Under the pieces are notes generated by a model. The model was not told the origin of the DNA. It ran no database searches and saw nothing but the letters and a program-made list of their open reading frames with translations. A program made the position numbers and the translations under genes. 64,000 nt of DNA from assembly GCA_963848295.1 (NCBI GenBank), contig CAWKDB010000010.1, positions 2,880,001 through 2,944,000 on the forward strand, in the 5' to 3' direction. The stretch is from an uncultured delta proteobacterium (GTDB taxonomy: Bacteria > Myxococcota_A > Polyangia > Haliangiales > Haliangiaceae). Below, piece after piece: positions 1 through 64,000 of the stretch; position 1 is the stretch's first letter; every line of letters begins with the position of its first letter.

Positions 1-1
1 G

Positions 2-547
2 TCGTGGGCGTTCCGCCGCGCGCGACCTCGCACCGTCGACAAGACGTTCCGCCGCGCCCAACTGCTGTCGGCGGCGGCGTACTCGCTCGGCCATGGCGGC
101 AACGACGCGCAAAAGACGATCGGGGTGATCGCGCTCGTGCTCGTGGCATCGCGACACCTCACGAAGACCGAGGTCGATGCCGGCGATGTGCCGAGTTGGA
201 TCATCTTTGCGTCGTACGGCTGCATGGCGCTCGGCACCGCGGTCGGCGGCTGGCGGATCGTGAAGACGATGGGCATGGGCATCACGCCGCTCAAGCCGGT
301 CGGCGGATTCTGCGCGGAGGTCGCGGGCGCGATCACGCTGTTCGGCGCCACGGCCCTGAAGATTCCGGTCTCGACGACGCACACGATCACCGGCGCGATC
401 GTGGGGGTCGGCTCGGTTCAGAAGCTCAGAGGCATCCGATGGGGCCTGGCCACGCGCATCCTGTGGGCGTGGATCTTGACGATCCCGATGGCTGCGCTCG
501 TCGGCGCCGCCACGCTGCTCGCCGCGCGCGCGTTTGGCGCGTACTGA
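2..547 (+). CDS. pit: PiT-family inorganic phosphate transporter, C-terminal part (5' end outside window)
   Basis: Frame from base 2 reads SLGHGGNDAQKTIGVI...GGWRIVKTMG...PVSTTHTITGAIVGVG, which are PiT signature motifs. Confidence 0.9.
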   Translation, partial: SWAFRRARPRTVDKTFRRAQLLSAAAYSLGHGGNDAQKTIGVIALVLVASRHLTKTEVDAGDVPSWIIFASYGCMALGTAVGGWRIVKTMGMGITPLKPVGGFCAEVAGAITLFGATALKIPVSTTHTITGAIVGVGSVQKLRGIRWGLATRILWAWILTIPMAALVGAATLLAARAFGAY

Positions 548-576
548 TTGTCAGACCCTCGATCCAGATTCGGGCC

Positions 577-1182
577 GTGGCCAAGCTCTACTTCCGCTAC
601 GGGACGATGGATTCGGCGAAGTCGATGAACCTGCTCGCGGTGGCGCACAACTACCGCAAGCAAGGCAAGCGTGTGGTGATGATGAAGCCTCGGCGCGACA
701 CCCGGTTCGGCGCTGGCAAGATCTCGTCGCGCTCGGGCCTCGAAGCTGAAGCCGACGTCATGGTCGACGACGACACGGTGCTCGACCCGCGCGACTTCGC
801 CGGGCTCGACTGCGTGCTCGTCGATGAAGCGCAGTTCCTGGCGCCGAGCCTGATCGAGGATCTGCGCCGGATCACGGTCGATCCGGGTGTGCCGGTGATC
901 TGCTACGGGCTGCGCACCGACTTCCGCACGAAGCTGTTCCCGGGCGCGCAGCGGCTGATGGAGCTCGCGGACGGCATCGAAGAGGTCAAGGTCACTTGTC
1001 AGTACTGCCAGAAGAAGGCGATCTGCAACCTGCGATTCGTCAACGGCACGCCGACCGTTGTCGGCCCGCAGATCCACCTCGGCGCGGACGAGCACTACGC
1101 GCCCGTGTGCTGGGCGCACTACGACGAAGCGACCAAGCAGATCTCGGCCGAAGCGAGCGGCGCGGTCCTGCGCCCGAGCTGA
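577..1182 (+). CDS. tdk: Thymidine kinase
   Basis: GTG start at 577; AKLYFRYGTMDSAKS P-loop variant, VLVDEAQF, YGLRTDF, Zn-binding CQYC...VCWAHY. Confidence 0.92.
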   Translation: MAKLYFRYGTMDSAKSMNLLAVAHNYRKQGKRVVMMKPRRDTRFGAGKISSRSGLEAEADVMVDDDTVLDPRDFAGLDCVLVDEAQFLAPSLIEDLRRITVDPGVPVICYGLRTDFRTKLFPGAQRLMELADGIEEVKVTCQYCQKKAICNLRFVNGTPTVVGPQIHLGADEHYAPVCWAHYDEATKQISAEASGAVLRPS

Positions 1183-1283
1183 GGGACGGTGTTCACTTTG
1201 ACAACCGCCGTGCTGGGCTGAGGCTTGTTGTCGCCCGCACTTAGCTAGTTAGCTAGCTAGGGACGGTGTTCACTTTGACAACC
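1183..1283 (+). repeat. Dispersed repeat doublet, subtype I (GGGACGGTGTTCACTTTGACAACC x2)
   Basis: Identical 24-mers at 1183-1206 and 1260-1283; 77-bp period = 65 plus a 12-nt TTAGCTAG/CTAG slippage duplication. Confidence 0.93.
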
Positions 1284-1360
1284 GGCGCGTGGCAGACGCT
1301 TGTCGCTTGGCTGGAACGCGCCACCGTACGACCGCCACCGTCACCCACGGTCGCGCAGCG

Positions 1361-1456
1361 CAAGTTGACAAAAGAGACAGCGTCCCCACCGAAGCGTCCC
1401 CACCGAAGCGCAAGTTGACAAAAGAGACAGCGTCCCCACCGAAGCGACAGCGTCCC
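1361..1456 (-). repeat. Dispersed repeat cluster, subtype II (CAAGTTGACAAAAGAGACAGCGTCCCC x2 plus partial copies)
   Basis: Identical 27-mers at 1361-1387 and 1411-1437; partial copies near 1393 and at 1446-1456; ACCGAAGCG linkers. Confidence 0.93.
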
Positions 1457-3357
1457 TAATTCAGATCTGCTCGGCGGGTTCGCCATTCGTTGAAGAGCGC
1501 GGGGAAGCGCGGATCGCGTTGCAGCGGCGCTAGGTCGGCGTCGGTCTCCATCTTTTCGGTGTGCTCGTATTCGTGCTCGATCGCGCGCGAGACTTGTTCG
1601 AGCGCCTTGTCGATCTGGCCAAGCGCCGCGTAGGCGCAAGCGGCCGAGTGATAGATGTACGGATTTTCGGGCCCGAAGCGCTGGCCGCCGGAGGCGAGAT
1701 CGGCGGCGAGCTTGTAGTCACCGATCGCGTGCGCGTGAATACATGCGTTGTTCCACGCCATGACGAGCGCGGTGCGCGCTTCACCGGCGTCTTTCGCCGG
1801 CTCGGGCAACGCGATCACGCGGCGCAAGATCTGCAGCGCTTGCGGGCGATCGATGCCGAAGCTCGAGTTGTAGAGATGTGGCACGAGCAGGACCTCGTTC
1901 GGTAGCTTGTCGAGGATCGCAGCGAGGTGCTGGGGAGCATGGCGCGCGACTTGGCTCGCGAGATCGGCGAGCTCTTCCATCGTCGTATCGCCGACCACGG
2001 CATCGTCGAGTAGCGAGAGCGCCGGGCCGACCTCGTCGGGCGCGTGCTCGGCGGCCTCGCCGATCACGAGCAACCGCACCGACGGCTTCGACGTGCGCGC
2101 GAGCGCGATCGCCTCTTCGACCCGCTCTTGGCGAATCAGCACGATCGCGAGGTAGCCGGCAGCATCACACGCCGGATCGAACGCACTCGCCCGGCGCAGC
2201 AACCGTTCGGCGATCGCCGCGGCGCTCGGATCGTCCGGATCGTGCTCGAGCGCGACCTCGACGAGCATGCCGGCGAGCTCGCGCTTGCTCCAGGCGCTCT
2301 GGCCGACCGCCCACGCGAGCGCCGGTTCTTCGCCTTGGCGACGAAACCGATCGGCGAACGGGTTGCCGGCGAGCACGAACGGGGCCTCGCCATCGCCGGA
2401 CGCATGTGACTTCGTGGCGTCGTCGACGGTATCGAATCGCGCCCACGCGATCGGAATGACGTCCGACAGGCGCGCGATAATCCACAGCAGGAAATGCACC
2501 TGGTCGGCTGACGTCGCTGGCACCGCGAAGCGCTCGACCCACATCAGCGACGAGCGATGGCGACGATCGTGGATCGCATCGGCCCGGGAGAACGGCTCGA
2601 ACTCGTCGGCGCGCTCGTCTTGATAGACCGAGAGCCACAGCGCGAAGAACGCGTTGACCACGGACTCTTCGCCGAGCAACGGTTCGCCAGACAGCTTCAG
2701 CGCGACGCCGAAGCTCTCCCAGTCGTAGTCATCGATGATCTCGGGATAGCGCTCGATCGGAAACGTCACGGTGTGCTCGAACGGCGGGGTGCCATTGCGC
2801 CAATGGCTCTCGAGCGCGACCGCTTCGACGATGTCGTCGTCTTCGTCGTCCTCGTCGTCTTCGTCGGCATCATCTTCGGTCGCCTCGGCGACCGTCGGCA
2901 CTTCGGGATCCGCGGCGTCGGGATCCTCGTACAGCACCATCTCTTCCCAGCCGGTGCCCGGGCCGGGTGCGTCGGCGGGGGCGATCGCGCGCGCTTGCGC
3001 GGCCGCGGCTTCGGCCGCTTCACCGGCGGTGAGCTCGAGCCACGCGACGCCGTCGATACCGGTCTCGACCTTGACGAGCCACACCCCGTCGAGCTCGAGC
3101 TCGGCGGCGGCTTGCTCGAGTGCCGCGCGTTGTTCGCCGAGCTCTCCCGCGGTCGGCGGCAACCACGGCGCGGCGTGCCACTGGCGCGGGGGCTCCGAGC
3201 CCGGATCGTCGACCTCGCTCGGCTCGGTCACGCTGGCGCTGGCGAGCAGCTGCCACAGCTGGCGTTGTTGCGCGGCGTCGAGCGGCCGCTTGCTGCGCGC
3301 GATCACGATGCCTCGCGCCAAGTCGCTGCGTCGCGGCTCGAGGCCGACGATCTCCAT
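1456..3357 (-). CDS. Hypothetical protein with an acidic tract and C-terminal TPR repeats
   Basis: 633-aa ORF; DDADEDDEDDEDDD tract; C-terminal YIYHSAACAYAALGQIDKALEQVSRAIE...DADLAPLQRDPRF TPR-end motif. Confidence 0.75.
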   Translation of the reverse strand: MEIVGLEPRRSDLARGIVIARSKRPLDAAQQRQLWQLLASASVTEPSEVDDPGSEPPRQWHAAPWLPPTAGELGEQRAALEQAAAELELDGVWLVKVETGIDGVAWLELTAGEAAEAAAAQARAIAPADAPGPGTGWEEMVLYEDPDAADPEVPTVAEATEDDADEDDEDDEDDDIVEAVALESHWRNGTPPFEHTVTFPIERYPEIIDDYDWESFGVALKLSGEPLLGEESVVNAFFALWLSVYQDERADEFEPFSRADAIHDRRHRSSLMWVERFAVPATSADQVHFLLWIIARLSDVIPIAWARFDTVDDATKSHASGDGEAPFVLAGNPFADRFRRQGEEPALAWAVGQSAWSKRELAGMLVEVALEHDPDDPSAAAIAERLLRRASAFDPACDAAGYLAIVLIRQERVEEAIALARTSKPSVRLLVIGEAAEHAPDEVGPALSLLDDAVVGDTTMEELADLASQVARHAPQHLAAILDKLPNEVLLVPHLYNSSFGIDRPQALQILRRVIALPEPAKDAGEARTALVMAWNNACIHAHAIGDYKLAADLASGGQRFGPENPYIYHSAACAYAALGQIDKALEQVSRAIEHEYEHTEKMETDADLAPLQRDPRFPALFNEWRTRRADLN

Positions 3358-3397
3358 GCGTGCTACGAGCGTATCGCAAGCCGCGCGGGCCGGCAGC

Positions 3398-4804
3398 TCA
3401 GCACTCGATGATGTTGACCGCGAGCCCTCCGCGCGCGGTCTCCTTGTACTTGCTGCTCATGTCCGCGCCGGTCCGCCACATCGTCTTGATCACCTTGTCG
3501 AGCGACACCTTGTGCGTGCCGTCGCCTTGCAGCGCGAGCCGCGCCGCGTTGATCGCCTTGACCGCGCCCATCGCGTTGCGCTCGATGCAGGGTACCTGGA
3601 CGAGTCCGCCGATCGGATCGCAGGTCAACCCGAGGTTGTGCTCCATGCCGATCTCCGCGGCATTTTCGACCTGCGCCGGCGTGCCCCCCATCACCTCGGC
3701 GAGCGCGCCCGCCGCCATCGAGCATGCGACCCCGACCTCGCCCTGACAGCCGACCTCCGCGCCGCTGATCGACGCGTTCTTCTTGTACAACGCGCCGATC
3801 GCGCCGGCGGTGAGCAAGAACCGCAGCGTGCCTTCGTCGTCGGCGTTCGGCACGAACCGCCGGTAGTACGTGATCACGGCCGGGATGATGCCGGCGGCGC
3901 CGTTCGTGGGCGCGGTCACGACCCGGCCGCCCGCCGCGTTCTCTTCGTTGACCGCGAGCGCGAATAGATTCACCCAGTCCATGATCGTCAGCGGGTCGGC
4001 GGTGCCGTGATCGCTCTTGAGCTTGCGATAGAGCTGCGCGGCGCGACGCTTGACCTTCAGTCCGCCCGGCAAGATCCCTTCGCGTTCGCAACCGCGCTTC
4101 ACGCACGCATCCATCGCAGACCACAGGGCGAGCAGGCGGTGCCGGACCACAGCCTCGGGCCCGAGTCGAAGCGAGTCGGGCTCGCCGCGAGTCGGGACGA
4201 CCGCCTTCTCGTTCTCGAGCATCAACGTCGAGATCGCCATGCCGTGCTCGGTCGAATGACGGAGCAGCTCCTCGGCGGAGTTGAACGGATACGGCACCGA
4301 CAGCTGATCGGCGGGCACCGAGCCATCCGCCGGCGCCCCCGCGTGATCGACGACGAAACCGCCACCCACCGAATAGTAGATCCGCTCGACGATGATGCCA
4401 GCCACGCCGAATGCGGTGAACCGCATGCCGTTCGAGTGCAGCGGCAGCTTCTCGCGGCGATGAAACAGCAGCGCCTCCGGAACGAGCGTGACCTCGTGGC
4501 GGCCGAGTAGCTTCAACCGCCGGCTGGACTCGACCGCGGCGATGCGACGCTCGACCGCATCGATGTCCACGGTCGCCGGCTCGTCGCCCTCGAGGCCCAA
4601 GATGATCGCGCGATCGCTGCCGTGACCCTTGCCGGTGAAGCCGAGGCTGCCGAACAGCTCGACCTTCACGCTGGTCACCGCTTCGAGCTGCCCATCGGCG
4701 ACAAGCCGCTCGGCAAACCGCTTCGCGGCGCGCATCGGCCCGACCGTGTGCGAGCTCGATGGCCCGATGCCGATCTTGAAGATGTCGAAGACGGAGATGT
4801 GCAC
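3398..4804 (-). CDS. sdaA: L-serine ammonia-lyase (Fe-S, single chain)
   Basis: [70 protein letters not shown]. Confidence 0.96.
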
Positions 4805-4833
4805 GAACAGCGCCTCGATCGAGTGTAGCTCGT

Positions 4834-5760
4834 TTAGCGCGTGCGGCCGCGACGGGCGGCGGCGCGACGAGCCGCGCGAGCCGCGCGAGACCTGGCGACA
4901 CGCGCCTCGCGGTCGGCGCGGTCCTGCGCGCTACGGAGCTCGCGAGCGGTGGTGTCCTTCGCGCGATGGATCTCACGATCGGCGAGCTGCTTCGCGCGCT
5001 TGGCCTCGCGCGCCTTCTGCTCCTTCACACGCCTGGTCTCGCGCGCCGACGTGGCATCGAGCCCCAGCCGGACGGTCAGGCCATCGAGCATGGCTTGCAG
5101 ACCGAGCTCGAAGCGGTTGTTCGTGGCGAACGTCTCGCTGATCTCGAAGAACACCTCGGCAGGCTGACGCGACCCGATGAGCTCCGCGAGCTGCGGGTAC
5201 TCGCCCGTCGCGACCTGCGACTTCGCGAGGTCGTTCACGGCGCGCGCCTGGTCGAACGACGAGTGGTCCTCGACCGACCGCTGCACCGAGCCGAACACGT
5301 AGTCATCGACGAGCGTCAGCAACTGGATTTTGTCCGGCATCGACAGCGGCAGCTCGGCGACCGCGGACAGCGAATGTTCGATGTGGCGCAGTCCGTTCGG
5401 CCCGACGCGCGCACGGTCGAGCGATGCGATCGCCCAGGGGTGTGCGGTGAACGTGGCGTGCGTCGCGCGTGCGATGGTCTCGACGCCGGCGCGCCAACCG
5501 CGGGGCAGCGGCGTCGAGTGGCTGATGGCCTCGCCCATCAGCGCTTCATCGATGATCGTGAGCAGATCGTCCTTGGTACGGACGTAGTAGTAGAGCGTCA
5601 TCGTTCCCGCGCCGAGCTCGTCGGCGATCCGTCGCATCGACACCGCCTCGAACCCTTCGTGATCTGCGATCGCGACAGCTACTCGCGCGATCTGCTCGCG
5701 CGTGAACCGCGGCTTGCGAGACCCCGGCGGCGGCTCGGCCCAGATCGGGACGTTTGACAC
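4834..5760 (-). CDS. TetR/AcrR-family regulator (TetR_C type) with Arg/Ala-rich C-terminal tail
   Basis: GTG at 5760; [57 protein letters not shown]. Confidence 0.88.
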
Positions 5761-5762
5761 GC

Positions 5763-5812
5763 CGTACAGTGTACTGCTAATGCTATTCGTATGACGTACG
5801 ATGATGACGTAC
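5763..5812. promoter_or_regulatory. Probable TetR operator sites in the divergent promoter region
   Basis: Near-palindromes CGTACAGTGTACT (5763-5775) and CGTATGACGTACG (5788-5800), plus ATGACGTAC repeated at 5804-5812, between divergent tetR and ABC genes. Confidence 0.6.
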
Positions 5813-6825
5813 AAACCACGAACAAGGGCGTTCGCGCCGAGAACCTCGGCAAGCGGTTCGGCGAGCTGTGGGCGCTGCGCGGGCTCGACCTCGACGTGCG
5901 CCCCGGCAAGGTGCTCGGCTTGCTCGGCCACAACGGCGCCGGCAAGACGACCGCGATCCGGATCCTCACGACGCTGACGACGCCGACCGAAGGCCGCGCG
6001 ATCGTCGCCGGTCACGACGTCATGATCGAGGCGTCGCACGTGCGCGAACGCATCGGGGTCGCCGGTCAGGCCGCGACGGTCGACGGCCTGCTCACCGCGC
6101 GAGCGAACCTCGAGATGGTCGCGCGGCTCTATCACCTGTCGCGCGCGCGCGCCCGCGAGCGGGCGGGCGAACTGCTCGAGCGGTTCGAGCTCGCCGCCGA
6201 CGGGGACCGCCTCGTCAAGACGTACTCGGGCGGCATGCGGCGCCGGCTCGATCTCGCCGCGAGCCTCGTCGCCGCGCCCCCCGTGTTGTTCCTCGACGAG
6301 CCAACGACCGGCCTCGATCCCCGCAGCCGTAGCGAGCTGTGGCAGCTCCTCACCGAGCGTGTGCGCGGCGGTACGACGCTCGTGCTCACGACGCAATACC
6401 TCGAAGAAGCCGATCGCCTCGCCGACGAGATCGTCGTGCTCGACCACGGCACCGTCGCCGCACGCGGGACGCCGATGCAGTTGAAGACGACGATCGGTGG
6501 GGACCGAGTGACCGTCGCCGTCGCCGCGGCCGACGATGCGCCTCGCGCTCGCGTCGCTCTGTTGCCGTTCGCCGAGGGCGAGCCGGTGATCGAAGCGGCT
6601 CCGGACGCCCACGCCAACGCCCAAGGCATCGCGATCGGCACGACCGCACCTAGCCGGGTCGTGCTGCGCGGCAAGCCGGGGTTGCGGCTGGTCGAGGTCG
6701 TGCGCGCTCTCGACGCCGCCGGGATCGACGCGATCGATGTCGCCCGCCGCGAGACGACGCTCGATGACGTGTTCCTCGCGATCACCGATCGCAGCCGCAA
6801 GCCCGCCTCGGAGGTCGTGGCGTGA
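5791..6825 (+). CDS. DrrA-like ABC exporter ATP-binding protein
   Basis: Walker A GHNGAGKTT, signature YSGGMRRRLDLA, Walker B LFLDEPTTGLDP, TTQYLEEAD, C-terminal TLDDVFLAIT. Confidence 0.92.
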   Translation: MTYDDDVQTTNKGVRAENLGKRFGELWALRGLDLDVRPGKVLGLLGHNGAGKTTAIRILTTLTTPTEGRAIVAGHDVMIEASHVRERIGVAGQAATVDGLLTARANLEMVARLYHLSRARARERAGELLERFELAADGDRLVKTYSGGMRRRLDLAASLVAAPPVLFLDEPTTGLDPRSRSELWQLLTERVRGGTTLVLTTQYLEEADRLADEIVVLDHGTVAARGTPMQLKTTIGGDRVTVAVAAADDAPRARVALLPFAEGEPVIEAAPDAHANAQGIAIGTTAPSRVVLRGKPGLRLVEVVRALDAAGIDAIDVARRETTLDDVFLAITDRSRKPASEVVA

Positions 6826-7619
6826 GCGCCCGCTATCTGATCGTTGACAGCCTCGTGCTCGCGCGCCGCCACATCGCGCACATCCGGCAAATTCCCGAGA
6901 AGCTGCTCGACGTCACGCTCCAGCCGCTGATGTTCGTCTTGATGTTCGCGTACGTGTTCGGCGGCGTGATCTCGATCCCCGATGGCAGCTATCGCGAATA
7001 CCTGATCGGCGGCGTGATCGTGCAGTCGCTCGGCTTCGGCATCATGGGCCCGGCGACCGCGATCGCGACCGACGTGCGCGAAGGCGTGGTCGATCGGTTT
7101 CGCTCGCTGCCTATCTCGCGCGCGTCGTACCTGATCGGGCACTTGATCGCCGAGGTCGGCGCGACGCTCGTCGGGATCACCGTGCTGTCTCTCGCCGGCC
7201 TCGTCGTCGGCTGGGGCATCTATTCGAGCGTGCCCGCAGCGGTCGCCGCCTACGGGTTGATCATTTTGTTCGCGTTCTCGATGGTGTGGATGGGCACGTG
7301 GCTCGGGTTGAGCGTCCGGTCGCCGGACAGCGCGCAAGGCGTGGTGTTTCTCGTCGTGTTTCCGATGACGTTCCTGGCAAGCACGTTCGTCCCGCTCGAC
7401 GGCCTGACGCCGGTGTTGCGCACGATCGCGTCGTGGAATCCGGTGAGCGTGCTCGCCGCGGCGATCCGCGAGCTGTTCGGCAACCCGACCGCACTCCCGG
7501 GACATGCCGCCTGGCCGTTGCGCCACGCGGTCGTGTCGTCGCTGTTGTGCTGTGCGCTGATCGTCGCGGTATCCGCGCCGATGGCGATCCGCGCGTTCCG
7601 CAAGCGAACGAGCGACTAA
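6822..7619 (+). CDS. DrrB-like ABC-2 type permease
   Basis: GTGA overlap with the ATPase gene; LQPLMFVLMFAYVFGG, GVVDRFRSLPISR; multiple hydrophobic helices. Confidence 0.9.
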   Translation: MSARYLIVDSLVLARRHIAHIRQIPEKLLDVTLQPLMFVLMFAYVFGGVISIPDGSYREYLIGGVIVQSLGFGIMGPATAIATDVREGVVDRFRSLPISRASYLIGHLIAEVGATLVGITVLSLAGLVVGWGIYSSVPAAVAAYGLIILFAFSMVWMGTWLGLSVRSPDSAQGVVFLVVFPMTFLASTFVPLDGLTPVLRTIASWNPVSVLAAAIRELFGNPTALPGHAAWPLRHAVVSSLLCCALIVAVSAPMAIRAFRKRTSD

Positions 7620-8239
7620 CGCGGATCTGTCGGCGGTGGCGGGAGCGCCGCGGGTGCGGGCTGAGTCTGCGTGTCGGACGCGACGTACTTGTTGTAGATC
7701 TGATCGAACACGCGCCAGCGCTCCGACGACGGATCGTCGGGCAGCTCGCCGAACGCGAAGCCGATGATGCGATCGTCGAGGTTCGATAGCACGCGGACGC
7801 CGTTGCGATAGCGCGCGACGTGCAGGCCATCGAGATCGAACGTGACCGCGGGCAGACCGTACGGCGTGAACGCGTTCGCGGTCGGATCGCCGAGGCTGAT
7901 CGGCAGCGAGATCCTGTGCGCGTAATACGTGCCGCCCATCCAACCGAACGCGCGGATCGGCCCGCCACCACCCGAGTTGTCGACCAAGAACACGACCGAC
8001 GTGCCATCGGGAAACGTCTGCCCGTGACATGGCCGGCCGGCGTAGACCATCGCGCGCAGCGTATGCTCGCTGTCGAGCGGATCGTCGTCGCACGGATGAG
8101 TGTACGGCGCGCGGGTGCCGACCTTCGAGCCGAACTCGTCGCCGAGCTCGAACCCGTCGAGAGTAGGCAGCGGCTCCGGCTTCGGCGTCGAACCGTGCAG
8201 GCACGCGGCGACCGCGACGAGCAGCACGGCCGCGCGCAT
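7616..8239 (-). CDS. Hypothetical lipoprotein
   Basis: ATG overlapping the serA stop (TGATG); MRAAVLLVAVAAC lipobox-like signal. Confidence 0.65.
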   Translation of the reverse strand: MRAAVLLVAVAACLHGSTPKPEPLPTLDGFELGDEFGSKVGTRAPYTHPCDDDPLDSEHTLRAMVYAGRPCHGQTFPDGTSVVFLVDNSGGGGPIRAFGWMGGTYYAHRISLPISLGDPTANAFTPYGLPAVTFDLDGLHVARYRNGVRVLSNLDDRIIGFAFGELPDDPSSERWRVFDQIYNKYVASDTQTQPAPAALPPPPTDPR

Positions 8240-9465
8240 CAAAACAAGATCCGGGTCTTGATGCTCGTCTCGAGCGAGGCGACGGCGACCTTGACGTCGT
8301 TCGACACGTCGTGGTCGAGATCCATGATCAAGTAACCGATGTCGGCATCGGTCGACAGCAGCTGCGCGCGAATGTTCGCGTGGAGGTCGGACACGATCTT
8401 GTTGACGTCGCGCAAGACGCCCGGGACGTTGCGGTGAATGTTGAGGATGCGGTGGACGCCCGGCATGATCGGGAGCTCGACCTGGGGGAAGTTGACCGAG
8501 CCGGTCGTCGTGCCCTGGTTGATGAACTTGAGCAGCGCGGCCGAGACCTCGCGGCCGATCGCCTCTTGCGCCTCCTCGGTCGAGCCGCCGATATGCGGCG
8601 TGAGGATCACGTTCGGCAAGTTGCGCAGCGGCGATGCGAAGCCTTCGCTGTTGGTCGCGGGCTCGGTCGGATAGACATCGACCGCCGCGCCGCCGATGTG
8701 GCCACGCTTGATCGCGTCGGCGAGTGCTTCGATCACGACGACCGTGCCGCGGCTCGCGTTGAGCAAGCATGCGCCCGGCTTCATCTGCGCGAGCTCGGCG
8801 GCGTCGATCATGTTCTTCGTCGACGGCGTCTCGGGAACGTGCAGCGTCACGAAGTCGGCCTCGGCGAGCAGGTCGGCGAGCTTCGCCATCGAACGGTTGT
8901 TACCCATCGGCAACCGCGCGGCGATGTCGAAGAACATGACCCGCATGCCGAACGATTCGGCGAGCACGCCGATCTGGCTGCCGATGTGACCGTAGCCGAC
9001 GATGCCGATCGTCTTGCCGCGCACTTCGTGGCTACCGACCGCGAGTTTCTTCCACTGGCCCTCGTGAACCTCGCGCGAGCGATCGCCGAGGTGGCGAGAC
9101 AGCATGACGATCTCGGCGAGGATCATCTCGGCGACCGAGCGCGTGTTCGAGAACGGGGCGTTGAACACCGGCACGCCGCGGCGATTCGCGTGGAGCAGCG
9201 CGACCTGGTTCGTGCCGATGCAGAACGCTCCGACCGCGAGCAAGCGGCGGGCCTCGTCGAGCACGCGCGGAGTGATCTGCGTCTTGCTGCGAATCCCGAC
9301 GATGTGGGCATCGCGAACCCGCGCCGCGAGCTGGTCTTCCGGCAGCGCGCCCGACACGGTCTCGACATGAAACCCATCCGCCTTGAACGCCTCGGCGGCC
9401 ACCGGATGGATGTTCTCGAGCAAGACGATCTTGATCTCGGATTTCGGAAACGACGTCGCGGCCAT
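8239..9465 (-). CDS. serA: D-3-phosphoglycerate dehydrogenase
   Basis: GAFCIGTNQV, GIVGYGHIGSQ, NASRGTVV, ILTPHIGGSTEEAQ, C-terminal ACT domain (HRNVPGVL). Confidence 0.96.
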   Translation of the reverse strand: MAATSFPKSEIKIVLLENIHPVAAEAFKADGFHVETVSGALPEDQLAARVRDAHIVGIRSKTQITPRVLDEARRLLAVGAFCIGTNQVALLHANRRGVPVFNAPFSNTRSVAEMILAEIVMLSRHLGDRSREVHEGQWKKLAVGSHEVRGKTIGIVGYGHIGSQIGVLAESFGMRVMFFDIAARLPMGNNRSMAKLADLLAEADFVTLHVPETPSTKNMIDAAELAQMKPGACLLNASRGTVVVIEALADAIKRGHIGGAAVDVYPTEPATNSEGFASPLRNLPNVILTPHIGGSTEEAQEAIGREVSAALLKFINQGTTTGSVNFPQVELPIMPGVHRILNIHRNVPGVLRDVNKIVSDLHANIRAQLLSTDADIGYLIMDLDHDVSNDVKVAVASLETSIKTRILF

Positions 9466-9496
9466 GCGCCGCAGACTCTATCAGGTATCGTTCGCC

Positions 9497-10096
9497 ATGC
9501 ACTTGGCTCAGCGGCTGCGCGACGAACCACCGCCACGCGCGCCGGATGTCTGCGCGCGCGTCGTGGGAAAGCATGGCTCGTGGTTGGGCTTCGCCGCCTA
9601 CGGCGCGCTCTACGCGGTCTCGGCGATGGCGTTCGCGCTGGCGTTGGCCGTCTACGTCGTGTTCGAGCCGATCGCACATTGGGTGACCGGCACGCCGGAC
9701 TACGTCGAGTTATCGACCGGCTGGTGGGTCGCGATCCTGGCGGCGTCGATTGTGACGAGCGCACCGCTAAGCGCGTTACCGTTTCTGCGCTGGGTTCGGC
9801 GCCGGCGCGACGACCTCGCGATCGTCGCGCGCGATGGCACGGTCGTCGACGCGATCATCCAGAGCACGACGTGGGCGACGTCGTACGGCGTGACCCAACT
9901 GATGCGGTTGCGCCGACCGACTCACTGCACGATCTACGTGCGCCCGCTACGGGGCGACGGTGCGACGTACCGCGCGTTCGTGCGCCACGACGACTGGGTG
10001 CGGCCCGATTATCCGGTCAAGCTCGTCACCGCGGAACGCTCGTATGCACTCGTGCTCGGGCCCGACAAGATTGAGTTCGTCGCTCGGCGTCGCTGA
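9497..10096 (+). CDS. Hypothetical membrane protein
   Basis: ATG at 9497; two hydrophobic segments followed by a small soluble domain. Confidence 0.6.
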   Translation: MHLAQRLRDEPPPRAPDVCARVVGKHGSWLGFAAYGALYAVSAMAFALALAVYVVFEPIAHWVTGTPDYVELSTGWWVAILAASIVTSAPLSALPFLRWVRRRRDDLAIVARDGTVVDAIIQSTTWATSYGVTQLMRLRRPTHCTIYVRPLRGDGATYRAFVRHDDWVRPDYPVKLVTAERSYALVLGPDKIEFVARRR

Positions 10097-10122
10097 ACGC
10101 GGCTTCGGCTACAGTCCGCGCC

Positions 10123-11118
10123 ATGGCGAAAGCGAAGACCTCGGCGCCGAAGAAGGCGACGACACCGCGCAAGAAGAAGGTCAAGGCCGAGCCGGGCTCG
10201 GTCGGGTTGACTGCCGCAGAGCTGACGACCGCCTCGCCGAGCGCCGAGATCGGCAAGCTGCGCGGGTTGCTCGAAGCCGCCGGCGGCAACGTGCTCGCGG
10301 TGTATCGCGAGCCGCTCGGTGGCCACTGGGTCGCGCTCGCGGCGCTGCCGATCGATAGAGTCCAGCCGACGCCCTACCAGCGCGAGCTGTCGAAGGCGCA
10401 CGCCGATCGGCTCGCGAGCGTCATTCCGAAGGTCGGGCGGTTCCTCGATCCGGTGATCGCGGTCCCCGACGGCGCCGGAGGGTTCATCACGCCGAACGGC
10501 ATGCACCGGCTCACCGCGATGACCCAGCTCGGCGCGAAGACGATCGTCGCCCTCGTCATGCCGGAGCCCGAGATCGCGTTTCGCATCCTCGCGCTGAACA
10601 CCGAGAAGGCGCACAACCTCAAGGACAAGGCGCTCGAGGTGATCCGCATGGCGCGGGCGATCGCCGAGGCCGGCGGCCGGAGCGAAGCCGACGTCGCGTT
10701 CGAGCTCGAGCAGCCATCGCTCGTCACGATCGGCGTGTGCTACGAGAAGAACCCGCGCTTCTCGGGCGGTGCTTACAACTCGGTCGTCACGAAGTGCGAG
10801 GCGTTCTCGACCGAGCCCATGGCGAAGAGCTTGAAGTTGCGCGAGGCGCACGCCGACAAGCTGCTCGAGCTCGATGAAGCCGTCGCCGTCGCAGTGGGCA
10901 AGCTCAAAGCCGCCGGCTGGACCAGCGGCTATCTCAAGCCGATCGTGGTCGCGCGCGTCAATCCGTTGCGGTTCGCGAAGCTCGGGCCCGACGAGCGCGC
11001 CGACTTCGACAAGACGCTCGACAAGATGATCGACGGCGCCAAGAAGTTCGATGCGTCGAAGGTCAAGGCGCAGGACGTCGCGATCGCGGCCGCGGTCGGC
11101 GGCGGCGAAGGAGAATAG
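10123..11118 (+). CDS. ParB/Srx N-terminal-domain protein (non-canonical ParB-like)
   Basis: LPIDRVQPTPYQRELS...GRFLDPVIAV...TPNGMHRL resembles ParB box I/II; Lys-rich N-terminal tail. Confidence 0.72.
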   Translation: MAKAKTSAPKKATTPRKKKVKAEPGSVGLTAAELTTASPSAEIGKLRGLLEAAGGNVLAVYREPLGGHWVALAALPIDRVQPTPYQRELSKAHADRLASVIPKVGRFLDPVIAVPDGAGGFITPNGMHRLTAMTQLGAKTIVALVMPEPEIAFRILALNTEKAHNLKDKALEVIRMARAIAEAGGRSEADVAFELEQPSLVTIGVCYEKNPRFSGGAYNSVVTKCEAFSTEPMAKSLKLREAHADKLLELDEAVAVAVGKLKAAGWTSGYLKPIVVARVNPLRFAKLGPDERADFDKTLDKMIDGAKKFDASKVKAQDVAIAAAVGGGEGE

Positions 11119-11120
11119 CG

Positions 11121-11612
11121 TTAGAAGAAGTAGTAGTGGATACCGGCGCCGCCCTCGAGCTGGCCGTCGATGCTCGTGCCGTCGGCGTCTTCGAGACCAA
11201 ACGAGAAGCCGCCGGTGAAGCTGAGGGCGACGTTCGCGGCGATGAACAGGCGGATCTGAAACGCCGGCTCGAGAAACACGCGGGTCGCACGCCGCATCAA
11301 CGTGTTGCCGTCGATGCCCGGCGACACGCTCGCGAGACCGAGGCCGGCGCCGAGCCCGAAGTCGGACATCGCGGTCGAGTGGACGTGATAGAAGAACCGG
11401 CCGCCGAATTCGATCTCGTCACCGGGGCCGGCCGGGTCGTTGATCCCGAAAAAGCCGCCGACGTGAAACCGCCCCGCGTCGTAGTTGGCAGACAGGCCGG
11501 CGAGCCCACTGAGCTCGGCTTCGACGCCGACGCCGACCGTGCCCGCTTGGCCGCCTGCGCGCGCCGTGGCTGCCGCTGCGAGTAACAATGTCGCGATCGC
11601 GATGGTCTTCAT
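11121..11612 (-). CDS. Small outer-membrane beta-barrel protein
   Basis: Signal peptide MKTIAIATLLLAAAATARA; alternating beta-strand pattern; aromatic C-terminus IHYYFF. Confidence 0.7.
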   Translation of the reverse strand: MKTIAIATLLLAAAATARAGGQAGTVGVGVEAELSGLAGLSANYDAGRFHVGGFFGINDPAGPGDEIEFGGRFFYHVHSTAMSDFGLGAGLGLASVSPGIDGNTLMRRATRVFLEPAFQIRLFIAANVALSFTGGFSFGLEDADGTSIDGQLEGGAGIHYYFF

Positions 11613-11666
11613 GACGGCGATGCTCGCGCTCCCACCGATTCGGCGCAACTGCGGTAAGGTCGCGAC

Positions 11667-12689
11667 GTGATCGCTCCGGAGCTCGAGCTCTCGGATCTCG
11701 ACGCTCGACACTGGCGCAACTGGTGGCGGCTGCTCGTGCCACCGCGCGTGCTCGACGATCGCCGCTGGGCACTCGTCGTGATCGACGGCGATACCGCGCA
11801 CATCGTGAAGCTCGTGATCGCCGGCCCCGACGGGCGCGGAGCGGGTGGATCGATCGCGCCGCCGCTGCCGCTGACCGGCACGTCCGAGCGCGAGCTGACG
11901 GCCTTTGCGACGAAGCTCGGGGTCGGAGCGGTCGTCGTCATCGATCGCCGGCTGATCGGCGAGCTGTCGGCCGAGATCGAAGCGGCGCTGCGGCCGGATC
12001 AAGACGGCGCCGCGCAAGCGTTGATCGCCTGGCGGTCGGTCAAGCAGCGCGCCGGCAAAGGGCTATGGACGTCGCCGGCGTTGCTCGAGCTCCTGCCCGC
12101 TCCGTCGCACGAGGCGATCCAGCGAACGTTCGATCTGCTCGTGCCGGATCATACGGCGCTCGTCGCTTACGTGATCGAAGACGATCGCCAGCGGGTTCAC
12201 TCGTCGATCATCGCGGTCAAGGACGGCGGCGACATCGCGCGCGCCGCGACCCATCGGGCGATCGCGGATCTCGTGTCCGAGTCGACACTCGCTCGCGATT
12301 GGCAGAAGGGCTACAAGCGCGTGCTCGAGGCGGTCGAGGAGCGGTTCGCCAAGCCGAGCATCGCGCTGTTCATCGAGCGCGCGACCTTGCTGCGCATCGT
12401 CACCGGTCCGAGCGACCAGCTCGCGCGCGAGCTGAACGCAAAGAGGGTCGTGATCGATCCGGCGCCGGCGTGGTTGCTCGGGCTGCTCGGAGGCGCCGCG
12501 GTGGCGGCGATGGCAGGTCGCGCCGCGAGTGCGCTCGCTAGCATGCTGCCGCAGGCGACGCGTGATCGAGCGTCGGCACTCGCCCACCGCGCGGGTGCGG
12601 CGATGAAAGAATCGGGCGCGCATCCGTTCGCGCTACTCGGCTTCGATCCGCTCGAGTTGTGGGCGCGCCTGAAGCACTACTACCGTTGA
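11667..12689 (+). CDS. Hypothetical protein
   Basis: 340-aa ORF with typical codon usage filling the gap between neighbours; no recognised motif. Confidence 0.65.
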   Translation: MIAPELELSDLDARHWRNWWRLLVPPRVLDDRRWALVVIDGDTAHIVKLVIAGPDGRGAGGSIAPPLPLTGTSERELTAFATKLGVGAVVVIDRRLIGELSAEIEAALRPDQDGAAQALIAWRSVKQRAGKGLWTSPALLELLPAPSHEAIQRTFDLLVPDHTALVAYVIEDDRQRVHSSIIAVKDGGDIARAATHRAIADLVSESTLARDWQKGYKRVLEAVEERFAKPSIALFIERATLLRIVTGPSDQLARELNAKRVVIDPAPAWLLGLLGGAAVAAMAGRAASALASMLPQATRDRASALAHRAGAAMKESGAHPFALLGFDPLELWARLKHYYR

Positions 12690-13303
12690 GTCTCGGCGAG
12701 CGAGCCGTTGTCCTCGACGTAGAAGTCGCCGCACCGCGCGCACTCGACGGTCGGGGCTTGCCCCCGGCCGTCAACAGCGCCGAATGGCGATGCGGTTCGA
12801 TCGACCGATGCGGGCAGCGTCTCGCCGCACTTGCACGCCCAGCCGATGCGCGTGGCCGGCGCACCGACGACGAGCGCGTGCGGCCCGACATCGCGGGTGA
12901 CCACCGCTCCCGCCCCGATCATCGCGTACTCGCCGATCGTGACGCCGCAGACGATCGTGGCGTTCGCGCCGACCGTCGCGCCGCGACACACGAGCGTCCG
13001 CGCGTACTCGGTCTTGCGCGGGACGTGGGCGCGCGGATGCTTGACGTTCGTGAACACGCACGACGGGCCGAGGAACACGTCGTCCTCGAGCGTCACGCCG
13101 TCGTAGATCGAGACGTGGTTCTGGATCCGGCAGCCGTGCCCGATCCGGACCACGCCGACGAAGCACCCTTGGCCGATCGAGCAGCGGTCGCCGATCCAGG
13201 CGCCTTGCATGACGTGAACGAACTGCCAGATCCGCGTGTCCTTGCCGACGTGCGTGCCCGGGCCGTCGACGATCGCCGAAGCGTGAATCTGTGCGTCTGC
13301 CAC
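12680..13303 (-). CDS. Hexapeptide-repeat N-acetyltransferase (WbpD/WlbB-like sugar acetyltransferase)
   Basis: IQNHVSIYDGVTLEDDVFLGPSCVFTNVKHPRA, GANATIVCGVTIGEYAMIGAGAVVT, GWACKCG. Confidence 0.88.
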   Translation of the reverse strand: MADAQIHASAIVDGPGTHVGKDTRIWQFVHVMQGAWIGDRCSIGQGCFVGVVRIGHGCRIQNHVSIYDGVTLEDDVFLGPSCVFTNVKHPRAHVPRKTEYARTLVCRGATVGANATIVCGVTIGEYAMIGAGAVVTRDVGPHALVVGAPATRIGWACKCGETLPASVDRTASPFGAVDGRGQAPTVECARCGDFYVEDNGSLAETQR

Positions 13304-13326
13304 TTTGCGCTAGGATGCGCTAGCCC

Positions 13327-14175
13327 GTGCCGAAACGTCCACCCCGTGTTGCACGCGAGCTGCCTCGGCCGCGCGATCTGCCCGGCAATGGCCCGACGCT
13401 CGCGTATCGCGGTCGTGGCGGCGAGCTGTGGCACGGCGATGCGCTCGAGCTGCTCGGGCGCATGAAAGATCGTTCCGTCGATCTCGTCGTCGCCGATCCG
13501 CCCTATGCGATCGCGAAGGAGGCGTGGGACGAGTTCGCGTCGCTCGAGGCCTACGTCGCGTGGTGCGACCTGTGGCTCGCTGAAGTCGCGCGCGTGCTCG
13601 CTCCGCACGGCTCGGCGTACGTCTGCGGGTTCTCCGAGATCCTCGCCGACGTCAAAGTGCGGAGCGCGAGTCGGTTCGCCGGCTGCCGCTGGCTCGTCTG
13701 GTACTACAAGAACAAGGCGAACCTCGGGCGCGACTGGGGCCGGTCGCACGAGTCGATCTTGCACCTGCGCGGGCCGGACGCGCGGCTCGACGTCGACGCC
13801 GTGCGCGTGCCGTACAACGGCCACACCACGAAGTATCCGGCGCGCGTCCAGGCCGTGTCGTCGCAATACGGCGGCGCGCAAGCCAAGCGCGACACGTGGC
13901 AGCCGAACCCGCTCGGTGCGAAACCGCGTGACGTCATCGAGATCCCGGTGATCTGCAACGGCATGGCGGAGAAGACACCGCACGCGACCCAGAAGCCCGA
14001 GGCGCTGATCGAGCGACTGGTCCTGGCGTCGAGCGGCGAAGGTCAGCTCGTCGTCGATCCGTTCGCGGGATCGGGCACGACCGCGGTCGTCGCGGCCCGG
14101 CTCGACCGGCGGTGGTTCACGTGCGACGCCGATGCGCGCTATGTCGGGCTCGCGCGCGACCGCTTGCGCGCGTGA
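13327..14175 (+). CDS. Site-specific DNA methyltransferase (N6-adenine/N4-cytosine, beta class)
   Basis: DLVVADPPY catalytic motif precedes HATQKPEAL and VVDPFAGSGTT SAM-binding motif. Confidence 0.9.
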   Translation: MPKRPPRVARELPRPRDLPGNGPTLAYRGRGGELWHGDALELLGRMKDRSVDLVVADPPYAIAKEAWDEFASLEAYVAWCDLWLAEVARVLAPHGSAYVCGFSEILADVKVRSASRFAGCRWLVWYYKNKANLGRDWGRSHESILHLRGPDARLDVDAVRVPYNGHTTKYPARVQAVSSQYGGAQAKRDTWQPNPLGAKPRDVIEIPVICNGMAEKTPHATQKPEALIERLVLASSGEGQLVVDPFAGSGTTAVVAARLDRRWFTCDADARYVGLARDRLRA

Positions 14176-16518
14176 CTAGAACTGCGGCTTGAGGCCCATC
14201 TCTTTGATCAGATTCTGGGCGCCGTCGACCGCATCCATCACCCACAGCATGTAGCGCGCGTCGACCGAGATCGTCCGCGTGGTCGCGCCGTTGAACACGA
14301 CGTCGGACGCGAGGCCCTCTTCGTTGCCGTCGAACGCGAGCCCGACGAGCTCGCCCTTGTTGTTGAGCGTCGGCGAGCCCGAGTTGCCACCGGTGATGTC
14401 GAGATCCGATTCGAAGTCGACGGGCAATTGGCCGCCGAGCGTGCGGGCGCCATAGGTGCCCCACTTCTTCGCCTTGATCGCGGCGAGCAGCTTCGCCGGC
14501 GAGTTGAACGGCTCCTTGCCGGTGTCGAGCTTGAGGATCTGCGACGCCGTCGTGAACGGCCAGTTCGCTTCGTCGTGGAGCTCGGGGTGGAGCGACTTGA
14601 TCGTGCCGTACGTGATCCGCAACGTCGCGTTCGCGTCGGGCGCCAGCGCCCCACCGAGCACCGCCTTGACCGCTTCGACGTAGAGCGGAGCGACGAGCGC
14701 GAGCTCGCCTGCGCGCGCATCGCTCTTTTTCTCTTCAGCCTTGGCGATCGGCCATACGCGGAGCGCCGCCTGCACGAACGGATCCTTCTGCGCCGCAACC
14801 CGCCGCGAGTTGCCCTTCTGGAGCAGCTCGAGTCGCGTCGTTTCGTTCTCGATCGCGGCCGAGCTGCCGTCCTTGGCGACCGGCGCATCCTCCGCCTTGT
14901 ACCAAGCGTCGATCGTCTTATCGATCAACGCCTCGTCGATCTTCGTGGTCTTCTTGACGCCGAGCAGCGTCGCGAGCCACGGCCGCTCCGCTTCGGGCAG
15001 GAGCGTCGCGCGCACGAGCGCCAGGCGAAAGTCCGCATGATCGAGCGTGCGATCGTAGGTCTTCAGTAGCTGCTTCTGGCCGCCGACCGCGCGCTCGAGG
15101 TCGCGGTCCTGGAAACCGGGCTTGCGCGCCGCATCCGGCTTCGCGCGCTCTTCGTTCCACCGGATCAGCGACAGCGACGTGCTGAGCAGTCGCGAGCCAA
15201 AAAACGCCTGGCTGCGATCGAAATCGACGCGCGCGGTGCGATGCGCTTCGGCTTCGATCGACTCGAGCTTGTCGATCGCCTGTGCGTACTTCTCGTTGCC
15301 CGGCTTGGCCGCCCACTCCTTGGCCTTCTTGTCGAGTGCGTCCTTCTGCGCGAGCAACTCGGGGTCCTTCTTGAGGCCCTCCTCAGTTCCGCGGAACTTC
15401 TCGAGACTGTTCTGCGCGAACTGCTTCGCGACGCCGGCCTTGATCGCGGTCTCGCCTCCGTCCTTGAGGTGCTCCTCGTCGAGCTTGTAGCGCTGCTCGA
15501 GATACTCGATCAGGTACGGATAGAACCACTCGACATCGTTGTGGACGCTCGCCGCGGTCTCGAGCCGATCGGTCCGACCGGGATAGCCGGTGATCATCAC
15601 GAAGTCGCTGGCCTTGACGCCAGCGGACGACACCTTGAGGAAGTGCTTCGGTTGGTACGGCACGTTGTCGGGCGAGAACGTCGCGGGCTTGCCGTCCTTG
15701 CCGACGTACGCGCGGAAGTACGACCAGTCGCCGGTGTGGCGCGGCCAGTGCCAGTTGTCGACCTCGCCGCCGTAATCACCGATCGCGCGATCCGGAACGT
15801 AGACGAGCCGGACGTCCTTGATGTCGAGCATCTCGATCAAGTAGTAGAGGCCGCCGCGGAAAAATCCCGAGACCTGACAGCGAATCTCCGGGCGATCTTT
15901 CTCGCAAGTTGCGACCAGCTGCTTCGTTCGCTTCTCGATCTCGTCGTGACGCGCGACCGGATCCTTGATCGCGTCGAGGCCATCGCGGATGTCTTTCGTG
16001 ACATCGCGAAACGCTTGCGCGACCTCCACGTGCTGGTTCGGACCCGCGCTCTTCTCGTCGGCCTTCGTCTTCGCGAGGAAGCCGTGCTCGACGAGGTTGT
16101 TGTCGGGCGTCGAGTTGAGCTGGAGCGCGCCCTGCGCGCAGTGATGGTTCGTGACGATCAACCCCTCGGGCGACACGAACGACGCGGTGCAGCCACCGAG
16201 CCACACGACCGCGGCGAGCGGATCGGCGAGCGGGTCCGACAGCGTCTTCGCGTCGAGCTTCACGCCCATCTTGTCGAAGTTGTCGACGTGCTGCGGCAGC
16301 GTCATCTGCGACGGCATCCACATGCCGCCCGGATCCTGGTACTGCTCCCGAAACCCGCGCGATGGGTCGGCCGCCGCGGTCAGCCCGGTCCTCGAATTCG
16401 TTTCGTTGGGGTTCGTGGTGTGCGACGATCCGAGCTCGTCGGCGGTCGTCACCGGCTTCTTGGTGCCGCCGCCGCATGCAGCGACGAGCGCGAGCGCGAG
16501 CGTTATCTTGCGATTCAT
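14176..16518 (-). CDS. S46-family dipeptidyl peptidase (DPP7/DPP11-like), lipoprotein
   Basis: Lipobox LVAAC; GMWMP, GCTASFVSPEGLIVTNHHC, NWHWPRHTGD, DITGGNSGSP...LVGLAFDGN. Confidence 0.93.
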   Translation of the reverse strand: MNRKITLALALVAACGGGTKKPVTTADELGSSHTTNPNETNSRTGLTAAADPSRGFREQYQDPGGMWMPSQMTLPQHVDNFDKMGVKLDAKTLSDPLADPLAAVVWLGGCTASFVSPEGLIVTNHHCAQGALQLNSTPDNNLVEHGFLAKTKADEKSAGPNQHVEVAQAFRDVTKDIRDGLDAIKDPVARHDEIEKRTKQLVATCEKDRPEIRCQVSGFFRGGLYYLIEMLDIKDVRLVYVPDRAIGDYGGEVDNWHWPRHTGDWSYFRAYVGKDGKPATFSPDNVPYQPKHFLKVSSAGVKASDFVMITGYPGRTDRLETAASVHNDVEWFYPYLIEYLEQRYKLDEEHLKDGGETAIKAGVAKQFAQNSLEKFRGTEEGLKKDPELLAQKDALDKKAKEWAAKPGNEKYAQAIDKLESIEAEAHRTARVDFDRSQAFFGSRLLSTSLSLIRWNEERAKPDAARKPGFQDRDLERAVGGQKQLLKTYDRTLDHADFRLALVRATLLPEAERPWLATLLGVKKTTKIDEALIDKTIDAWYKAEDAPVAKDGSSAAIENETTRLELLQKGNSRRVAAQKDPFVQAALRVWPIAKAEEKKSDARAGELALVAPLYVEAVKAVLGGALAPDANATLRITYGTIKSLHPELHDEANWPFTTASQILKLDTGKEPFNSPAKLLAAIKAKKWGTYGARTLGGQLPVDFESDLDITGGNSGSPTLNNKGELVGLAFDGNEEGLASDVVFNGATTRTISVDARYMLWVMDAVDGAQNLIKEMGLKPQF

Positions 16519-16547
16519 GCATTCGACATAGCAGAGATTTTCAAGCG

Positions 16548-16966
16548 GTGGCTAGGCCAACGCGCCGCGACAGGCTGCGACAGGGTGGGGCTCGAGGCGC
16601 AAGCTATGTCTCGCGTTCCCCGACGTCGTCGAACGGCCGAGCCACGGCATGGCGACGTGGTTCGTGCGCGGCAAGAAGTCGTTCGCGACGTTCTCGAATG
16701 ATCACCATGGCGATGGCAGCCTCGCGTTCGTGTGCGCTGCGCCGGACGGGATGCAGGCCGCGCTCGTCGAGCACAACCCCGCCGCGTACTACTTGCCACC
16801 GTACGTCGCGCGGCTCGGCTGGGTCGGCGTACGGTTGGATCGCGACCTCGCCTCGGCCGAGATCGCGAGCGTCATTGCAAACGCGTACGCGACAGTCGCC
16901 GCCAAGACGCCGGCTAGCGGGCGCGCGAAGATCAGGCGTCGTGGTTCAGCTCGCGGGCCTGCTTGA
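16548..16966 (+). CDS. MmcQ/YjbR-family protein; probable frameshift near 16590
   Basis: RKLCLAFPDVVERPSHGMATWFVRGKK...YYLPPYVARLGWVGVRLD in frame with 16649; no in-frame start upstream of 16649; GTG at 16548 lies in another frame. Confidence 0.7.
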
Positions 16967-19900
16967 ACAGCTGCTCGGCGCGGTGGAACGCCTCGATCGC
17001 TTGCTGCGCATTGTTCTCGACCGCCGCGGCGACCGCGTACGGGCTGGCGGCCGAGACGTGGTAGCGATCCTCTTGGTACGTCGCGTCGGCCCACGCCTTC
17101 CACGCCGCTCCGGCCTTCTGCGCCGCCGCCGGTGCGATCGGCTCGTGGTCGCGGATCGCCTTGTTGTGCCATTGCGCCGCCGCGGCCGCTTTCTGCTTGG
17201 CGGCGGCGACCGGGCCGGCTTGCACCGCGACCTGCGCATCCTTGGCCTTTAGCTCGTTGGCGTGTTGCGCCTTCTGCGCGGCCACGCCCGTCGGGCGGCG
17301 CAGGTGCTCGTTGGCTTCACGTTCGCGATTGTCATCGATCTGCTCGTGGTCGTCACCGACCGGAGCGACGTCGTGGTCGTGTGACTGCTCCCACTTGGTC
17401 TCGTTGGGCTTGAGCTTGCTCCATATGTGCTCGTCTCCCGGATACCAGGTCGCGCCGAGGTCCGAGAGCTCCGCGTAATCGGGCTCCCACACATGATAGA
17501 GCCCGCGCAGCTGGTTCTCGAAGTCCGCCTTCGCCTTCGCATCGTGGCCATCGAGGTCGACGATGCCCTCGTAGGCCTTGTTCTCCTGCTCCTTGTATCG
17601 CGTGCACACGCCGAGCAGATCGTTGTAGCGCTTCTTGCCCTTGACGACCTCGTTGTCGTCGACGTAGTTGCCGAGCTCCTGCCTGCGCGAGGCGATGTGG
17701 TGGAGCATCTCGCCGTAGGCGGTGATATTGCCGGTCTCGGTGAACTTCGCCTGAGCGGTGGTGATCTGGTTGTAGAGCGAATCGAGCGCCTCGATCTTGG
17801 CTTGCGCCTCCTTCGTCGCCTCCTTCTTCTTGCCGGCGTCGCGGAGCTGCTTCGCCGTCACGCCCGGATCCTCGACGACGAGCGCCTTGTACAGCGGCTT
17901 GAGGTTCGCGAGACCCTCGGGGAAGTCGTACATCGAGCCGCCGCTGCCGTTTCCCAGCGGCACGCGGACGACCGCCTCGATCATCTGCATGCGGTCGTGA
18001 TCGTTCTTGCCGATGAACGTCGCGAGCGCCTGGGCGACCAGCTTCTTGTCACCGTGTGCCGCATTGATCGAGCGGCGTAGCGTCTTCCAGTCGTCGCCGT
18101 TGCGCGTGCTCGCGAAGTGGTGGTCCCAGCTCACCGCGTCGGTTGCGGCGCCGATGATCGTGTTGTAGTCGGCGTCCGACAGGAACATTCCGCTCTGATC
18201 GCTCGACTCCTCCGGCTTGAGGCCGTCTGCGCCGGTCGCCTTGCTCAGCAGGCTCTTCTGCCGGCTGCGATCGTCGTGGTCGAGCAGCGTCTTCTGGAGA
18301 TCGGTGTGCGCGTCGGTCTGCGCGAGATCGCCGCTCGCCTTGTTGTCCGCGCTCACGGCGGTTTCGACCGCCTGGGTCTGGCTCCCGCTGAGCTTCCACT
18401 TGTCCACGCCGATGCTGCCACCGCCCTGGCTCGACGCCGCATCGATCTCGGTCTGCTTTCCGTCCTTATCGGTGACGAGGCGCTGCGAGGTCCCCGCGCT
18501 GCCGCCGAGCTCGAGGTTGACCTTGAACACGCTCACCGCGACCTTGTCCGAGTCGGTCGAAGCCTTCGAGGTCTCGTGCTCTTCGAGCAACTTGGGATAC
18601 TTCGTCATCAACGCTTCGAGATCGGCCTGCGAACGCGCGCGCAGGATCTCGTCCTTGATCGCGACCTCGTCCGCGGTCAGGTGGAACGTCGCCCCGGTCC
18701 CGGTCGCGGTCTTGTGCGCGTGATCGAACGAGCCCTTTGCGAACCCGACGCTCGCCGAGCCGCCGGCGCCGAGCTCGGTGTCGCTGTCGACCGCGACGCG
18801 GACCAGCAGCTCGTCGTGGGCCTTCTCGAGGATGAACTTCAACGTGCCGTTGTGGGAGACGCCGCCGTGCCCACCGATCCCGAGTCCGGCCGCGTCCGCG
18901 TCGAGGTGGGCCTTGGCCTCGCCGCCGCCGGCGACGTCCAGCTCGATCTTGTCGCCGTCGGCCATCTTGCGAATGGCCTCGGGATTGTCGAGCGACGCGG
19001 CGCGCGCGGCGTTCGCGGCGGCGGCGCCACCACCGCGCCAGCCATCGCGCCACGCCGTCGAGATCTGCGCGAGCTCGGGATACTTGCCGTTGCCCGCGTT
19101 CTGCGCGTTCACGACGTGCAGTTGATCGAGGTACTCCTTGCACTCGTCGGAGCTCATCACGTGCTGGAAGCTGAGATCTGCTGAGCCCTTCACCGAGATA
19201 TCGCCGCCGCCGCCGAATGAACCATCGCGCCGCGAGCCGTCGGTCTCGTCATATTTCCGCGCCGCATCGGCCGAGCCGCCGAGGCTCGCGCCGAGATGCA
19301 CGGCGACGACGACGACGAACCTACCCTCGAGCGACTTGTCCTCGCCGGCGTACGGCTTGACGCTGATCACGACGTGGCCGTCGCCTGCCACGGACACCCC
19401 GGTCTTGACCGTATTCGAGATGCCCTTGGTCTTCTGGCTCAGATCGGGCTCGCGGTCCGGATTGGGCGTGGAGAACGGGTGGCCGTTATCCCAGGTGTGG
19501 ATGTTGTCGCGACCCGCAGCGCCACTGCCGCCGAGGCCGAACCCGTCGCGATCGGCCTGGAGGTGGCCCTCGACCGACGAGTTGTTCGTGTTGCCGGTCC
19601 GGAGCTCGCCGGTCTTCGGGTCGACGGTCCCGACTTGCGAGGTGTTCGAGACGCCACCGCCGACCTTGCCGTCGCCGCGCATGAGGTTCTCGGTGTGCGA
19701 GCTCGACATCTTGAAGTCGTCGACCTGCTGGACCTGCTCGTGCGTGCTGCTCGCCCCGCCCAACCCCGCGTTGAGCGTGCTCTTGTCCGCAGCCGTCGCC
19801 GTGACGGCGTTGCCCTTGCCGTCGTCGCTGGTCTCGACCTCGCTGTGGGCCTTGGTCCGCGTGAGCCCCTTGTGATCGAGCAGGTTCTGCGTGCTGTGGG

Positions 19901-20723
19901 TGGACGTCGACGAATCACCGCCTGTGACGACCTGGTTCGAGCTCGACGTGCCTAGCGCGGCGCTGGTGTAGTTGAACGACGCGTTCGTCGAATGGTTGCG
20001 GGTCGAAGCCGCGCCGCCGACGGTCGAGGTCGTCTCTTCTTTTACCTCGGTGTTGTACTTCAGCTTCTCGCCCAAGCCGCCGCGGCCGAGCTCCTGCCGG
20101 GCGAGATGATCGTCGACGACCTTGTCCGTCGTCGCCTTCGTCGTGCCGGCCGCATTGCGCCGCGCGAGCATCTGGTTCAGCGCCGCCTGAGACGTCGCCG
20201 GGTTGTCGATCAGGGCGAGGTCGGCGGCGGTTGACTGCACCTTCTTGTCGGACGCTGCCACCCAGCCCTCGAACTGGCGCTTCTGATCCTTGAGCCGGTC
20301 GAGCTTGGCCTCATCGCCCGCGGCCTTCGCCTTCTCGATGTCGCGTTCGACGTCGCGCAAGCCCGCGGACATCATCTGGTGGTTGAACACCGCGGTGTCC
20401 TGCTCGGTCTTGAGCTTCACCGCCTCGGTGTGAACCCGGTCGTCGCGCGGCGTCTGCTTGGCCGCGTTGTCGGATTGGAGGACCGCGACGACGCTTTGCA
20501 CGTAGCTGTTGCCGCGCGCGCCGTGAAGCGCTCGAAGCATCGCATCGCGATCGGCGGGATGCGCGTCGATGACCGCCGCGACCTCGTCGGGCGGAGGCGT
20601 GCCACGAGCGAACAACGCGGAGAGTGCGGCGGTTCCGCTTCCGCTACTTGCCTCTGCCTTGGCGACCGAGCTTTCGCCGCCCGAAGGCGATTGTTGAGCT
20701 TCCTGCTCCGATGCACGCCCCAC
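16932..20723 (-). CDS. Large hypothetical protein (1263 aa), possible secreted effector
   Basis: Long uninterrupted ORF with strong GC3 bias; Gly/Ser/Thr-rich beta-like middle; helical C-terminus; no classical signal peptide. Confidence 0.8.
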   Translation of the reverse strand: MGRASEQEAQQSPSGGESSVAKAEASSGSGTAALSALFARGTPPPDEVAAVIDAHPADRDAMLRALHGARGNSYVQSVVAVLQSDNAAKQTPRDDRVHTEAVKLKTEQDTAVFNHQMMSAGLRDVERDIEKAKAAGDEAKLDRLKDQKRQFEGWVAASDKKVQSTAADLALIDNPATSQAALNQMLARRNAAGTTKATTDKVVDDHLARQELGRGGLGEKLKYNTEVKEETTSTVGGAASTRNHSTNASFNYTSAALGTSSSNQVVTGGDSSTSTHSTQNLLDHKGLTRTKAHSEVETSDDGKGNAVTATAADKSTLNAGLGGASSTHEQVQQVDDFKMSSSHTENLMRGDGKVGGGVSNTSQVGTVDPKTGELRTGNTNNSSVEGHLQADRDGFGLGGSGAAGRDNIHTWDNGHPFSTPNPDREPDLSQKTKGISNTVKTGVSVAGDGHVVISVKPYAGEDKSLEGRFVVVVAVHLGASLGGSADAARKYDETDGSRRDGSFGGGGDISVKGSADLSFQHVMSSDECKEYLDQLHVVNAQNAGNGKYPELAQISTAWRDGWRGGGAAAANAARAASLDNPEAIRKMADGDKIELDVAGGGEAKAHLDADAAGLGIGGHGGVSHNGTLKFILEKAHDELLVRVAVDSDTELGAGGSASVGFAKGSFDHAHKTATGTGATFHLTADEVAIKDEILRARSQADLEALMTKYPKLLEEHETSKASTDSDKVAVSVFKVNLELGGSAGTSQRLVTDKDGKQTEIDAASSQGGGSIGVDKWKLSGSQTQAVETAVSADNKASGDLAQTDAHTDLQKTLLDHDDRSRQKSLLSKATGADGLKPEESSDQSGMFLSDADYNTIIGAATDAVSWDHHFASTRNGDDWKTLRRSINAAHGDKKLVAQALATFIGKNDHDRMQMIEAVVRVPLGNGSGGSMYDFPEGLANLKPLYKALVVEDPGVTAKQLRDAGKKKEATKEAQAKIEALDSLYNQITTAQAKFTETGNITAYGEMLHHIASRRQELGNYVDDNEVVKGKKRYNDLLGVCTRYKEQENKAYEGIVDLDGHDAKAKADFENQLRGLYHVWEPDYAELSDLGATWYPGDEHIWSKLKPNETKWEQSHDHDVAPVGDDHEQIDDNREREANEHLRRPTGVAAQKAQHANELKAKDAQVAVQAGPVAAAKQKAAAAAQWHNKAIRDHEPIAPAAAQKAGAAWKAWADATYQEDRYHVSAASPYAVAAAVENNAQQAIEAFHRAEQLFKQARELNHDA

Positions 20724-20858
20724 GGCTCAAGTTTACGCCGGCTGGCGCCGATCTCTTCCTCGATTCCAGCCCCCGCGACCGAGTCCAATCTGACCCGTGT
20801 TCGTGACTACCATTTCGACTCCAGGCGCTAGCGCGGGCGATGTAAGGGCGGCGTAAGA

Positions 20859-22943
20859 CTATTCGTCGGCCGGCAGCGCGAAGCTCGCGAAGAAATTCTT
20901 GACCTCGGCGGCGGGCACTTTTTGTCGCGCCTCTTCGCCGAGATCGCGCACGTCGAGCAGCTCGTCGGGGACCTCGAGCAAGAACCGCGAAGGCGTGCGC
21001 GGCATCGTGCGGCCGCGATTCACGCGAGTGCACGCGCGGGTCAGGTACAGCTTGCGCTGCGCGCGCGTGATCCCGACGTAGCACAGCCGGCGCTCTTCGC
21101 TGATGTCGGTCGCGTGGTCCGCATCGACGGCCGGGACTTGCTCCCGGCCCGCAGCGCCGCCGGATGGCGGTGCGGTCCTGATGCCGACGTCGGTCACCTG
21201 CGGCTGCAACGTCCGCGCGTGCGGCAGCAGCTCCTCTTCGAGCCCGATCATGAAGCACACCGGAAACTCGAGGCCCTTCGCACCGTGCAGCGTGCACAGC
21301 ACGACCTTGTCACCGTCGTCGTGCTTCTCGTCCTTGCTGTCGAGCGAGAGATGGCGCAGGTACTCGGCGAGATCGGTCCGGCCTTTGGCGGCGAACTTGC
21401 CGAGCGACCCGAGCAACCCTTCGACGTTGTCGATCCGCCGCTGCGCCGCGGCCATGCTGCCCGATGCCGCCCGCAGGTCTTCGTAGAGGCCGATGTCCTT
21501 GACCAGCGAGCGCGTCACCGCGACGACATCGATCCCGGCTTCGAACCCGGCGCGTACGCGCTCGACCGCCGCGATGAAGCCATCGATCCCGGCGCGCGCG
21601 GCGCCGTGGACCTCGGTGTTGCGCAGCGCATCCCACAGCGTCGCGTGATTGGCCTGCGCCACCGCCGCGAGCTTGTCGACCGTGGTCGTGCCGATGCCGC
21701 GCGCCGGATAGTTCAACACCCGGCGCAGCGCGAGCTCGTCCCTCGGGTTGATCGCGACCCGCAGGTACGCGATCAGGTCCTTGACTTCCTTGCGCTCGAA
21801 GAACTGCTGGCCGCCGTACATCACGTACGGCACGTCGAGCTGGCGCAGCTCGTCCTCGACCACCTTCGCCTGGACGTTCGAGCGATAGAGGATCGCGATG
21901 TCGGACCAGCGCCGGCCGTCTTGTTGGAGCTGGCGGATCTCGCGCGCGACCCACTTCGCTTCGTCGTCGGCGGTCGGCGCGACGGCGTGGGTGATCGCGT
22001 CGCCGTCCGGCAGCTGCGACCACAGCGTCTTGCCGTGGCGGTTCTTGTTGTTCGCGATCACCGCGTTCGCCGCTGCGAGGATCGACTTGGTCGAGCGATA
22101 GTTTTGCTCGAGCTTGACGATCTTGGCGCCGGGAAACAGCTCGCCGAACTTCAAGATGTTCGTCGGGTCTGCGCCGCGCCAGCTGTAGATCGATTGATCG
22201 TCGTCGCCGACCACGCACAGGTTGCCGTGATCGCGCACGAGGTGCTGGACCATCCGCAGCTGCGCGCGGTTCGTGTCTTGAAACTCGTCGACCATCACGT
22301 ACTCGAACCGCTCGGCCCAGGCGTTGCCGGTGGCGGGATCGCGCTCCCACAGCCGGACCGGTTCCACGATCAGGTCGTCGAAGTCGAACGCCGCACACGC
22401 GCGCAGGCCCTCCTGATACTTCGGATAGATCTGCTGGGTCATCGCATCGTAGTCGTCGAGTGGGTTGCCCTCGAAGTCATCGGGCGCGATGAACGCGTTC
22501 TTCGCGAGCGAGATCCGGGTCAAGATCGCCTTCGCGTCGTAGCGGCGATCGCCGTCGCGGACGACCCGCATCGCTTCGCGCACCGCGCCGAGCTGATCGG
22601 AGCCGTCGTAGATCACGAAGCCGCGCGGCATGCCGAGCGCCTTGCGTTCGATCCGCAGCACTTGCAGGCCGAGCGCGTGAAACGTCCCGATCGTGAGCTC
22701 GCGCGCGACCGCCTTGTCGCCGAGCAGCGCCGAGACTCGCTCGCGCATCTCCTCGGCCGCTTTGTTCGTGAACGTGACCGCGCAGATCCGCTGCGGCGGC
22801 ACGCCCTGCGCCAGCAAGTGCGCGATCCGGAACGTGATCACGCGGGTCTTGCCCGAGCCTGCGCCGGCGAGCACCAGCACCGGGCCTCGGCCGTGGCTCG
22901 CCGCATCGCGCTGCGGCGGATTGAGCTTGCCGAGATCGACCAC
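20859..22943 (-). CDS. UvrD/Rep/PcrA-family SF1 DNA helicase
   Basis: LAGAGSGKTRVIT, VMVDEFQDTN, VVGDDDQSIYSWRGA, LEQNYRST, TLHGAKGLEF, EERRLCYVGITRAQ. Confidence 0.95.
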   Translation of the reverse strand: MVDLGKLNPPQRDAASHGRGPVLVLAGAGSGKTRVITFRIAHLLAQGVPPQRICAVTFTNKAAEEMRERVSALLGDKAVARELTIGTFHALGLQVLRIERKALGMPRGFVIYDGSDQLGAVREAMRVVRDGDRRYDAKAILTRISLAKNAFIAPDDFEGNPLDDYDAMTQQIYPKYQEGLRACAAFDFDDLIVEPVRLWERDPATGNAWAERFEYVMVDEFQDTNRAQLRMVQHLVRDHGNLCVVGDDDQSIYSWRGADPTNILKFGELFPGAKIVKLEQNYRSTKSILAAANAVIANNKNRHGKTLWSQLPDGDAITHAVAPTADDEAKWVAREIRQLQQDGRRWSDIAILYRSNVQAKVVEDELRQLDVPYVMYGGQQFFERKEVKDLIAYLRVAINPRDELALRRVLNYPARGIGTTTVDKLAAVAQANHATLWDALRNTEVHGAARAGIDGFIAAVERVRAGFEAGIDVVAVTRSLVKDIGLYEDLRAASGSMAAAQRRIDNVEGLLGSLGKFAAKGRTDLAEYLRHLSLDSKDEKHDDGDKVVLCTLHGAKGLEFPVCFMIGLEEELLPHARTLQPQVTDVGIRTAPPSGGAAGREQVPAVDADHATDISEERRLCYVGITRAQRKLYLTRACTRVNRGRTMPRTPSRFLLEVPDELLDVRDLGEEARQKVPAAEVKNFFASFALPADE

Positions 22944-23016
22944 GGAGCGAGCACGCTACGGATCCGCGACCGCGCCGTCAACGCGAATGCGCGCCCACGC
23001 GCTACGATGTCGTGGC

Positions 23017-23559
23017 GTGCGCTCCAGTTACGAACAGTTGGTCGACGAGCTGCGCGCCGAGTTCCCGCGGTTCCGCATCGTTCGCAAGGATCGGTCGCGT
23101 CTGCATCGCGCGATCGACATCGGGTTGCGGATCGTCACATTCGGCCGGATGAGGACCTACCTCGACTCGTTTCAGACCACGATCGGCGCGACGGTCTACG
23201 TCACGCCGGATTGGGACGACTGGGAGCCCGACCGCCGCTACGTGACGCTACGCCACGAGGCGATCCACCTGCGACAATTTCGACGGTTCACGCTGCCCGG
23301 GATGGCGGTGCTCTACGTGCTGTTCCCGCTGCCGATCGGCCTGGCCTGGTTTCGCGCGCACTTCGAGAAGGAGGCGTACGCCGAGAGCATCCGGGCGGCG
23401 GCCGAGGTCTGGGGTAGCGACTACCCGAAGCGACCCGATTTTCGCAACCACGTGGTCTCGCAATTTCTCGGGGCGAGCTACGGATGGATGTGGCCGTTTC
23501 GCGCCGCCATCGAACGTTGGTACGATGCGGTCTTGGCCACGCTCGGTCAGCAGTCATAG
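23017..23559 (+). CDS. Hypothetical protein with HExxH zincin-like motif
   Basis: GTG at 23017; TTIGATVY...[10 protein letters not shown]...hydrophobic stretch...FEKEAY. Confidence 0.7.
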
Positions 23560-25897
23560 AGTCGGTGCAGCTTGCGATCCGATCGTAGGCATCGATCTCG
23601 GGACGTCGAATACCGTCGTCGCGTATGCGGAACCCGCGGGCGTAGCGAAGGTGCTCGCCGACGAAGCGAGCTTCAAGATCCATCCGTCGGTCGTGTCGTT
23701 CCACCCGAACGGCGGCGTCGTGGTCGGCGCCGCGGCCAAGCAGCGCAAGGTCATCGATCCGAAGAACACGATCTTCTCGGTCAAGCGGTTGATCGGCCGC
23801 AGCTACGACTCGCGCGAGGTCCAGACCGCGAAGCCGCGGATGCCGTATCAGATCAAGGAGGGGCCGAACCACCTCCCGATCATCGTCACGCGCGGCGGCG
23901 AGTTCGCGGTGCCGGAGATCTCGGCGATCGTGCTCGACCACATGAAGAACGTGGCATCGGGCGCGCTCGGAGCGCCGGTGTCACGCGCGGTCGTCACCGT
24001 CCCGGCGACGTTCAACGATGCGCAGCGTTCGGCGACCGCGACCGCCGGCGCGATCGCAGGGCTCACGATCTTGCGCGTGCTCAACGAGCCGACCGCGGCG
24101 GCGCTCGCGTACGGCCACGCGAAGGATCTGCGCCAGACGATCGCGGTCTACGACTTCGGCGGCGGCACGTTCGACATCACGATCTTGAAGCTCGACGATC
24201 AGGTCTACGAGGTGCTCGGCACCGCCGGCGACACGTTCCTCGGCGGCGATGACCTCGACGAGCGGCTCGTCGATCGCATGGTCGAGAAGTTCCTCGCCGA
24301 GAATCGCATCGACCTGCGCGACAACGAGGTGTCGATGATGCGGCTGCGTGCGGTCGCGGAGCAGACCAAGATCGAGCTGTCGCGCCGATCGCGTGCGGTC
24401 GTGCGGATCGACGAGATCGCGTATGGCGCGAAGGGCAAGCCGCTCAACCTCCAGGTCGAAGTCACGCGCGACGAGTTCGTGGCGCAGGTCGCCGACATCA
24501 TCGATCGCACGTTCCCGGTCGTCCGCGAGGCGCTGACGCTCGCCGGGCTCGACACCCGCCGGATCGACGACGTGTTGCTCGTCGGCGGCACGACGAAGAT
24601 CCCCTACGTGCGCGATCAGGTCGCGAAGTTCTTCGGCAAGGCGCCACGCACCGACGTCAATCCCGAAGAGGCGGTCGCCTCGGGAGCCGCCCTGCAGGCG
24701 CTCGCGCTCGATCGCGTGCTCAAGCGACCCTCTGGCAAGACGAACGTGCCGGTGCCGATCGGCGAGTTTGCCGACGAATCGCCGACGCGCGAGGGCAGCG
24801 ACCTCGATGCCGCGCTCAACTTCGTCACGACCGAGAGCGAGCCGACCGAGACCACGAAGACCACGCCGAAGCGCGAGATGCCGATGCCGCAGGTCGAAGA
24901 CGAGCTGTCCGAGCTCACCTTCGAGACCCCGAAGCGGCCGACGAGCTCGTACGGCATGGCGCGGACGGTGACCGGCGAGCGAGCTCCCGCGCGAGGAGCG
25001 CAAGTCGATCGCCTGGAAGGCGAGCGCACCCCACCGCCGCAAGCGACGCCACTGGGTCGGATCACGAAGCCGGCGAACCCACCGCCGATGACGACGATGG
25101 TCGGCGTCCCGAACGCGCCGCCCCCGCAAGCCACGCCACCGACGACGACGCGGGGCACCGATCGCTCGGTGCCGATCTCGCGGCCTCCCGCCTCGCCGCC
25201 GGCGATCGCCCTGCCGCCGCTCGCCGCCCCGCCGATGCCGCCTCCCGCCGTGCCGCCGATGCCGCCTCCCGCCGTGCCGCCGGCGTCGCCGGCGGCTCGC
25301 ACGATCATGCTCGATCCCCCGGCGTCACCTCCGATGGCGCGCACGATGCTCGATCCCGCCGCGAGCAGCACCGCGCCCGGCATGGGCCCGGCCGAGACGC
25401 TCCAGACGCCGGCGTCGACCGCGAAAGGCTTCACGCCGCCGGCGGCCTACCCTCAGAGCTATCCGGTGATGCAGGCCCGGTCCGCGCCGGTCGTGCTCGA
25501 CGTGACGCCGCGCGGCCTCGGCATCGGCACGGTTGCCGGCTACTGCGAGGAGCTGATCCGGCGCAACGCGCGCGTGCCGACCGAGACGCGCAAGCTGTTC
25601 ACGACCTCGCGCGATCGCCAAGACGTCGTTCACATCATCGTGTGCCAAGGCGAGTCGCGCCGGCTCGACGACAACACCGTGATCGGCGACCTCAAGCTCG
25701 ACAACTTGCCGCCGCGCGAACGAGGCGAGACCTCGATCGAGGTCACGTTCATGCTCGACGCCTCCGGCATCTTGCAAGTGCGCGCGCGCGACGCTCAGAC
25801 CGGTCGCGAGCAACGCGCGACGCTGGACCTCGTCGGTTCCGTGCCCGACGCTGACGTCGCGTCGTCGCGCAACCGCGTCCAAGCGCTGCGTCGCTAG
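23525..25897 (+). CDS. Hsp70/DnaK-family protein with long Pro-rich insertion and no lid
   Basis: [44 protein letters not shown]; substrate-binding beta domain begins [10 protein letters not shown]; start codon uncertain. Confidence 0.9.
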
Positions 25898-25909
25898 CGG
25901 CCCAACAGG

Positions 25910-25929
25910 GACCTTTTGCAATAAAGGTC
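25910..25929. terminator. AT-rich inverted repeat between convergent genes (possible terminator or protein-binding site)
   Basis: GACCTTT-TGCAAT-AAAGGTC, 7-bp arms. Confidence 0.35.
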
Positions 25930-25972
25930 GATGCGTCCTTGCTTCGCCCGACACGTGGTTGATCGATCCGGC

Positions 25973-26281
25973 TCAATTGACCGCGAAGCCGACGGCGGCG
26001 CCGAGGCCCGCGCCGATCACCGCGCCGGTCGCGACCTGTGCGGTCGAGCCGTGCAACGCCGCGGCGACCACGCCGCCCGCGAGCGCTCCGCCAAGACCGC
26101 CGACCGCGAGCGCGCGCGCCGCGTCGCGGTGCTCCACCGGCGCCGGCGCGTTGACTTGGTTGATCACGGTGACCTGGGTCGGCTTGCTGCCTAGCACGCC
26201 GCCGATCGCACTGACCGCCGATTTCGTGGCGGCGCAGCCGGCGAGCTGAGCGACGACGAGGATCGCAAAGGTGAGCTTCAT
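25973..26281 (-). CDS. Small glycine-zipper lipoprotein
   Basis: MKLTFAILVVAQLAGC lipobox; GGLGGALAGG...GAVIGAGLGAAVG. Confidence 0.7.
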   Translation of the reverse strand: MKLTFAILVVAQLAGCAATKSAVSAIGGVLGSKPTQVTVINQVNAPAPVEHRDAARALAVGGLGGALAGGVVAAALHGSTAQVATGAVIGAGLGAAVGFAVN

Positions 26282-26430
26282 GCTCGCAAGCGTACGATGC
26301 ACGGATGCGCGACGACCTGGCAGTCGCGTGCAGCGGCTGGCAATGTGCCCGCCAAAGTCGGCGGCCGCGCCGCGATCGATCGGCCCCGGGGTTCAGAAAC
26401 CCGAGACTGGATTCGTTCGCCATAACGGCA

Positions 26431-27696
26431 TCAGTCACCGCCTTCGTCGGGATCGCTCGACAGCGACGGGCTGCCCTTCTTCGGGCGCGCCGGTTTTGCC
26501 GGCGATGGCGCCGCTGCATCGTCGGCTTTGCCCGAGAGGCGCGACGACGATTTCTTGTCCGCCTTGGGTGTATCGCCAGCGGCGGCGGGCTCGGAGCCGC
26601 ACCATGGCAACTTGATCGCGCGCTTCTCGGCGAGCGTCCGCGGGTCGAGCACGCCGAGCTCGCCGAGCCGATCCCCGTGCAGCAAGACGAGCAAGCTCTT
26701 GGTCCCGGCGACGACGGTCGCTCCGATCAAGTGGTTAAAGTTCTTGGTGATCTGTTGCTTGCACTTGTCGCTGATCTTGTCACCGTCGTGCCAGTAGGCG
26801 TCGAGCTCGTCGGCCTTGCACACCATCTTCGGGATCTTGCGGACGAGCTGCACGCGCTTGCTCGTCGCGAGCTCGAACGTCGTCAGCGTCGAGAACCCGT
26901 GCTCGGCGACCCCGACGCGGCCCTTGTCGAGCAGCGAGAACGAGCCCTTGTACGTCGTCAGCGGCCGATCGTCCTTGCCGATCGCGGTGAGCGGCCCGAC
27001 CTGCGAGCCGTCGGCCTTGAACTCCCACACCGCGGAGTACGGGCCTTGGTCGGCCCCCTCGACGAAGATCTCGTCGCCCGAGAAGTAGACCGCGATCGGA
27101 TCGTTCGACAGCCCCTTGTCGCCGCGAATCGAGAAGCTCGACTGATGCTCCTTGGTCGCGGCGTCGAACAGGTGGACCTCGTCGCCGGCGAGCACCGCGA
27201 CCTTCGTGCCGTCGAGGTTCCACGCCATGTGCGCGATCTTGTCCTTCGCGCCCTTGCTGTCCTTGGGCAGGCAGAAGCCGCGGGCACAGCCGTCGTCGAT
27301 CGAGACGTCGACGCTGTAGCCGGGCAGCGGCGCCGGCGTGCGATACGTGACGGTGGCCTTGGTCGGGTCGACCGTCCAGCAGCCGACGACGCCGAGCAGC
27401 CGCGTCGGGTTCGTATCGATCGCGCACACGACCGCCTCGCCGTTGACCGATGCGAGCTCGAGCTTCGGCGCGCCGTCGTCTTTGAGCGCGGTCGGCAAGC
27501 ACGTCGATCCTTCGGGCGCGATCTCGAGGGCCGCAGCATGGCGCTTCGCCTCGCGATCCGCCTCGGTTTCCGGCGGCGGCGCCGGCTTCGCGACCGGCTT
27601 CGCGACCGGCTCCACGACCGTTTTCTTGTTGCCGCCGCAGGCGACGAGAGCGAGGAGCAAACACACACCGCGATTACGCGCGACGAGACGTCCCAT
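26431..27696 (-). CDS. Hypothetical lipoprotein (beta-propeller-like)
   Basis: ATG at 27696; LLLALVACGG lipobox; AWNLDGTKVAV propeller-like blade. Confidence 0.72.
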   Translation of the reverse strand: MGRLVARNRGVCLLLALVACGGNKKTVVEPVAKPVAKPAPPPETEADREAKRHAAALEIAPEGSTCLPTALKDDGAPKLELASVNGEAVVCAIDTNPTRLLGVVGCWTVDPTKATVTYRTPAPLPGYSVDVSIDDGCARGFCLPKDSKGAKDKIAHMAWNLDGTKVAVLAGDEVHLFDAATKEHQSSFSIRGDKGLSNDPIAVYFSGDEIFVEGADQGPYSAVWEFKADGSQVGPLTAIGKDDRPLTTYKGSFSLLDKGRVGVAEHGFSTLTTFELATSKRVQLVRKIPKMVCKADELDAYWHDGDKISDKCKQQITKNFNHLIGATVVAGTKSLLVLLHGDRLGELGVLDPRTLAEKRAIKLPWCGSEPAAAGDTPKADKKSSSRLSGKADDAAAPSPAKPARPKKGSPSLSSDPDEGGD

Positions 27697-27737
27697 GCGG
27701 TCGTTGTACGATCCCGAGCGAGCTGATACAAGGTGCC

Positions 27738-28337
27738 GTGGCGCGACGGACGAGGATCGAGCGCAACACGACCGAGACTCAGATCGCGATCGCGCTCGAT
27801 CTGGACGGCTCTGGCCAGCGCTCGATCGCGACGCCACTCCCGTTCCTCAGCCACATGCTCGAGGCCTTCGCGCGCCACGGCGTGTTCGACGTCGAGATCG
27901 CGGCGACCGGCGACATCGAGATCGACGGCCATCACACCGTCGAGGACATCGGGCTCGTGCTCGGCAACGCGTTCGAGCAAGCGCTCGGCGACCGCGCCGG
28001 CATCGTCCGCTACGGCTGGGCGACGTTGCCGATGGACGAAGTGCTCGTCACCGTCGCGGTCGATTTTTGCGGCCGGCCCGCGTTCGTGTGGAAGGTCGCA
28101 GGGCTCGAAGGCAAGTGGATCGGAGACTTCGACTGCGAGCTCGTCAAGGAGTTCTTCGCCGCGTTCGCGACGCGCGCCCAGTGCAACCTCCACGTCGTGG
28201 TCCACTACGGCGGCAACGCGCACCACATGATCGAGTGCATGTTCAAAGCGTTCGCACGTGCCGCCGATGCCGCGACGCGAATCGACCCTCGGCTCGGCGG
28301 CGCGGTGCCCTCGACCAAGGGCACGCTGACGACGTGA
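27738..28337 (+). CDS. hisB: Imidazoleglycerol-phosphate dehydratase
   Basis: IDGHHTVEDIG, LPMDE, GNAHHMIECMFKAF, VPSTKGTL. Confidence 0.96.
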   Translation: MARRTRIERNTTETQIAIALDLDGSGQRSIATPLPFLSHMLEAFARHGVFDVEIAATGDIEIDGHHTVEDIGLVLGNAFEQALGDRAGIVRYGWATLPMDEVLVTVAVDFCGRPAFVWKVAGLEGKWIGDFDCELVKEFFAAFATRAQCNLHVVVHYGGNAHHMIECMFKAFARAADAATRIDPRLGGAVPSTKGTLTT

Positions 28338-28990
28338 CGTCGACCGACCCGGTGCAACGCTCCGCGTCGCGGCACGCATCGGCGAAGCCGACGCCGTCGA
28401 TCGCGATCGTCGACGTGTGCTCGGGCAACTTGCGCTCGGTCGCGCGCGCGATCGCCCGGGTCGGTGGCACGCCGGTCGTCACCCGCGATCCTGATGTTGT
28501 CCGGTCGGCGGACAAAGTGATCGTGCCCGGCCAAGGCGCGTTCGACGTATTCATGCGCGGGCTGACCGAGCGAGGCCTCGGCGAGGTGTTGCGCGAAGCG
28601 ATCGCGAGCGGGCGGCCGTATCTCGGGATCTGCCTCGGCCTGCAAGTGCTGTTCGATCACGGCGACGAGGGCGACTGCGCAGGCTTGGGGTTCTTCGCGG
28701 GCCGCGTGACGAAGCTGGCACCGAGCGACCGCCGGCTCAAGGTCCCGCACATGGGGTGGAACCAAGTCCGCCAGCGCCGAGCGGTCGCCGGGATCGCCGA
28801 CGGCGACTACGTCTACTTCGTGCACTCTTATCGCGCGGTGCCCGTCGATCCATCGCTCGTCGCGCTCGAGGCCGACCATGGCGAGTCGTTCTGTGCCGCG
28901 ATCGCGAAGGACAACGTGCTCGCCGTGCAGTTTCATCCCGAGAAGAGCCAAGCGGTCGGCTTGCGGCTGCTCGAGAGCTTCGTCGCATGA
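28334..28990 (+). CDS. hisH: Imidazole glycerol phosphate synthase, glutaminase subunit
   Basis: GNLRSV, PGQGAF, LGICLGLQ, VPHMGWN, YFVHSY, QFHPEKS. Confidence 0.95.
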   Translation: MTSTDPVQRSASRHASAKPTPSIAIVDVCSGNLRSVARAIARVGGTPVVTRDPDVVRSADKVIVPGQGAFDVFMRGLTERGLGEVLREAIASGRPYLGICLGLQVLFDHGDEGDCAGLGFFAGRVTKLAPSDRRLKVPHMGWNQVRQRRAVAGIADGDYVYFVHSYRAVPVDPSLVALEADHGESFCAAIAKDNVLAVQFHPEKSQAVGLRLLESFVA

Positions 28991-29709
28991 AGTTATATCC
29001 GGCGATCGACGTGCTCGGCGGCCGAGCGGTTCGGCTAGAACAAGGCAGCCGCGAACGTGCGACCGTGTTCCACGAGGATCCGGTCGCGCTCGTCGCCGAG
29101 CTCGCCGCCGGCGGAGCGGATCGGTTGCATGTCGTCGATCTCGATGGCGCGTTCGGTGACCCGCGTCAGCACGTGTTGATCGCGCGCATCGTCGAGGCCG
29201 CACCGATCGAGGTCGAGGTCGGCGGTGGCATTCGCGATCGCGCTGCGCTCGATGCCGTGCTGGTCACCGGGGCGAAGCTCGCGGTGCTCGGCACCGCGGC
29301 GGTGCGCTCGCCGCTGTTCGTGGAGGCAGCGTGCCGCGCGTACCCCGGCCGGGTCATCGTCGCGGTCGACGCGAGGGACGGCATCGTCGCCGTCGATGGC
29401 TGGACCGCGAGCGGCGGCGTCTCGGCGATCGAGCTCGGCCGCCGTGCAGACGCCTGGGGTGCTGCGGCGTTGCTCTACACCGACGTCGCGCGCGACGGCC
29501 TGAGCCGCGGCCCGAACGTGGCCGCGACCGCCGAGCTCGCACGCGCGGTCGGCTGCGAAGTGATCGCATCGGGTGGGGTGGGCTCGCTCGCGGATCTCGT
29601 GGCGCTGCGCGACGCGGGAATCGTCGCCGCGGTCGTCGGCCGTGCGCTGTACGATCGCGCGTTCACCGTCGGCGAAGCCGTCCGCGTCGCCCATGGAGGC
29701 GCGGCGTGA
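28987..29709 (+). CDS. hisA: ProFAR isomerase
   Basis: [48 protein letters not shown]. Confidence 0.95.
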
Positions 29710-29841
29710 CGCTCGCCCGTCGCATCATCCCGTGCTTCGACGTCAACGATCGAACGTTCGCCGCCAGCGAAGCCCCGCGCGTCGCCCACGAAGGCGCGGC
29801 ATGACGCTCGCCCGTCGCATCATCCCGTGCCTCGACGTCAA
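29652..29841 (+). repeat. Diverged 95-bp tandem duplication of the hisA 3' end / hisF 5' end
   Basis: Units 29652-29746 and 29747-29841 share TGACGCTCGCCCGTCGCATCATCCCGTGC and a related upstream half. Confidence 0.9.
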
Positions 29842-30556
29842 AGACGGTCGCGTCGTCAAAGGCATCAGCTTCGTTCAGCTCCGCGATGCCGGCGATCCGG
29901 TCGAGCAAGCCGCCGCCTACGACGCGCAAGGCGCCGACGAGCTGTGTTACCTCGACATCTCCGCGTCGCCCGAGGGTCGGGCCACGCTCGTCGAGATCGT
30001 CGCGCGCACCGCAGATCAGATCTTCGCGCCGCTCACGGTCGGTGGAGGCGTGCGCTCGGTCGCGGATGCCGAGCGCTTGCTCGAAGCCGGCGCCGACAAG
30101 ATCGCGGTCAACACCGCCGCACTGCGCCGCCCCGAGCTAATCGCGGAGATCGCGGCGCGGTTCGGCACGCAGGCGATCGTGATCGCAGTCGATGCGAAAC
30201 GCGACGGCACTGCGTGGGGCGTGTTCAGCAACGGCGGACGCACGCCCGAGGGCCTCGACGCCCTCACGTGGTGCCGCCGCGTCGCCGACCTCGGCGCGGG
30301 TGAGCTGCTCGTGACGAGCATGGATCGCGACGGCACCGGCACCGGCTACGATCTCGAGCTCGTGGCGGCGGTCGCGACCGCGGTTTCGATCCCGGTCATC
30401 GCGTCGGGCGGAGTCGGCGAGCTCGCGCACCTCGCCGACGGTCTCGAAGCCGGCGCCGACGCGGTGCTCGCCGCCTCGATCTTCCACTTCGGCACGCACA
30501 CGATCGGCGAGGCGAAGCGGTTCCTGTCGGATCGCGGCATCAGCGTACGTCGCTGA
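29801..30556 (+). CDS. hisF: Imidazole glycerol phosphate synthase, cyclase subunit
   Basis: [51 protein letters not shown]. Confidence 0.96.
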
Positions 30557-30787
30557 GCGGTCAACGCCGCCGAGGCCCGAGCTCTCCGAGCAGCTCGCGA
30601 TTACTTCGTAGGACCCGCTTGGCTCGAAGGATCGACACGATCAGAAGCGCGAAGGCGATCAGGACCGTGGGTAGCGAGTGACGCACGATCCCGAACGCGA
30701 TCATCGGGCCACTGAGCCCGATCCCCCAGCCGTCGCCGGAGCTCGCATGCGGCCGCTATCGACCGGCTCGCGCGAGGGTTGCCGGGC

Positions 30788-30877
30788 GGTTGACAAAGTG
30801 AACACCGTCCCCAGCTAAAGCGCTGGGATCGTTCCGTTCTTGATCGGGCGAGGGTTGACAGAGTGAACACCGTCCCC
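30788..30877 (-). repeat. Dispersed repeat doublet, subtype I
   Basis: GGTTGACA(A/G)AGTGAACACCGTCCCC at 30788-30812 and 30853-30877; 65-bp period. Confidence 0.93.
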
Positions 30878-30917
30878 GTAATTGACTTCGCGATCTGCGA
30901 CCGCGAATGTACGAGGC

Positions 30918-31559
30918 GTGCCACAGCCGGTGTTCGACGATCGCGGGTTGGTGCCGTGCATCGTGCAAGATGCCGACGTCGGCACGGTGCTGATGCTCGC
31001 TTGGATGAACGCGGAGGCGCTGGAGGCGACGCGGAGGACCGGTGTGGTGCACTTCTGGTCGCGATCGCGCCAGGCGTTGTGGAAGAAGGGCGAGACGTCG
31101 GGCAACACGCTCGCGCTGGTGGAGCTCAGGCTCGATTGCGATGCGGATACGGTCCTCGCGCGCGTTCGCCCCGCGGGGCCGACCTGCCACACCGGCGCGA
31201 TCAGCTGCTTCGGCGCCGCGCCGCACAATCTCGATGAACCGGCCTCGACGATCATCGATCGGCTCGCACGCACGCTCGCGGCGCGCCGCGACTCGGCGAC
31301 GGGAGTGAAGAGCTATACGAAGTCGCTGCTCGATGCCGGCATGCCGAAGATCCTCGCGAAGATCGCCGAGGAGCACGGCGAGCTGGCGGCCGAGCTGCCC
31401 TCTGGCGACGATGCCGACGTCGTCCACGAGACGGCCGACCTGTTGTTCCACGTCATGGTCGGGCTCACCGCGCGCAAGATCCCGATCGAGAACGTGCTCC
31501 GCGAGCTCGCGCGCCGGTTCGGGACGAGCGGTCACGTCGAGAAGGCGTCGCGCTCGTGA
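30918..31559 (+). CDS. hisIE: Bifunctional PR-AMP cyclohydrolase / PR-ATP pyrophosphatase
   Basis: [53 protein letters not shown]. Confidence 0.95.
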
Positions 31560-33578
31560 TCGAGCTCGATCCGTCGGCCCTACTCGCGCCTGGCGGCGGG
31601 CTCGACCGCGCGATTCCGTACTACGAAGATCGCGCCGAGCAGCGCTTGATGTCGGCGGCAGTGACGCGCGCGCTCGAAGATGCGCGACCGCTCGATCGTC
31701 GAAGCCGGTACCGGCACCGGCAAGACGCTCGCCTATCTCATCCCGGCGCTACAATCCGGCAAGCGCGTCGTGGTGTCGACCGGCACGCGCGCGCTGCAAG
31801 ATCAGATCGCGCGTCACGACATCCCGTTGCTGCGTACGATCGTGTCGCGCCCGTTCACCGCGGTCGTGCTCAAGGGCGTCGCGAACTACGTGTGCAAGCG
31901 CCGGCTCGCCGAGGCGACGTCGCGGCTCACGCTGCCATCGTTTGCGGGCGAGGCGCGCGGCGGCAAAGAAACGCTCGCGCTCGCCGATTGGGCCGAGCAC
32001 ACCGAGACTGGCGATCGCTCCGAGGTCGAATGGCTCGCCGAGTCCGCGCCGCTCTGGGCCGAGGTCACGACGACGCCGGATGCTCGGATCGGCCCGCGCT
32101 GTCCGTACTTCGAGCGCTGCTTCGTGACCCAGGCGCGCCGGCTCGCCGAGCAGGCGCAGCTGATCCTCGTCAACCATCACCTCTACTTCGCCGATCGCGC
32201 ACTGCGCGCTTCTCATCCGGGGGCTCGGGTGTTGCCGGATCACGACGCGGTGATCTTCGACGAAGCGCATCAGCTCGAAGACGTCGCGACCGAGCACTTC
32301 GGTGCGCGGATCTCGACGCAACAACTCGGCTTGCTCGTCCGCGATGCGCACGTCGCGCTCGCACGCATGCCGCTGTGGACCGGCCGCGCGTCCGACGACA
32401 CGATCCACGCGGTCGAACGCGCGGGCATCCAGTTGTTCGCCGCGGTCCGCGGTCCCCTCGCGACGGCCGGCGAAGCTCGCGTGCCGTTGCCCGAAGGGCT
32501 GTTCGATGATCCCGCACGTCAGACCGCGTGGTTCAAGCTCGACACCGCCCTCGAAGATCTCGCGCGCACCGCCGAGGCCGAAGCCGAGCCGCCGCCGGAT
32601 GAGCAGACGGACGCGGATTCGTCCGCGCGTGGCAGCCTCGCCGGCCTCGCGCGCCGCGCACGCCAACTGCGCGATGCACTCGCCACGATCGCGGAGCAAC
32701 GCGACCAACGCCACGTCTACTGGGGCGAGTCGCGGCCGAGCTCGATCGCGCTCACCGCATCGCCGATCGACGTCGCGGATCTGGTTCGCAGGCACATCGT
32801 CACCGCCGGCCCGACCCCGGTGTTCACGTCGGCGACGCTCGCCGCCGCCGGCGACTTCAGCTACACGCGCTCGCGCCTCGGCCTCGCGAATCCCGAGGAG
32901 GTCGACGAGCTGCTCGTGCCGTCGCCGTTCGATTACTCGCGCCAAGCGCTGCTCTACGTGCCGCGCGACCTGCCGACGCCGACCCGCGATGGCTGGACCG
33001 CCGCAGCCGCCGAGCGCACCGAGGAGCTCCTCGCGCTGACCGGCGGCCGCGCGTTCTTGCTGTTCACGTCGCATCGCACGCTGCGCGACGCCGCGGCACG
33101 CCTCGCGAAGGTGCCGTATCCGAAGCTCGTGCAGGGCGACGCCCCGCGCGCCACGCTCGTCGATCGATTTCGCGCGACGCCCGGTGCGATCTTGCTCGGC
33201 ACCAGCTCGTTCTGGGAAGGCGTCGACGTCCCCGGCGAGGCGCTCAGCCTCGTCGTCATCGACAAGCTGCCGTTCCAGGCGCACACCGATCCGCTCGTCG
33301 CGGCGCGGATGACTGCCGCCGGCAAAGCCGGTCGCGATCCGTTCGAGACGATCCAGCTCCCCGCCGCCGCGCTCGCGCTCAAGCAGGGCTTCGGCCGCTT
33401 GATCCGCCGCCGCGATGACCGCGGCATCGTCGCGATCCTCGACAGCCGCGTCGTCACGAAGACCTATGGCCGGGTGTTTCTCGACACGCTGCCCGCCGGC
33501 TTGCCGCGCACCTCGGCGTTCGAGCAGGTGCGGCGGTGGTGGGCTACCGCTTCGCGGCCCGACACGCTTCCGCTTTGA
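31556..33578 (+). CDS. DinG/YoaA-family Fe-S helicase; one frameshift near 31693
   Basis: N-terminal [10 protein letters not shown] in the 31556 frame; [39 protein letters not shown] in the 31680 frame; one extra base in CTCGATC. Confidence 0.9.
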
Positions 33579-34728
33579 ACCGCGTGACGAGCGCGCCATC
33601 GCCGTCGGGACTCGCCGCGAGCTTGGCCCACAACAGGATCAACATTTCCGGACGAACGCCCGGATCGTCGAATGCCGCGAGATCCCCGATCGCTTGTGCG
33701 AGCTCTCCGCGGTGCATCGTCACGAAGATCTTGTCCTTCGTCGCAGCCGCGGCACCGGCCTTCGCGAACATCGCATCCGCTTCGTCGGGGCGGTTCCCGA
33801 TCTCTGCCTGGACCGCGAGCGTCGAGAGCGTTGCATCATCGGTCTTCGACAGCGACGCGACGATCTTCGCGCGCAGAGCCGCCGCCGCATCGTGATCGCC
33901 ATGTGCGTCGAGTACGGCACCGAGCGCGAGCCGATCGTCGAGGCCGCTGATGTCGGCCGCACTTGCCGGCGCTTCGGTCGGCAGCGTGTCGACGAGCTCG
34001 CTCGTCTCGCGCAACAACGCGTCGAGCTCGCTCGCGTGCGCTTCAACGGCGGCGTTGATCACGAGCTCGAGGACGTACGCGCGCCACTCCGGCTTGGGTT
34101 CCGCCGCGGCGATCGCGCGCGCCTCCGCGACTTTGCCGAGCCACACGAGCGCCTCGGCGCGCTGGGCGTGCACCGGCGGCCCATCGAAGCTGGGTGTCAG
34201 CTTCGTCGCTTCGGCGTAGGCATGCTCGGCGGCCGGCCGATTGCCGGCTCGCGCCGCACCTTCAGCGACGAGCAGCAGGCCCATCACGTCCCCGGCGACG
34301 AGGCTCTCGGCGCGCGCGGGGTCGCCGGTCCACGCGACGATCATGGCCTCGACCGGTGCGGTCGCGACGCCGTCGTGCGGCGGCGGCTCGGCCTTCGCGT
34401 GTGCGAGCGCACGCTCGTTGATCGATCGCGCCGCCGTCGAATCGCCGAGTCTGGCGAGCCAGAACGCGACCGCGGCTAGATCATCGGCTTCGTGCAACGC
34501 GGCGCCCAGGCGCTCGAGCGCGGTGACCGCGACGGTCGGTGGCGCGTTCTCGAACAGCGATTGGCAGAGAAGCGATGCGATGTGAAAGTGCACGGCTTCG
34601 TACACCCCATCGACCGCGTGCACCGCACAATCGAGCGTGGCGTCGAGCTCGCGCGGATCGACCGGCACCGCCGGCGTGTGCTTGCACGCGGCCAAGACGA
34701 TCAGCGCCGCCGCAGCGCGCCGGGTCAC
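33544..34728 (-). CDS. Hypothetical lipoprotein with TPR-like helices
   Basis: GTG overlapping the folK stop; RRAAAALIVLAAC lipobox; Ala-rich helical repeats. Confidence 0.65.
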   Translation of the reverse strand: MTRRAAAALIVLAACKHTPAVPVDPRELDATLDCAVHAVDGVYEAVHFHIASLLCQSLFENAPPTVAVTALERLGAALHEADDLAAVAFWLARLGDSTAARSINERALAHAKAEPPPHDGVATAPVEAMIVAWTGDPARAESLVAGDVMGLLLVAEGAARAGNRPAAEHAYAEATKLTPSFDGPPVHAQRAEALVWLGKVAEARAIAAAEPKPEWRAYVLELVINAAVEAHASELDALLRETSELVDTLPTEAPASAADISGLDDRLALGAVLDAHGDHDAAAALRAKIVASLSKTDDATLSTLAVQAEIGNRPDEADAMFAKAGAAAATKDKIFVTMHRGELAQAIGDLAAFDDPGVRPEMLILLWAKLAASPDGDGALVTRFKAEACRAAKR

Positions 34729-35231
34729 CACGTCTCCGCGATCTCCTCGATCGTTTGCTCGCGCAGCGCGCGGTCGAGCACCGCAGCGGTCTGATCCGTG
34801 CCAGGGATCGCGACGTCGCCGAGCAACGCGATCAACGGGCGCAGCGCGAACCGACGTCCTGCGAGTCGCGGATGCGGCACGTCGAGCTCGGGCGTGCGTA
34901 TCACACGTTCGCCCCACACCAGGATGTCGAGATCGATCGAGCGCGGTCCCCAGCGCGTTTCGTTCGACCGCTGCCGCCCGAGCAAGCGCTCGATCTCGAG
35001 TAGCGTCGCGATCAGCTCGCCCGGCGTCGCGTCGCTCACCCTGACCAAGGCTGCCGAATTCAAGAACGCGGCCTGCGCCGGCCCGATCGCCGCGGTGCGA
35101 TACAGCGGCGCGGACTTCACCGCCCCGAGCTGCGCCAACGCTTCGCGCGCGCGGCCGAACCGCGCGACGATCGCCCCGTCGGCGCCGATGTTGCCGCCGA
35201 TCCCGACGACGAGCGCGTCGGGTGCGATCAT
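34725..35231 (-). CDS. folK: 2-amino-4-hydroxy-6-hydroxymethyldihydropteridine diphosphokinase
   Basis: VGIGGNIG, FLNSA, RWGPRSIDLDIL, LDVPHPRLAGRRFALRPL. Confidence 0.92.
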   Translation of the reverse strand: MIAPDALVVGIGGNIGADGAIVARFGRAREALAQLGAVKSAPLYRTAAIGPAQAAFLNSAALVRVSDATPGELIATLLEIERLLGRQRSNETRWGPRSIDLDILVWGERVIRTPELDVPHPRLAGRRFALRPLIALLGDVAIPGTDQTAAVLDRALREQTIEEIAETW

Positions 35232-35884
35232 TCGCGCGCGACGACCGGGTTGCGCAACACGCCGATGCCTTCGATCTCGATCTCGACGACATCGCCCGGC
35301 GACAGGTTGCCCACCCCGGCCGGCGTCCCGGTCGTGATCACGTCGCCGGGCTCGAGCGTCATGTATTGGCTGCAGAACGCGATCAACGTCGCGACATCGA
35401 AGATCAGGTCCGAGGTCGACGAGTCTTGCCGGATGGCTCCGTTGACCCGCGTCTTGATCGCGAGCGCACGCGGGTCCAAGCCCGCGACGATCTTCGGCCC
35501 GAGCGGGCAGAACGTATCGAACCCCTTCGCGCGCGCCCATTGGCCGTCTTTCTTCTGTAGATCTCGCACGCTGACATCGTTGCAGCACGTGAAGCCGAGC
35601 ACGACGTCGAGCGCCCGCTCGCGAGTCACGCGCCGTGCCCGTTGGCCGATCACGACCGCGAGCTCGCCTTCGAAGTCGACGCGGTCGTAGCCCGCGGGGC
35701 GTTCGATCACAGCGCCCGACGGCAGCAGCGCCGAGCGCGGCTTCAAAAACATCAGCGGCTCGTCGGGGATGCTCTTGCCCATCTCGACCGCGTGCGCGCG
35801 ATAATTCTGGCCAATGCCGATGATCTTGCTCGGAACCAGGTCGAACGCTTCGCTCCGGCCGGCGCGGACTACGTCGATAAGCAT
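35228..35884 (-). CDS. Fumarylacetoacetate hydrolase-family protein
   Basis: KIIGIGQNYRAH, DFEGELAVVIG, NDVSVRDLQ, AKGFDTFCPLGP, GDVITTGTPAGVG. Confidence 0.92.
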   Translation of the reverse strand: MLIDVVRAGRSEAFDLVPSKIIGIGQNYRAHAVEMGKSIPDEPLMFLKPRSALLPSGAVIERPAGYDRVDFEGELAVVIGQRARRVTRERALDVVLGFTCCNDVSVRDLQKKDGQWARAKGFDTFCPLGPKIVAGLDPRALAIKTRVNGAIRQDSSTSDLIFDVATLIAFCSQYMTLEPGDVITTGTPAGVGNLSPGDVVEIEIEGIGVLRNPVVARE

Positions 35885-35956
35885 GAGGGGAAAGGTAGGA
35901 CACCGTCGCCCCCGTGTCATTGATCCCTTGCGTTGTGCCCCGTACAATTTACGTCG

Positions 35957-38221
35957 ATGGGCCGGGCTCCCAATCCTGGTGGGCCGCAACGCGTGTCTGC
36001 GCACGTAGTCGCGAAGCCCAAGGCATTTTCGGAGAACGACGAAGAAGAGCGGACGACGCTGGAATCGTCGTGGGAAGAAGAGCCGAGCACCACCGTCGAA
36101 GAGGGCGATGCAGCGGACCGGATCCGCGAGCTCAGCGGTGGGCCACCGAAGCGACCGAACGGTTTCGGAGCGAGCTTCACGTCGACGACCGGTAGCCGGC
36201 TCGAGGAGCCCACCGTCGACGATCAGCACATGCCGCAGGGCCTGCTGCTCTCGCTCCCGGTCTCCCGACTCGTCGTCATCGGCGGCAACGATACCGGCCA
36301 AGAGCTCGAGGTCAAACCCGGCAAGAGCTACACGATCGGTCGCGCGATCGGCAACGACATCGTGCTCACCGACATAGCGGTGTCGCGCCAGCACTTCGAC
36401 CTGCGCAACGCCGACGGTTCCTGGGTGCTCGTCGACCGCGGCTCCGGTAACGGCACGGTGGTCAACGGCAACATCGAAGACAACCCGTTCATGCTCGCGA
36501 ACGGTGACGTCATCGAGATCGGCAACACGCAGTTCCGCTTCGACCTGCCGAACGGCGCGCCGCGCGCGAACGAGACGATGGATGTCAGCGTCATCGAAGA
36601 GGTCGTGGAGTCCGACATCGATGCCGAGGAGATGTCGACCGTGGTCGGCAAGCCGTTGCGCAGCGATCAGGTCGAGAAGACCGAGATCGACGCGCAGCCG
36701 TACACCGGCGCGCGGCCGTATTCAGGCGCGCCCGCCTCCCTCCCGGCGCCGCTGCCAGCACCGTTATCGCGACCGCCGGATCGCGCACGCGGACCGAGCA
36801 GCGGCCCACTCGCGCCGCTGTCCGGGATGCCGAGCTCGGGCTCGTCGATGCCGACGTCACCGATCGCAGTGCAGGCTCCACTGCCGGCCCCGGGTCGCGG
36901 ACCCGCGATCGGTTCGCAGGCGCCGACGATGCTCGCCCAACCCGCGCTCGCTCGTCCGGGGATGGCCGCGACGACCTTGCCCGGCCAAGGCATGATGTCA
37001 CCGTCGGCGCCGCAACAGGTTTCGCCGGCTGCGCTGTACGGCTATCCGAACGGCTCCGATCTTCCGCCGCAGAACGTGGCGCGCAACGCCCAGATGCTCG
37101 TGATCTCGCAGCAGGGCCGGCGCAACGACGCGTCGACTCAACACGTCGCGCCGATCTCGTATGGGATGCGACCCTCGGGCCAGCGCGCCGCGTTCGCACC
37201 GGCGAAGCTGTCGCAGCGCGCGCGGCTGATCGTCGCCGGGATCGGGCTCACGCTGTTCGCGATGGTCATCACGGTCGCGGTGATTCGCTCGGGTGGCAAC
37301 GCGAGCACCGTTGCCGCGGGCTCGAGCGAAGCGCCGCCGCCGGCAGCGCCGCCCCCGAGCGCCCCGCCGGTCGTCGCGCCGAACCCGCCCGCGGTCGATC
37401 CGCCCAAGCCGCCGTCGGTAGCGGTGATCACCCCGCCTGCGGTCGATCCGCCCAAGCCCGCCGCCGTCGCTCCACCCACGACCGCGCCACAAAAGGTCGT
37501 GGTCGTCGATCCGCCCAAGCCCGTCGTCATTCCCCCGAAGCCCGCGGTCGATCCGCACAAGCCCGCGCCGGTCGAAAACAAGCGCGTCGCCCGCCAGAAC
37601 CAGCCGACGCCGAAGCGCCAACCGGAGCCCAGGTCCGAGCCGAAGCGCGTCGCCGCGGTCGATATCTCCTCCTACAAGGCCAAAGCCGACGAGCTTTATC
37701 ACGCGAAGCGTTTCAACGACGCCGCACAAGCTGCACGGTCGGGAATCAGGGTCGCATCCGACGACGACGCGCACGCGCTCAAGTCGATCGCCGCGCTCTA
37801 CGAGCAACTAGGCCGTTGGTACAGCACCGGCATGGCTGCGAGCACGAGACCTACCGACGCGTTCGCGGCGCTACGCAAGGCCGAGAACCTCGATCGCTCG
37901 GCCGGTGGCGCGCTTACCGATGACATCCACGCGAGGCTGTCGAGCGTCTCGCCGAAAGCTGCGGTCGCGTTCTATGTCGTGAAGGACTACGAAAATGCCT
38001 ACACCGCCGTGCGCACGTCGGAGAGCCTCGGCGCCGCGAACGGCACGGTGAAGACGGTGCGCGAGAAGCTCGAGATCTTGGCCGGCACGCTCTACGGCGA
38101 GGCGGCCAAGTCGATCGACTCGTCGCCGGATCAGGCGAAGGACAAGCTGCGCCGGATCCAGAAGATGGTGGACGCGAAGAACCAGTGGTACGTCAAGGCG
38201 CAAAAGCTGCTCGGCGGCTGA
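35957..38221 (+). CDS. FHA-domain membrane protein with Pro-rich linkers and a helical C-terminal domain
   Basis: TIGRAIGNDIVLTDIAVSRQH...DRGSGNGTVVNG FHA motif; single TM LIVAGIGLTLFAMVITVAVI; VDPPKP repeats. Confidence 0.85.
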   Translation: MGRAPNPGGPQRVSAHVVAKPKAFSENDEEERTTLESSWEEEPSTTVEEGDAADRIRELSGGPPKRPNGFGASFTSTTGSRLEEPTVDDQHMPQGLLLSLPVSRLVVIGGNDTGQELEVKPGKSYTIGRAIGNDIVLTDIAVSRQHFDLRNADGSWVLVDRGSGNGTVVNGNIEDNPFMLANGDVIEIGNTQFRFDLPNGAPRANETMDVSVIEEVVESDIDAEEMSTVVGKPLRSDQVEKTEIDAQPYTGARPYSGAPASLPAPLPAPLSRPPDRARGPSSGPLAPLSGMPSSGSSMPTSPIAVQAPLPAPGRGPAIGSQAPTMLAQPALARPGMAATTLPGQGMMSPSAPQQVSPAALYGYPNGSDLPPQNVARNAQMLVISQQGRRNDASTQHVAPISYGMRPSGQRAAFAPAKLSQRARLIVAGIGLTLFAMVITVAVIRSGGNASTVAAGSSEAPPPAAPPPSAPPVVAPNPPAVDPPKPPSVAVITPPAVDPPKPAAVAPPTTAPQKVVVVDPPKPVVIPPKPAVDPHKPAPVENKRVARQNQPTPKRQPEPRSEPKRVAAVDISSYKAKADELYHAKRFNDAAQAARSGIRVASDDDAHALKSIAALYEQLGRWYSTGMAASTRPTDAFAALRKAENLDRSAGGALTDDIHARLSSVSPKAAVAFYVVKDYENAYTAVRTSESLGAANGTVKTVREKLEILAGTLYGEAAKSIDSSPDQAKDKLRRIQKMVDAKNQWYVKAQKLLGG

Positions 38222-38222
38222 C

Positions 38223-38594
38223 CTATTCGAGGAGCCGGCCGATCACCTTCTCGAGCTTCTCGAATTCGAACGGCTTGTCGATGTGAGCATCGGCGCCGTA
38301 GATCGGGGACGTGATCTCGTTCACGTGCTCGCCGATCGCGGTGACCATCACGATCTTGATCGCCGACGTGGCCGGATCTTGCTTGAGGGCGCGCGCGACT
38401 TCCCAGCCGGATTTGCCGGGCATCATCACGTCGAGCAGCATGATGTCGGGCTTGCCCTTCTTCGCTTGCGCGATCGCACTCGTGCCGTCGCTCGCGGTTG
38501 TCACTTTGTAGCCACGCTTGCCGAGCCGCGTGCTGAGCAAGGTCACGATCTCGGGATCGTCGTCCACCACCAGGATGCTCGCGGCCTTGGTCAT
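38223..38594 (-). CDS. Single-domain response regulator
   Basis: ILVVDDD, PDIMLLDVMMPG, MVTA, IDKPF. Confidence 0.92.
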   Translation of the reverse strand: MTKAASILVVDDDPEIVTLLSTRLGKRGYKVTTASDGTSAIAQAKKGKPDIMLLDVMMPGKSGWEVARALKQDPATSAIKIVMVTAIGEHVNEITSPIYGADAHIDKPFEFEKLEKVIGRLLE

Positions 38595-38649
38595 GGCGGG
38601 ACGCTACGGCCGCGGGCCTGACGCCGTCAAGCTGTGTTAGGACCCGCCG

Positions 38650-39609
38650 GTGGCTCGCCGCACGTGGCTCTGGCTCCTGATCGCGCTGGTCATCGGCGTC
38701 GCGGCGATATCCGCGATCGGCGACGTCCGGCAGATCGGAGAGAAGCTGGCCGGGTTTGGTTGGTGGGCCCTCGCCGCGACGCTCGGGCTCGCGCTCGTCA
38801 ACTACGCGCTGCGGTTCGTGCGCTGGCAGCTGTACTTGCGACGCCAAGCGGTCTCGGTACCAACGAGCTCGAGTGCGATCGTGTTCGGTGCCGGGCTATC
38901 TCTGTCGATCACGCCGGCCAAGCTCGGCGAGCTCGTGAAGAGCTACTTGCTGCGCGAGCTGCACGACGTGCCGGCGGTCCAGACCGCGCCGATCGTCGTC
39001 GCCGAACGGGTCAGCGATCTCGTCGCGCTGCTCGGGCTCGCCGTGATCGGCGTCGCCGCGTACGGCGTGCAAACGACGCTGGTCGCGGTCGCCGCCGGCG
39101 CGGTCGCGTTCGGGCTCGTGTTGCTCGCCTGGCCGCGGCCGACCCGCGCGCTGATCGATCTCGTGACCACGCCTGCGAAGCTGCGCCGACTGCGCGCACC
39201 GTTGCAAGAGATGTACGGCGGGCTCGCGACCCTCTGCCGGCCCAAGACGCTGATCATCGCGACCGTGATCGCGATCCCCGCGTGGTCGTGCGAGTGCATC
39301 GGGTTCGCGCTGATCTGTGACGCGTTTCCCGGCGCGCACATCGCGCTCGGCCTCGCGATGGTGATCTACGCCGCGACGACGATCGCCGGCGCGCTGTCGT
39401 TCCTGCCGGGCGGTCTCGGCGTCACCGAGGGCGCGATGACGTTCGCGCTGGTCTCGGGCGCGGCGCACCTCGATGCCTCGACCGCACTCGCCGCGACGCT
39501 GTTGACCCGGCTCGCGACGCTGTGGTTCGCGGTCGTGCTCGGTATCGGCTTCCTGACGGTCGCTCGCCGCCGGATCGCGAGCCGCGCCAACCCGGCACGC
39601 GCGACCTGA
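38650..39609 (+). CDS. LPG_synthase_TM / flippase-like membrane protein
   Basis: LRFVRWQLYL, ITPAKLGELVK, AERVSDL, LPGGLGVTEG, TRLATLWF. Confidence 0.85.
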   Translation: MARRTWLWLLIALVIGVAAISAIGDVRQIGEKLAGFGWWALAATLGLALVNYALRFVRWQLYLRRQAVSVPTSSSAIVFGAGLSLSITPAKLGELVKSYLLRELHDVPAVQTAPIVVAERVSDLVALLGLAVIGVAAYGVQTTLVAVAAGAVAFGLVLLAWPRPTRALIDLVTTPAKLRRLRAPLQEMYGGLATLCRPKTLIIATVIAIPAWSCECIGFALICDAFPGAHIALGLAMVIYAATTIAGALSFLPGGLGVTEGAMTFALVSGAAHLDASTALAATLLTRLATLWFAVVLGIGFLTVARRRIASRANPARAT

Positions 39610-39705
39610 CCTGCGCTGCCTTTTCCACACCGCCGGTGGTGCAATTCGCTCGACCGACACGAGCCCGCGATCGCACACGACCGTTGCAACGCGCCGCGCC
39701 GTGGC

Positions 39706-39768
39706 GGTGTTGATGTCGTCTGCCGGGGTGCTGATGTCGTCTGCCGGGGTGTTGATGTCGTCTGCCGG
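39706..39768 (+). repeat. 3 x 21-bp tandem repeat
   Basis: GGTG(T/C)TGATGTCGTCTGCCGG at 39706, 39727 and 39748. Confidence 0.9.
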
Positions 39769-40014
39769 GTGTTCTTGCTCGCCGCGTTTGCCGCGGTCGG
39801 CGTGATCGTCGCGATGCGGCCGTTGCTCGTGACGCGCCTGCACCGCCGGCGCATCGCGCTCGTGCTGGCGCTCGTCGCAGTGGTGGTCGTGTGTTCGCTC
39901 GCCGGCCAGTACCTGTTCGATCAGGGAGGCCTCTGGGTCCGGACAGGCTTGCCGCGACCGCCGGCGGCGCATGCAACCGGGGCCGAGGCCAAGGGATCGC
40001 GGCGCGTTCCTTAG
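39769..40014 (+). CDS. Small two-TM membrane protein; may extend upstream into the 21-bp repeat
   Basis: FLLAAFAAVGVIVAM and IALVLALVAVVVVCSL hydrophobic helices. Confidence 0.45.
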   Translation: MFLLAAFAAVGVIVAMRPLLVTRLHRRRIALVLALVAVVVVCSLAGQYLFDQGGLWVRTGLPRPPAAHATGAEAKGSRRVP

Positions 40015-40080
40015 ATCGCGCGCGTCACTCCAGGGGTGGGCGCGGACGGGCCAACGACCACCGGGTGCTATAACCCCGAC

Positions 40081-40971
40081 ATGTCCTCGGTAGGTGTCGA
40101 CTTCGATTTCGCGCGATGGATCGCGGCGCGGCGCGGCTCGATGGAGCAACAAGCACGCGACGGCGCCGCGTACGCGTTCAGCGGCGAACGGCGGTTTCGG
40201 CGCACGCTGATGATCGCGCGGCCGGTGACGATCGCACTCGAAGCGACGACCCGGCTGTGGCGCGACGTCGCGCGCACCGAGCTGCTCGGCACCGCGGTCA
40301 AGGTCACCGACCAGCAATATCCGCGCGTGTTCGAGGCCGCGAAGATCGCCGGTGCCGCGCTGCGCGTACGGGTGCCGCCGGTGTTCGCGGCGCCGACGTC
40401 TTCGATCAAGGTCAAGGTGCTCGGCACGGAGGACGCGCCACACCTGATCGTCAACCTCGAGCTCGCCGAAACGCTCGACGACACCGAGCTGGTCGCCGCG
40501 ATCGCGCACGAGCTGGCGCACATCCAGAACGGTCACATCTTGTACGCGACGGCGCTCCACTACCTGACCAGCTCCGCCGTGTTCTTCGTGCGCTGGATCG
40601 TCCAGCCCGCGATCATGACGCTGCAAGCCTGGTCCCGCCGCGCTGAAGTCACCTGCGATCGCGCCGCGCTGCTCGCGGTGCGCGATCTCGACAAGACGCT
40701 CGCGGCGCTGGTCAAGCTCGAGCTGGGGCTCGACAAGTCCGGCGCGTTCAACGTCGAAGAGTATCTGCGCGCGCTGCCCGACGTGAAGAAGGGCCTCGGC
40801 CGCTACGCCGAGCTGTTCCGCTCGAATCCGTACGTGCCGAAACGCGTCCAGGCCCTGCGGCTGTTCGCCGGCTCCGGCCTCTACGCGGTCGTCAGCGGCG
40901 CCGATCCGACGGGCAAGCCGAGCCTGCCCGATGTCGATAAGCAGGTGTCCGACCTCATCTCGGTGTTTTAG
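40081..40971 (+). CDS. M48-family zinc metallopeptidase (soluble type)
   Basis: ELVAAIAHELAHIQNGH (HExxH), WSRRAEVTCDRAALL, SNPYVPKRV. Confidence 0.88.
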   Translation: MSSVGVDFDFARWIAARRGSMEQQARDGAAYAFSGERRFRRTLMIARPVTIALEATTRLWRDVARTELLGTAVKVTDQQYPRVFEAAKIAGAALRVRVPPVFAAPTSSIKVKVLGTEDAPHLIVNLELAETLDDTELVAAIAHELAHIQNGHILYATALHYLTSSAVFFVRWIVQPAIMTLQAWSRRAEVTCDRAALLAVRDLDKTLAALVKLELGLDKSGAFNVEEYLRALPDVKKGLGRYAELFRSNPYVPKRVQALRLFAGSGLYAVVSGADPTGKPSLPDVDKQVSDLISVF

Positions 40972-40979
40972 GAACCGCC

Positions 40980-42752
<1,773 letters not shown>

Positions 42753-42841
42753 GGGACGGTGTTCACCTTGTCAACTTGCGCTCCGGCGGAGGCTGAATAA
42801 TCTCAGCGCCTTAGTTGGGGACGGTGTTCACTTTGTCAACC
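42753..42841 (+). repeat. Dispersed repeat doublet, subtype I
   Basis: GGGACGGTGTTCAC(C/T)TTGTCAAC at 42753 and 42818; 65-bp period. Confidence 0.93.
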
Positions 42842-42881
42842 AGCCGGCCAAGTGCCAGAGCTAGTCGCTGTAGGCTGACTC

Positions 42882-45743
42882 ATGTCCCTGTGGTCGCGGC
42901 TCGAGCGCAGGCTCGGCGATCTCGCCGGCGAGCTCGTGCTCGACGACTATCGCGACCAGCTCAACCAAGCGCGCGGGCTGATCGCGAAGGGCGACGTCAG
43001 GACCGCGATCGACGTGCTCGAAGCGCTGCTCGCGGTCAAGCCCGACCACGGCCAGGCGCTGATCGTGCTCGGTGAGGCCCGGCTCGCCCAGCGCGAGCCC
43101 GCCGCCGCACGCGACGCATTCGAGCGTGCACTCGCGATCCGCGGCGGTGACCCCGCAGCGCTCGTCGGCCTCGGGCTCGCGCTGATCGAGCTCGCGAGCT
43201 TCGAAGTCGCGATCAGCACTCTCGGCCGCGCGGTCGGCGAAGCAGCGGGTGATCGGTCGATCCTCGCGGAGGCCTATCGCGGCTTGGGCGTCGCCTGGCG
43301 CCGCCGCGGCGATCTCGACAAGGCGATTCGCGAGCTGCGCAAGGCAGTCACCGAAGATGGCGACGACCTCGATGCGCGCGCCGCACTCGGCGAAGCGCTC
43401 GTCGCCGATGGTGGCCCCTACGACGAAGCGCTGCGTCACCTCGAGCGCGCCGCGAAAGGCGATCGAGCACTCGCGCTCTACGGTCTCGGCCGGCTCGCGC
43501 TGATCGAAGGCGCACCCGCGACTGCCGCCGACCGGCTCGCGAATGCGCGCGCGTTTGCGGATGCTGACCCGACACCGCTCGGCGCGCTCGTGCGCTCGGA
43601 GATCTCGCTCGCGCAGGGCGACGCGGCCCTCGCCGACGGCGACGCGATCCACGCGCATGCGTTCTATCTCGAGGCGCTGCAAGCCGATCCTCGACGCGCC
43701 GAGGTTCACGCACGAATCGCGCGAGCGCATCGAGTGGTCGGTAGCCTCGACGCCGCGCTCACGAGCTACGATCGCGCCCTAGCCCTCGGCGGTGACGTCG
43801 CGGTGTTGCGCGATGCGGTCGACACGGCGCTCGCCGCCGGCGATGCCACGCGCGAGCTCGCATGGGGCAACGATCTGCTCGGCAAAGACCCCGAGGACTT
43901 GCGCGCGATCGTGGCGCGCGGAGCGGCGATGGCTCGCGAGCAGCCGAGCGCGGCGCGGGCGTTGCTCGAGCTAGCCTCCGCTCGCGACGACGTCGATGCG
44001 CATGTCGAGCTCGCCAAGCTCGCGCTCGCGCCCGGACCCGCTCACGATCCGAGGCTAGCCGCCGAGCACGCGAAAGCCGCGCTCCGAGTCGCACCCCACG
44101 ATCAGCGCGCGCGGCGCGTGCTCACCGACGCGCGGGCCGCCGAGCTGCCGCCGCCGTCGGGCTCGGACATCGCCGAGCTCGCGCAGTTTCTCGAGCGCGC
44201 CGTCGCCACCCGGCGCGAGCTCGGTCACTTCGTCGGCGAGGTCGCGCGTGCCGCGGCGAATCTCGATCAACCTTTGCTCGTGACCGTGATGGGCGAGTTC
44301 TCGAGCGGCAAGTCGTCGTTCGTCAATGCGTTCATCGGCGCGGACGTAGCGCCGACGGGAATCACCCCGACGACCGCGACGATCAACGTCGTGCGCTACG
44401 GCCACGAGCGCGGCGGCCGCATCCTCGGCGCCAGCGGTGGCACTGCGGTCGAGCTCGGCTGGGACGCCTTGATGGCGCACCTTCGCGCGCTGACACCGGA
44501 GGCCGCGCGCGCGATCGATCGGGTCGAGATCCTCGTGCCGCTGGCCCAGCTCGAGAAGATAAACATCGTCGATACGCCGGGCCTCAACTCGATCCTGCCC
44601 GAGCACCAAGCGACCGCTCGCGCGTTCATCGCACGCGCCGATGCAGTCGTGTGGGTGTTCACCGCGTCGCAAGGCGGCAAGGCGAGCGAGCAGAAAGCCC
44701 TGCGCTCCATCCGCGACGAGGGCAAGCGCGTGCTCGGCGTGCTGAACAAGGCCGACCAACTGTCCGACAGCGAGCGCGCGGAGGTCGTCGAGTTCATCAC
44801 GGCGACCCTGGGCGAGCTCGTCGAGGTCGTCGTTCCATTCTCGGCGCGCAAGGCGCTCGCGAGCAAGCGCGGAGAACCCGGCGCGACCGACGACGGCAAC
44901 TGGAGCGCGCTCCAGTCGGCGCTCGAAGAGCGCTTCTTCACGCAGGCCCGTCAGCTCAAGCGCGATGCGTGTGCGCGCGTGTTGCGCGGGGTCGTCAGCC
45001 AGGCGCGAACGGTGCTCGATGCCGATCGCACGCGAACCTCCGCCGCGAGCGATGCCGCGCGCGCCGGGCGCGATGAGCTCCTCGCCTCGGCGCGCAAGCT
45101 CGACCTCGAGCTCGTGCTCGGGGAACGTAAAGCGCTGTCGGACCATGCGAGCACCCTTTACCGCCGCGCCGCGCGCGAAGTGATCGACCTCGTGCGACCG
45201 CGTCGCCTGCCGTTCTCGTCACATACTGCCACCGCCGCCGATCGCGATTACGTGATCGCGTTGCTCGCGTCGGGTTACGAGTCGGCAATCGAAGCGGCGC
45301 GTGCGCGGGTCGCGAAAGAGCTCGCAGCTCGGGCTCGCGTGCTGCAGCCTGCGGCCCGCGCGATCGCGCAGGCGTCGGGGCGTGACGTTGTCGGCGACCT
45401 CCAGCGCGTCGCCGCGGACCAGATCGGCCTGGCGCTGTCTCGCGTGTTCGATCGCGCGCGGGCCTACGTGCGCGGCTACCTCGAGGGCGGTTACGTCGAG
45501 GCGTTCTTTCGCAATGACGTGCCGCGGCTCGAGCTCGCCGAAGATGCGGTCTATCACGCGCTCGTCCGCGGGGCCCCCGATCTCGATCGCGAGCTTTCCG
45601 AGCCACTGATCCGCGCCGCGACCGACGCGCTCACCGCGATCGCCGAACGGCTCGATCATTGGGGCGCGGTGATCGACGTTCAGGCTTTTGATCTCGACGC
45701 GGGGATAGGTCGAGCTCTCGAGATCGTCAGCTCTCGGTTATGA
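42882..45743 (+). CDS. TPR-repeat / dynamin-like GTPase fusion
   Basis: ~420 aa of TPR-like repeats, then GEFSSGKS, PTT, DTPG, NKAD. Confidence 0.9.
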   Translation: MSLWSRLERRLGDLAGELVLDDYRDQLNQARGLIAKGDVRTAIDVLEALLAVKPDHGQALIVLGEARLAQREPAAARDAFERALAIRGGDPAALVGLGLALIELASFEVAISTLGRAVGEAAGDRSILAEAYRGLGVAWRRRGDLDKAIRELRKAVTEDGDDLDARAALGEALVADGGPYDEALRHLERAAKGDRALALYGLGRLALIEGAPATAADRLANARAFADADPTPLGALVRSEISLAQGDAALADGDAIHAHAFYLEALQADPRRAEVHARIARAHRVVGSLDAALTSYDRALALGGDVAVLRDAVDTALAAGDATRELAWGNDLLGKDPEDLRAIVARGAAMAREQPSAARALLELASARDDVDAHVELAKLALAPGPAHDPRLAAEHAKAALRVAPHDQRARRVLTDARAAELPPPSGSDIAELAQFLERAVATRRELGHFVGEVARAAANLDQPLLVTVMGEFSSGKSSFVNAFIGADVAPTGITPTTATINVVRYGHERGGRILGASGGTAVELGWDALMAHLRALTPEAARAIDRVEILVPLAQLEKINIVDTPGLNSILPEHQATARAFIARADAVVWVFTASQGGKASEQKALRSIRDEGKRVLGVLNKADQLSDSERAEVVEFITATLGELVEVVVPFSARKALASKRGEPGATDDGNWSALQSALEERFFTQARQLKRDACARVLRGVVSQARTVLDADRTRTSAASDAARAGRDELLASARKLDLELVLGERKALSDHASTLYRRAAREVIDLVRPRRLPFSSHTATAADRDYVIALLASGYESAIEAARARVAKELAARARVLQPAARAIAQASGRDVVGDLQRVAADQIGLALSRVFDRARAYVRGYLEGGYVEAFFRNDVPRLELAEDAVYHALVRGAPDLDRELSEPLIRAATDALTAIAERLDHWGAVIDVQAFDLDAGIGRALEIVSSRL

Positions 45744-45753
45744 TGCGCCGATC

Positions 45754-46464
45754 ATGCCCCGCACCGGCAAGCGTTCGCCCACGCGGTTCCCGAATCGACT
45801 GACGCTCGGCATCGACGAAGCCGGGCGTGGCCCGACGATCGGCCCGATGGTAATGGCCGCGGTCGCGCTCGATTCGAAGCACGCTGCGGCGCTGACCCGC
45901 AAAGGCCTACGCGACTCGAAGTCATATGGCGCCGGCGACGACGCGCATGCGATCCGCAGCGAGCTCGCGCTCGAGATCCGCTCGAGGGCGACATTCGTGA
46001 TGGCGGTCGAGATCGAGCATCACGAGATCGATCAGCGCGTCTGCCGCGGTGAGCTCAATGTCCTCGAGCGCGAGCATGCGACGGTCCTCATCGAGAACGC
46101 GCCGACCTGTGACAAGATCATCGCCGACGGCAAGCGCATGTTCGCGGCGCTCGCGCTGCGCTTCGAGCAGTTCGTGTCGGTCGACCACGCCGAGGACGCG
46201 CACGCCGCGGTTGCGGCGGCTTCGGTGATCGCGAAGGTCATCCGCGACGATCGGTTCAACGCGATCCGCCGCCGCTACGAGCCCGAGCTCGGCCCGATCT
46301 CCGGCGGCGGCTACTCGAACGCCGCGACGAGCCGCTGGCTACGCGCCTACGTCGAGCGCCACGGCTGCTTGCCAGATGAAGCTCGTAAGAGTTGGCCGTA
46401 CCCGCACCTCGCCGATCTGCTCGGCCACGTCCGCCCGCTCGAGCCGCAGCTCACGCTCATCTGA
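45754..46464 (+). CDS. rnhB: Ribonuclease HII
   Basis: GIDEAGRGP, LRDSK, ADG, AVAAASVIAKVIRD. Confidence 0.85.
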   Translation: MPRTGKRSPTRFPNRLTLGIDEAGRGPTIGPMVMAAVALDSKHAAALTRKGLRDSKSYGAGDDAHAIRSELALEIRSRATFVMAVEIEHHEIDQRVCRGELNVLEREHATVLIENAPTCDKIIADGKRMFAALALRFEQFVSVDHAEDAHAAVAAASVIAKVIRDDRFNAIRRRYEPELGPISGGGYSNAATSRWLRAYVERHGCLPDEARKSWPYPHLADLLGHVRPLEPQLTLI

Positions 46465-46470
46465 TCGGCA

Positions 46471-46524
46471 GAGCTCGATGGGTCGCACGAGCTCGACGGC
46501 TCGCACGAGCTCGACGGCTCGCAC
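46471..46524 (+). repeat. 3 x 18-bp tandem repeat
   Basis: GAGCTCGA(T/C)GG(G/C)TCGCAC at 46471, 46489 and 46507. Confidence 0.85.
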
Positions 46525-46532
46525 GGCACCCT

Positions 46533-46631
46533 AAGTTGACAAAAGAGACAGCGTCCCCAAGAAAGCGGCTCGAAATCATCGGGTTAGACGCCGGGCTCTC
46601 CCGCGCAAGTTGACAAAAGAGACAGCGTCCC
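46533..46631 (-). repeat. Dispersed repeat doublet, subtype II
   Basis: AAGTTGACAAAAGAGACAGCGTCCC at 46533 and 46607; 74-bp period. Confidence 0.93.
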
Positions 46632-47509
46632 TATTTCGTCGCGCACTTGGCGATGGCTGGGTCGGCGGCGAGCTGTCTCGACTGGGGACCGCCGACTCGC
46701 GCGCTGATCGCGTTCGCCTCGGCGCAATCGCCCCGCGCTGCAGCGGCTCGCGCCCGGGCGACGAGATCGTCGGGAGCTAGCGTCCGGTCGCGCGCGACTG
46801 GGCTCTTTGTCGCGTCTTTCGGCGCGGGCAGCCGGGGAGATTGCTGTTCGCTGTCATCCAGACCAGCCGCGTCGGTCGCGGGACTCTCGGTGTCAGGTGC
46901 GAGCTGCGGCGTCGACCGTGGCCGCGGTGCGTACGCCGGCTTCTTCGGCGGCGTGCTGTGGTGTTCCGTGGGGGCGAGTTGCGGCGTCGATGGCGAGCCC
47001 ACACTCCCAGTCCCGTCGGCAGGTGACGTTACCGGTGCGGTCTCGGTCTCGTGTTGGGCCTCCCCGCCAGTTACCGCTTTGTCGCTCTGCCTTTGCGATG
47101 TCGCGGCGCCGTTGCCACCCGGCGCAGAAGACACGCCCGATGGCGTGGCGGTCGATCGATCGATTTCGCCCGACGGCGCAGCAGCCGGAGTTTCCTTCGT
47201 TCCGCTGGTCGGTGCGCTCGGAACGATCATCGGGCCCGACGGAGCGATGCCATCGCCGCGACGGCCGATCGCGAGCGCACCGCCGATCACGACGAGCAAG
47301 GTCGCGAAAGCGAGGACGGGCGGCTTGCGCAGTTGCGCGAACAGCCGCCGCCACCACGGGGGGGGCGCTACGGCTTCGGCCCTCGCCCTTGCGGCCGCAA
47401 TCAGCTCGGCGATCCCCGCACTCGGTGGATCCTCGTCTGGCAGCGACAGCCAAACCGAGCGCAGCGCGCGAAGCTGCGCGTCTTCGGGCTCGGTGTCGTC
47501 GTCGTTCAC
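46631..47509 (-). CDS. Probable membrane anti-sigma factor
   Basis: GTGA-coupled to the ECF sigma gene; short cytoplasmic N-terminus, PPPWWRRL then one TM helix, low-complexity periplasmic tail. Confidence 0.7.
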   Translation of the reverse strand: MNDDDTEPEDAQLRALRSVWLSLPDEDPPSAGIAELIAAARARAEAVAPPPWWRRLFAQLRKPPVLAFATLLVVIGGALAIGRRGDGIAPSGPMIVPSAPTSGTKETPAAAPSGEIDRSTATPSGVSSAPGGNGAATSQRQSDKAVTGGEAQHETETAPVTSPADGTGSVGSPSTPQLAPTEHHSTPPKKPAYAPRPRSTPQLAPDTESPATDAAGLDDSEQQSPRLPAPKDATKSPVARDRTLAPDDLVARARAAAARGDCAEANAISARVGGPQSRQLAADPAIAKCATK

Positions 47510-48108
47510 GGCGCAGCCTTGGCCAGATCCTTATATTCGTCGAGCTCCAGCCGCAGCTTCTCGAGCGCGTAACGCATGCGGCTCTTCACCGTGTTCTCAG
47601 GCACGCCGACGACATCTGCGATCTGCTTGAACGGCAGGTCGAGAAACTCGCGCATCAAGAAGACCTCGCGCTGATCTTCGGACAACGTCGCGATCGCACG
47701 CTGCATCGTCTCGTGCAGCTGCTTGTTGACGCTCTTGCGATCGCTGGCCATTTCATTCGACGGGAGGACATCAAGCAGAGTGCCGCTCTCTTCGCTCGCG
47801 TCCATCGGGGCATCGAGCGACGCGTGCTTTCTATGTTTGCGTCTCCTCGTCTGGTCAACGCACAGGTTGCGCGCAATGGTGTAAAGCCACGTCGTGAACT
47901 TGGCCTGGCGCTTGTAAGCCTCCGCGCCTTTGATGACGCGCATGAAAGCTTCTTGCAGCAGATCTTCGGACGTCTCGCGATCGCCGACGAACCGCAAGAT
48001 GAAGTTGAACACCGGCTTGCGATGCCGAGACAGCAGTACCTCGAAGGCGCGAACCTCGCCCTTCTGGTACATGACCATGAGGTCTTCGTCGGCTGTGTCG
48101 TTGAACAT
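47506..48108 (-). CDS. ECF (sigma-70 group 4) sigma factor
   Basis: EDLLQEAF, FTTWLYTIARNLCVD, QREVFLMRE, FKQIADVVGVPENTVKSRMRYA. Confidence 0.93.
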   Translation of the reverse strand: MFNDTADEDLMVMYQKGEVRAFEVLLSRHRKPVFNFILRFVGDRETSEDLLQEAFMRVIKGAEAYKRQAKFTTWLYTIARNLCVDQTRRRKHRKHASLDAPMDASEESGTLLDVLPSNEMASDRKSVNKQLHETMQRAIATLSEDQREVFLMREFLDLPFKQIADVVGVPENTVKSRMRYALEKLRLELDEYKDLAKAAP

Positions 48109-48167
48109 TACGGTGTTACGGCCCGGGCGACACTAACACGAAGGTAAACGTCCAAAGGCTAGACCGC

Positions 48168-48995
48168 TTACGGGGTCTGACACGTTGGACAGTAATACGT
48201 TGCCCTTCCTTGGACGACCGACCGGCGGATCTTCGTCGAACAGCGCACACAGGGCTCGCCGTTGCGGCCGTACACCCTGAGATAGTCCGCGTTCGACCCC
48301 TCGGCCCCCGCGGCATCGACGAAATCGCGCAGGCTGGTCCCGTGATTCTCGAGAGAATCCGCGAGCACCGTGCGAATCGCGTCGGCGAGCCGTGCCGCGC
48401 TGATTTCGGTCAAGCGGTGGGCGCGCGTCGTCGGGCGTAGGCGCGCGAGCCATAGAGCCTCCGACGCGTAGATGTTGCCGACACCGGCGAGCACGCGCTG
48501 GTCGAGCACGAACGCCTTGAGGGTCGCCTGCTTCTTGCGCGAGCGCGAGAACAGATGTGTTGCCGAGATCCCGTCGACGAGTGGATCCGGGCCGAGTGCA
48601 GCTAGCGCTTCGTGGTCGCGCTCGCGCACTCTCTCGACGACATCGATTCGGCCGAATCGACGCGCATCGACAAATCGTAGCTCGCGTTCATCAGCAAGGC
48701 CGAGCACGACGTGGGTGTGCTTCGCTCGCGGCGTCTGGTTACGAGCGATCAACAGCCGCCCGGTCATACCTAGATGGACGAGCAACAAACGGTTCGAGTC
48801 GCAGTCGACGAGCAAATACTTGCCGACTCGGCGCAACCCGGTGATTCGCGAGCCGACCAGCATCTGCAACGCCTTGCGCGGCGGCTTGCGCCGCATGTGG
48901 AGGCCCTTGCCGCTGTCCCAGACGCTCGTGATCGTCACGCCGACCACAGGCGCTAGCGTGCGACGAACGGTCTCGACCTCGGGCAGCTCGGGCAC
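48168..48995 (-). CDS. mutM: Formamidopyrimidine-DNA glycosylase
   Basis: MPELPEVETV, HLGMTG, AGVGNIYASEAL, Zn finger CVRC...CPTCQ. Confidence 0.96.
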   Translation of the reverse strand: MPELPEVETVRRTLAPVVGVTITSVWDSGKGLHMRRKPPRKALQMLVGSRITGLRRVGKYLLVDCDSNRLLLVHLGMTGRLLIARNQTPRAKHTHVVLGLADERELRFVDARRFGRIDVVERVRERDHEALAALGPDPLVDGISATHLFSRSRKKQATLKAFVLDQRVLAGVGNIYASEALWLARLRPTTRAHRLTEISAARLADAIRTVLADSLENHGTSLRDFVDAAGAEGSNADYLRVYGRNGEPCVRCSTKIRRSVVQGRATYYCPTCQTP

Positions 48996-49053
48996 GCGTC
49001 GTTGTTAGCACGCGTGAATCCTCGGGGCGGGAGCACGCCCAGGCCGCTTGGAA

Positions 49054-49152
49054 GGTGACGCTGTCTCTATTGTCAACTTGCGGGTCAGCGGGCTCGCGGT
49101 AACCCGGGGCAATCACGCGGGTTCGCTGGGGACGGTGTCTCTTTTGTCAACT
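49054..49152 (+). repeat. Dispersed repeat doublet, subtype II, overlapping the rsmA 3' end
   Basis: GACG(C/G)TGTCTCT(A/T)TTGTCAACT at 49057 and 49131; 74-bp period. Confidence 0.92.
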
Positions 49153-50021
49153 AACGCCGCTGCAAGGGCCGCGAACTCCGGGATGTCCAGAGTCTCGCCG
49201 CGGCGCATACCATCGATCGACGTGGCTGACAGCGCTGCGTCGACATCGACGTCGGGCCACCTAGCGCGCAGCGCATTGCGCAGGGTCTTTCGGCGTTGGC
49301 CGAAAGCGGCGTGAACGACGGCGGAGTAGTGCTCGTGGTCGGCGATCGACGCGCGCGGCTCGCGCAACGGGACCATCTTGATCACGGTCGAATCGATCTT
49401 CGGCGGCGGTAGGAACGAAGCCGAGCCCACCTTGATCACGGTCGTGATGTCCGCGTACGTGCGGAGCAAGACACCGATCGCGCCGTACTCCTTCGTGCCC
49501 GGCTTCGCGACGATTCGATCGGCCATTTCTTTTTGGATCATCATCACCGCGACCCGGACGATGTCGCGCGCCTCGATCACCTTGAACAGCACTTGCGACG
49601 CGATGTGATACGGCAGGTTCCCGCACACTGCGATCGATTGGCCGCTCCACTTCGCGACCATCCGCAGGTCGTAGCGCAGCGCATCGACTTGTTCGATGTC
49701 GAGGTTGTCGACGGTGCCGAGCTCCGCGCGGAGCACGCGGATCATGTCGGGGTCGGAATCGAGCGCGATGACTTTTCCCGCGGTGACGCGCTCGACGAGC
49801 CGCGCGGTCAACGTGCCGAGACCGGCGCCGATCTCGACGATCCAATCGTCGTCAGTCGCGACGACCGCGTCGGCGATCGCACGGAGCGCACGCTCGGACA
49901 GCAAGAAGTTCTGGCCGAACTGCTTTTTGGCCCGCAGGCCATAGCGCTCGAGCAACACGCGCGCGTCGGGGAACGGCCCGAGCGCCTGGGCGAGACTCGT
50001 GATCCGATCGTCGCCGCTCAT
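49113..50021 (-). CDS. rsmA: 16S rRNA adenine dimethyltransferase
   Basis: KKQFGQNFL, VEIGAGLGTLT, GNLPYHI, MIQKEMADRI, AFGQRRKTLRNAL; start uncertain. Confidence 0.95.
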   Translation of the reverse strand: MSGDDRITSLAQALGPFPDARVLLERYGLRAKKQFGQNFLLSERALRAIADAVVATDDDWIVEIGAGLGTLTARLVERVTAGKVIALDSDPDMIRVLRAELGTVDNLDIEQVDALRYDLRMVAKWSGQSIAVCGNLPYHIASQVLFKVIEARDIVRVAVMMIQKEMADRIVAKPGTKEYGAIGVLLRTYADITTVIKVGSASFLPPPKIDSTVIKMVPLREPRASIADHEHYSAVVHAAFGQRRKTLRNALRARWPDVDVDAALSATSIDGMRRGETLDIPEFAALAAALVDKRDTVPSEPA

Positions 50022-50102
50022 CGGGGCACCTGGCGACGGAACACTCGAGCCAACATCCATGGCCCCCGAGTTGACCAAAGAACCTTCGGTCCCAGAGGAC
50101 CC

Positions 50103-50202
50103 CAAGTTGACAAAAGAGACAGCGTCCCCAGCGAAGCCGCGTGATTGCGCCGAGTTAGCGGGAGCCCCGCCGGGCGCAAGTTGACAATAGAGACAGCGTC
50201 CC
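50103..50202 (-). repeat. Dispersed repeat doublet, subtype II (degenerate third copy at ~50069-50093)
   Basis: CAAGTTGACAA(A/T)AGAGACAGCGTCCC at 50103 and 50177; 74-bp period. Confidence 0.93.
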
Positions 50203-51222
50203 TCATCGGGGGAGCGGCGCCGTCGGCGTCGCTTCGAGGGTCAGGTCGGCTCTTTCGCCACGGCGCAGCCGGTGGTAGCCGGCCGCCGCGATCATCGCGG
50301 CGTTGTCGGTGCATCGCTGTGGCGGCGGAATGTAGACGCGAAAATCACCTTCGGCACCCGCCGCGCGCAAAGCTGCCCTCAACCCCGAGTTTGCCGCGAC
50401 GCCACCACAGACTTGCACGTGCGCGAGCCCCAGCCGCCGCGCCGCGCGCCGCGTCTTGCGCACGAGCACCTCGACGATCGCGGCTTGATAGCTCGCGCAC
50501 AGGTCCGCGAGCGGCTGGCCGTCGGGCACGCCGTTGGCGCGTACCCGATGGAGCAGCGCAGTCTTGAGCCCGCTGAACGAAAAGTCGTCGCCGTGCTCGC
50601 TCGCGGTCATCGACCTCGGGAATTCGATCGCGCGCGGATCGCCGGCCTGCGCGATCCGATCGAGCACCGCGCCGCCGGGATAGCCGAGGCCGAGCAGCTT
50701 CGCGCCTTTGTCGAACGCCTCACCTGCCGCGTCGTCGCGAGTGGCGCCGAGCTCGAATACGCGACCGTGATCCTCCACGCGAACGAGCGAGGTGTGACCG
50801 CCCGAAACGATCAACGCGAGATGCGGCATCGGTGGAGGAGCGGGTTCGAGATAGATCGCCGAGAGGTGGCCCTCGAGATGATGGACGCCGACGAGCGGCT
50901 TCCCCGTCACCCAGGCGATCGCTTTCGCGGTCTGCATACCGACGAGCAGCGCGCCGATCAGCCCCGGTGCGTTCGTCACCGCGATGCCGTCGATATCGGC
51001 GAGCGAGTAGCCCGCGCGGTCGAGCGCGCTTTGCACGACCGGCACCACATTCTGGACATGCGCGCGCGACGCGAGCTCCGGCACGACGCCACCGTATTTC
51101 GCGTGTACGTCGTGCTGCGACGCGACGACATCCGAACGCACGACGCTTCCGTCGACGACGACCGCCGCAGCGGTCTCGTCGCACGAGCTCTCGATGCCGA
51201 GCACCGTGTTCACGGGCACCAC
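50203..51222 (-). CDS. tsaD: tRNA N6-adenosine threonylcarbamoyltransferase
   Basis: LGIESSCDETAAA, GGVVPELASRAH, HHLEGH, VSGGHT, DDAAGEAFDK, CTDNAAMIA. Confidence 0.96.
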   Translation of the reverse strand: MVPVNTVLGIESSCDETAAAVVVDGSVVRSDVVASQHDVHAKYGGVVPELASRAHVQNVVPVVQSALDRAGYSLADIDGIAVTNAPGLIGALLVGMQTAKAIAWVTGKPLVGVHHLEGHLSAIYLEPAPPPMPHLALIVSGGHTSLVRVEDHGRVFELGATRDDAAGEAFDKGAKLLGLGYPGGAVLDRIAQAGDPRAIEFPRSMTASEHGDDFSFSGLKTALLHRVRANGVPDGQPLADLCASYQAAIVEVLVRKTRRAARRLGLAHVQVCGGVAANSGLRAALRAAGAEGDFRVYIPPPQRCTDNAAMIAAAGYHRLRRGERADLTLEATPTAPLPR

Positions 51223-51228
51223 GCCCGG

Positions 51229-53751
51229 TTAGCGCGGATCATTGAGAAGCCGCCGAGCCATAGGCGCTTCCTTACCATTGGGATCGAGCTCGAGGTAGCG
51301 CTCGAACGCGGCGCGCGCTTCGTCGCGCCGCTGCGCCGACCACAACAACATGCCCTTCTGTGCGAGCGCTGGCGGGTAGTCATGCACCTGGACGAGCGCC
51401 TCGTCGATGGCGGCGAGGGCCTCGTCGGTCCGGCCGAGATGGTTGAGCGCGTCGGCGCGGATCAGGTACGTGCGCGCAGCTCTACGCAACTTCAACGATG
51501 AATCGACGAGCTGCAACGCTTTGGTGAAATCCCCTGCGGTCACCGCGTCGTGCGCTTGGTCCATGAGATCGCGCGCCTGCTTTGCGCGATCCGATGGAGG
51601 TTCCTCATTGTCCGTCACCGCCGCATCGCGCGGCGCGCCTACGACTCGCGGCGCGGCATCCACCGCGACTGCTGCCGCGGCATCGCGCGGTGCGAGCGCG
51701 TCGCGGTGCGCCGATGCGGCATCGCGCGGGATCAGCGCGGCGTCAGCCGGAGCTACCGTGCGAGCAGCATCGGCGTGCAGTCCCGCATCGATCGCAGGGC
51801 GCCGCGGTGGCAATGGCGACATCGCGTCGACAGCGAGAGCCGTCGCGCCGTCACCGGCGTCGGTGCCCATCGGTGCGAGCACCGGCTCGTGCGGTCGATT
51901 CGGGCGAGCCCATCGCAACACGATCGCGGCGCCCGCGAGCAGCGCCGCGAGCACGAGCAGGACGCTCGCTCCCGTGCCGGGCGCCCAGCTCGGCCGCACG
52001 CGCGTCGCGCCACCAGCCTGCGAGACTCGCCGCGGCGGCAGCGGGGTAGCCATCGGCACCGAGGACGGCTCGAGCGCGCTCGCCGCACCGGCCGGCGCAG
52101 CTGCGACGATCGGGACTTCGCGCGTGTTCTTGCGCGGCATGATCGTCACGAGCTCGCGCGCCGTTGACGCTCGTGACTGCGCGAACGGCGTCGGGATCAA
52201 CTCGCCGGAGGCCTCGGCCCGATCGCGGCCGAGCGATCCGATCATGCGAAGCCCCGAATCCTCGCGTCGGTCGGTTCGGCGCGAGCGTGACGGGTCGGTG
52301 GGCGGGTCGTGGTCGAAGCCAGACTCGCCATTCGCATGCTCGTCGTGCGGGAGCTCGGGCTCTTCCGCGAACGGCTGCGACGGAACGCCGGACGAGTCGT
52401 CATCGACGTCGGCCTCGGGCGCGGCGGCCGTCATGACTTGCGCGCGATGGGGCGGCTCAGGGTCGAACAGCCCGGGCTCGATCGCCTGCGCGGCCGCGAC
52501 CGCCTCGTCGATCAATCGCAAGCTCGATGGCCGGTAGCCACCCATCAACGGGCCCGGCTCGGGCTCGATATATGGCTCGGCGTCGATCTCATCGGGCTCC
52601 GGTTCCGGCGCGGGCGCTTGGAGCGGCGGCGGCTCGAGTGGCGCGTGCGGCTGGCCAGAATCGCGGCGCGCGCGATATTCGAGCTGCTCGTGCGCGGTCG
52701 GGCCCGAAGCGACCTCCTCCATCGGTGTTCGGGGAGCCGGAGAATCCTCGAGCATCACGAGCGGCATGGGCTTGCCGGTGATCCGCTTCGGCGGCTGATC
52801 GGGATCGAGATCGACCAGCAACCCTTCGAAGTACAACTTCGAGATCGCTTGCAGGCATTCGAGATCGCCGAAGTCGGAGGCGTCGATGACCTCGAGTAGC
52901 GTGTGTTTGCCGTCGAGCAGCCGCAAGATCCGGTTGTTATCGTCGGGAACTTCGCCGAGCCGCGTCGACAGCTCGTCGAGATCAACTTCGAAACGATGGC
53001 CGAGTGGAGGCAACTGTTCGAGCAGGCGCGACCATTCGTCGAGTCGCCGCATGCCTTCCATCAGGAGGCCTTGCGAGCTCGTCATGATCGCCTCGCGCCG
53101 GCGTACGGTTCGGAACATCACCTCGAACTCGCCGTCGCCCCACGTGAGCAGGCGGTACACAGCGTCCTCGGCTTGCAGGGGGCCGGCTTCGGCGTCGATC
53201 ACTTTACCGTCGCGGAAGTAGATCGCCGCTTGTCGGCCACGCTCGCCGACGAACTGGATCACGCCGGACTTTCGACTGACTTCGATCGTCTGGATCACGT
53301 CGACGACCGGCATGTCCGCGACGCGACCGGCGAACCGCATCCCATCGCGCCGCTCCTCGAACTTCGCTCGCTGCCTTTTCTGGAGCAGGATGTTGATCCG
53401 CGTGACGATCTCTTTGATGTAGATCGGCTTGGTCAGGTAGTCGTCGACGCCGAGCTCGAGCCCGCGAATCTTGTGCTCGATCGCGGTCTCGGCGGTGAGG
53501 AACACGAATGGGATCTCCGCCCAGTCAGTGCTCTGCCGAACTCGGCGACGTAGCTCGAACCCGTCGAGCTCGGGCGCCGGGAACGTCGTCTCCGAAATGA
53601 TCAGGTCGGGGGTGTGGAGCTCGAGCGTCTCGAGCGCCTCTTTGACCGAGGGCGCAGGCGTGACGGTGAAGCCGGCTTTGCGCAGCGACACTTCGAGCAC
53701 TCGCAAGCTGCGAGTGTCCCCGTCGACAAGGAGCAGGCTTTGCTTCGTCAC
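51229..53751 (-). CDS. Receiver-like + DUF4388 + TM + TPR membrane protein
   Basis: N-terminal REC fold (LLVDGD...DLIISE...FLTA...YLTKP); DVIQTIEVSRKSG...IYFRDGKVIDA...GEF (DUF4388-like); TM; C-terminal TPR YLELDPNG. Confidence 0.85.
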   Translation of the reverse strand: MTKQSLLLVDGDTRSLRVLEVSLRKAGFTVTPAPSVKEALETLELHTPDLIISETTFPAPELDGFELRRRVRQSTDWAEIPFVFLTAETAIEHKIRGLELGVDDYLTKPIYIKEIVTRINILLQKRQRAKFEERRDGMRFAGRVADMPVVDVIQTIEVSRKSGVIQFVGERGRQAAIYFRDGKVIDAEAGPLQAEDAVYRLLTWGDGEFEVMFRTVRRREAIMTSSQGLLMEGMRRLDEWSRLLEQLPPLGHRFEVDLDELSTRLGEVPDDNNRILRLLDGKHTLLEVIDASDFGDLECLQAISKLYFEGLLVDLDPDQPPKRITGKPMPLVMLEDSPAPRTPMEEVASGPTAHEQLEYRARRDSGQPHAPLEPPPLQAPAPEPEPDEIDAEPYIEPEPGPLMGGYRPSSLRLIDEAVAAAQAIEPGLFDPEPPHRAQVMTAAAPEADVDDDSSGVPSQPFAEEPELPHDEHANGESGFDHDPPTDPSRSRRTDRREDSGLRMIGSLGRDRAEASGELIPTPFAQSRASTARELVTIMPRKNTREVPIVAAAPAGAASALEPSSVPMATPLPPRRVSQAGGATRVRPSWAPGTGASVLLVLAALLAGAAIVLRWARPNRPHEPVLAPMGTDAGDGATALAVDAMSPLPPRRPAIDAGLHADAARTVAPADAALIPRDAASAHRDALAPRDAAAAVAVDAAPRVVGAPRDAAVTDNEEPPSDRAKQARDLMDQAHDAVTAGDFTKALQLVDSSLKLRRAARTYLIRADALNHLGRTDEALAAIDEALVQVHDYPPALAQKGMLLWSAQRRDEARAAFERYLELDPNGKEAPMARRLLNDPR

Positions 53752-53827
53752 GATCCCCGGGCGGGCAAATCGTATCGCGCTAACCAAACCGTCGCCAGCA
53801 ACGCGGCCGCCGGCGTACGCTAGATCG

Positions 53828-54970
53828 GTGAGGCTCGAGCTTCCGTACGGCCGAGCGCCCTACCCGGTCGACCTCGTGGCACCGGACCTCGAGATCGTGG
53901 GTGCGGCGCCACTGCCACCGGCCTCCGAGTCGATCGATCATGCAATCGCCCGTGCACTCGAGGCCCCGATCGGCTGCGGCTCGTTGCGTTCGCTGGTAGC
54001 ACGCCGCGGACGCGTGACGGTGATCGTGAGCGACACGACTCGCGACGAGCCGCGAGCTGCGATGCTGTCCGCGATCCGCGGCGAGTTACCCGACGCGCAG
54101 CTCACGATTGCGGTCGCCACCGGAACCCATGGGCCAGCCGCGATCGGGCCGCTCGGGATCGATGCGTTTCTCGCAGGGGCGCGCGTCGTCAACCACGACG
54201 GCCACCGCGACGAGGATCTGGTCCTGCTCGGGACCACGGAGCGCGGCACCCCCGTGCGACTTCATCGTTGCGTCATCGAGACCGACCTGGTCATCGCCAC
54301 CGGCTGCATCCGACCGCATTACTTCGCCGGATTCGCCGCGGGCGGCAAAGCGATCTTCCCGGGTCTCGGCGCCGCGAGCGATATCCGACGCAACCATCAG
54401 CTGAAGATCCAGCCGGGCGCACGAGCTGGGGACATCGATGCGAATCCGTGTCGAGCAGATCTCGACGAGGCAGTGAGCTTCGTCGAAACGCCCACGTTCT
54501 TGCTCGACGTTGTTGCAGCTCCGGATGGGCCTCGAGCGGCAGTCGCCGGGGAGCTCGGGGCCGCGTTTCGTGCAGGCGTCGAGCTCTGTCGGCCTTGGTT
54601 CACGGTGCGAGCACGTCGAGCGCCGCTGGTCATCGCCTCCGATGCGCTGCCGGTGGCTGCGACCCTCTATCAAGCCGCCAAGATTTTTGCCGCGGCGCTA
54701 CCGTTGGTCGAAGAAGGCGGCAAGCTGATCGTCGTGGCTGAGTGTTGTGACGGAATCGGACCACTTGATGTGGTGAACGAAGCGATCTTTCGGATCGGCG
54801 TCTTGCCGCGCGTCCCGGCCGGCGCAGCGATCGCGTTGGTCAGCGGTCTGGCGGCCGACGTCATCGCGCGTACCCTCGTAGAGTTTGCACCGAACGTATC
54901 TGTCGGAGGTGCCGCGAGGGTCGTGGTGGTTCCGCGTGCGAGTCAGCTGATCTGTGAACCGACGTCATGA
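53828..54970 (+). CDS. LarA (lactate racemase)-superfamily protein
   Basis: VSDTTR, ATGTH, NHDG, GTTERGTPV, PHYFAGFAAGGKAIFPG, NH, TLYQAAK. Confidence 0.82.
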   Translation: MRLELPYGRAPYPVDLVAPDLEIVGAAPLPPASESIDHAIARALEAPIGCGSLRSLVARRGRVTVIVSDTTRDEPRAAMLSAIRGELPDAQLTIAVATGTHGPAAIGPLGIDAFLAGARVVNHDGHRDEDLVLLGTTERGTPVRLHRCVIETDLVIATGCIRPHYFAGFAAGGKAIFPGLGAASDIRRNHQLKIQPGARAGDIDANPCRADLDEAVSFVETPTFLLDVVAAPDGPRAAVAGELGAAFRAGVELCRPWFTVRARRAPLVIASDALPVAATLYQAAKIFAAALPLVEEGGKLIVVAECCDGIGPLDVVNEAIFRIGVLPRVPAGAAIALVSGLAADVIARTLVEFAPNVSVGGAARVVVVPRASQLICEPTS

Positions 54971-55530
54971 TCGAGTCGGCCCTCACCCGCCTCGGTATTG
55001 ACCGTGAATATGTAAGTAAAATCAGTGATTTCATCGATACACTCGAGCGATGGAATCGCAGTATCAACCTGACCGCTGCGAAGTCTCGCGCTGACATCAT
55101 CGATCACGTTGTGGACTGCCTGAGCGTCGTCCCGCATCTCGCCAGCCGAATGCGCGTTCTCGATGTCGGTTCCGGTGGTGGATTGCCAGCCGTGATCGCG
55201 GCGATCTGTTTGCCCGGGTCGACCATCACCGCTCTCGAACCCACTCACAAGAAGCACGCTTTCCTTCGCGCGTGTGCGCGTGAGCTGAACCTGCCGAATC
55301 TGATACCGCTGGCCGAACGCCTGGCCGATCACCGCGTCGCCGACTACGACGCCGCGACTTCGCGCGCGACGTTTGATCTGGCCGACTGGCTCGCGCTCGG
55401 CAGAAGCCGCGTGCGTGCCGGCGGCATCGTGATCGGGTTCGAGGCGACACCGCGTTCGGATCTCCCGACTGGCACGACTCGTCATCCGTATGCCCACGGC
55501 GATCGCACGCGCGCGCTCGTGATCCTGTAG
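54967..55530 (+). CDS. rsmG: 16S rRNA m7G527 methyltransferase
   Basis: WNRSINLTA, HVVDCL, LDVGSGGGLP, KKHAFL, TSRA. Confidence 0.9.
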   Translation: MIESALTRLGIDREYVSKISDFIDTLERWNRSINLTAAKSRADIIDHVVDCLSVVPHLASRMRVLDVGSGGGLPAVIAAICLPGSTITALEPTHKKHAFLRACARELNLPNLIPLAERLADHRVADYDAATSRATFDLADWLALGRSRVRAGGIVIGFEATPRSDLPTGTTRHPYAHGDRTRALVIL

Positions 55531-55584
55531 GCGCCAGTCCTCATGGTTATCTCGAGCGCGCACGCGCGTTACCGGGCAGCTCCG

Positions 55585-55600
55585 CGTTCCACGTGGAACA
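55585..55600. promoter_or_regulatory. parS centromere site
   Basis: CGTTCCACGTGGAACA fits the universal parS palindrome; origin-proximal gene context. Confidence 0.85.
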
Positions 55601-55753
55601 CATCGAGCACCGCGCATGCTCTGCGCTCGACCCGCCGAGCGGACAACCAATCGCATCGAACGTCACACGTCCACCGTTCGATCGCAGCCCGGTCCATCGA
55701 ACCCGGAACCTCGGTCGTTCACGACACCTGGCTCCACCCATGGGCGGCGGCAG

Positions 55754-56315
55754 CGTCCATCCACGCGCTTTGCGCCAGCCGCTCCGACCCACGGGGGGCG
55801 ACGCGATCGTCCATCCACGCGCTTTGCGCCAGCCGCTCCGACGGGGGGCGACGCGATCGTCCATCCACGCGCTTTGCGCCAGCCGCTCCGACGGGGGGCG
55901 ACGCGATCGTCCATCCACGCGCTTTGCGCCAGCCGCTCCGACGGGGGGCGACGCGATCGTTCACTCACGCGCTTTGCGCCAGCCGGTCCGACCCACGGGG
56001 TCGACGCGATCGTTCACCCACGCGCTTTGCGCCAGCCGCTCCGACCCACGGGGGGGCGGCGCGATCCACCCGCGCGCTTTGCGCCAGCACGCGCCGACCC
56101 ACGGGGGTCGGCGCGATCCATCCGCGCGCTTGCGCCAGCACGCTCTGACCAACGAGGCAGCGAGATCGTCTACCTACGCGCTTCGCGCACGCACGGCTCC
56201 GACCGGGGTCGGCGGGATCCATGCGGTTCACGGCGCCTGCCCGGACCCACGGAGGGCTCGTCGGGATCCGCCCGCTTCACGACCCCGCGCGACTCACGGG
56301 GCACCACCCGCCAGA
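55754..56315 (+). repeat. Tandem array of about ten 49-55-bp units with polar degeneration
   Basis: Three identical 50-mers at 55808, 55858 and 55908; variants at 55754, 55958, 56011, 56066, 56118, 56167 and 56219. Confidence 0.93.
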
Positions 56316-56342
56316 GGGCGCAATCGGGCTCTGCACCACGGT

Positions 56343-56358
56343 CGTTTCACGTGGAACG
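56343..56358. promoter_or_regulatory. parS centromere site overlapping the bioD stop codon
   Basis: CGTTTCACGTGGAACG. Confidence 0.82.
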
Positions 56359-56997
56359 TATCGCAGCGAGCACCGTATCCAACGCCGAGGGTTCGTCGCG
56401 GTAGATAGCGACCGTTCCGGACCATGCCGCTCGGATTTGGTCGGCGTTGCTCCGCGCAAATACGTCGTCCTCGCCGGCTCGGCGAGACAGCACGAGCGCC
56501 GAGACCGTGAGCCCATCCCGCTCGATCGCCTCGACGGTGAGCAAGCTGTGATTGATCGTTCCGAGCCCTGCTCGAGCCACGACCACGACCGGAAGAGCCA
56601 AGGCACGAGCAAGTCCCGACATATCAAGAACCCGCGTGATCGGAACCCGCCAGCCACCTGCACCCTCCACCAGGCTAAGATCAGCCTGGCAGGCGCCCGA
56701 GGCGGCGAGATGCAGTACACGTTCGGGGCTGATCTCGGCCCCTTCCGCGGTGGCCGAGACGAGCGGAGCCGCGGCCAGCTCGAACGAGTACGCACCCGCC
56801 AGCTCCCCACGTTGCCAGCCACCAGCTGCTTGTGTGAGCGCCTGCTGGTCTTCTCCAAGCTCGCCGTGGCATCCGGTCTCGATCGGCTTGAACGCGAACA
56901 CGCGCTGCCCAAGCTCGCGCGCTCGCCGCGCCAATGCACTCGTGACGAACGTCTTGCCGACGCCGGTATCGGTTCCGGTAACGAAGGCGCCGATCAT
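56347..56997 (-). CDS. bioD: Dethiobiotin synthetase
   Basis: FVTGTDTGVGKT, FKPIETG, VEGAGGW, LGTINHSLLT. Confidence 0.95.
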   Translation of the reverse strand: MIGAFVTGTDTGVGKTFVTSALARRARELGQRVFAFKPIETGCHGELGEDQQALTQAAGGWQRGELAGAYSFELAAAPLVSATAEGAEISPERVLHLAASGACQADLSLVEGAGGWRVPITRVLDMSGLARALALPVVVVARAGLGTINHSLLTVEAIERDGLTVSALVLSRRAGEDDVFARSNADQIRAAWSGTVAIYRDEPSALDTVLAAIRST

Positions 56998-58257
56998 GTG
57001 GAGATCGCGGCCGCCGTCGCGCGTTCGAGCAACTGGAGCTCGTCACTCGAAATCGATAGCGGCGGCATCCAGACGACGACGTCGCCCAGGTTGCGCAAGA
57101 GCACTCCGTGCGTGCGGACCCGTTCGCAAACCTCGACGCCCCGCGACCGGCCCTCGACCGGGTCGAGCTCGATCCCGGCCATCATTCCGCATTGGCGAAC
57201 CGACGCGACGCCAGCCATGCCGCCGATTCGGCTTAACGCCGCGGTGAGCTCGGGAGCGCGCGCCGATGCGTTGGCAAGCGTGGATTCGCGGAGCACGGCG
57301 AGTGACTCGAGTCCGACCGCACATGCGAGTGGGTTCGCGGTGAAGGTGTGGCCGTGAAAAAACTGCTTGAGCTCGTCACGTCGACCGAGAAACGCGCCGT
57401 AGACCTCCTCGGTCGCAAGTGTCGCGGCGAGCGGGAGGTAGCCCCCCGCGATTCCTTTGGCGAGGCACATAAAGTCGGGCGCAACACCCTCGGCTTCGCA
57501 CGCGAACAATGGCCCCGTGCGGCCAAACCCGGTCGCGACTTCGTCGACGATGAGGTGGACGCTGTATTGCTTGCACAACGCAGCCGCCGCACTCAGAAAG
57601 CCGGGCGGATGCACGAGCATTCCAGCGGCACCTTGAACCCGAGGTTCCACGATGAACGCTGCGATTCTCGTAGGCGCGGAGCTCGAGCTCATTCTCGAGC
57701 CGGCCGAGAGCGCGCATGCCGTCGGTACCCGCGGGGGTCGGAATCGCGATGCTGCGCACGAGCAGCGGACCGAAGATGCGGTGGAACAGGTCGATGCCGC
57801 CGACCCCGACTGCACCGAGGGTGTCGCCGTGGTACGCGTCGCCGAGACGAAGGAACCGCTGCTTGCTTGGCCGCCCGACCAGCTGCCAATACTGGAACGA
57901 TTGCTTCAGCGCGATCTCGACCGCGGTCGAGCCGGAGTCCGAGTAGAACACCCTCGTCAGGCAGGCCGGCGCCACTTCGACTAGCGCCGCTGCGAGCCGA
58001 ATCCCAGGCTCGTGGGTGAGTCCGAGGAACGTCGAGTGCGCGAGCTTGTGGGCCTGGATCTCAAGTGCGCGATTGAGCCGCGGATGGTTGTGGCCGTGAA
58101 CATTGCACCACAGCGACGCGACTCCGTCGAGGTAGCGATTGCCTTCCACATCGAATAAGAAGCTGCCATCGCCGCGGTCGATGACGAGTGGATCCCATTC
58201 GGCCATCTGCGTGAATGGATGCCAGACCGCGCGCTTATCTAGCTCGCAGAGGTCCAT
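56994..58257 (-). CDS. bioA: DAPA aminotransferase; one frameshift near 57667
   Basis: [28 protein letters not shown] in one frame; [39 protein letters not shown] in another; extra A in GAG-A-ATC. Confidence 0.92.
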
Positions 58258-58259
58258 GG

Positions 58260-59417
58260 CTAGGCTCGATGACGCATCGCGTCATCCAGCAGGGAGGCGC
58301 CGGCCTCGACGTGCTCGGCACTATGTCCGGCGGTGAGGCTCAGCCGCAATCGAGACGTCCGCTCGGGCACGGTCGGTGGTCGGATCGCTGGAACGAATGC
58401 CCCTCTCGCCAACAGGCGCCCGCTGAGCTCGAGCGCACTGCGATCGTCACCAACGGGGACCGGGACGATCGCACTATCGGCGGCGCCGCCGGCGCAGGGC
58501 GCAAGCTCGCGCAACCGACGAGCAGAGCGGGCCAACGTCGCCCGGCGCTGGTCACCCTCCGAGCTGCGCGCGATTTCGATCGCCGCGACCGTGGCCGCCT
58601 GGACGAGCGCCGGGGCAGCCGTGGAGAACACTAAGGGCCGAGCGCGATTCCACAGCAGCTCCGCGACCGCCGCGCTGGTCGCGACAAACGCGCCGAACGT
58701 GCCGAGCGCCTTGCCGAACGTGCCGACCAGGACATCGGGCACGACGCCGACCGACGCCGCGATGCCCCTTCCTTCGGGCCCGCGGGCGCCCATCGCGTGG
58801 GCTTCGTCGAGGATCAACGCGGCGTCGTAGCGCCGGCACAGCTCGGATAGCGCGACGACGTCAGCGAGATCTCCATCCATCGAGAACAGCGACTCGGATA
58901 CGACGACCCGGCGTCGACCCCGGCGCGACTCCAGGGCGCGCTCGAGCGCAGCGAGGTCGCGGTGCGGGAACACTTCGACCGCCGCGCGCGACAACCTGCA
59001 GCCGTCGACGATGCTCGCGTGGTTGAGCTCGTCGGAGAACACGACGTCACCCGCACCGAGCAGCGCGGTGAGCACGCCGAGGTTCGCCGCGTAACCGGTC
59101 GCGAAGACGCGTACGCCGCCGACGCGCAGCCAATCCACGACCGCGCGCTCGAGAGCAACGTGTGCTCGCTGGTTGCCGACCAGCAGTCGAGAGGCTCCCG
59201 CCCCAACGCCGACGCGGTCGAGATGGTCCGCCGCGGCGCGCGCGAGGCGAAGATCACCGGCGAGGCCTAGGTAGTCGTTAGAGCCAAAGTTGACGACGCT
59301 CTGTCCGTCGAGCTCGATCAATGCGCCTTGCCGGCCATCGACCACGCGCGCTGTGCGCAGTCGATTCGCAACTCCCAACCGCGCGAGCTCGGCGCGGGCG
59401 TCATCATCGAGGGACAT
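58260..59417 (-). CDS. bioF: 8-amino-7-oxononanoate synthase
   Basis: [52 protein letters not shown]. Confidence 0.95.
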
Positions 59418-59531
59418 CGGCGCGGACTATAGACGCTCGAGCTTGCCGATCAATCGGGATGAGACTCAGCCCGCCACGCCGACGCTATTGACCATGGAGA
59501 CAGCGCCGGCAGCTCCACGCCACGCGCGACC

Positions 59532-59629
59532 CAAGTTGACAATAGAGACAGCGTCCCCAGCGAACCCGCGCGATTACCGTGATTTGCGGCGCGCTACACG
59601 CAGCCCAAGTTGACAATAGAGACAGCGTC
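59532..59629 (-). repeat. Dispersed repeat doublet, subtype II (degenerate copy at ~59487)
   Basis: CAAGTTGACAATAGAGACAGCGTC at 59532 and 59606; 74-bp period. Confidence 0.93.
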
Positions 59630-59630
59630 A

Positions 59631-60936
59631 CTACTTGCCGATGCAGAAGCGGGCGAAGACTTCATCGAGGACTCGGTCGCCGACCTCGATGCCTCGGAGC
59701 TGGGCTAGCGCGGCGACGGCGGCACGGAGCTCGAGCGCGAGGATCTCGGGCGGCGCGCGCACGGAGGCCGCGGCGAAGGCGTCTCGTGCGGCGAGGGCGG
59801 CGGCGTGCTGGCGCTCGGTCGTGACGAACACGTCTTCGTTGCCTTCGCGATCGCCGATGCCGGCGACGTCGAGCACGCGCGCGATCAGCTCGTCGAGGCC
59901 AAAACGGGTCACCGCCGAGGTGGCGAGAGCACCGGCGGTCGCGCCTCCGAGGTCGGCCTTGTTGCGCACGACGATCGCGCGGCGACCGAACCTCGAACCG
60001 TCATCCCACGACGACGCGCCATCGTTGACGACGACGACGACATCGGCCGTCGCGACCCGTGCTCGCCGAGCGCGATGCCACGCGCTTCGACGGGGTCGTG
60101 AGTGTCGCGCGAGCCGGCCGTGTCGATCACCGTGACGGCGATGCCGTGCCAAGCTGTCTGGACTTCGACGTAGTCACGCGTCGTACCGGGCTCGGCGGCG
60201 ACGAGCGCTCGCTCGCTGCCGATCAGCGCGTTGAGCAGCGACGACTTGCCGACGTTGACCGGCCCGACGAGCGCGACCGCGAGGCCTTGCCCGATCGCAC
60301 GCGACCGACGAAAGCCGTCTGCGAGCGCCGCGCAGCGGTCGCGCAATGCGGCGATCTCGGTTGCGATCCAACTGCTCGCTCGGTGGTTGGAGATCGTCCT
60401 CCGGAAAATCGATGCGGCCCTCGACCTCGGCGAGCACCACGAGCGCTCGCCGCTCGAGCTCGATGACCGCGTCGCCGAGGCGGCCTTCGAGGTTGCGCTT
60501 GCGCGAGTCGCCAGGCCCGCTCGCTGCCGGCGGCGATCACGCCGAGCAGGGCTTCGGCGCGGACCAGGTCGAGCTTGCCGCCGAGCACCGCGCGACGCGT
60601 GAACTCACCGGGCTCGGCGAGCCGAGCTCCGCGCTCGACCACCGCCGCGAGCAGTCGCCCGAGGTTGTGCGAGCCGCCGTGGCCGTGGAGCTCGGCGACG
60701 TCCTCGCCGGTGAACGACGCCGGCGCCCGCATCGCGAACGCGAGCACCTGATCGATGCGCTCGCCCGCGGCATCTTTCGCCCAACCTAGGCGAACGCTGC
60801 GATCGAGCGACGCCTCGGCAACCCCGAGCGCGTCGGCCGCGATCGCGATCGCACGCGGACCGCTGAGCCGGACGATGCCGACTCCACCCGCGCCCGCCGC
60901 GGTCGCGATCGCCGCGATCGTGTCCGTCTCGCTCAC
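59631..60936 (-). CDS. mnmE: tRNA modification GTPase MnmE; three apparent frameshifts (~60496, ~60371, ~60060)
   Basis: [60 protein letters not shown] spread across different frames. Confidence 0.9.
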
Positions 60937-61451
60937 TCGGCAGCAGGGGCCGCGGCGGCTTCGCCCGGCACCACGAGGATGTGGCGATCTTCGCCTTCTC
61001 CTTCGCTGCGGCTCGACAGGCCGGGGATCTCCGCGATCGCCATGTGAACGATCCGGCGATCGTGCGGCGACATCGGCTGGAGCTCGACGATCTGCTTGGT
61101 CTGCAGCGCCTTCTCGCCCATCCGCTGCGCGAGTGTGCGCAGCCGCTCGACCTGTTTGTCGCGAAATCCGCCGGCGTCGACGATCAACGGCTTGGTCCGC
61201 TCCGTGCTGCGGTCCTTGTACACGGCCTTGTTGACCATGTGCTGCAAGGCGTCGATCACGACGCCATGCCGGCCGATCACGACCTCGGTATCCGCGGTCT
61301 GGATCTCGAGCACGGTCTTGTCGGTCTCTTCTTTGATGTCGATGTCTGCCGAGATTCCCATGCGCTCGAGAGCTCCGAGCAGGAAATCACTCGCCTTCTC
61401 GGCGAGGTCTTCACGTTCAGCAGTAGCAGGCTGAGTCACGGCTTGTTCCAT
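60933..61451 (-). CDS. jag: Jag/EloR (KhpB) RNA-binding protein
   Basis: KH-like [13 protein letters not shown]3H motif [21 protein letters not shown]. Confidence 0.9.
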
Positions 61452-61454
61452 AAA

Positions 61455-63449
61455 CTATCTCCGGCGCTTCTTGCGCCTGCGCGAGCGAGGTTGCTCGCTC
61501 GTCGTTCCGGCTTCGGCCGGCGCGGCGAGGGTCTCGCTGTCATCGCCGTCGCCGGCGTCGTCGCCTGCTTCAGCTTCCGTGGGTTCGCTCGGGACATCGA
61601 GCACGAGCTTCGGCTTGGCGTTCTTACCGGTCGTCGACTTGCCGTTGCCGTTCGAGGCGGACTTCTTGCCGGCCTTCGCGATTTCCTTCACTTCGACATC
61701 GATCACCGGCTTCGCCGCCGCGGCGGCCTTGTTCTTCTTGATCATCGCGGCGATCGCGAGACTCTTCTTGTCGAACTTGTTCATGTAGACCGAGTGCACG
61801 GCGGTCAGCAGCGTGTTCGTCATCCAGTACAGCGACAGGCCGGCCGGGAACATGAACGACATCGTGCCGAACATGATCGGCATGCCGTACTTCATGATGT
61901 TCTGCTGCATCTTCTGCGAAGGATCGTCGTTCATCGGCTGCAAGCGCGCCTGGACGAACATCGTCACGACCAGCGCGACCGGCAGCACGTAGTACGGATC
62001 GCGCGCCGTCAGATCATCGATCCAGCCGCTGATGAACGGCCGGCGATAGAGCTCGCCCGCGGCCTGGAGCGTCCGATACAGCGCGATCCAGATCGGCATC
62101 TGCGCGAACATCGGCAGACAGCCGAGCACCGGGTTGACCTCGTGCTGCTTGTACAGCGCCATGGTCTCGACCTGGAGGCGCTGCTTGTCGCCCTTGTACT
62201 TCTCGTTGAGCGCCTTCATCTGCGGGCCGAGCGCGGCCATCGCCTTCATCGAGCGCATCGACTTGGTCGTCCAGTACAGCGTCGCGGCCTTGACCGTGAT
62301 CGTCAGCATGATGATCGCGACACCCCAGTTGCCGACGACGCTGAAGAACTGCTGGAGCAGCCACAGCAGCGGCTTGCCGATGAAGCCGAACCAGCCGAGG
62401 TCGATCGTGGTGTTGAAGTCGGTCTCGAACCCCGCGACCTGATCGACGTGGGCCAGCAGGTCGACGTTCTTGGGCCCGAGATAGCCAACGACTTCGTGAC
62501 TGATCGAGGGCGAGCCCTTGTCGAAGTTCTTCTGCGGATAGAGCAGATCGGTCTGCATCAGGCCGGTGGGATCGGCGCGCGTGTGCTTGTCGACCGGCTC
62601 GCCCGGGTCGGGCTTCGGCGCGAACGCGACGAGCAAGAACGGATGCTCGAAGCCGGTCCACCGAATGTTGCGTTCGTAGCGCGCGCCTTCGCGGAGATCT
62701 TTGTAACCGGTCGAGACCTCGGAGCCGTCGCGATACGTCGACGACTCCCAGACTCGCGCTGCCACCCGGCCCGAGCCGCTGTCGATCGTCTTCGGATCTT
62801 GGAAGCCGAAGCTCGTGATCTGCAGCGTCTCGTGCGCTTCCTTGTCGCCGTCGACCTTGACCTTGACCTTGACCGTCATCTTGACGAGGTAGGCTTCGGG
62901 ATCGAGCGTGAACGTCTTCTCGACGTCGAGCTCGGGCGTCGAGATCTTGTAGATGACCGTATGGTCGTCGACTTTCGTGCCGCTCCATTCGCTGCGCGCC
63001 GGGAGCACGTACGTCGACGGGGTGTACGTGCGATCGAAGTTGACCGCGAACGCCCCGGTGCCGGGTTGGGTCGGCAGAAGCTCGCCCTTGCCGGGCAGCG
63101 ACGCATCGCTCTGGTAGCGCTCGTCGGTCAGGTGCCACTTCGCGAGCACGCCGCCGTAGCTCGAGAACGTCGCGACGACGTTGGGATACTTCAGCGTGAT
63201 GAGCTGTTCCTCGCCGAGCTTCACATCGGACGGCGCCGTAGGCACGAGTGGCGCGTTCGACGGCGTCGGAGCCGCGTTCGTGCCGGGGTTGGTGGTCGTC
63301 CCCGCGCCGGATCCGTTCGCGACCGCCGCCGAGCCCGAGCCCTGCGCTGGAGCGGGTGGCGGCGCCTTCTGGAAAAACTTCGACCAGGCGAGCATGACGA
63401 GAAAAGCCAGCCCGACGGCGAGTAGCAACCGCTTGCCTTGGTCCTGCAT
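61455..63449 (-). CDS. yidC: Membrane protein insertase YidC
   Basis: [51 protein letters not shown]. Confidence 0.96.
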
Positions 63450-63788
63450 TCAGTGCTGCTCCTGCACGTGGTCGCGACATCGATGGCCCGCACCCGCGCC
63501 CGGCCGGCGGTGCCGCCGGACAACCGCACGACGCGGCACGGGATCGTGCCCGCCCCGCGCAAACGGGTTGCAGCGCAAGATCCGCCAGCTCGCGAGCGCG
63601 ATGCCGACGATGATGCCGCGCTCGCGCACTGCGGTGACCGCGTACTCCGAGCACGTCGGCACGTAGCGGCACGTCGGCGCGCGCTTCATCGGCGACAACA
63701 CTCGACGGTAGAAGCGAATCGGCAGCAATACGAGCCAGACCAGCGCTTGGTGAAAGCGCCGCGCGATCGGCTCTAGCGTGCGGGTCAT
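63450..63788 (-). CDS. yidD: Membrane protein insertion efficiency factor
   Basis: [26 protein letters not shown]. Confidence 0.93.
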
Positions 63789-64000
63789 GCGATCTGTTTG
63801 AGGAAGCGGTCGAGGTCAGGCGCGAAATCGTCGGGGTGAACCTGCCTTGCCGCCGAGGTCTTGGCAACAAGCACGATGTCCCACCCGTCGGGGACCCAGC
63901 CATGCTGGCGAATCCACTCGCGTACGAGGCGCCTGATCCGGTTGCGAGTTACCGCGTTCCCTACTTTCTTGGTCACCGTGATTCCGAGCCTTCCGATCAG
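63785..64000 (-). CDS. rnpA: RNase P protein component (5' end outside window)
   Basis: [25 protein letters not shown] (RNR motif). Confidence 0.92.

Follow-up and report, generated by a model that had tools for sequence, protein, structure and literature searches.

The closest described systems to the repeats analysed here are the TIRtrons, in which an HUH/tyrosine (TIRYT) transposase gene lies between inverted G-rich ends (TIRs) unrelated to GTAG REPs (Di Nocera et al. 2013, PMC3733652). The available text of that study describes a genome carrying two such genes together with two repeat families, dispersed TIR copies that form dimers or clusters, and a motif, GGGGWSAS, that other TIRs lack. 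Among TnpA-Y1 transposases, subclass 2.1 is the second-largest and occurs in 14.9% of strains; for this subclass the accessible parts of the paper report that no REP-like sequence was found and cast doubt on recognition of the ends by the HTH (Quentin et al. 2018, PMC6006769). In the TIRYT literature that we found no substrate or assay is reported. For RAYT-REPIN systems, the consulted portions of the sources give about 12 copies on average for the 16-mers flanking Group 1 RAYTs, and REPORTH suggests that, where the position is conserved, RAYTs alter a REPIN or put another in its place (Bertels et al. 2017, PMC5581495; REPORTH, 10.1101/2024.10.14.618302).

We analysed a 64-kb stretch of DNA, here called the window, together with the genome that contains it (G000). 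Judged from its sequence, the system found there is of the described TIRtron/TIRYT kind. As in the part of PMC3733652 available to us, HUH/tyrosine genes carry inverted G-rich ends, two genes and two repeat families share one genome, and dispersed copies occur in dimers or clusters, here 230 copies with 91 groups of two or three. The repeat start GGGGACGS matches seven of the eight positions of GGGGWSAS, which is the motif of a TIR subset only (PMC3733652).

Direct doublets in the window and across the genome

A preliminary description of the window had listed eight doublets of the motif GGGACG(G/C)TGT(TCAC|CTCT)(T/A)TTG(T/A)CAAC. All eight were recovered as same-strand pairs within 1-3 nt of their listed places (Table 1), and a consensus scan found 16 repeat copies at no more than three mismatches compared with none in 100 shuffles. 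The two unusual periods had been read as slippage at 1183 (77 from 65) and collapse at 1361 (50 from 74), and this is confirmed because a sister genome (G112) has the normal periods of 65 and 74 at the same sites; the extra length at 1183 is a microduplication on the 5' edge of the second repeat. The doublets at 42753 and 49055 are spanned by independent short-read contigs without any difference, in a run that is possibly the window's own sample, and no joints at repeats occurred among the short-read contigs listed, which cannot reveal rare forms. Rfam gave no match in the window at gathering scores. A composite transposon around rsmA was rejected, as the genes between the inverted doublets are unrelated housekeeping genes and G112 shares both sites.

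Table 1. Repeat doublets (window positions) and cognate TIRYT genes (contig positions)
Feature	Position	Strand	Remarks
Type I doublet	1183..1282	+	Repeats 1183-1205 and 1260-1282; period 77; begins immediately behind thymidine kinase stop
Type II doublet	1364..1436	-	Period collapsed to 50; edge microduplications
Type I doublet	30789..30876	-	Period 65; upstream of hisIE
Type I doublet	42753..42840	+	Period 65; immediately behind stop of dynamin-like gene; site also occupied in G112
Type II doublet	46535..46631	-	Period 74; convergent with RNase HII; stop of upstream ORF completed by first G of doublet
Type II doublet	49055..49151	+	Period 74; rsmA/mutM intergenic; rsmA frame crosses repeat 2 and ends in spacer
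Type II doublet	50106..50202	-	Period 74; immediately behind tsaD stop
Type II doublet	59535..59631	-	Period 74; at stop of mnmE-like ORF
TIRYT gene, type I ends	G000:C10:1101402-1102325	+	Inverted doublets flank gene
TIRYT gene, type II ends	about C10:2679443-2680393	-	Inverted doublets flank gene

The scanned genome (7.78 Mb, 85% complete) holds 230 repeat copies in 86 doublets, 5 triplets and 43 singles. The predicted peaks at 65 and 74 bp were present, as 24 of the 96 repeat-to-repeat intervals of up to 300 bp measure 64-65 and 56 measure 73-75. With 80 of 96 intervals in these two classes and only 43 singles, neither random spacing nor mostly single copies was found, although the element does belong to a family type already described, which the preliminary description had named as a point against its reading. 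A type II period of exactly 74 holds at four window loci but widens to 73-75 across the genome. The unit had also been called non-palindromic and directly paired; it folds no better than shuffles, and the 91 direct groups stand against at least nine inverted pairs (counted by eye). Likewise, the spacer drifts far more than the repeat, with identities between loci of 38-41% and 90-97%, respectively. Pairs of related spacers at different type II loci are slightly in excess (11 versus a null of 1.9 at P=74). Within a doublet, both repeats carry the same variant more often than by chance at position 12 (50/56 versus 41.1) and at type I position 19 (22/24 versus 13.9), and no such concordance was seen at type II position 2.

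Other suggestions did not hold. A structured RNA finds no support in mean folding z-scores of -0.71 to +0.46, and a hairpin of single-stranded DNA was discarded, since folding as DNA or RNA was no better than that of shuffles. Phasing over seven helical turns is not general because periods in related families range from 56 to 74 bp, with a mode of 61. A CRISPR mini-array was considered and set aside, given that fixed motifs recur in the spacers, that divergence between orthologous spacers is gradual and that they accompany a Y1 gene.

The family is concentrated near the origin. The dnaA gene lies about 1 kb beyond the window, and 45 of the 105 clusters on contig C10 are within 300 kb of it (12.9 expected); convergent gaps hold repeats in 13/95 cases near the origin and in 20/636 far from it. 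Within 300 kb of oriC, 2 of 65 type II copies have G at position 12, compared with 22 of 92 elsewhere. As a general trait, origin clustering was rejected. It is strong here and was not reproduced in a relative, G011, where one family has 3 of 51 doublets within 300 kb of dnaA and 17 around its own TIRYT gene; G078 and G114 are too fragmented for this comparison, and the matches in G095 are microsatellites.

The 5' edge of the repeat sits -4 to +7 nt from a stop codon in 49/63 cases, and the 3' edge is ragged. Tandem microduplications were found at 9/230 5' edges, 1/230 3' edges and 18/3060 intergenic controls; this excess emerged only after the test had been refined post hoc, the looser version being negative (16 versus 11 versus 9 of 230). 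Some 16 nt ahead of repeat 2 the spacer has a phased A/T signal, and the score against the IHF consensus tops all 200 shuffles in both subtypes, the match being degenerate (mean best 5.9-6.4 of 9). A motif derived from these same data is common to 18/24 and 25/56 spacers, and the genome encodes ihfA/ihfB-like genes for IHF alpha and beta. A replication-strand bias was not detected (43:30, p=0.16).

Cognate TIRYT genes and their relatives

No transposase had been noted in the window. This is correct for the window and not for the genome, which encodes exactly two such HUH/Y1 proteins, one intact gene per subtype; the check for a RAYT/HUH enzyme that had been suggested was thus the right one. 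Inverted doublets bound each gene on either side, always of that gene's subtype, and the dispersed doublets match the gene ends of the same subtype. The family is REP/MITE-like, as had been proposed, and its repeats belong to a described type, the TIRs of TIRYT transposases. The genes were first detected as weak NF047646 matches (E about 1e-10, below the cut-off), and domain matches fall below curated cut-offs. The nine PF01797 genes of the genome were excluded as cognate enzymes, having no repeat within 5 kb.

H59-x-H61, Y117-IHNNP and S138 are invariant across 26 aligned homologues, the histidines and the tyrosine corresponding to an HUH motif and catalytic Tyr of IS200/IS605 type. Sequence profiles identify the C-terminal region as a DnaA-like HTH: it aligns with DnaA domain IV (E=0.009), Bac_DnaA_C was matched in 10/26 homologues at E<=0.05, and the predicted model (pLDDT 91) has a helical C-terminal domain. 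By signature and C-terminal domain the proteins probably belong to TnpA-Y1 subclass 2.1. As far as the accessible text of PMC6006769 describes group 2.1.2, they share its Y---NP signature and serine motif, and also its C-terminal Bac_DnaA_C/HTH domain, with weak E-values here, and the lack of a hairpin REP. Unlike the subclass 2.1 of that text, a 230-copy repeat family accompanies the enzyme, and the 3' half of the repeat (TTGTCAAC/TTGTCCAC) is loosely similar to the DnaA box given in that text.

The 32 homologous loci tested all have inverted ends, none of them related to GTAG REPs; a direct doublet lies on at least one side in 22, and 10 TIRtrons have none. A hand count, in which kin genomes are not independent, gave a strong TIRYT match in 12 of 14 genus genomes with at least ten doublet matches and in 21 of 77 others. 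These 21 have the enzyme and few doublets, most genus genomes have few or none, and 298/300 genomes of the phylum have fewer than ten matches. Covariation between protein and repeat is weak (rho 0.15-0.21). In G011 there are repeat families whose spacers are close relatives of one another even at loci far apart.

Sites shared with a sister genome and their explanation

G000 and G112 have in common both TIRYT genes and 52/66 syntenic sites, and the other 14 are empty here, with no clean common junction. At the same sites position 12 of type II is G in 55/56 copies of G112 and T in 45/56 copies of G000, each matching the TIRtron ends of its own species. Among the 14 doublets converted at this position, the orthologous spacer was the best match, among up to 26, in seven, and in four it was no better than unrelated ones, so that these look wholly replaced. 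Orthologous spacers are 56-69% identical compared with 38% for non-orthologous ones, and the subtype switched at 2/41 paired sites. Repeats at shared sites changed together between the sister species and spacers were often kept. In-place rewriting by the enzyme is the likely cause of this joint change.

On balance, we consider it fairly probable that the doublets are gene-less TIR copies of the two TIRYT genes, which likely spread and overwrite them. In the mechanism inferred for this, the C-terminal HTH would bind the 3' TTG(T/A)CAAC half of both repeats, presumably as double-stranded DNA because the repeats offer no hairpin that could be recognised in the manner of RAYTs. The two bound enzymes may then be brought together by IHF or by intrinsic bending at the A/T signal, and the HUH domain would nick at the sharp 5' GGGGAC edge. 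Strand transfer to the 3'-OH of another site, with repair ending at variable 3' points, could insert copies at new sites, switch subtypes and convert old repeats, and selection would retain copies mostly just behind stop codons. More tentatively, and with rather less than even confidence, we propose that TIRYT proteins are hairpin-independent Y1 nickases that assemble like a relaxosome on an IHF-bent direct doublet, copying the 25-bp repeat in trans into old sites while the intervening DNA is mutagenised. If true, this would be enzyme-driven, site-specific gene conversion by which hundreds of sites on the chromosome stay matched to the enzyme of that genome.

The whole doublet might instead move as a TIRtron-derived mini-element, by excision followed by insertion at preferred sites, with homogeneity reflecting element turnover and spacers mutated during or after transfer. 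The four converted doublets with unrelated spacers, the two subtype switches, the 14 empty sites, the excess of related type II spacer pairs and the spacer families of G011 all fit such turnover. However, in seven of the 14 doublets with both repeats changed the locus-specific spacer is still the best match, and orthologous spacers remain well above the non-orthologous level, so that we regard this as unlikely. Host gene conversion among some 230 repeats that TIRYT had merely seeded, without the enzyme at each site, appears improbable. Local conversion would give the observed concordance of the two repeats, and near oriC, the region richest in copies and highest in gene dosage, the T variant has come closer to fixation. 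Yet the swept variant is the TIRtron-end variant in each species, such conversion would not be expected to leave an edge that is sharp on one side only and bears microduplications, and 25 bp is short for RecA-type exchange. Slightly less probable still is a host role, in which the doublets are selected as binding sites that give order to the origin region and TIRYT serves as a domesticated, DnaA-like factor for DNA binding or nicking. The excess of clusters and of occupied convergent gaps near dnaA, as well as the genes and sites common to G112, speak for such a role; the G011 family, gathered around its own TIRYT gene, and the scarcity of doublets in the genus and phylum speak against it.

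Comparison with known systems

In contrast to GTAG REPs, BIMEs and REPINs, the logos contain no GT(A/G)G foot, there is no stable stem-loop, and direct pairs predominate. The E. coli BIME-1/RIB elements, attributed to Boccard and Prentki (1993), reportedly lie at transcription-unit 3' ends and have an IHF site in the linker between their paired repeats, the REPs being inverted and palindromic and the linker conserved. Here the repeats are direct and non-palindromic, the linker drifts and the IHF-like signal is degenerate. CGTC on the reverse strand is reminiscent of CGTC-tagged REPs, which are stem-loops with a CGTC end and lack a dedicated transposase, but our repeats form no stable hairpin and have a cognate enzyme. 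Unlike in MITEs, the termini are direct and not inverted, and no consistent target-site duplication was seen by eye at the 14 empty sites.

In the openly accessible text searched, we found no non-folding direct doublet as a dispersed unit, no fixed-position IHF-like spacer signal or 5' edge on stop codons for such repeats, and no in-place single-base repeat sweep with kept spacers. The system offers enzymes paired with their cognate repeats, an edge predicted to be nicked, a host-factor candidate and natural markers of a single base, and it makes two questions testable, namely the target of the DnaA-like HTH and in-place overwriting of repeats by RAYT-type enzymes, which has been suggested for REPINs. 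As in the RAYT-REPIN systems of the available text of PMC5581495 and 10.1101/2024.10.14.618302, one enzyme serves each repeat family, inheritance is vertical, and the location is extragenic and convergent. REPINs, however, are described there as inverted hairpin pairs of Group 2/3 RAYTs, whereas the present unit is direct and non-folding, and here a single-base sweep with kept spacers separates the rewriting of repeats from the replacement of elements.

Doublets in the window and across the genome

The eight direct doublets of the preliminary description were recovered in the window as 16 motif copies, all in same-strand pairs, with none in 100 shuffles. The window corresponds to C10 2880001-2944000 of the genome under study (G000), whose close homologues indicate the myxobacterial family Kofleriaceae. 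Genome-wide we found 230 motif copies (at most 3 mismatches), comprising 86 doublets, 5 triplets and 43 singles, and some single copies form inverted pairs. The expected spacing peaks at 65 and 74 bp were borne out, as 24 intervals of 64-65 bp and 56 of 73-75 bp were counted among the 96 genome-wide intervals below 300 bp. Between loci, the repeats are 90-97% identical, the spacers 38-41% and the flanks 27-30%. An Rfam search gave no match. The suggestion of a structured RNA did not hold, since 24 doublets per type folded no better than shuffles on both strands, as RNA or DNA. The period is fixed and there is no hairpin.

On contig C10, 45 of the 105 clusters are no more than 300 kb away from dnaA, against an expectation of 12.9; the dnaA gene starts about 1 kb beyond the window end. 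The T variant at type II position 12 is also closer to fixation near dnaA. As the gene with type II ends lies 265 kb from dnaA, proximity to the origin and to the gene are confounded. In the genus genome G011, no origin peak of doublets was found; the peak lies instead around its own transposase gene.

Doublets favour convergent gaps, which hold 41 of 86 intergenic repeat groups versus 276 of 2670 background gaps, with gene positions taken from our own rough gene caller. The 5' edge is sharp and falls -4 to +7 nt from the stop of a co-oriented upstream gene in 49 of 63 cases, and distances from the 3' edge to genes are spread. Exact tandem duplications of at least 8 nt end at the 5' edge in 9/230 copies, at the 3' edge in 1/230 and in 18/3060 intergenic controls, in a test refined after a looser version gave nothing.

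The spacers of both subtypes carry a signal at a fixed position. It consists of an AT step that precedes repeat 2 by 15-17 nt; eleven nt from this step lies TT on the downstream side in type I, and AA on the upstream side in type II. Spacer scores against an IHF consensus exceeded all 200 shuffles (6.38 vs 5.47 and 5.93 vs 5.54, of 9). IHF alpha is over its profile cut-off and beta just under. Intrinsic bendability explains the spacer signal equally well. The distance between the IHF-like site at locus L126 and the repeat equals that seen in type I doublets; this site could be either a target signal or a remnant.

Features of the genome under study (G000)
Feature	Location	Observation
Tandem array	window 55738-56090	about six units of 50-53 bp; nowhere else in the genome
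95-bp direct duplication	window 29651-29840	87% identical; overlaps the 5' end of a gene in the his region
Pair of neighbouring bacterial dynamin-like genes	window 40980-45743	type I doublet between them; N-terminal TPRs on the second
Third repeat variant (GGGACGGAGT...)	C10 near 1010797, 1267382, 4827376	singles and inverted pairs
Site compared with L126	C2 1339338	near-consensus IHF-like site in filled and empty orthologue alike
TIRYT gene 1		307 aa; type I ends
TIRYT gene 2		about 317 aa; type II ends

Cognate TIRYT genes and their relatives

No repeat copy was found within 5 kb of the nine PF01797 genes. The two best NF047646 matches, both below the cut-off, lie between inverted doublets. 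Exactly two proteins of the TIRYT kind, HUH/Y1 transposases with a DnaA-like C-terminal HTH, are encoded in G000; they are 52% identical, and each repeat subtype is paired with its cognate gene. All 26 homologues conserve HUH, the Tyr of YIHNNP and a serine further downstream, and Y1_Tnp matched 20/26 and Bac_DnaA_C 10/26 of them at E<=0.05. The C-terminal part can be aligned to DnaA domain IV (E=0.009), and the predicted model has a mean pLDDT of 91. Nine other Y1 genes (L001-L009, about 250 aa), most with a common non-coding element upstream, are unrelated to the doublets. For the third repeat variant no cognate gene was found in G000.

In its exact form the motif is almost confined to one species (191 matches in G000, 163 in the sister genome G112, at most 9 in each of 89 other genus genomes), but its architecture is more widespread. 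Inverted ends were present in all 32 TIRYT loci tested (30 from the homologue search, L211 and L030). A direct doublet stands at one end or both in 22 of these loci, and at both in 15; periods were 56-74, with a mode of 61. A generic doublet pattern reached at least 10 matches in 15/91 genus genomes, with those in G098, G099, G104 and G106 uninspected; G095 was dropped, its matches being a microsatellite. By hand count, among kin that are not independent, 12/14 doublet-rich genomes had a TIRYT match at E<1e-55 versus 21/77 others, the unpublished G010 included in the latter. In each of G067, G033 and G011, the genome's own TIRYT gene is flanked by repeats of the family that is dispersed there. 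Only 2/300 phylum genomes reached 10 matches, one apparently by chance and the other uninspected.

In G011, doublets and triplets together gave about 200 matches, which fall into three or more families with periods of 54-59; many triplets contain a pair of almost identical spacers, which suggests that units were duplicated. The backwards control pattern gave 34 matches in G068 only, which hints at another repeat family.

Concerted change at fixed sites

We compared 81 clusters from part of G112 (L112-L209, L029 and L030), of which 66 were syntenic with flanks 87-88% identical; 52 sites were occupied (L199 included) and 14 empty. At orthologous repeats, type II position 12 is G in 55/56 in G112 and T in 45/56 in G000, in each species the base of its own TIRtron ends. 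Spacer identity between orthologues is 69% in type I (n=10) and 56% in type II (n=18), compared with 38% for non-orthologous spacers, and stays below that of four-fold degenerate sites (74%). The two repeats of a doublet share variants at 3/4 positions in type II and at the single position tested in type I. The subtype had switched at 2/41 paired sites. These patterns make independent mutation implausible as the source of the concerted change, and some copying process is needed.

In 14 equal-period doublets with both repeats changed, the most similar spacer was the orthologous one in 7; it ranked near the top in 3 more, and in the other 4 it was unrelated. Such retained spacers show that overwriting can be confined to the repeats. 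The REPORTH preprint suggests similar overwriting for REPINs.

In G112, extra DNA lies behind the doublet of the dynamin-like gene pair, and one third-variant site of G000 carries type I repeats.

Proposed mechanism and known systems

We consider it fairly probable that TIRYT seeded and overwrote the dispersed doublets in the following way. The HTH would bind both repeats, the spacer would be bent between them, a nick would be made at the 5' repeat edge, and strand transfer would seed new copies and overwrite old ones.

We found no description of the direct doublet, the spacer signal or a repeat-only sweep in the literature searched, which included text passages of PMC3733652. In that paper, TIRYT genes are defined as flanked by TIRs, GGGGWSAS is common to some TIRs only, and some TIRs build dispersed families as dimers or clusters. 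PMC6006769 tentatively equates TIRYT with subclass 2.1, reports no REP-like sequence for it and doubts that its HTH reads element ends. The element fits the TIRtron definition. It is therefore a TIR family and not a new class. The doublet element is not a member of the REPs, and the system works like that of RAYTs and REPINs.
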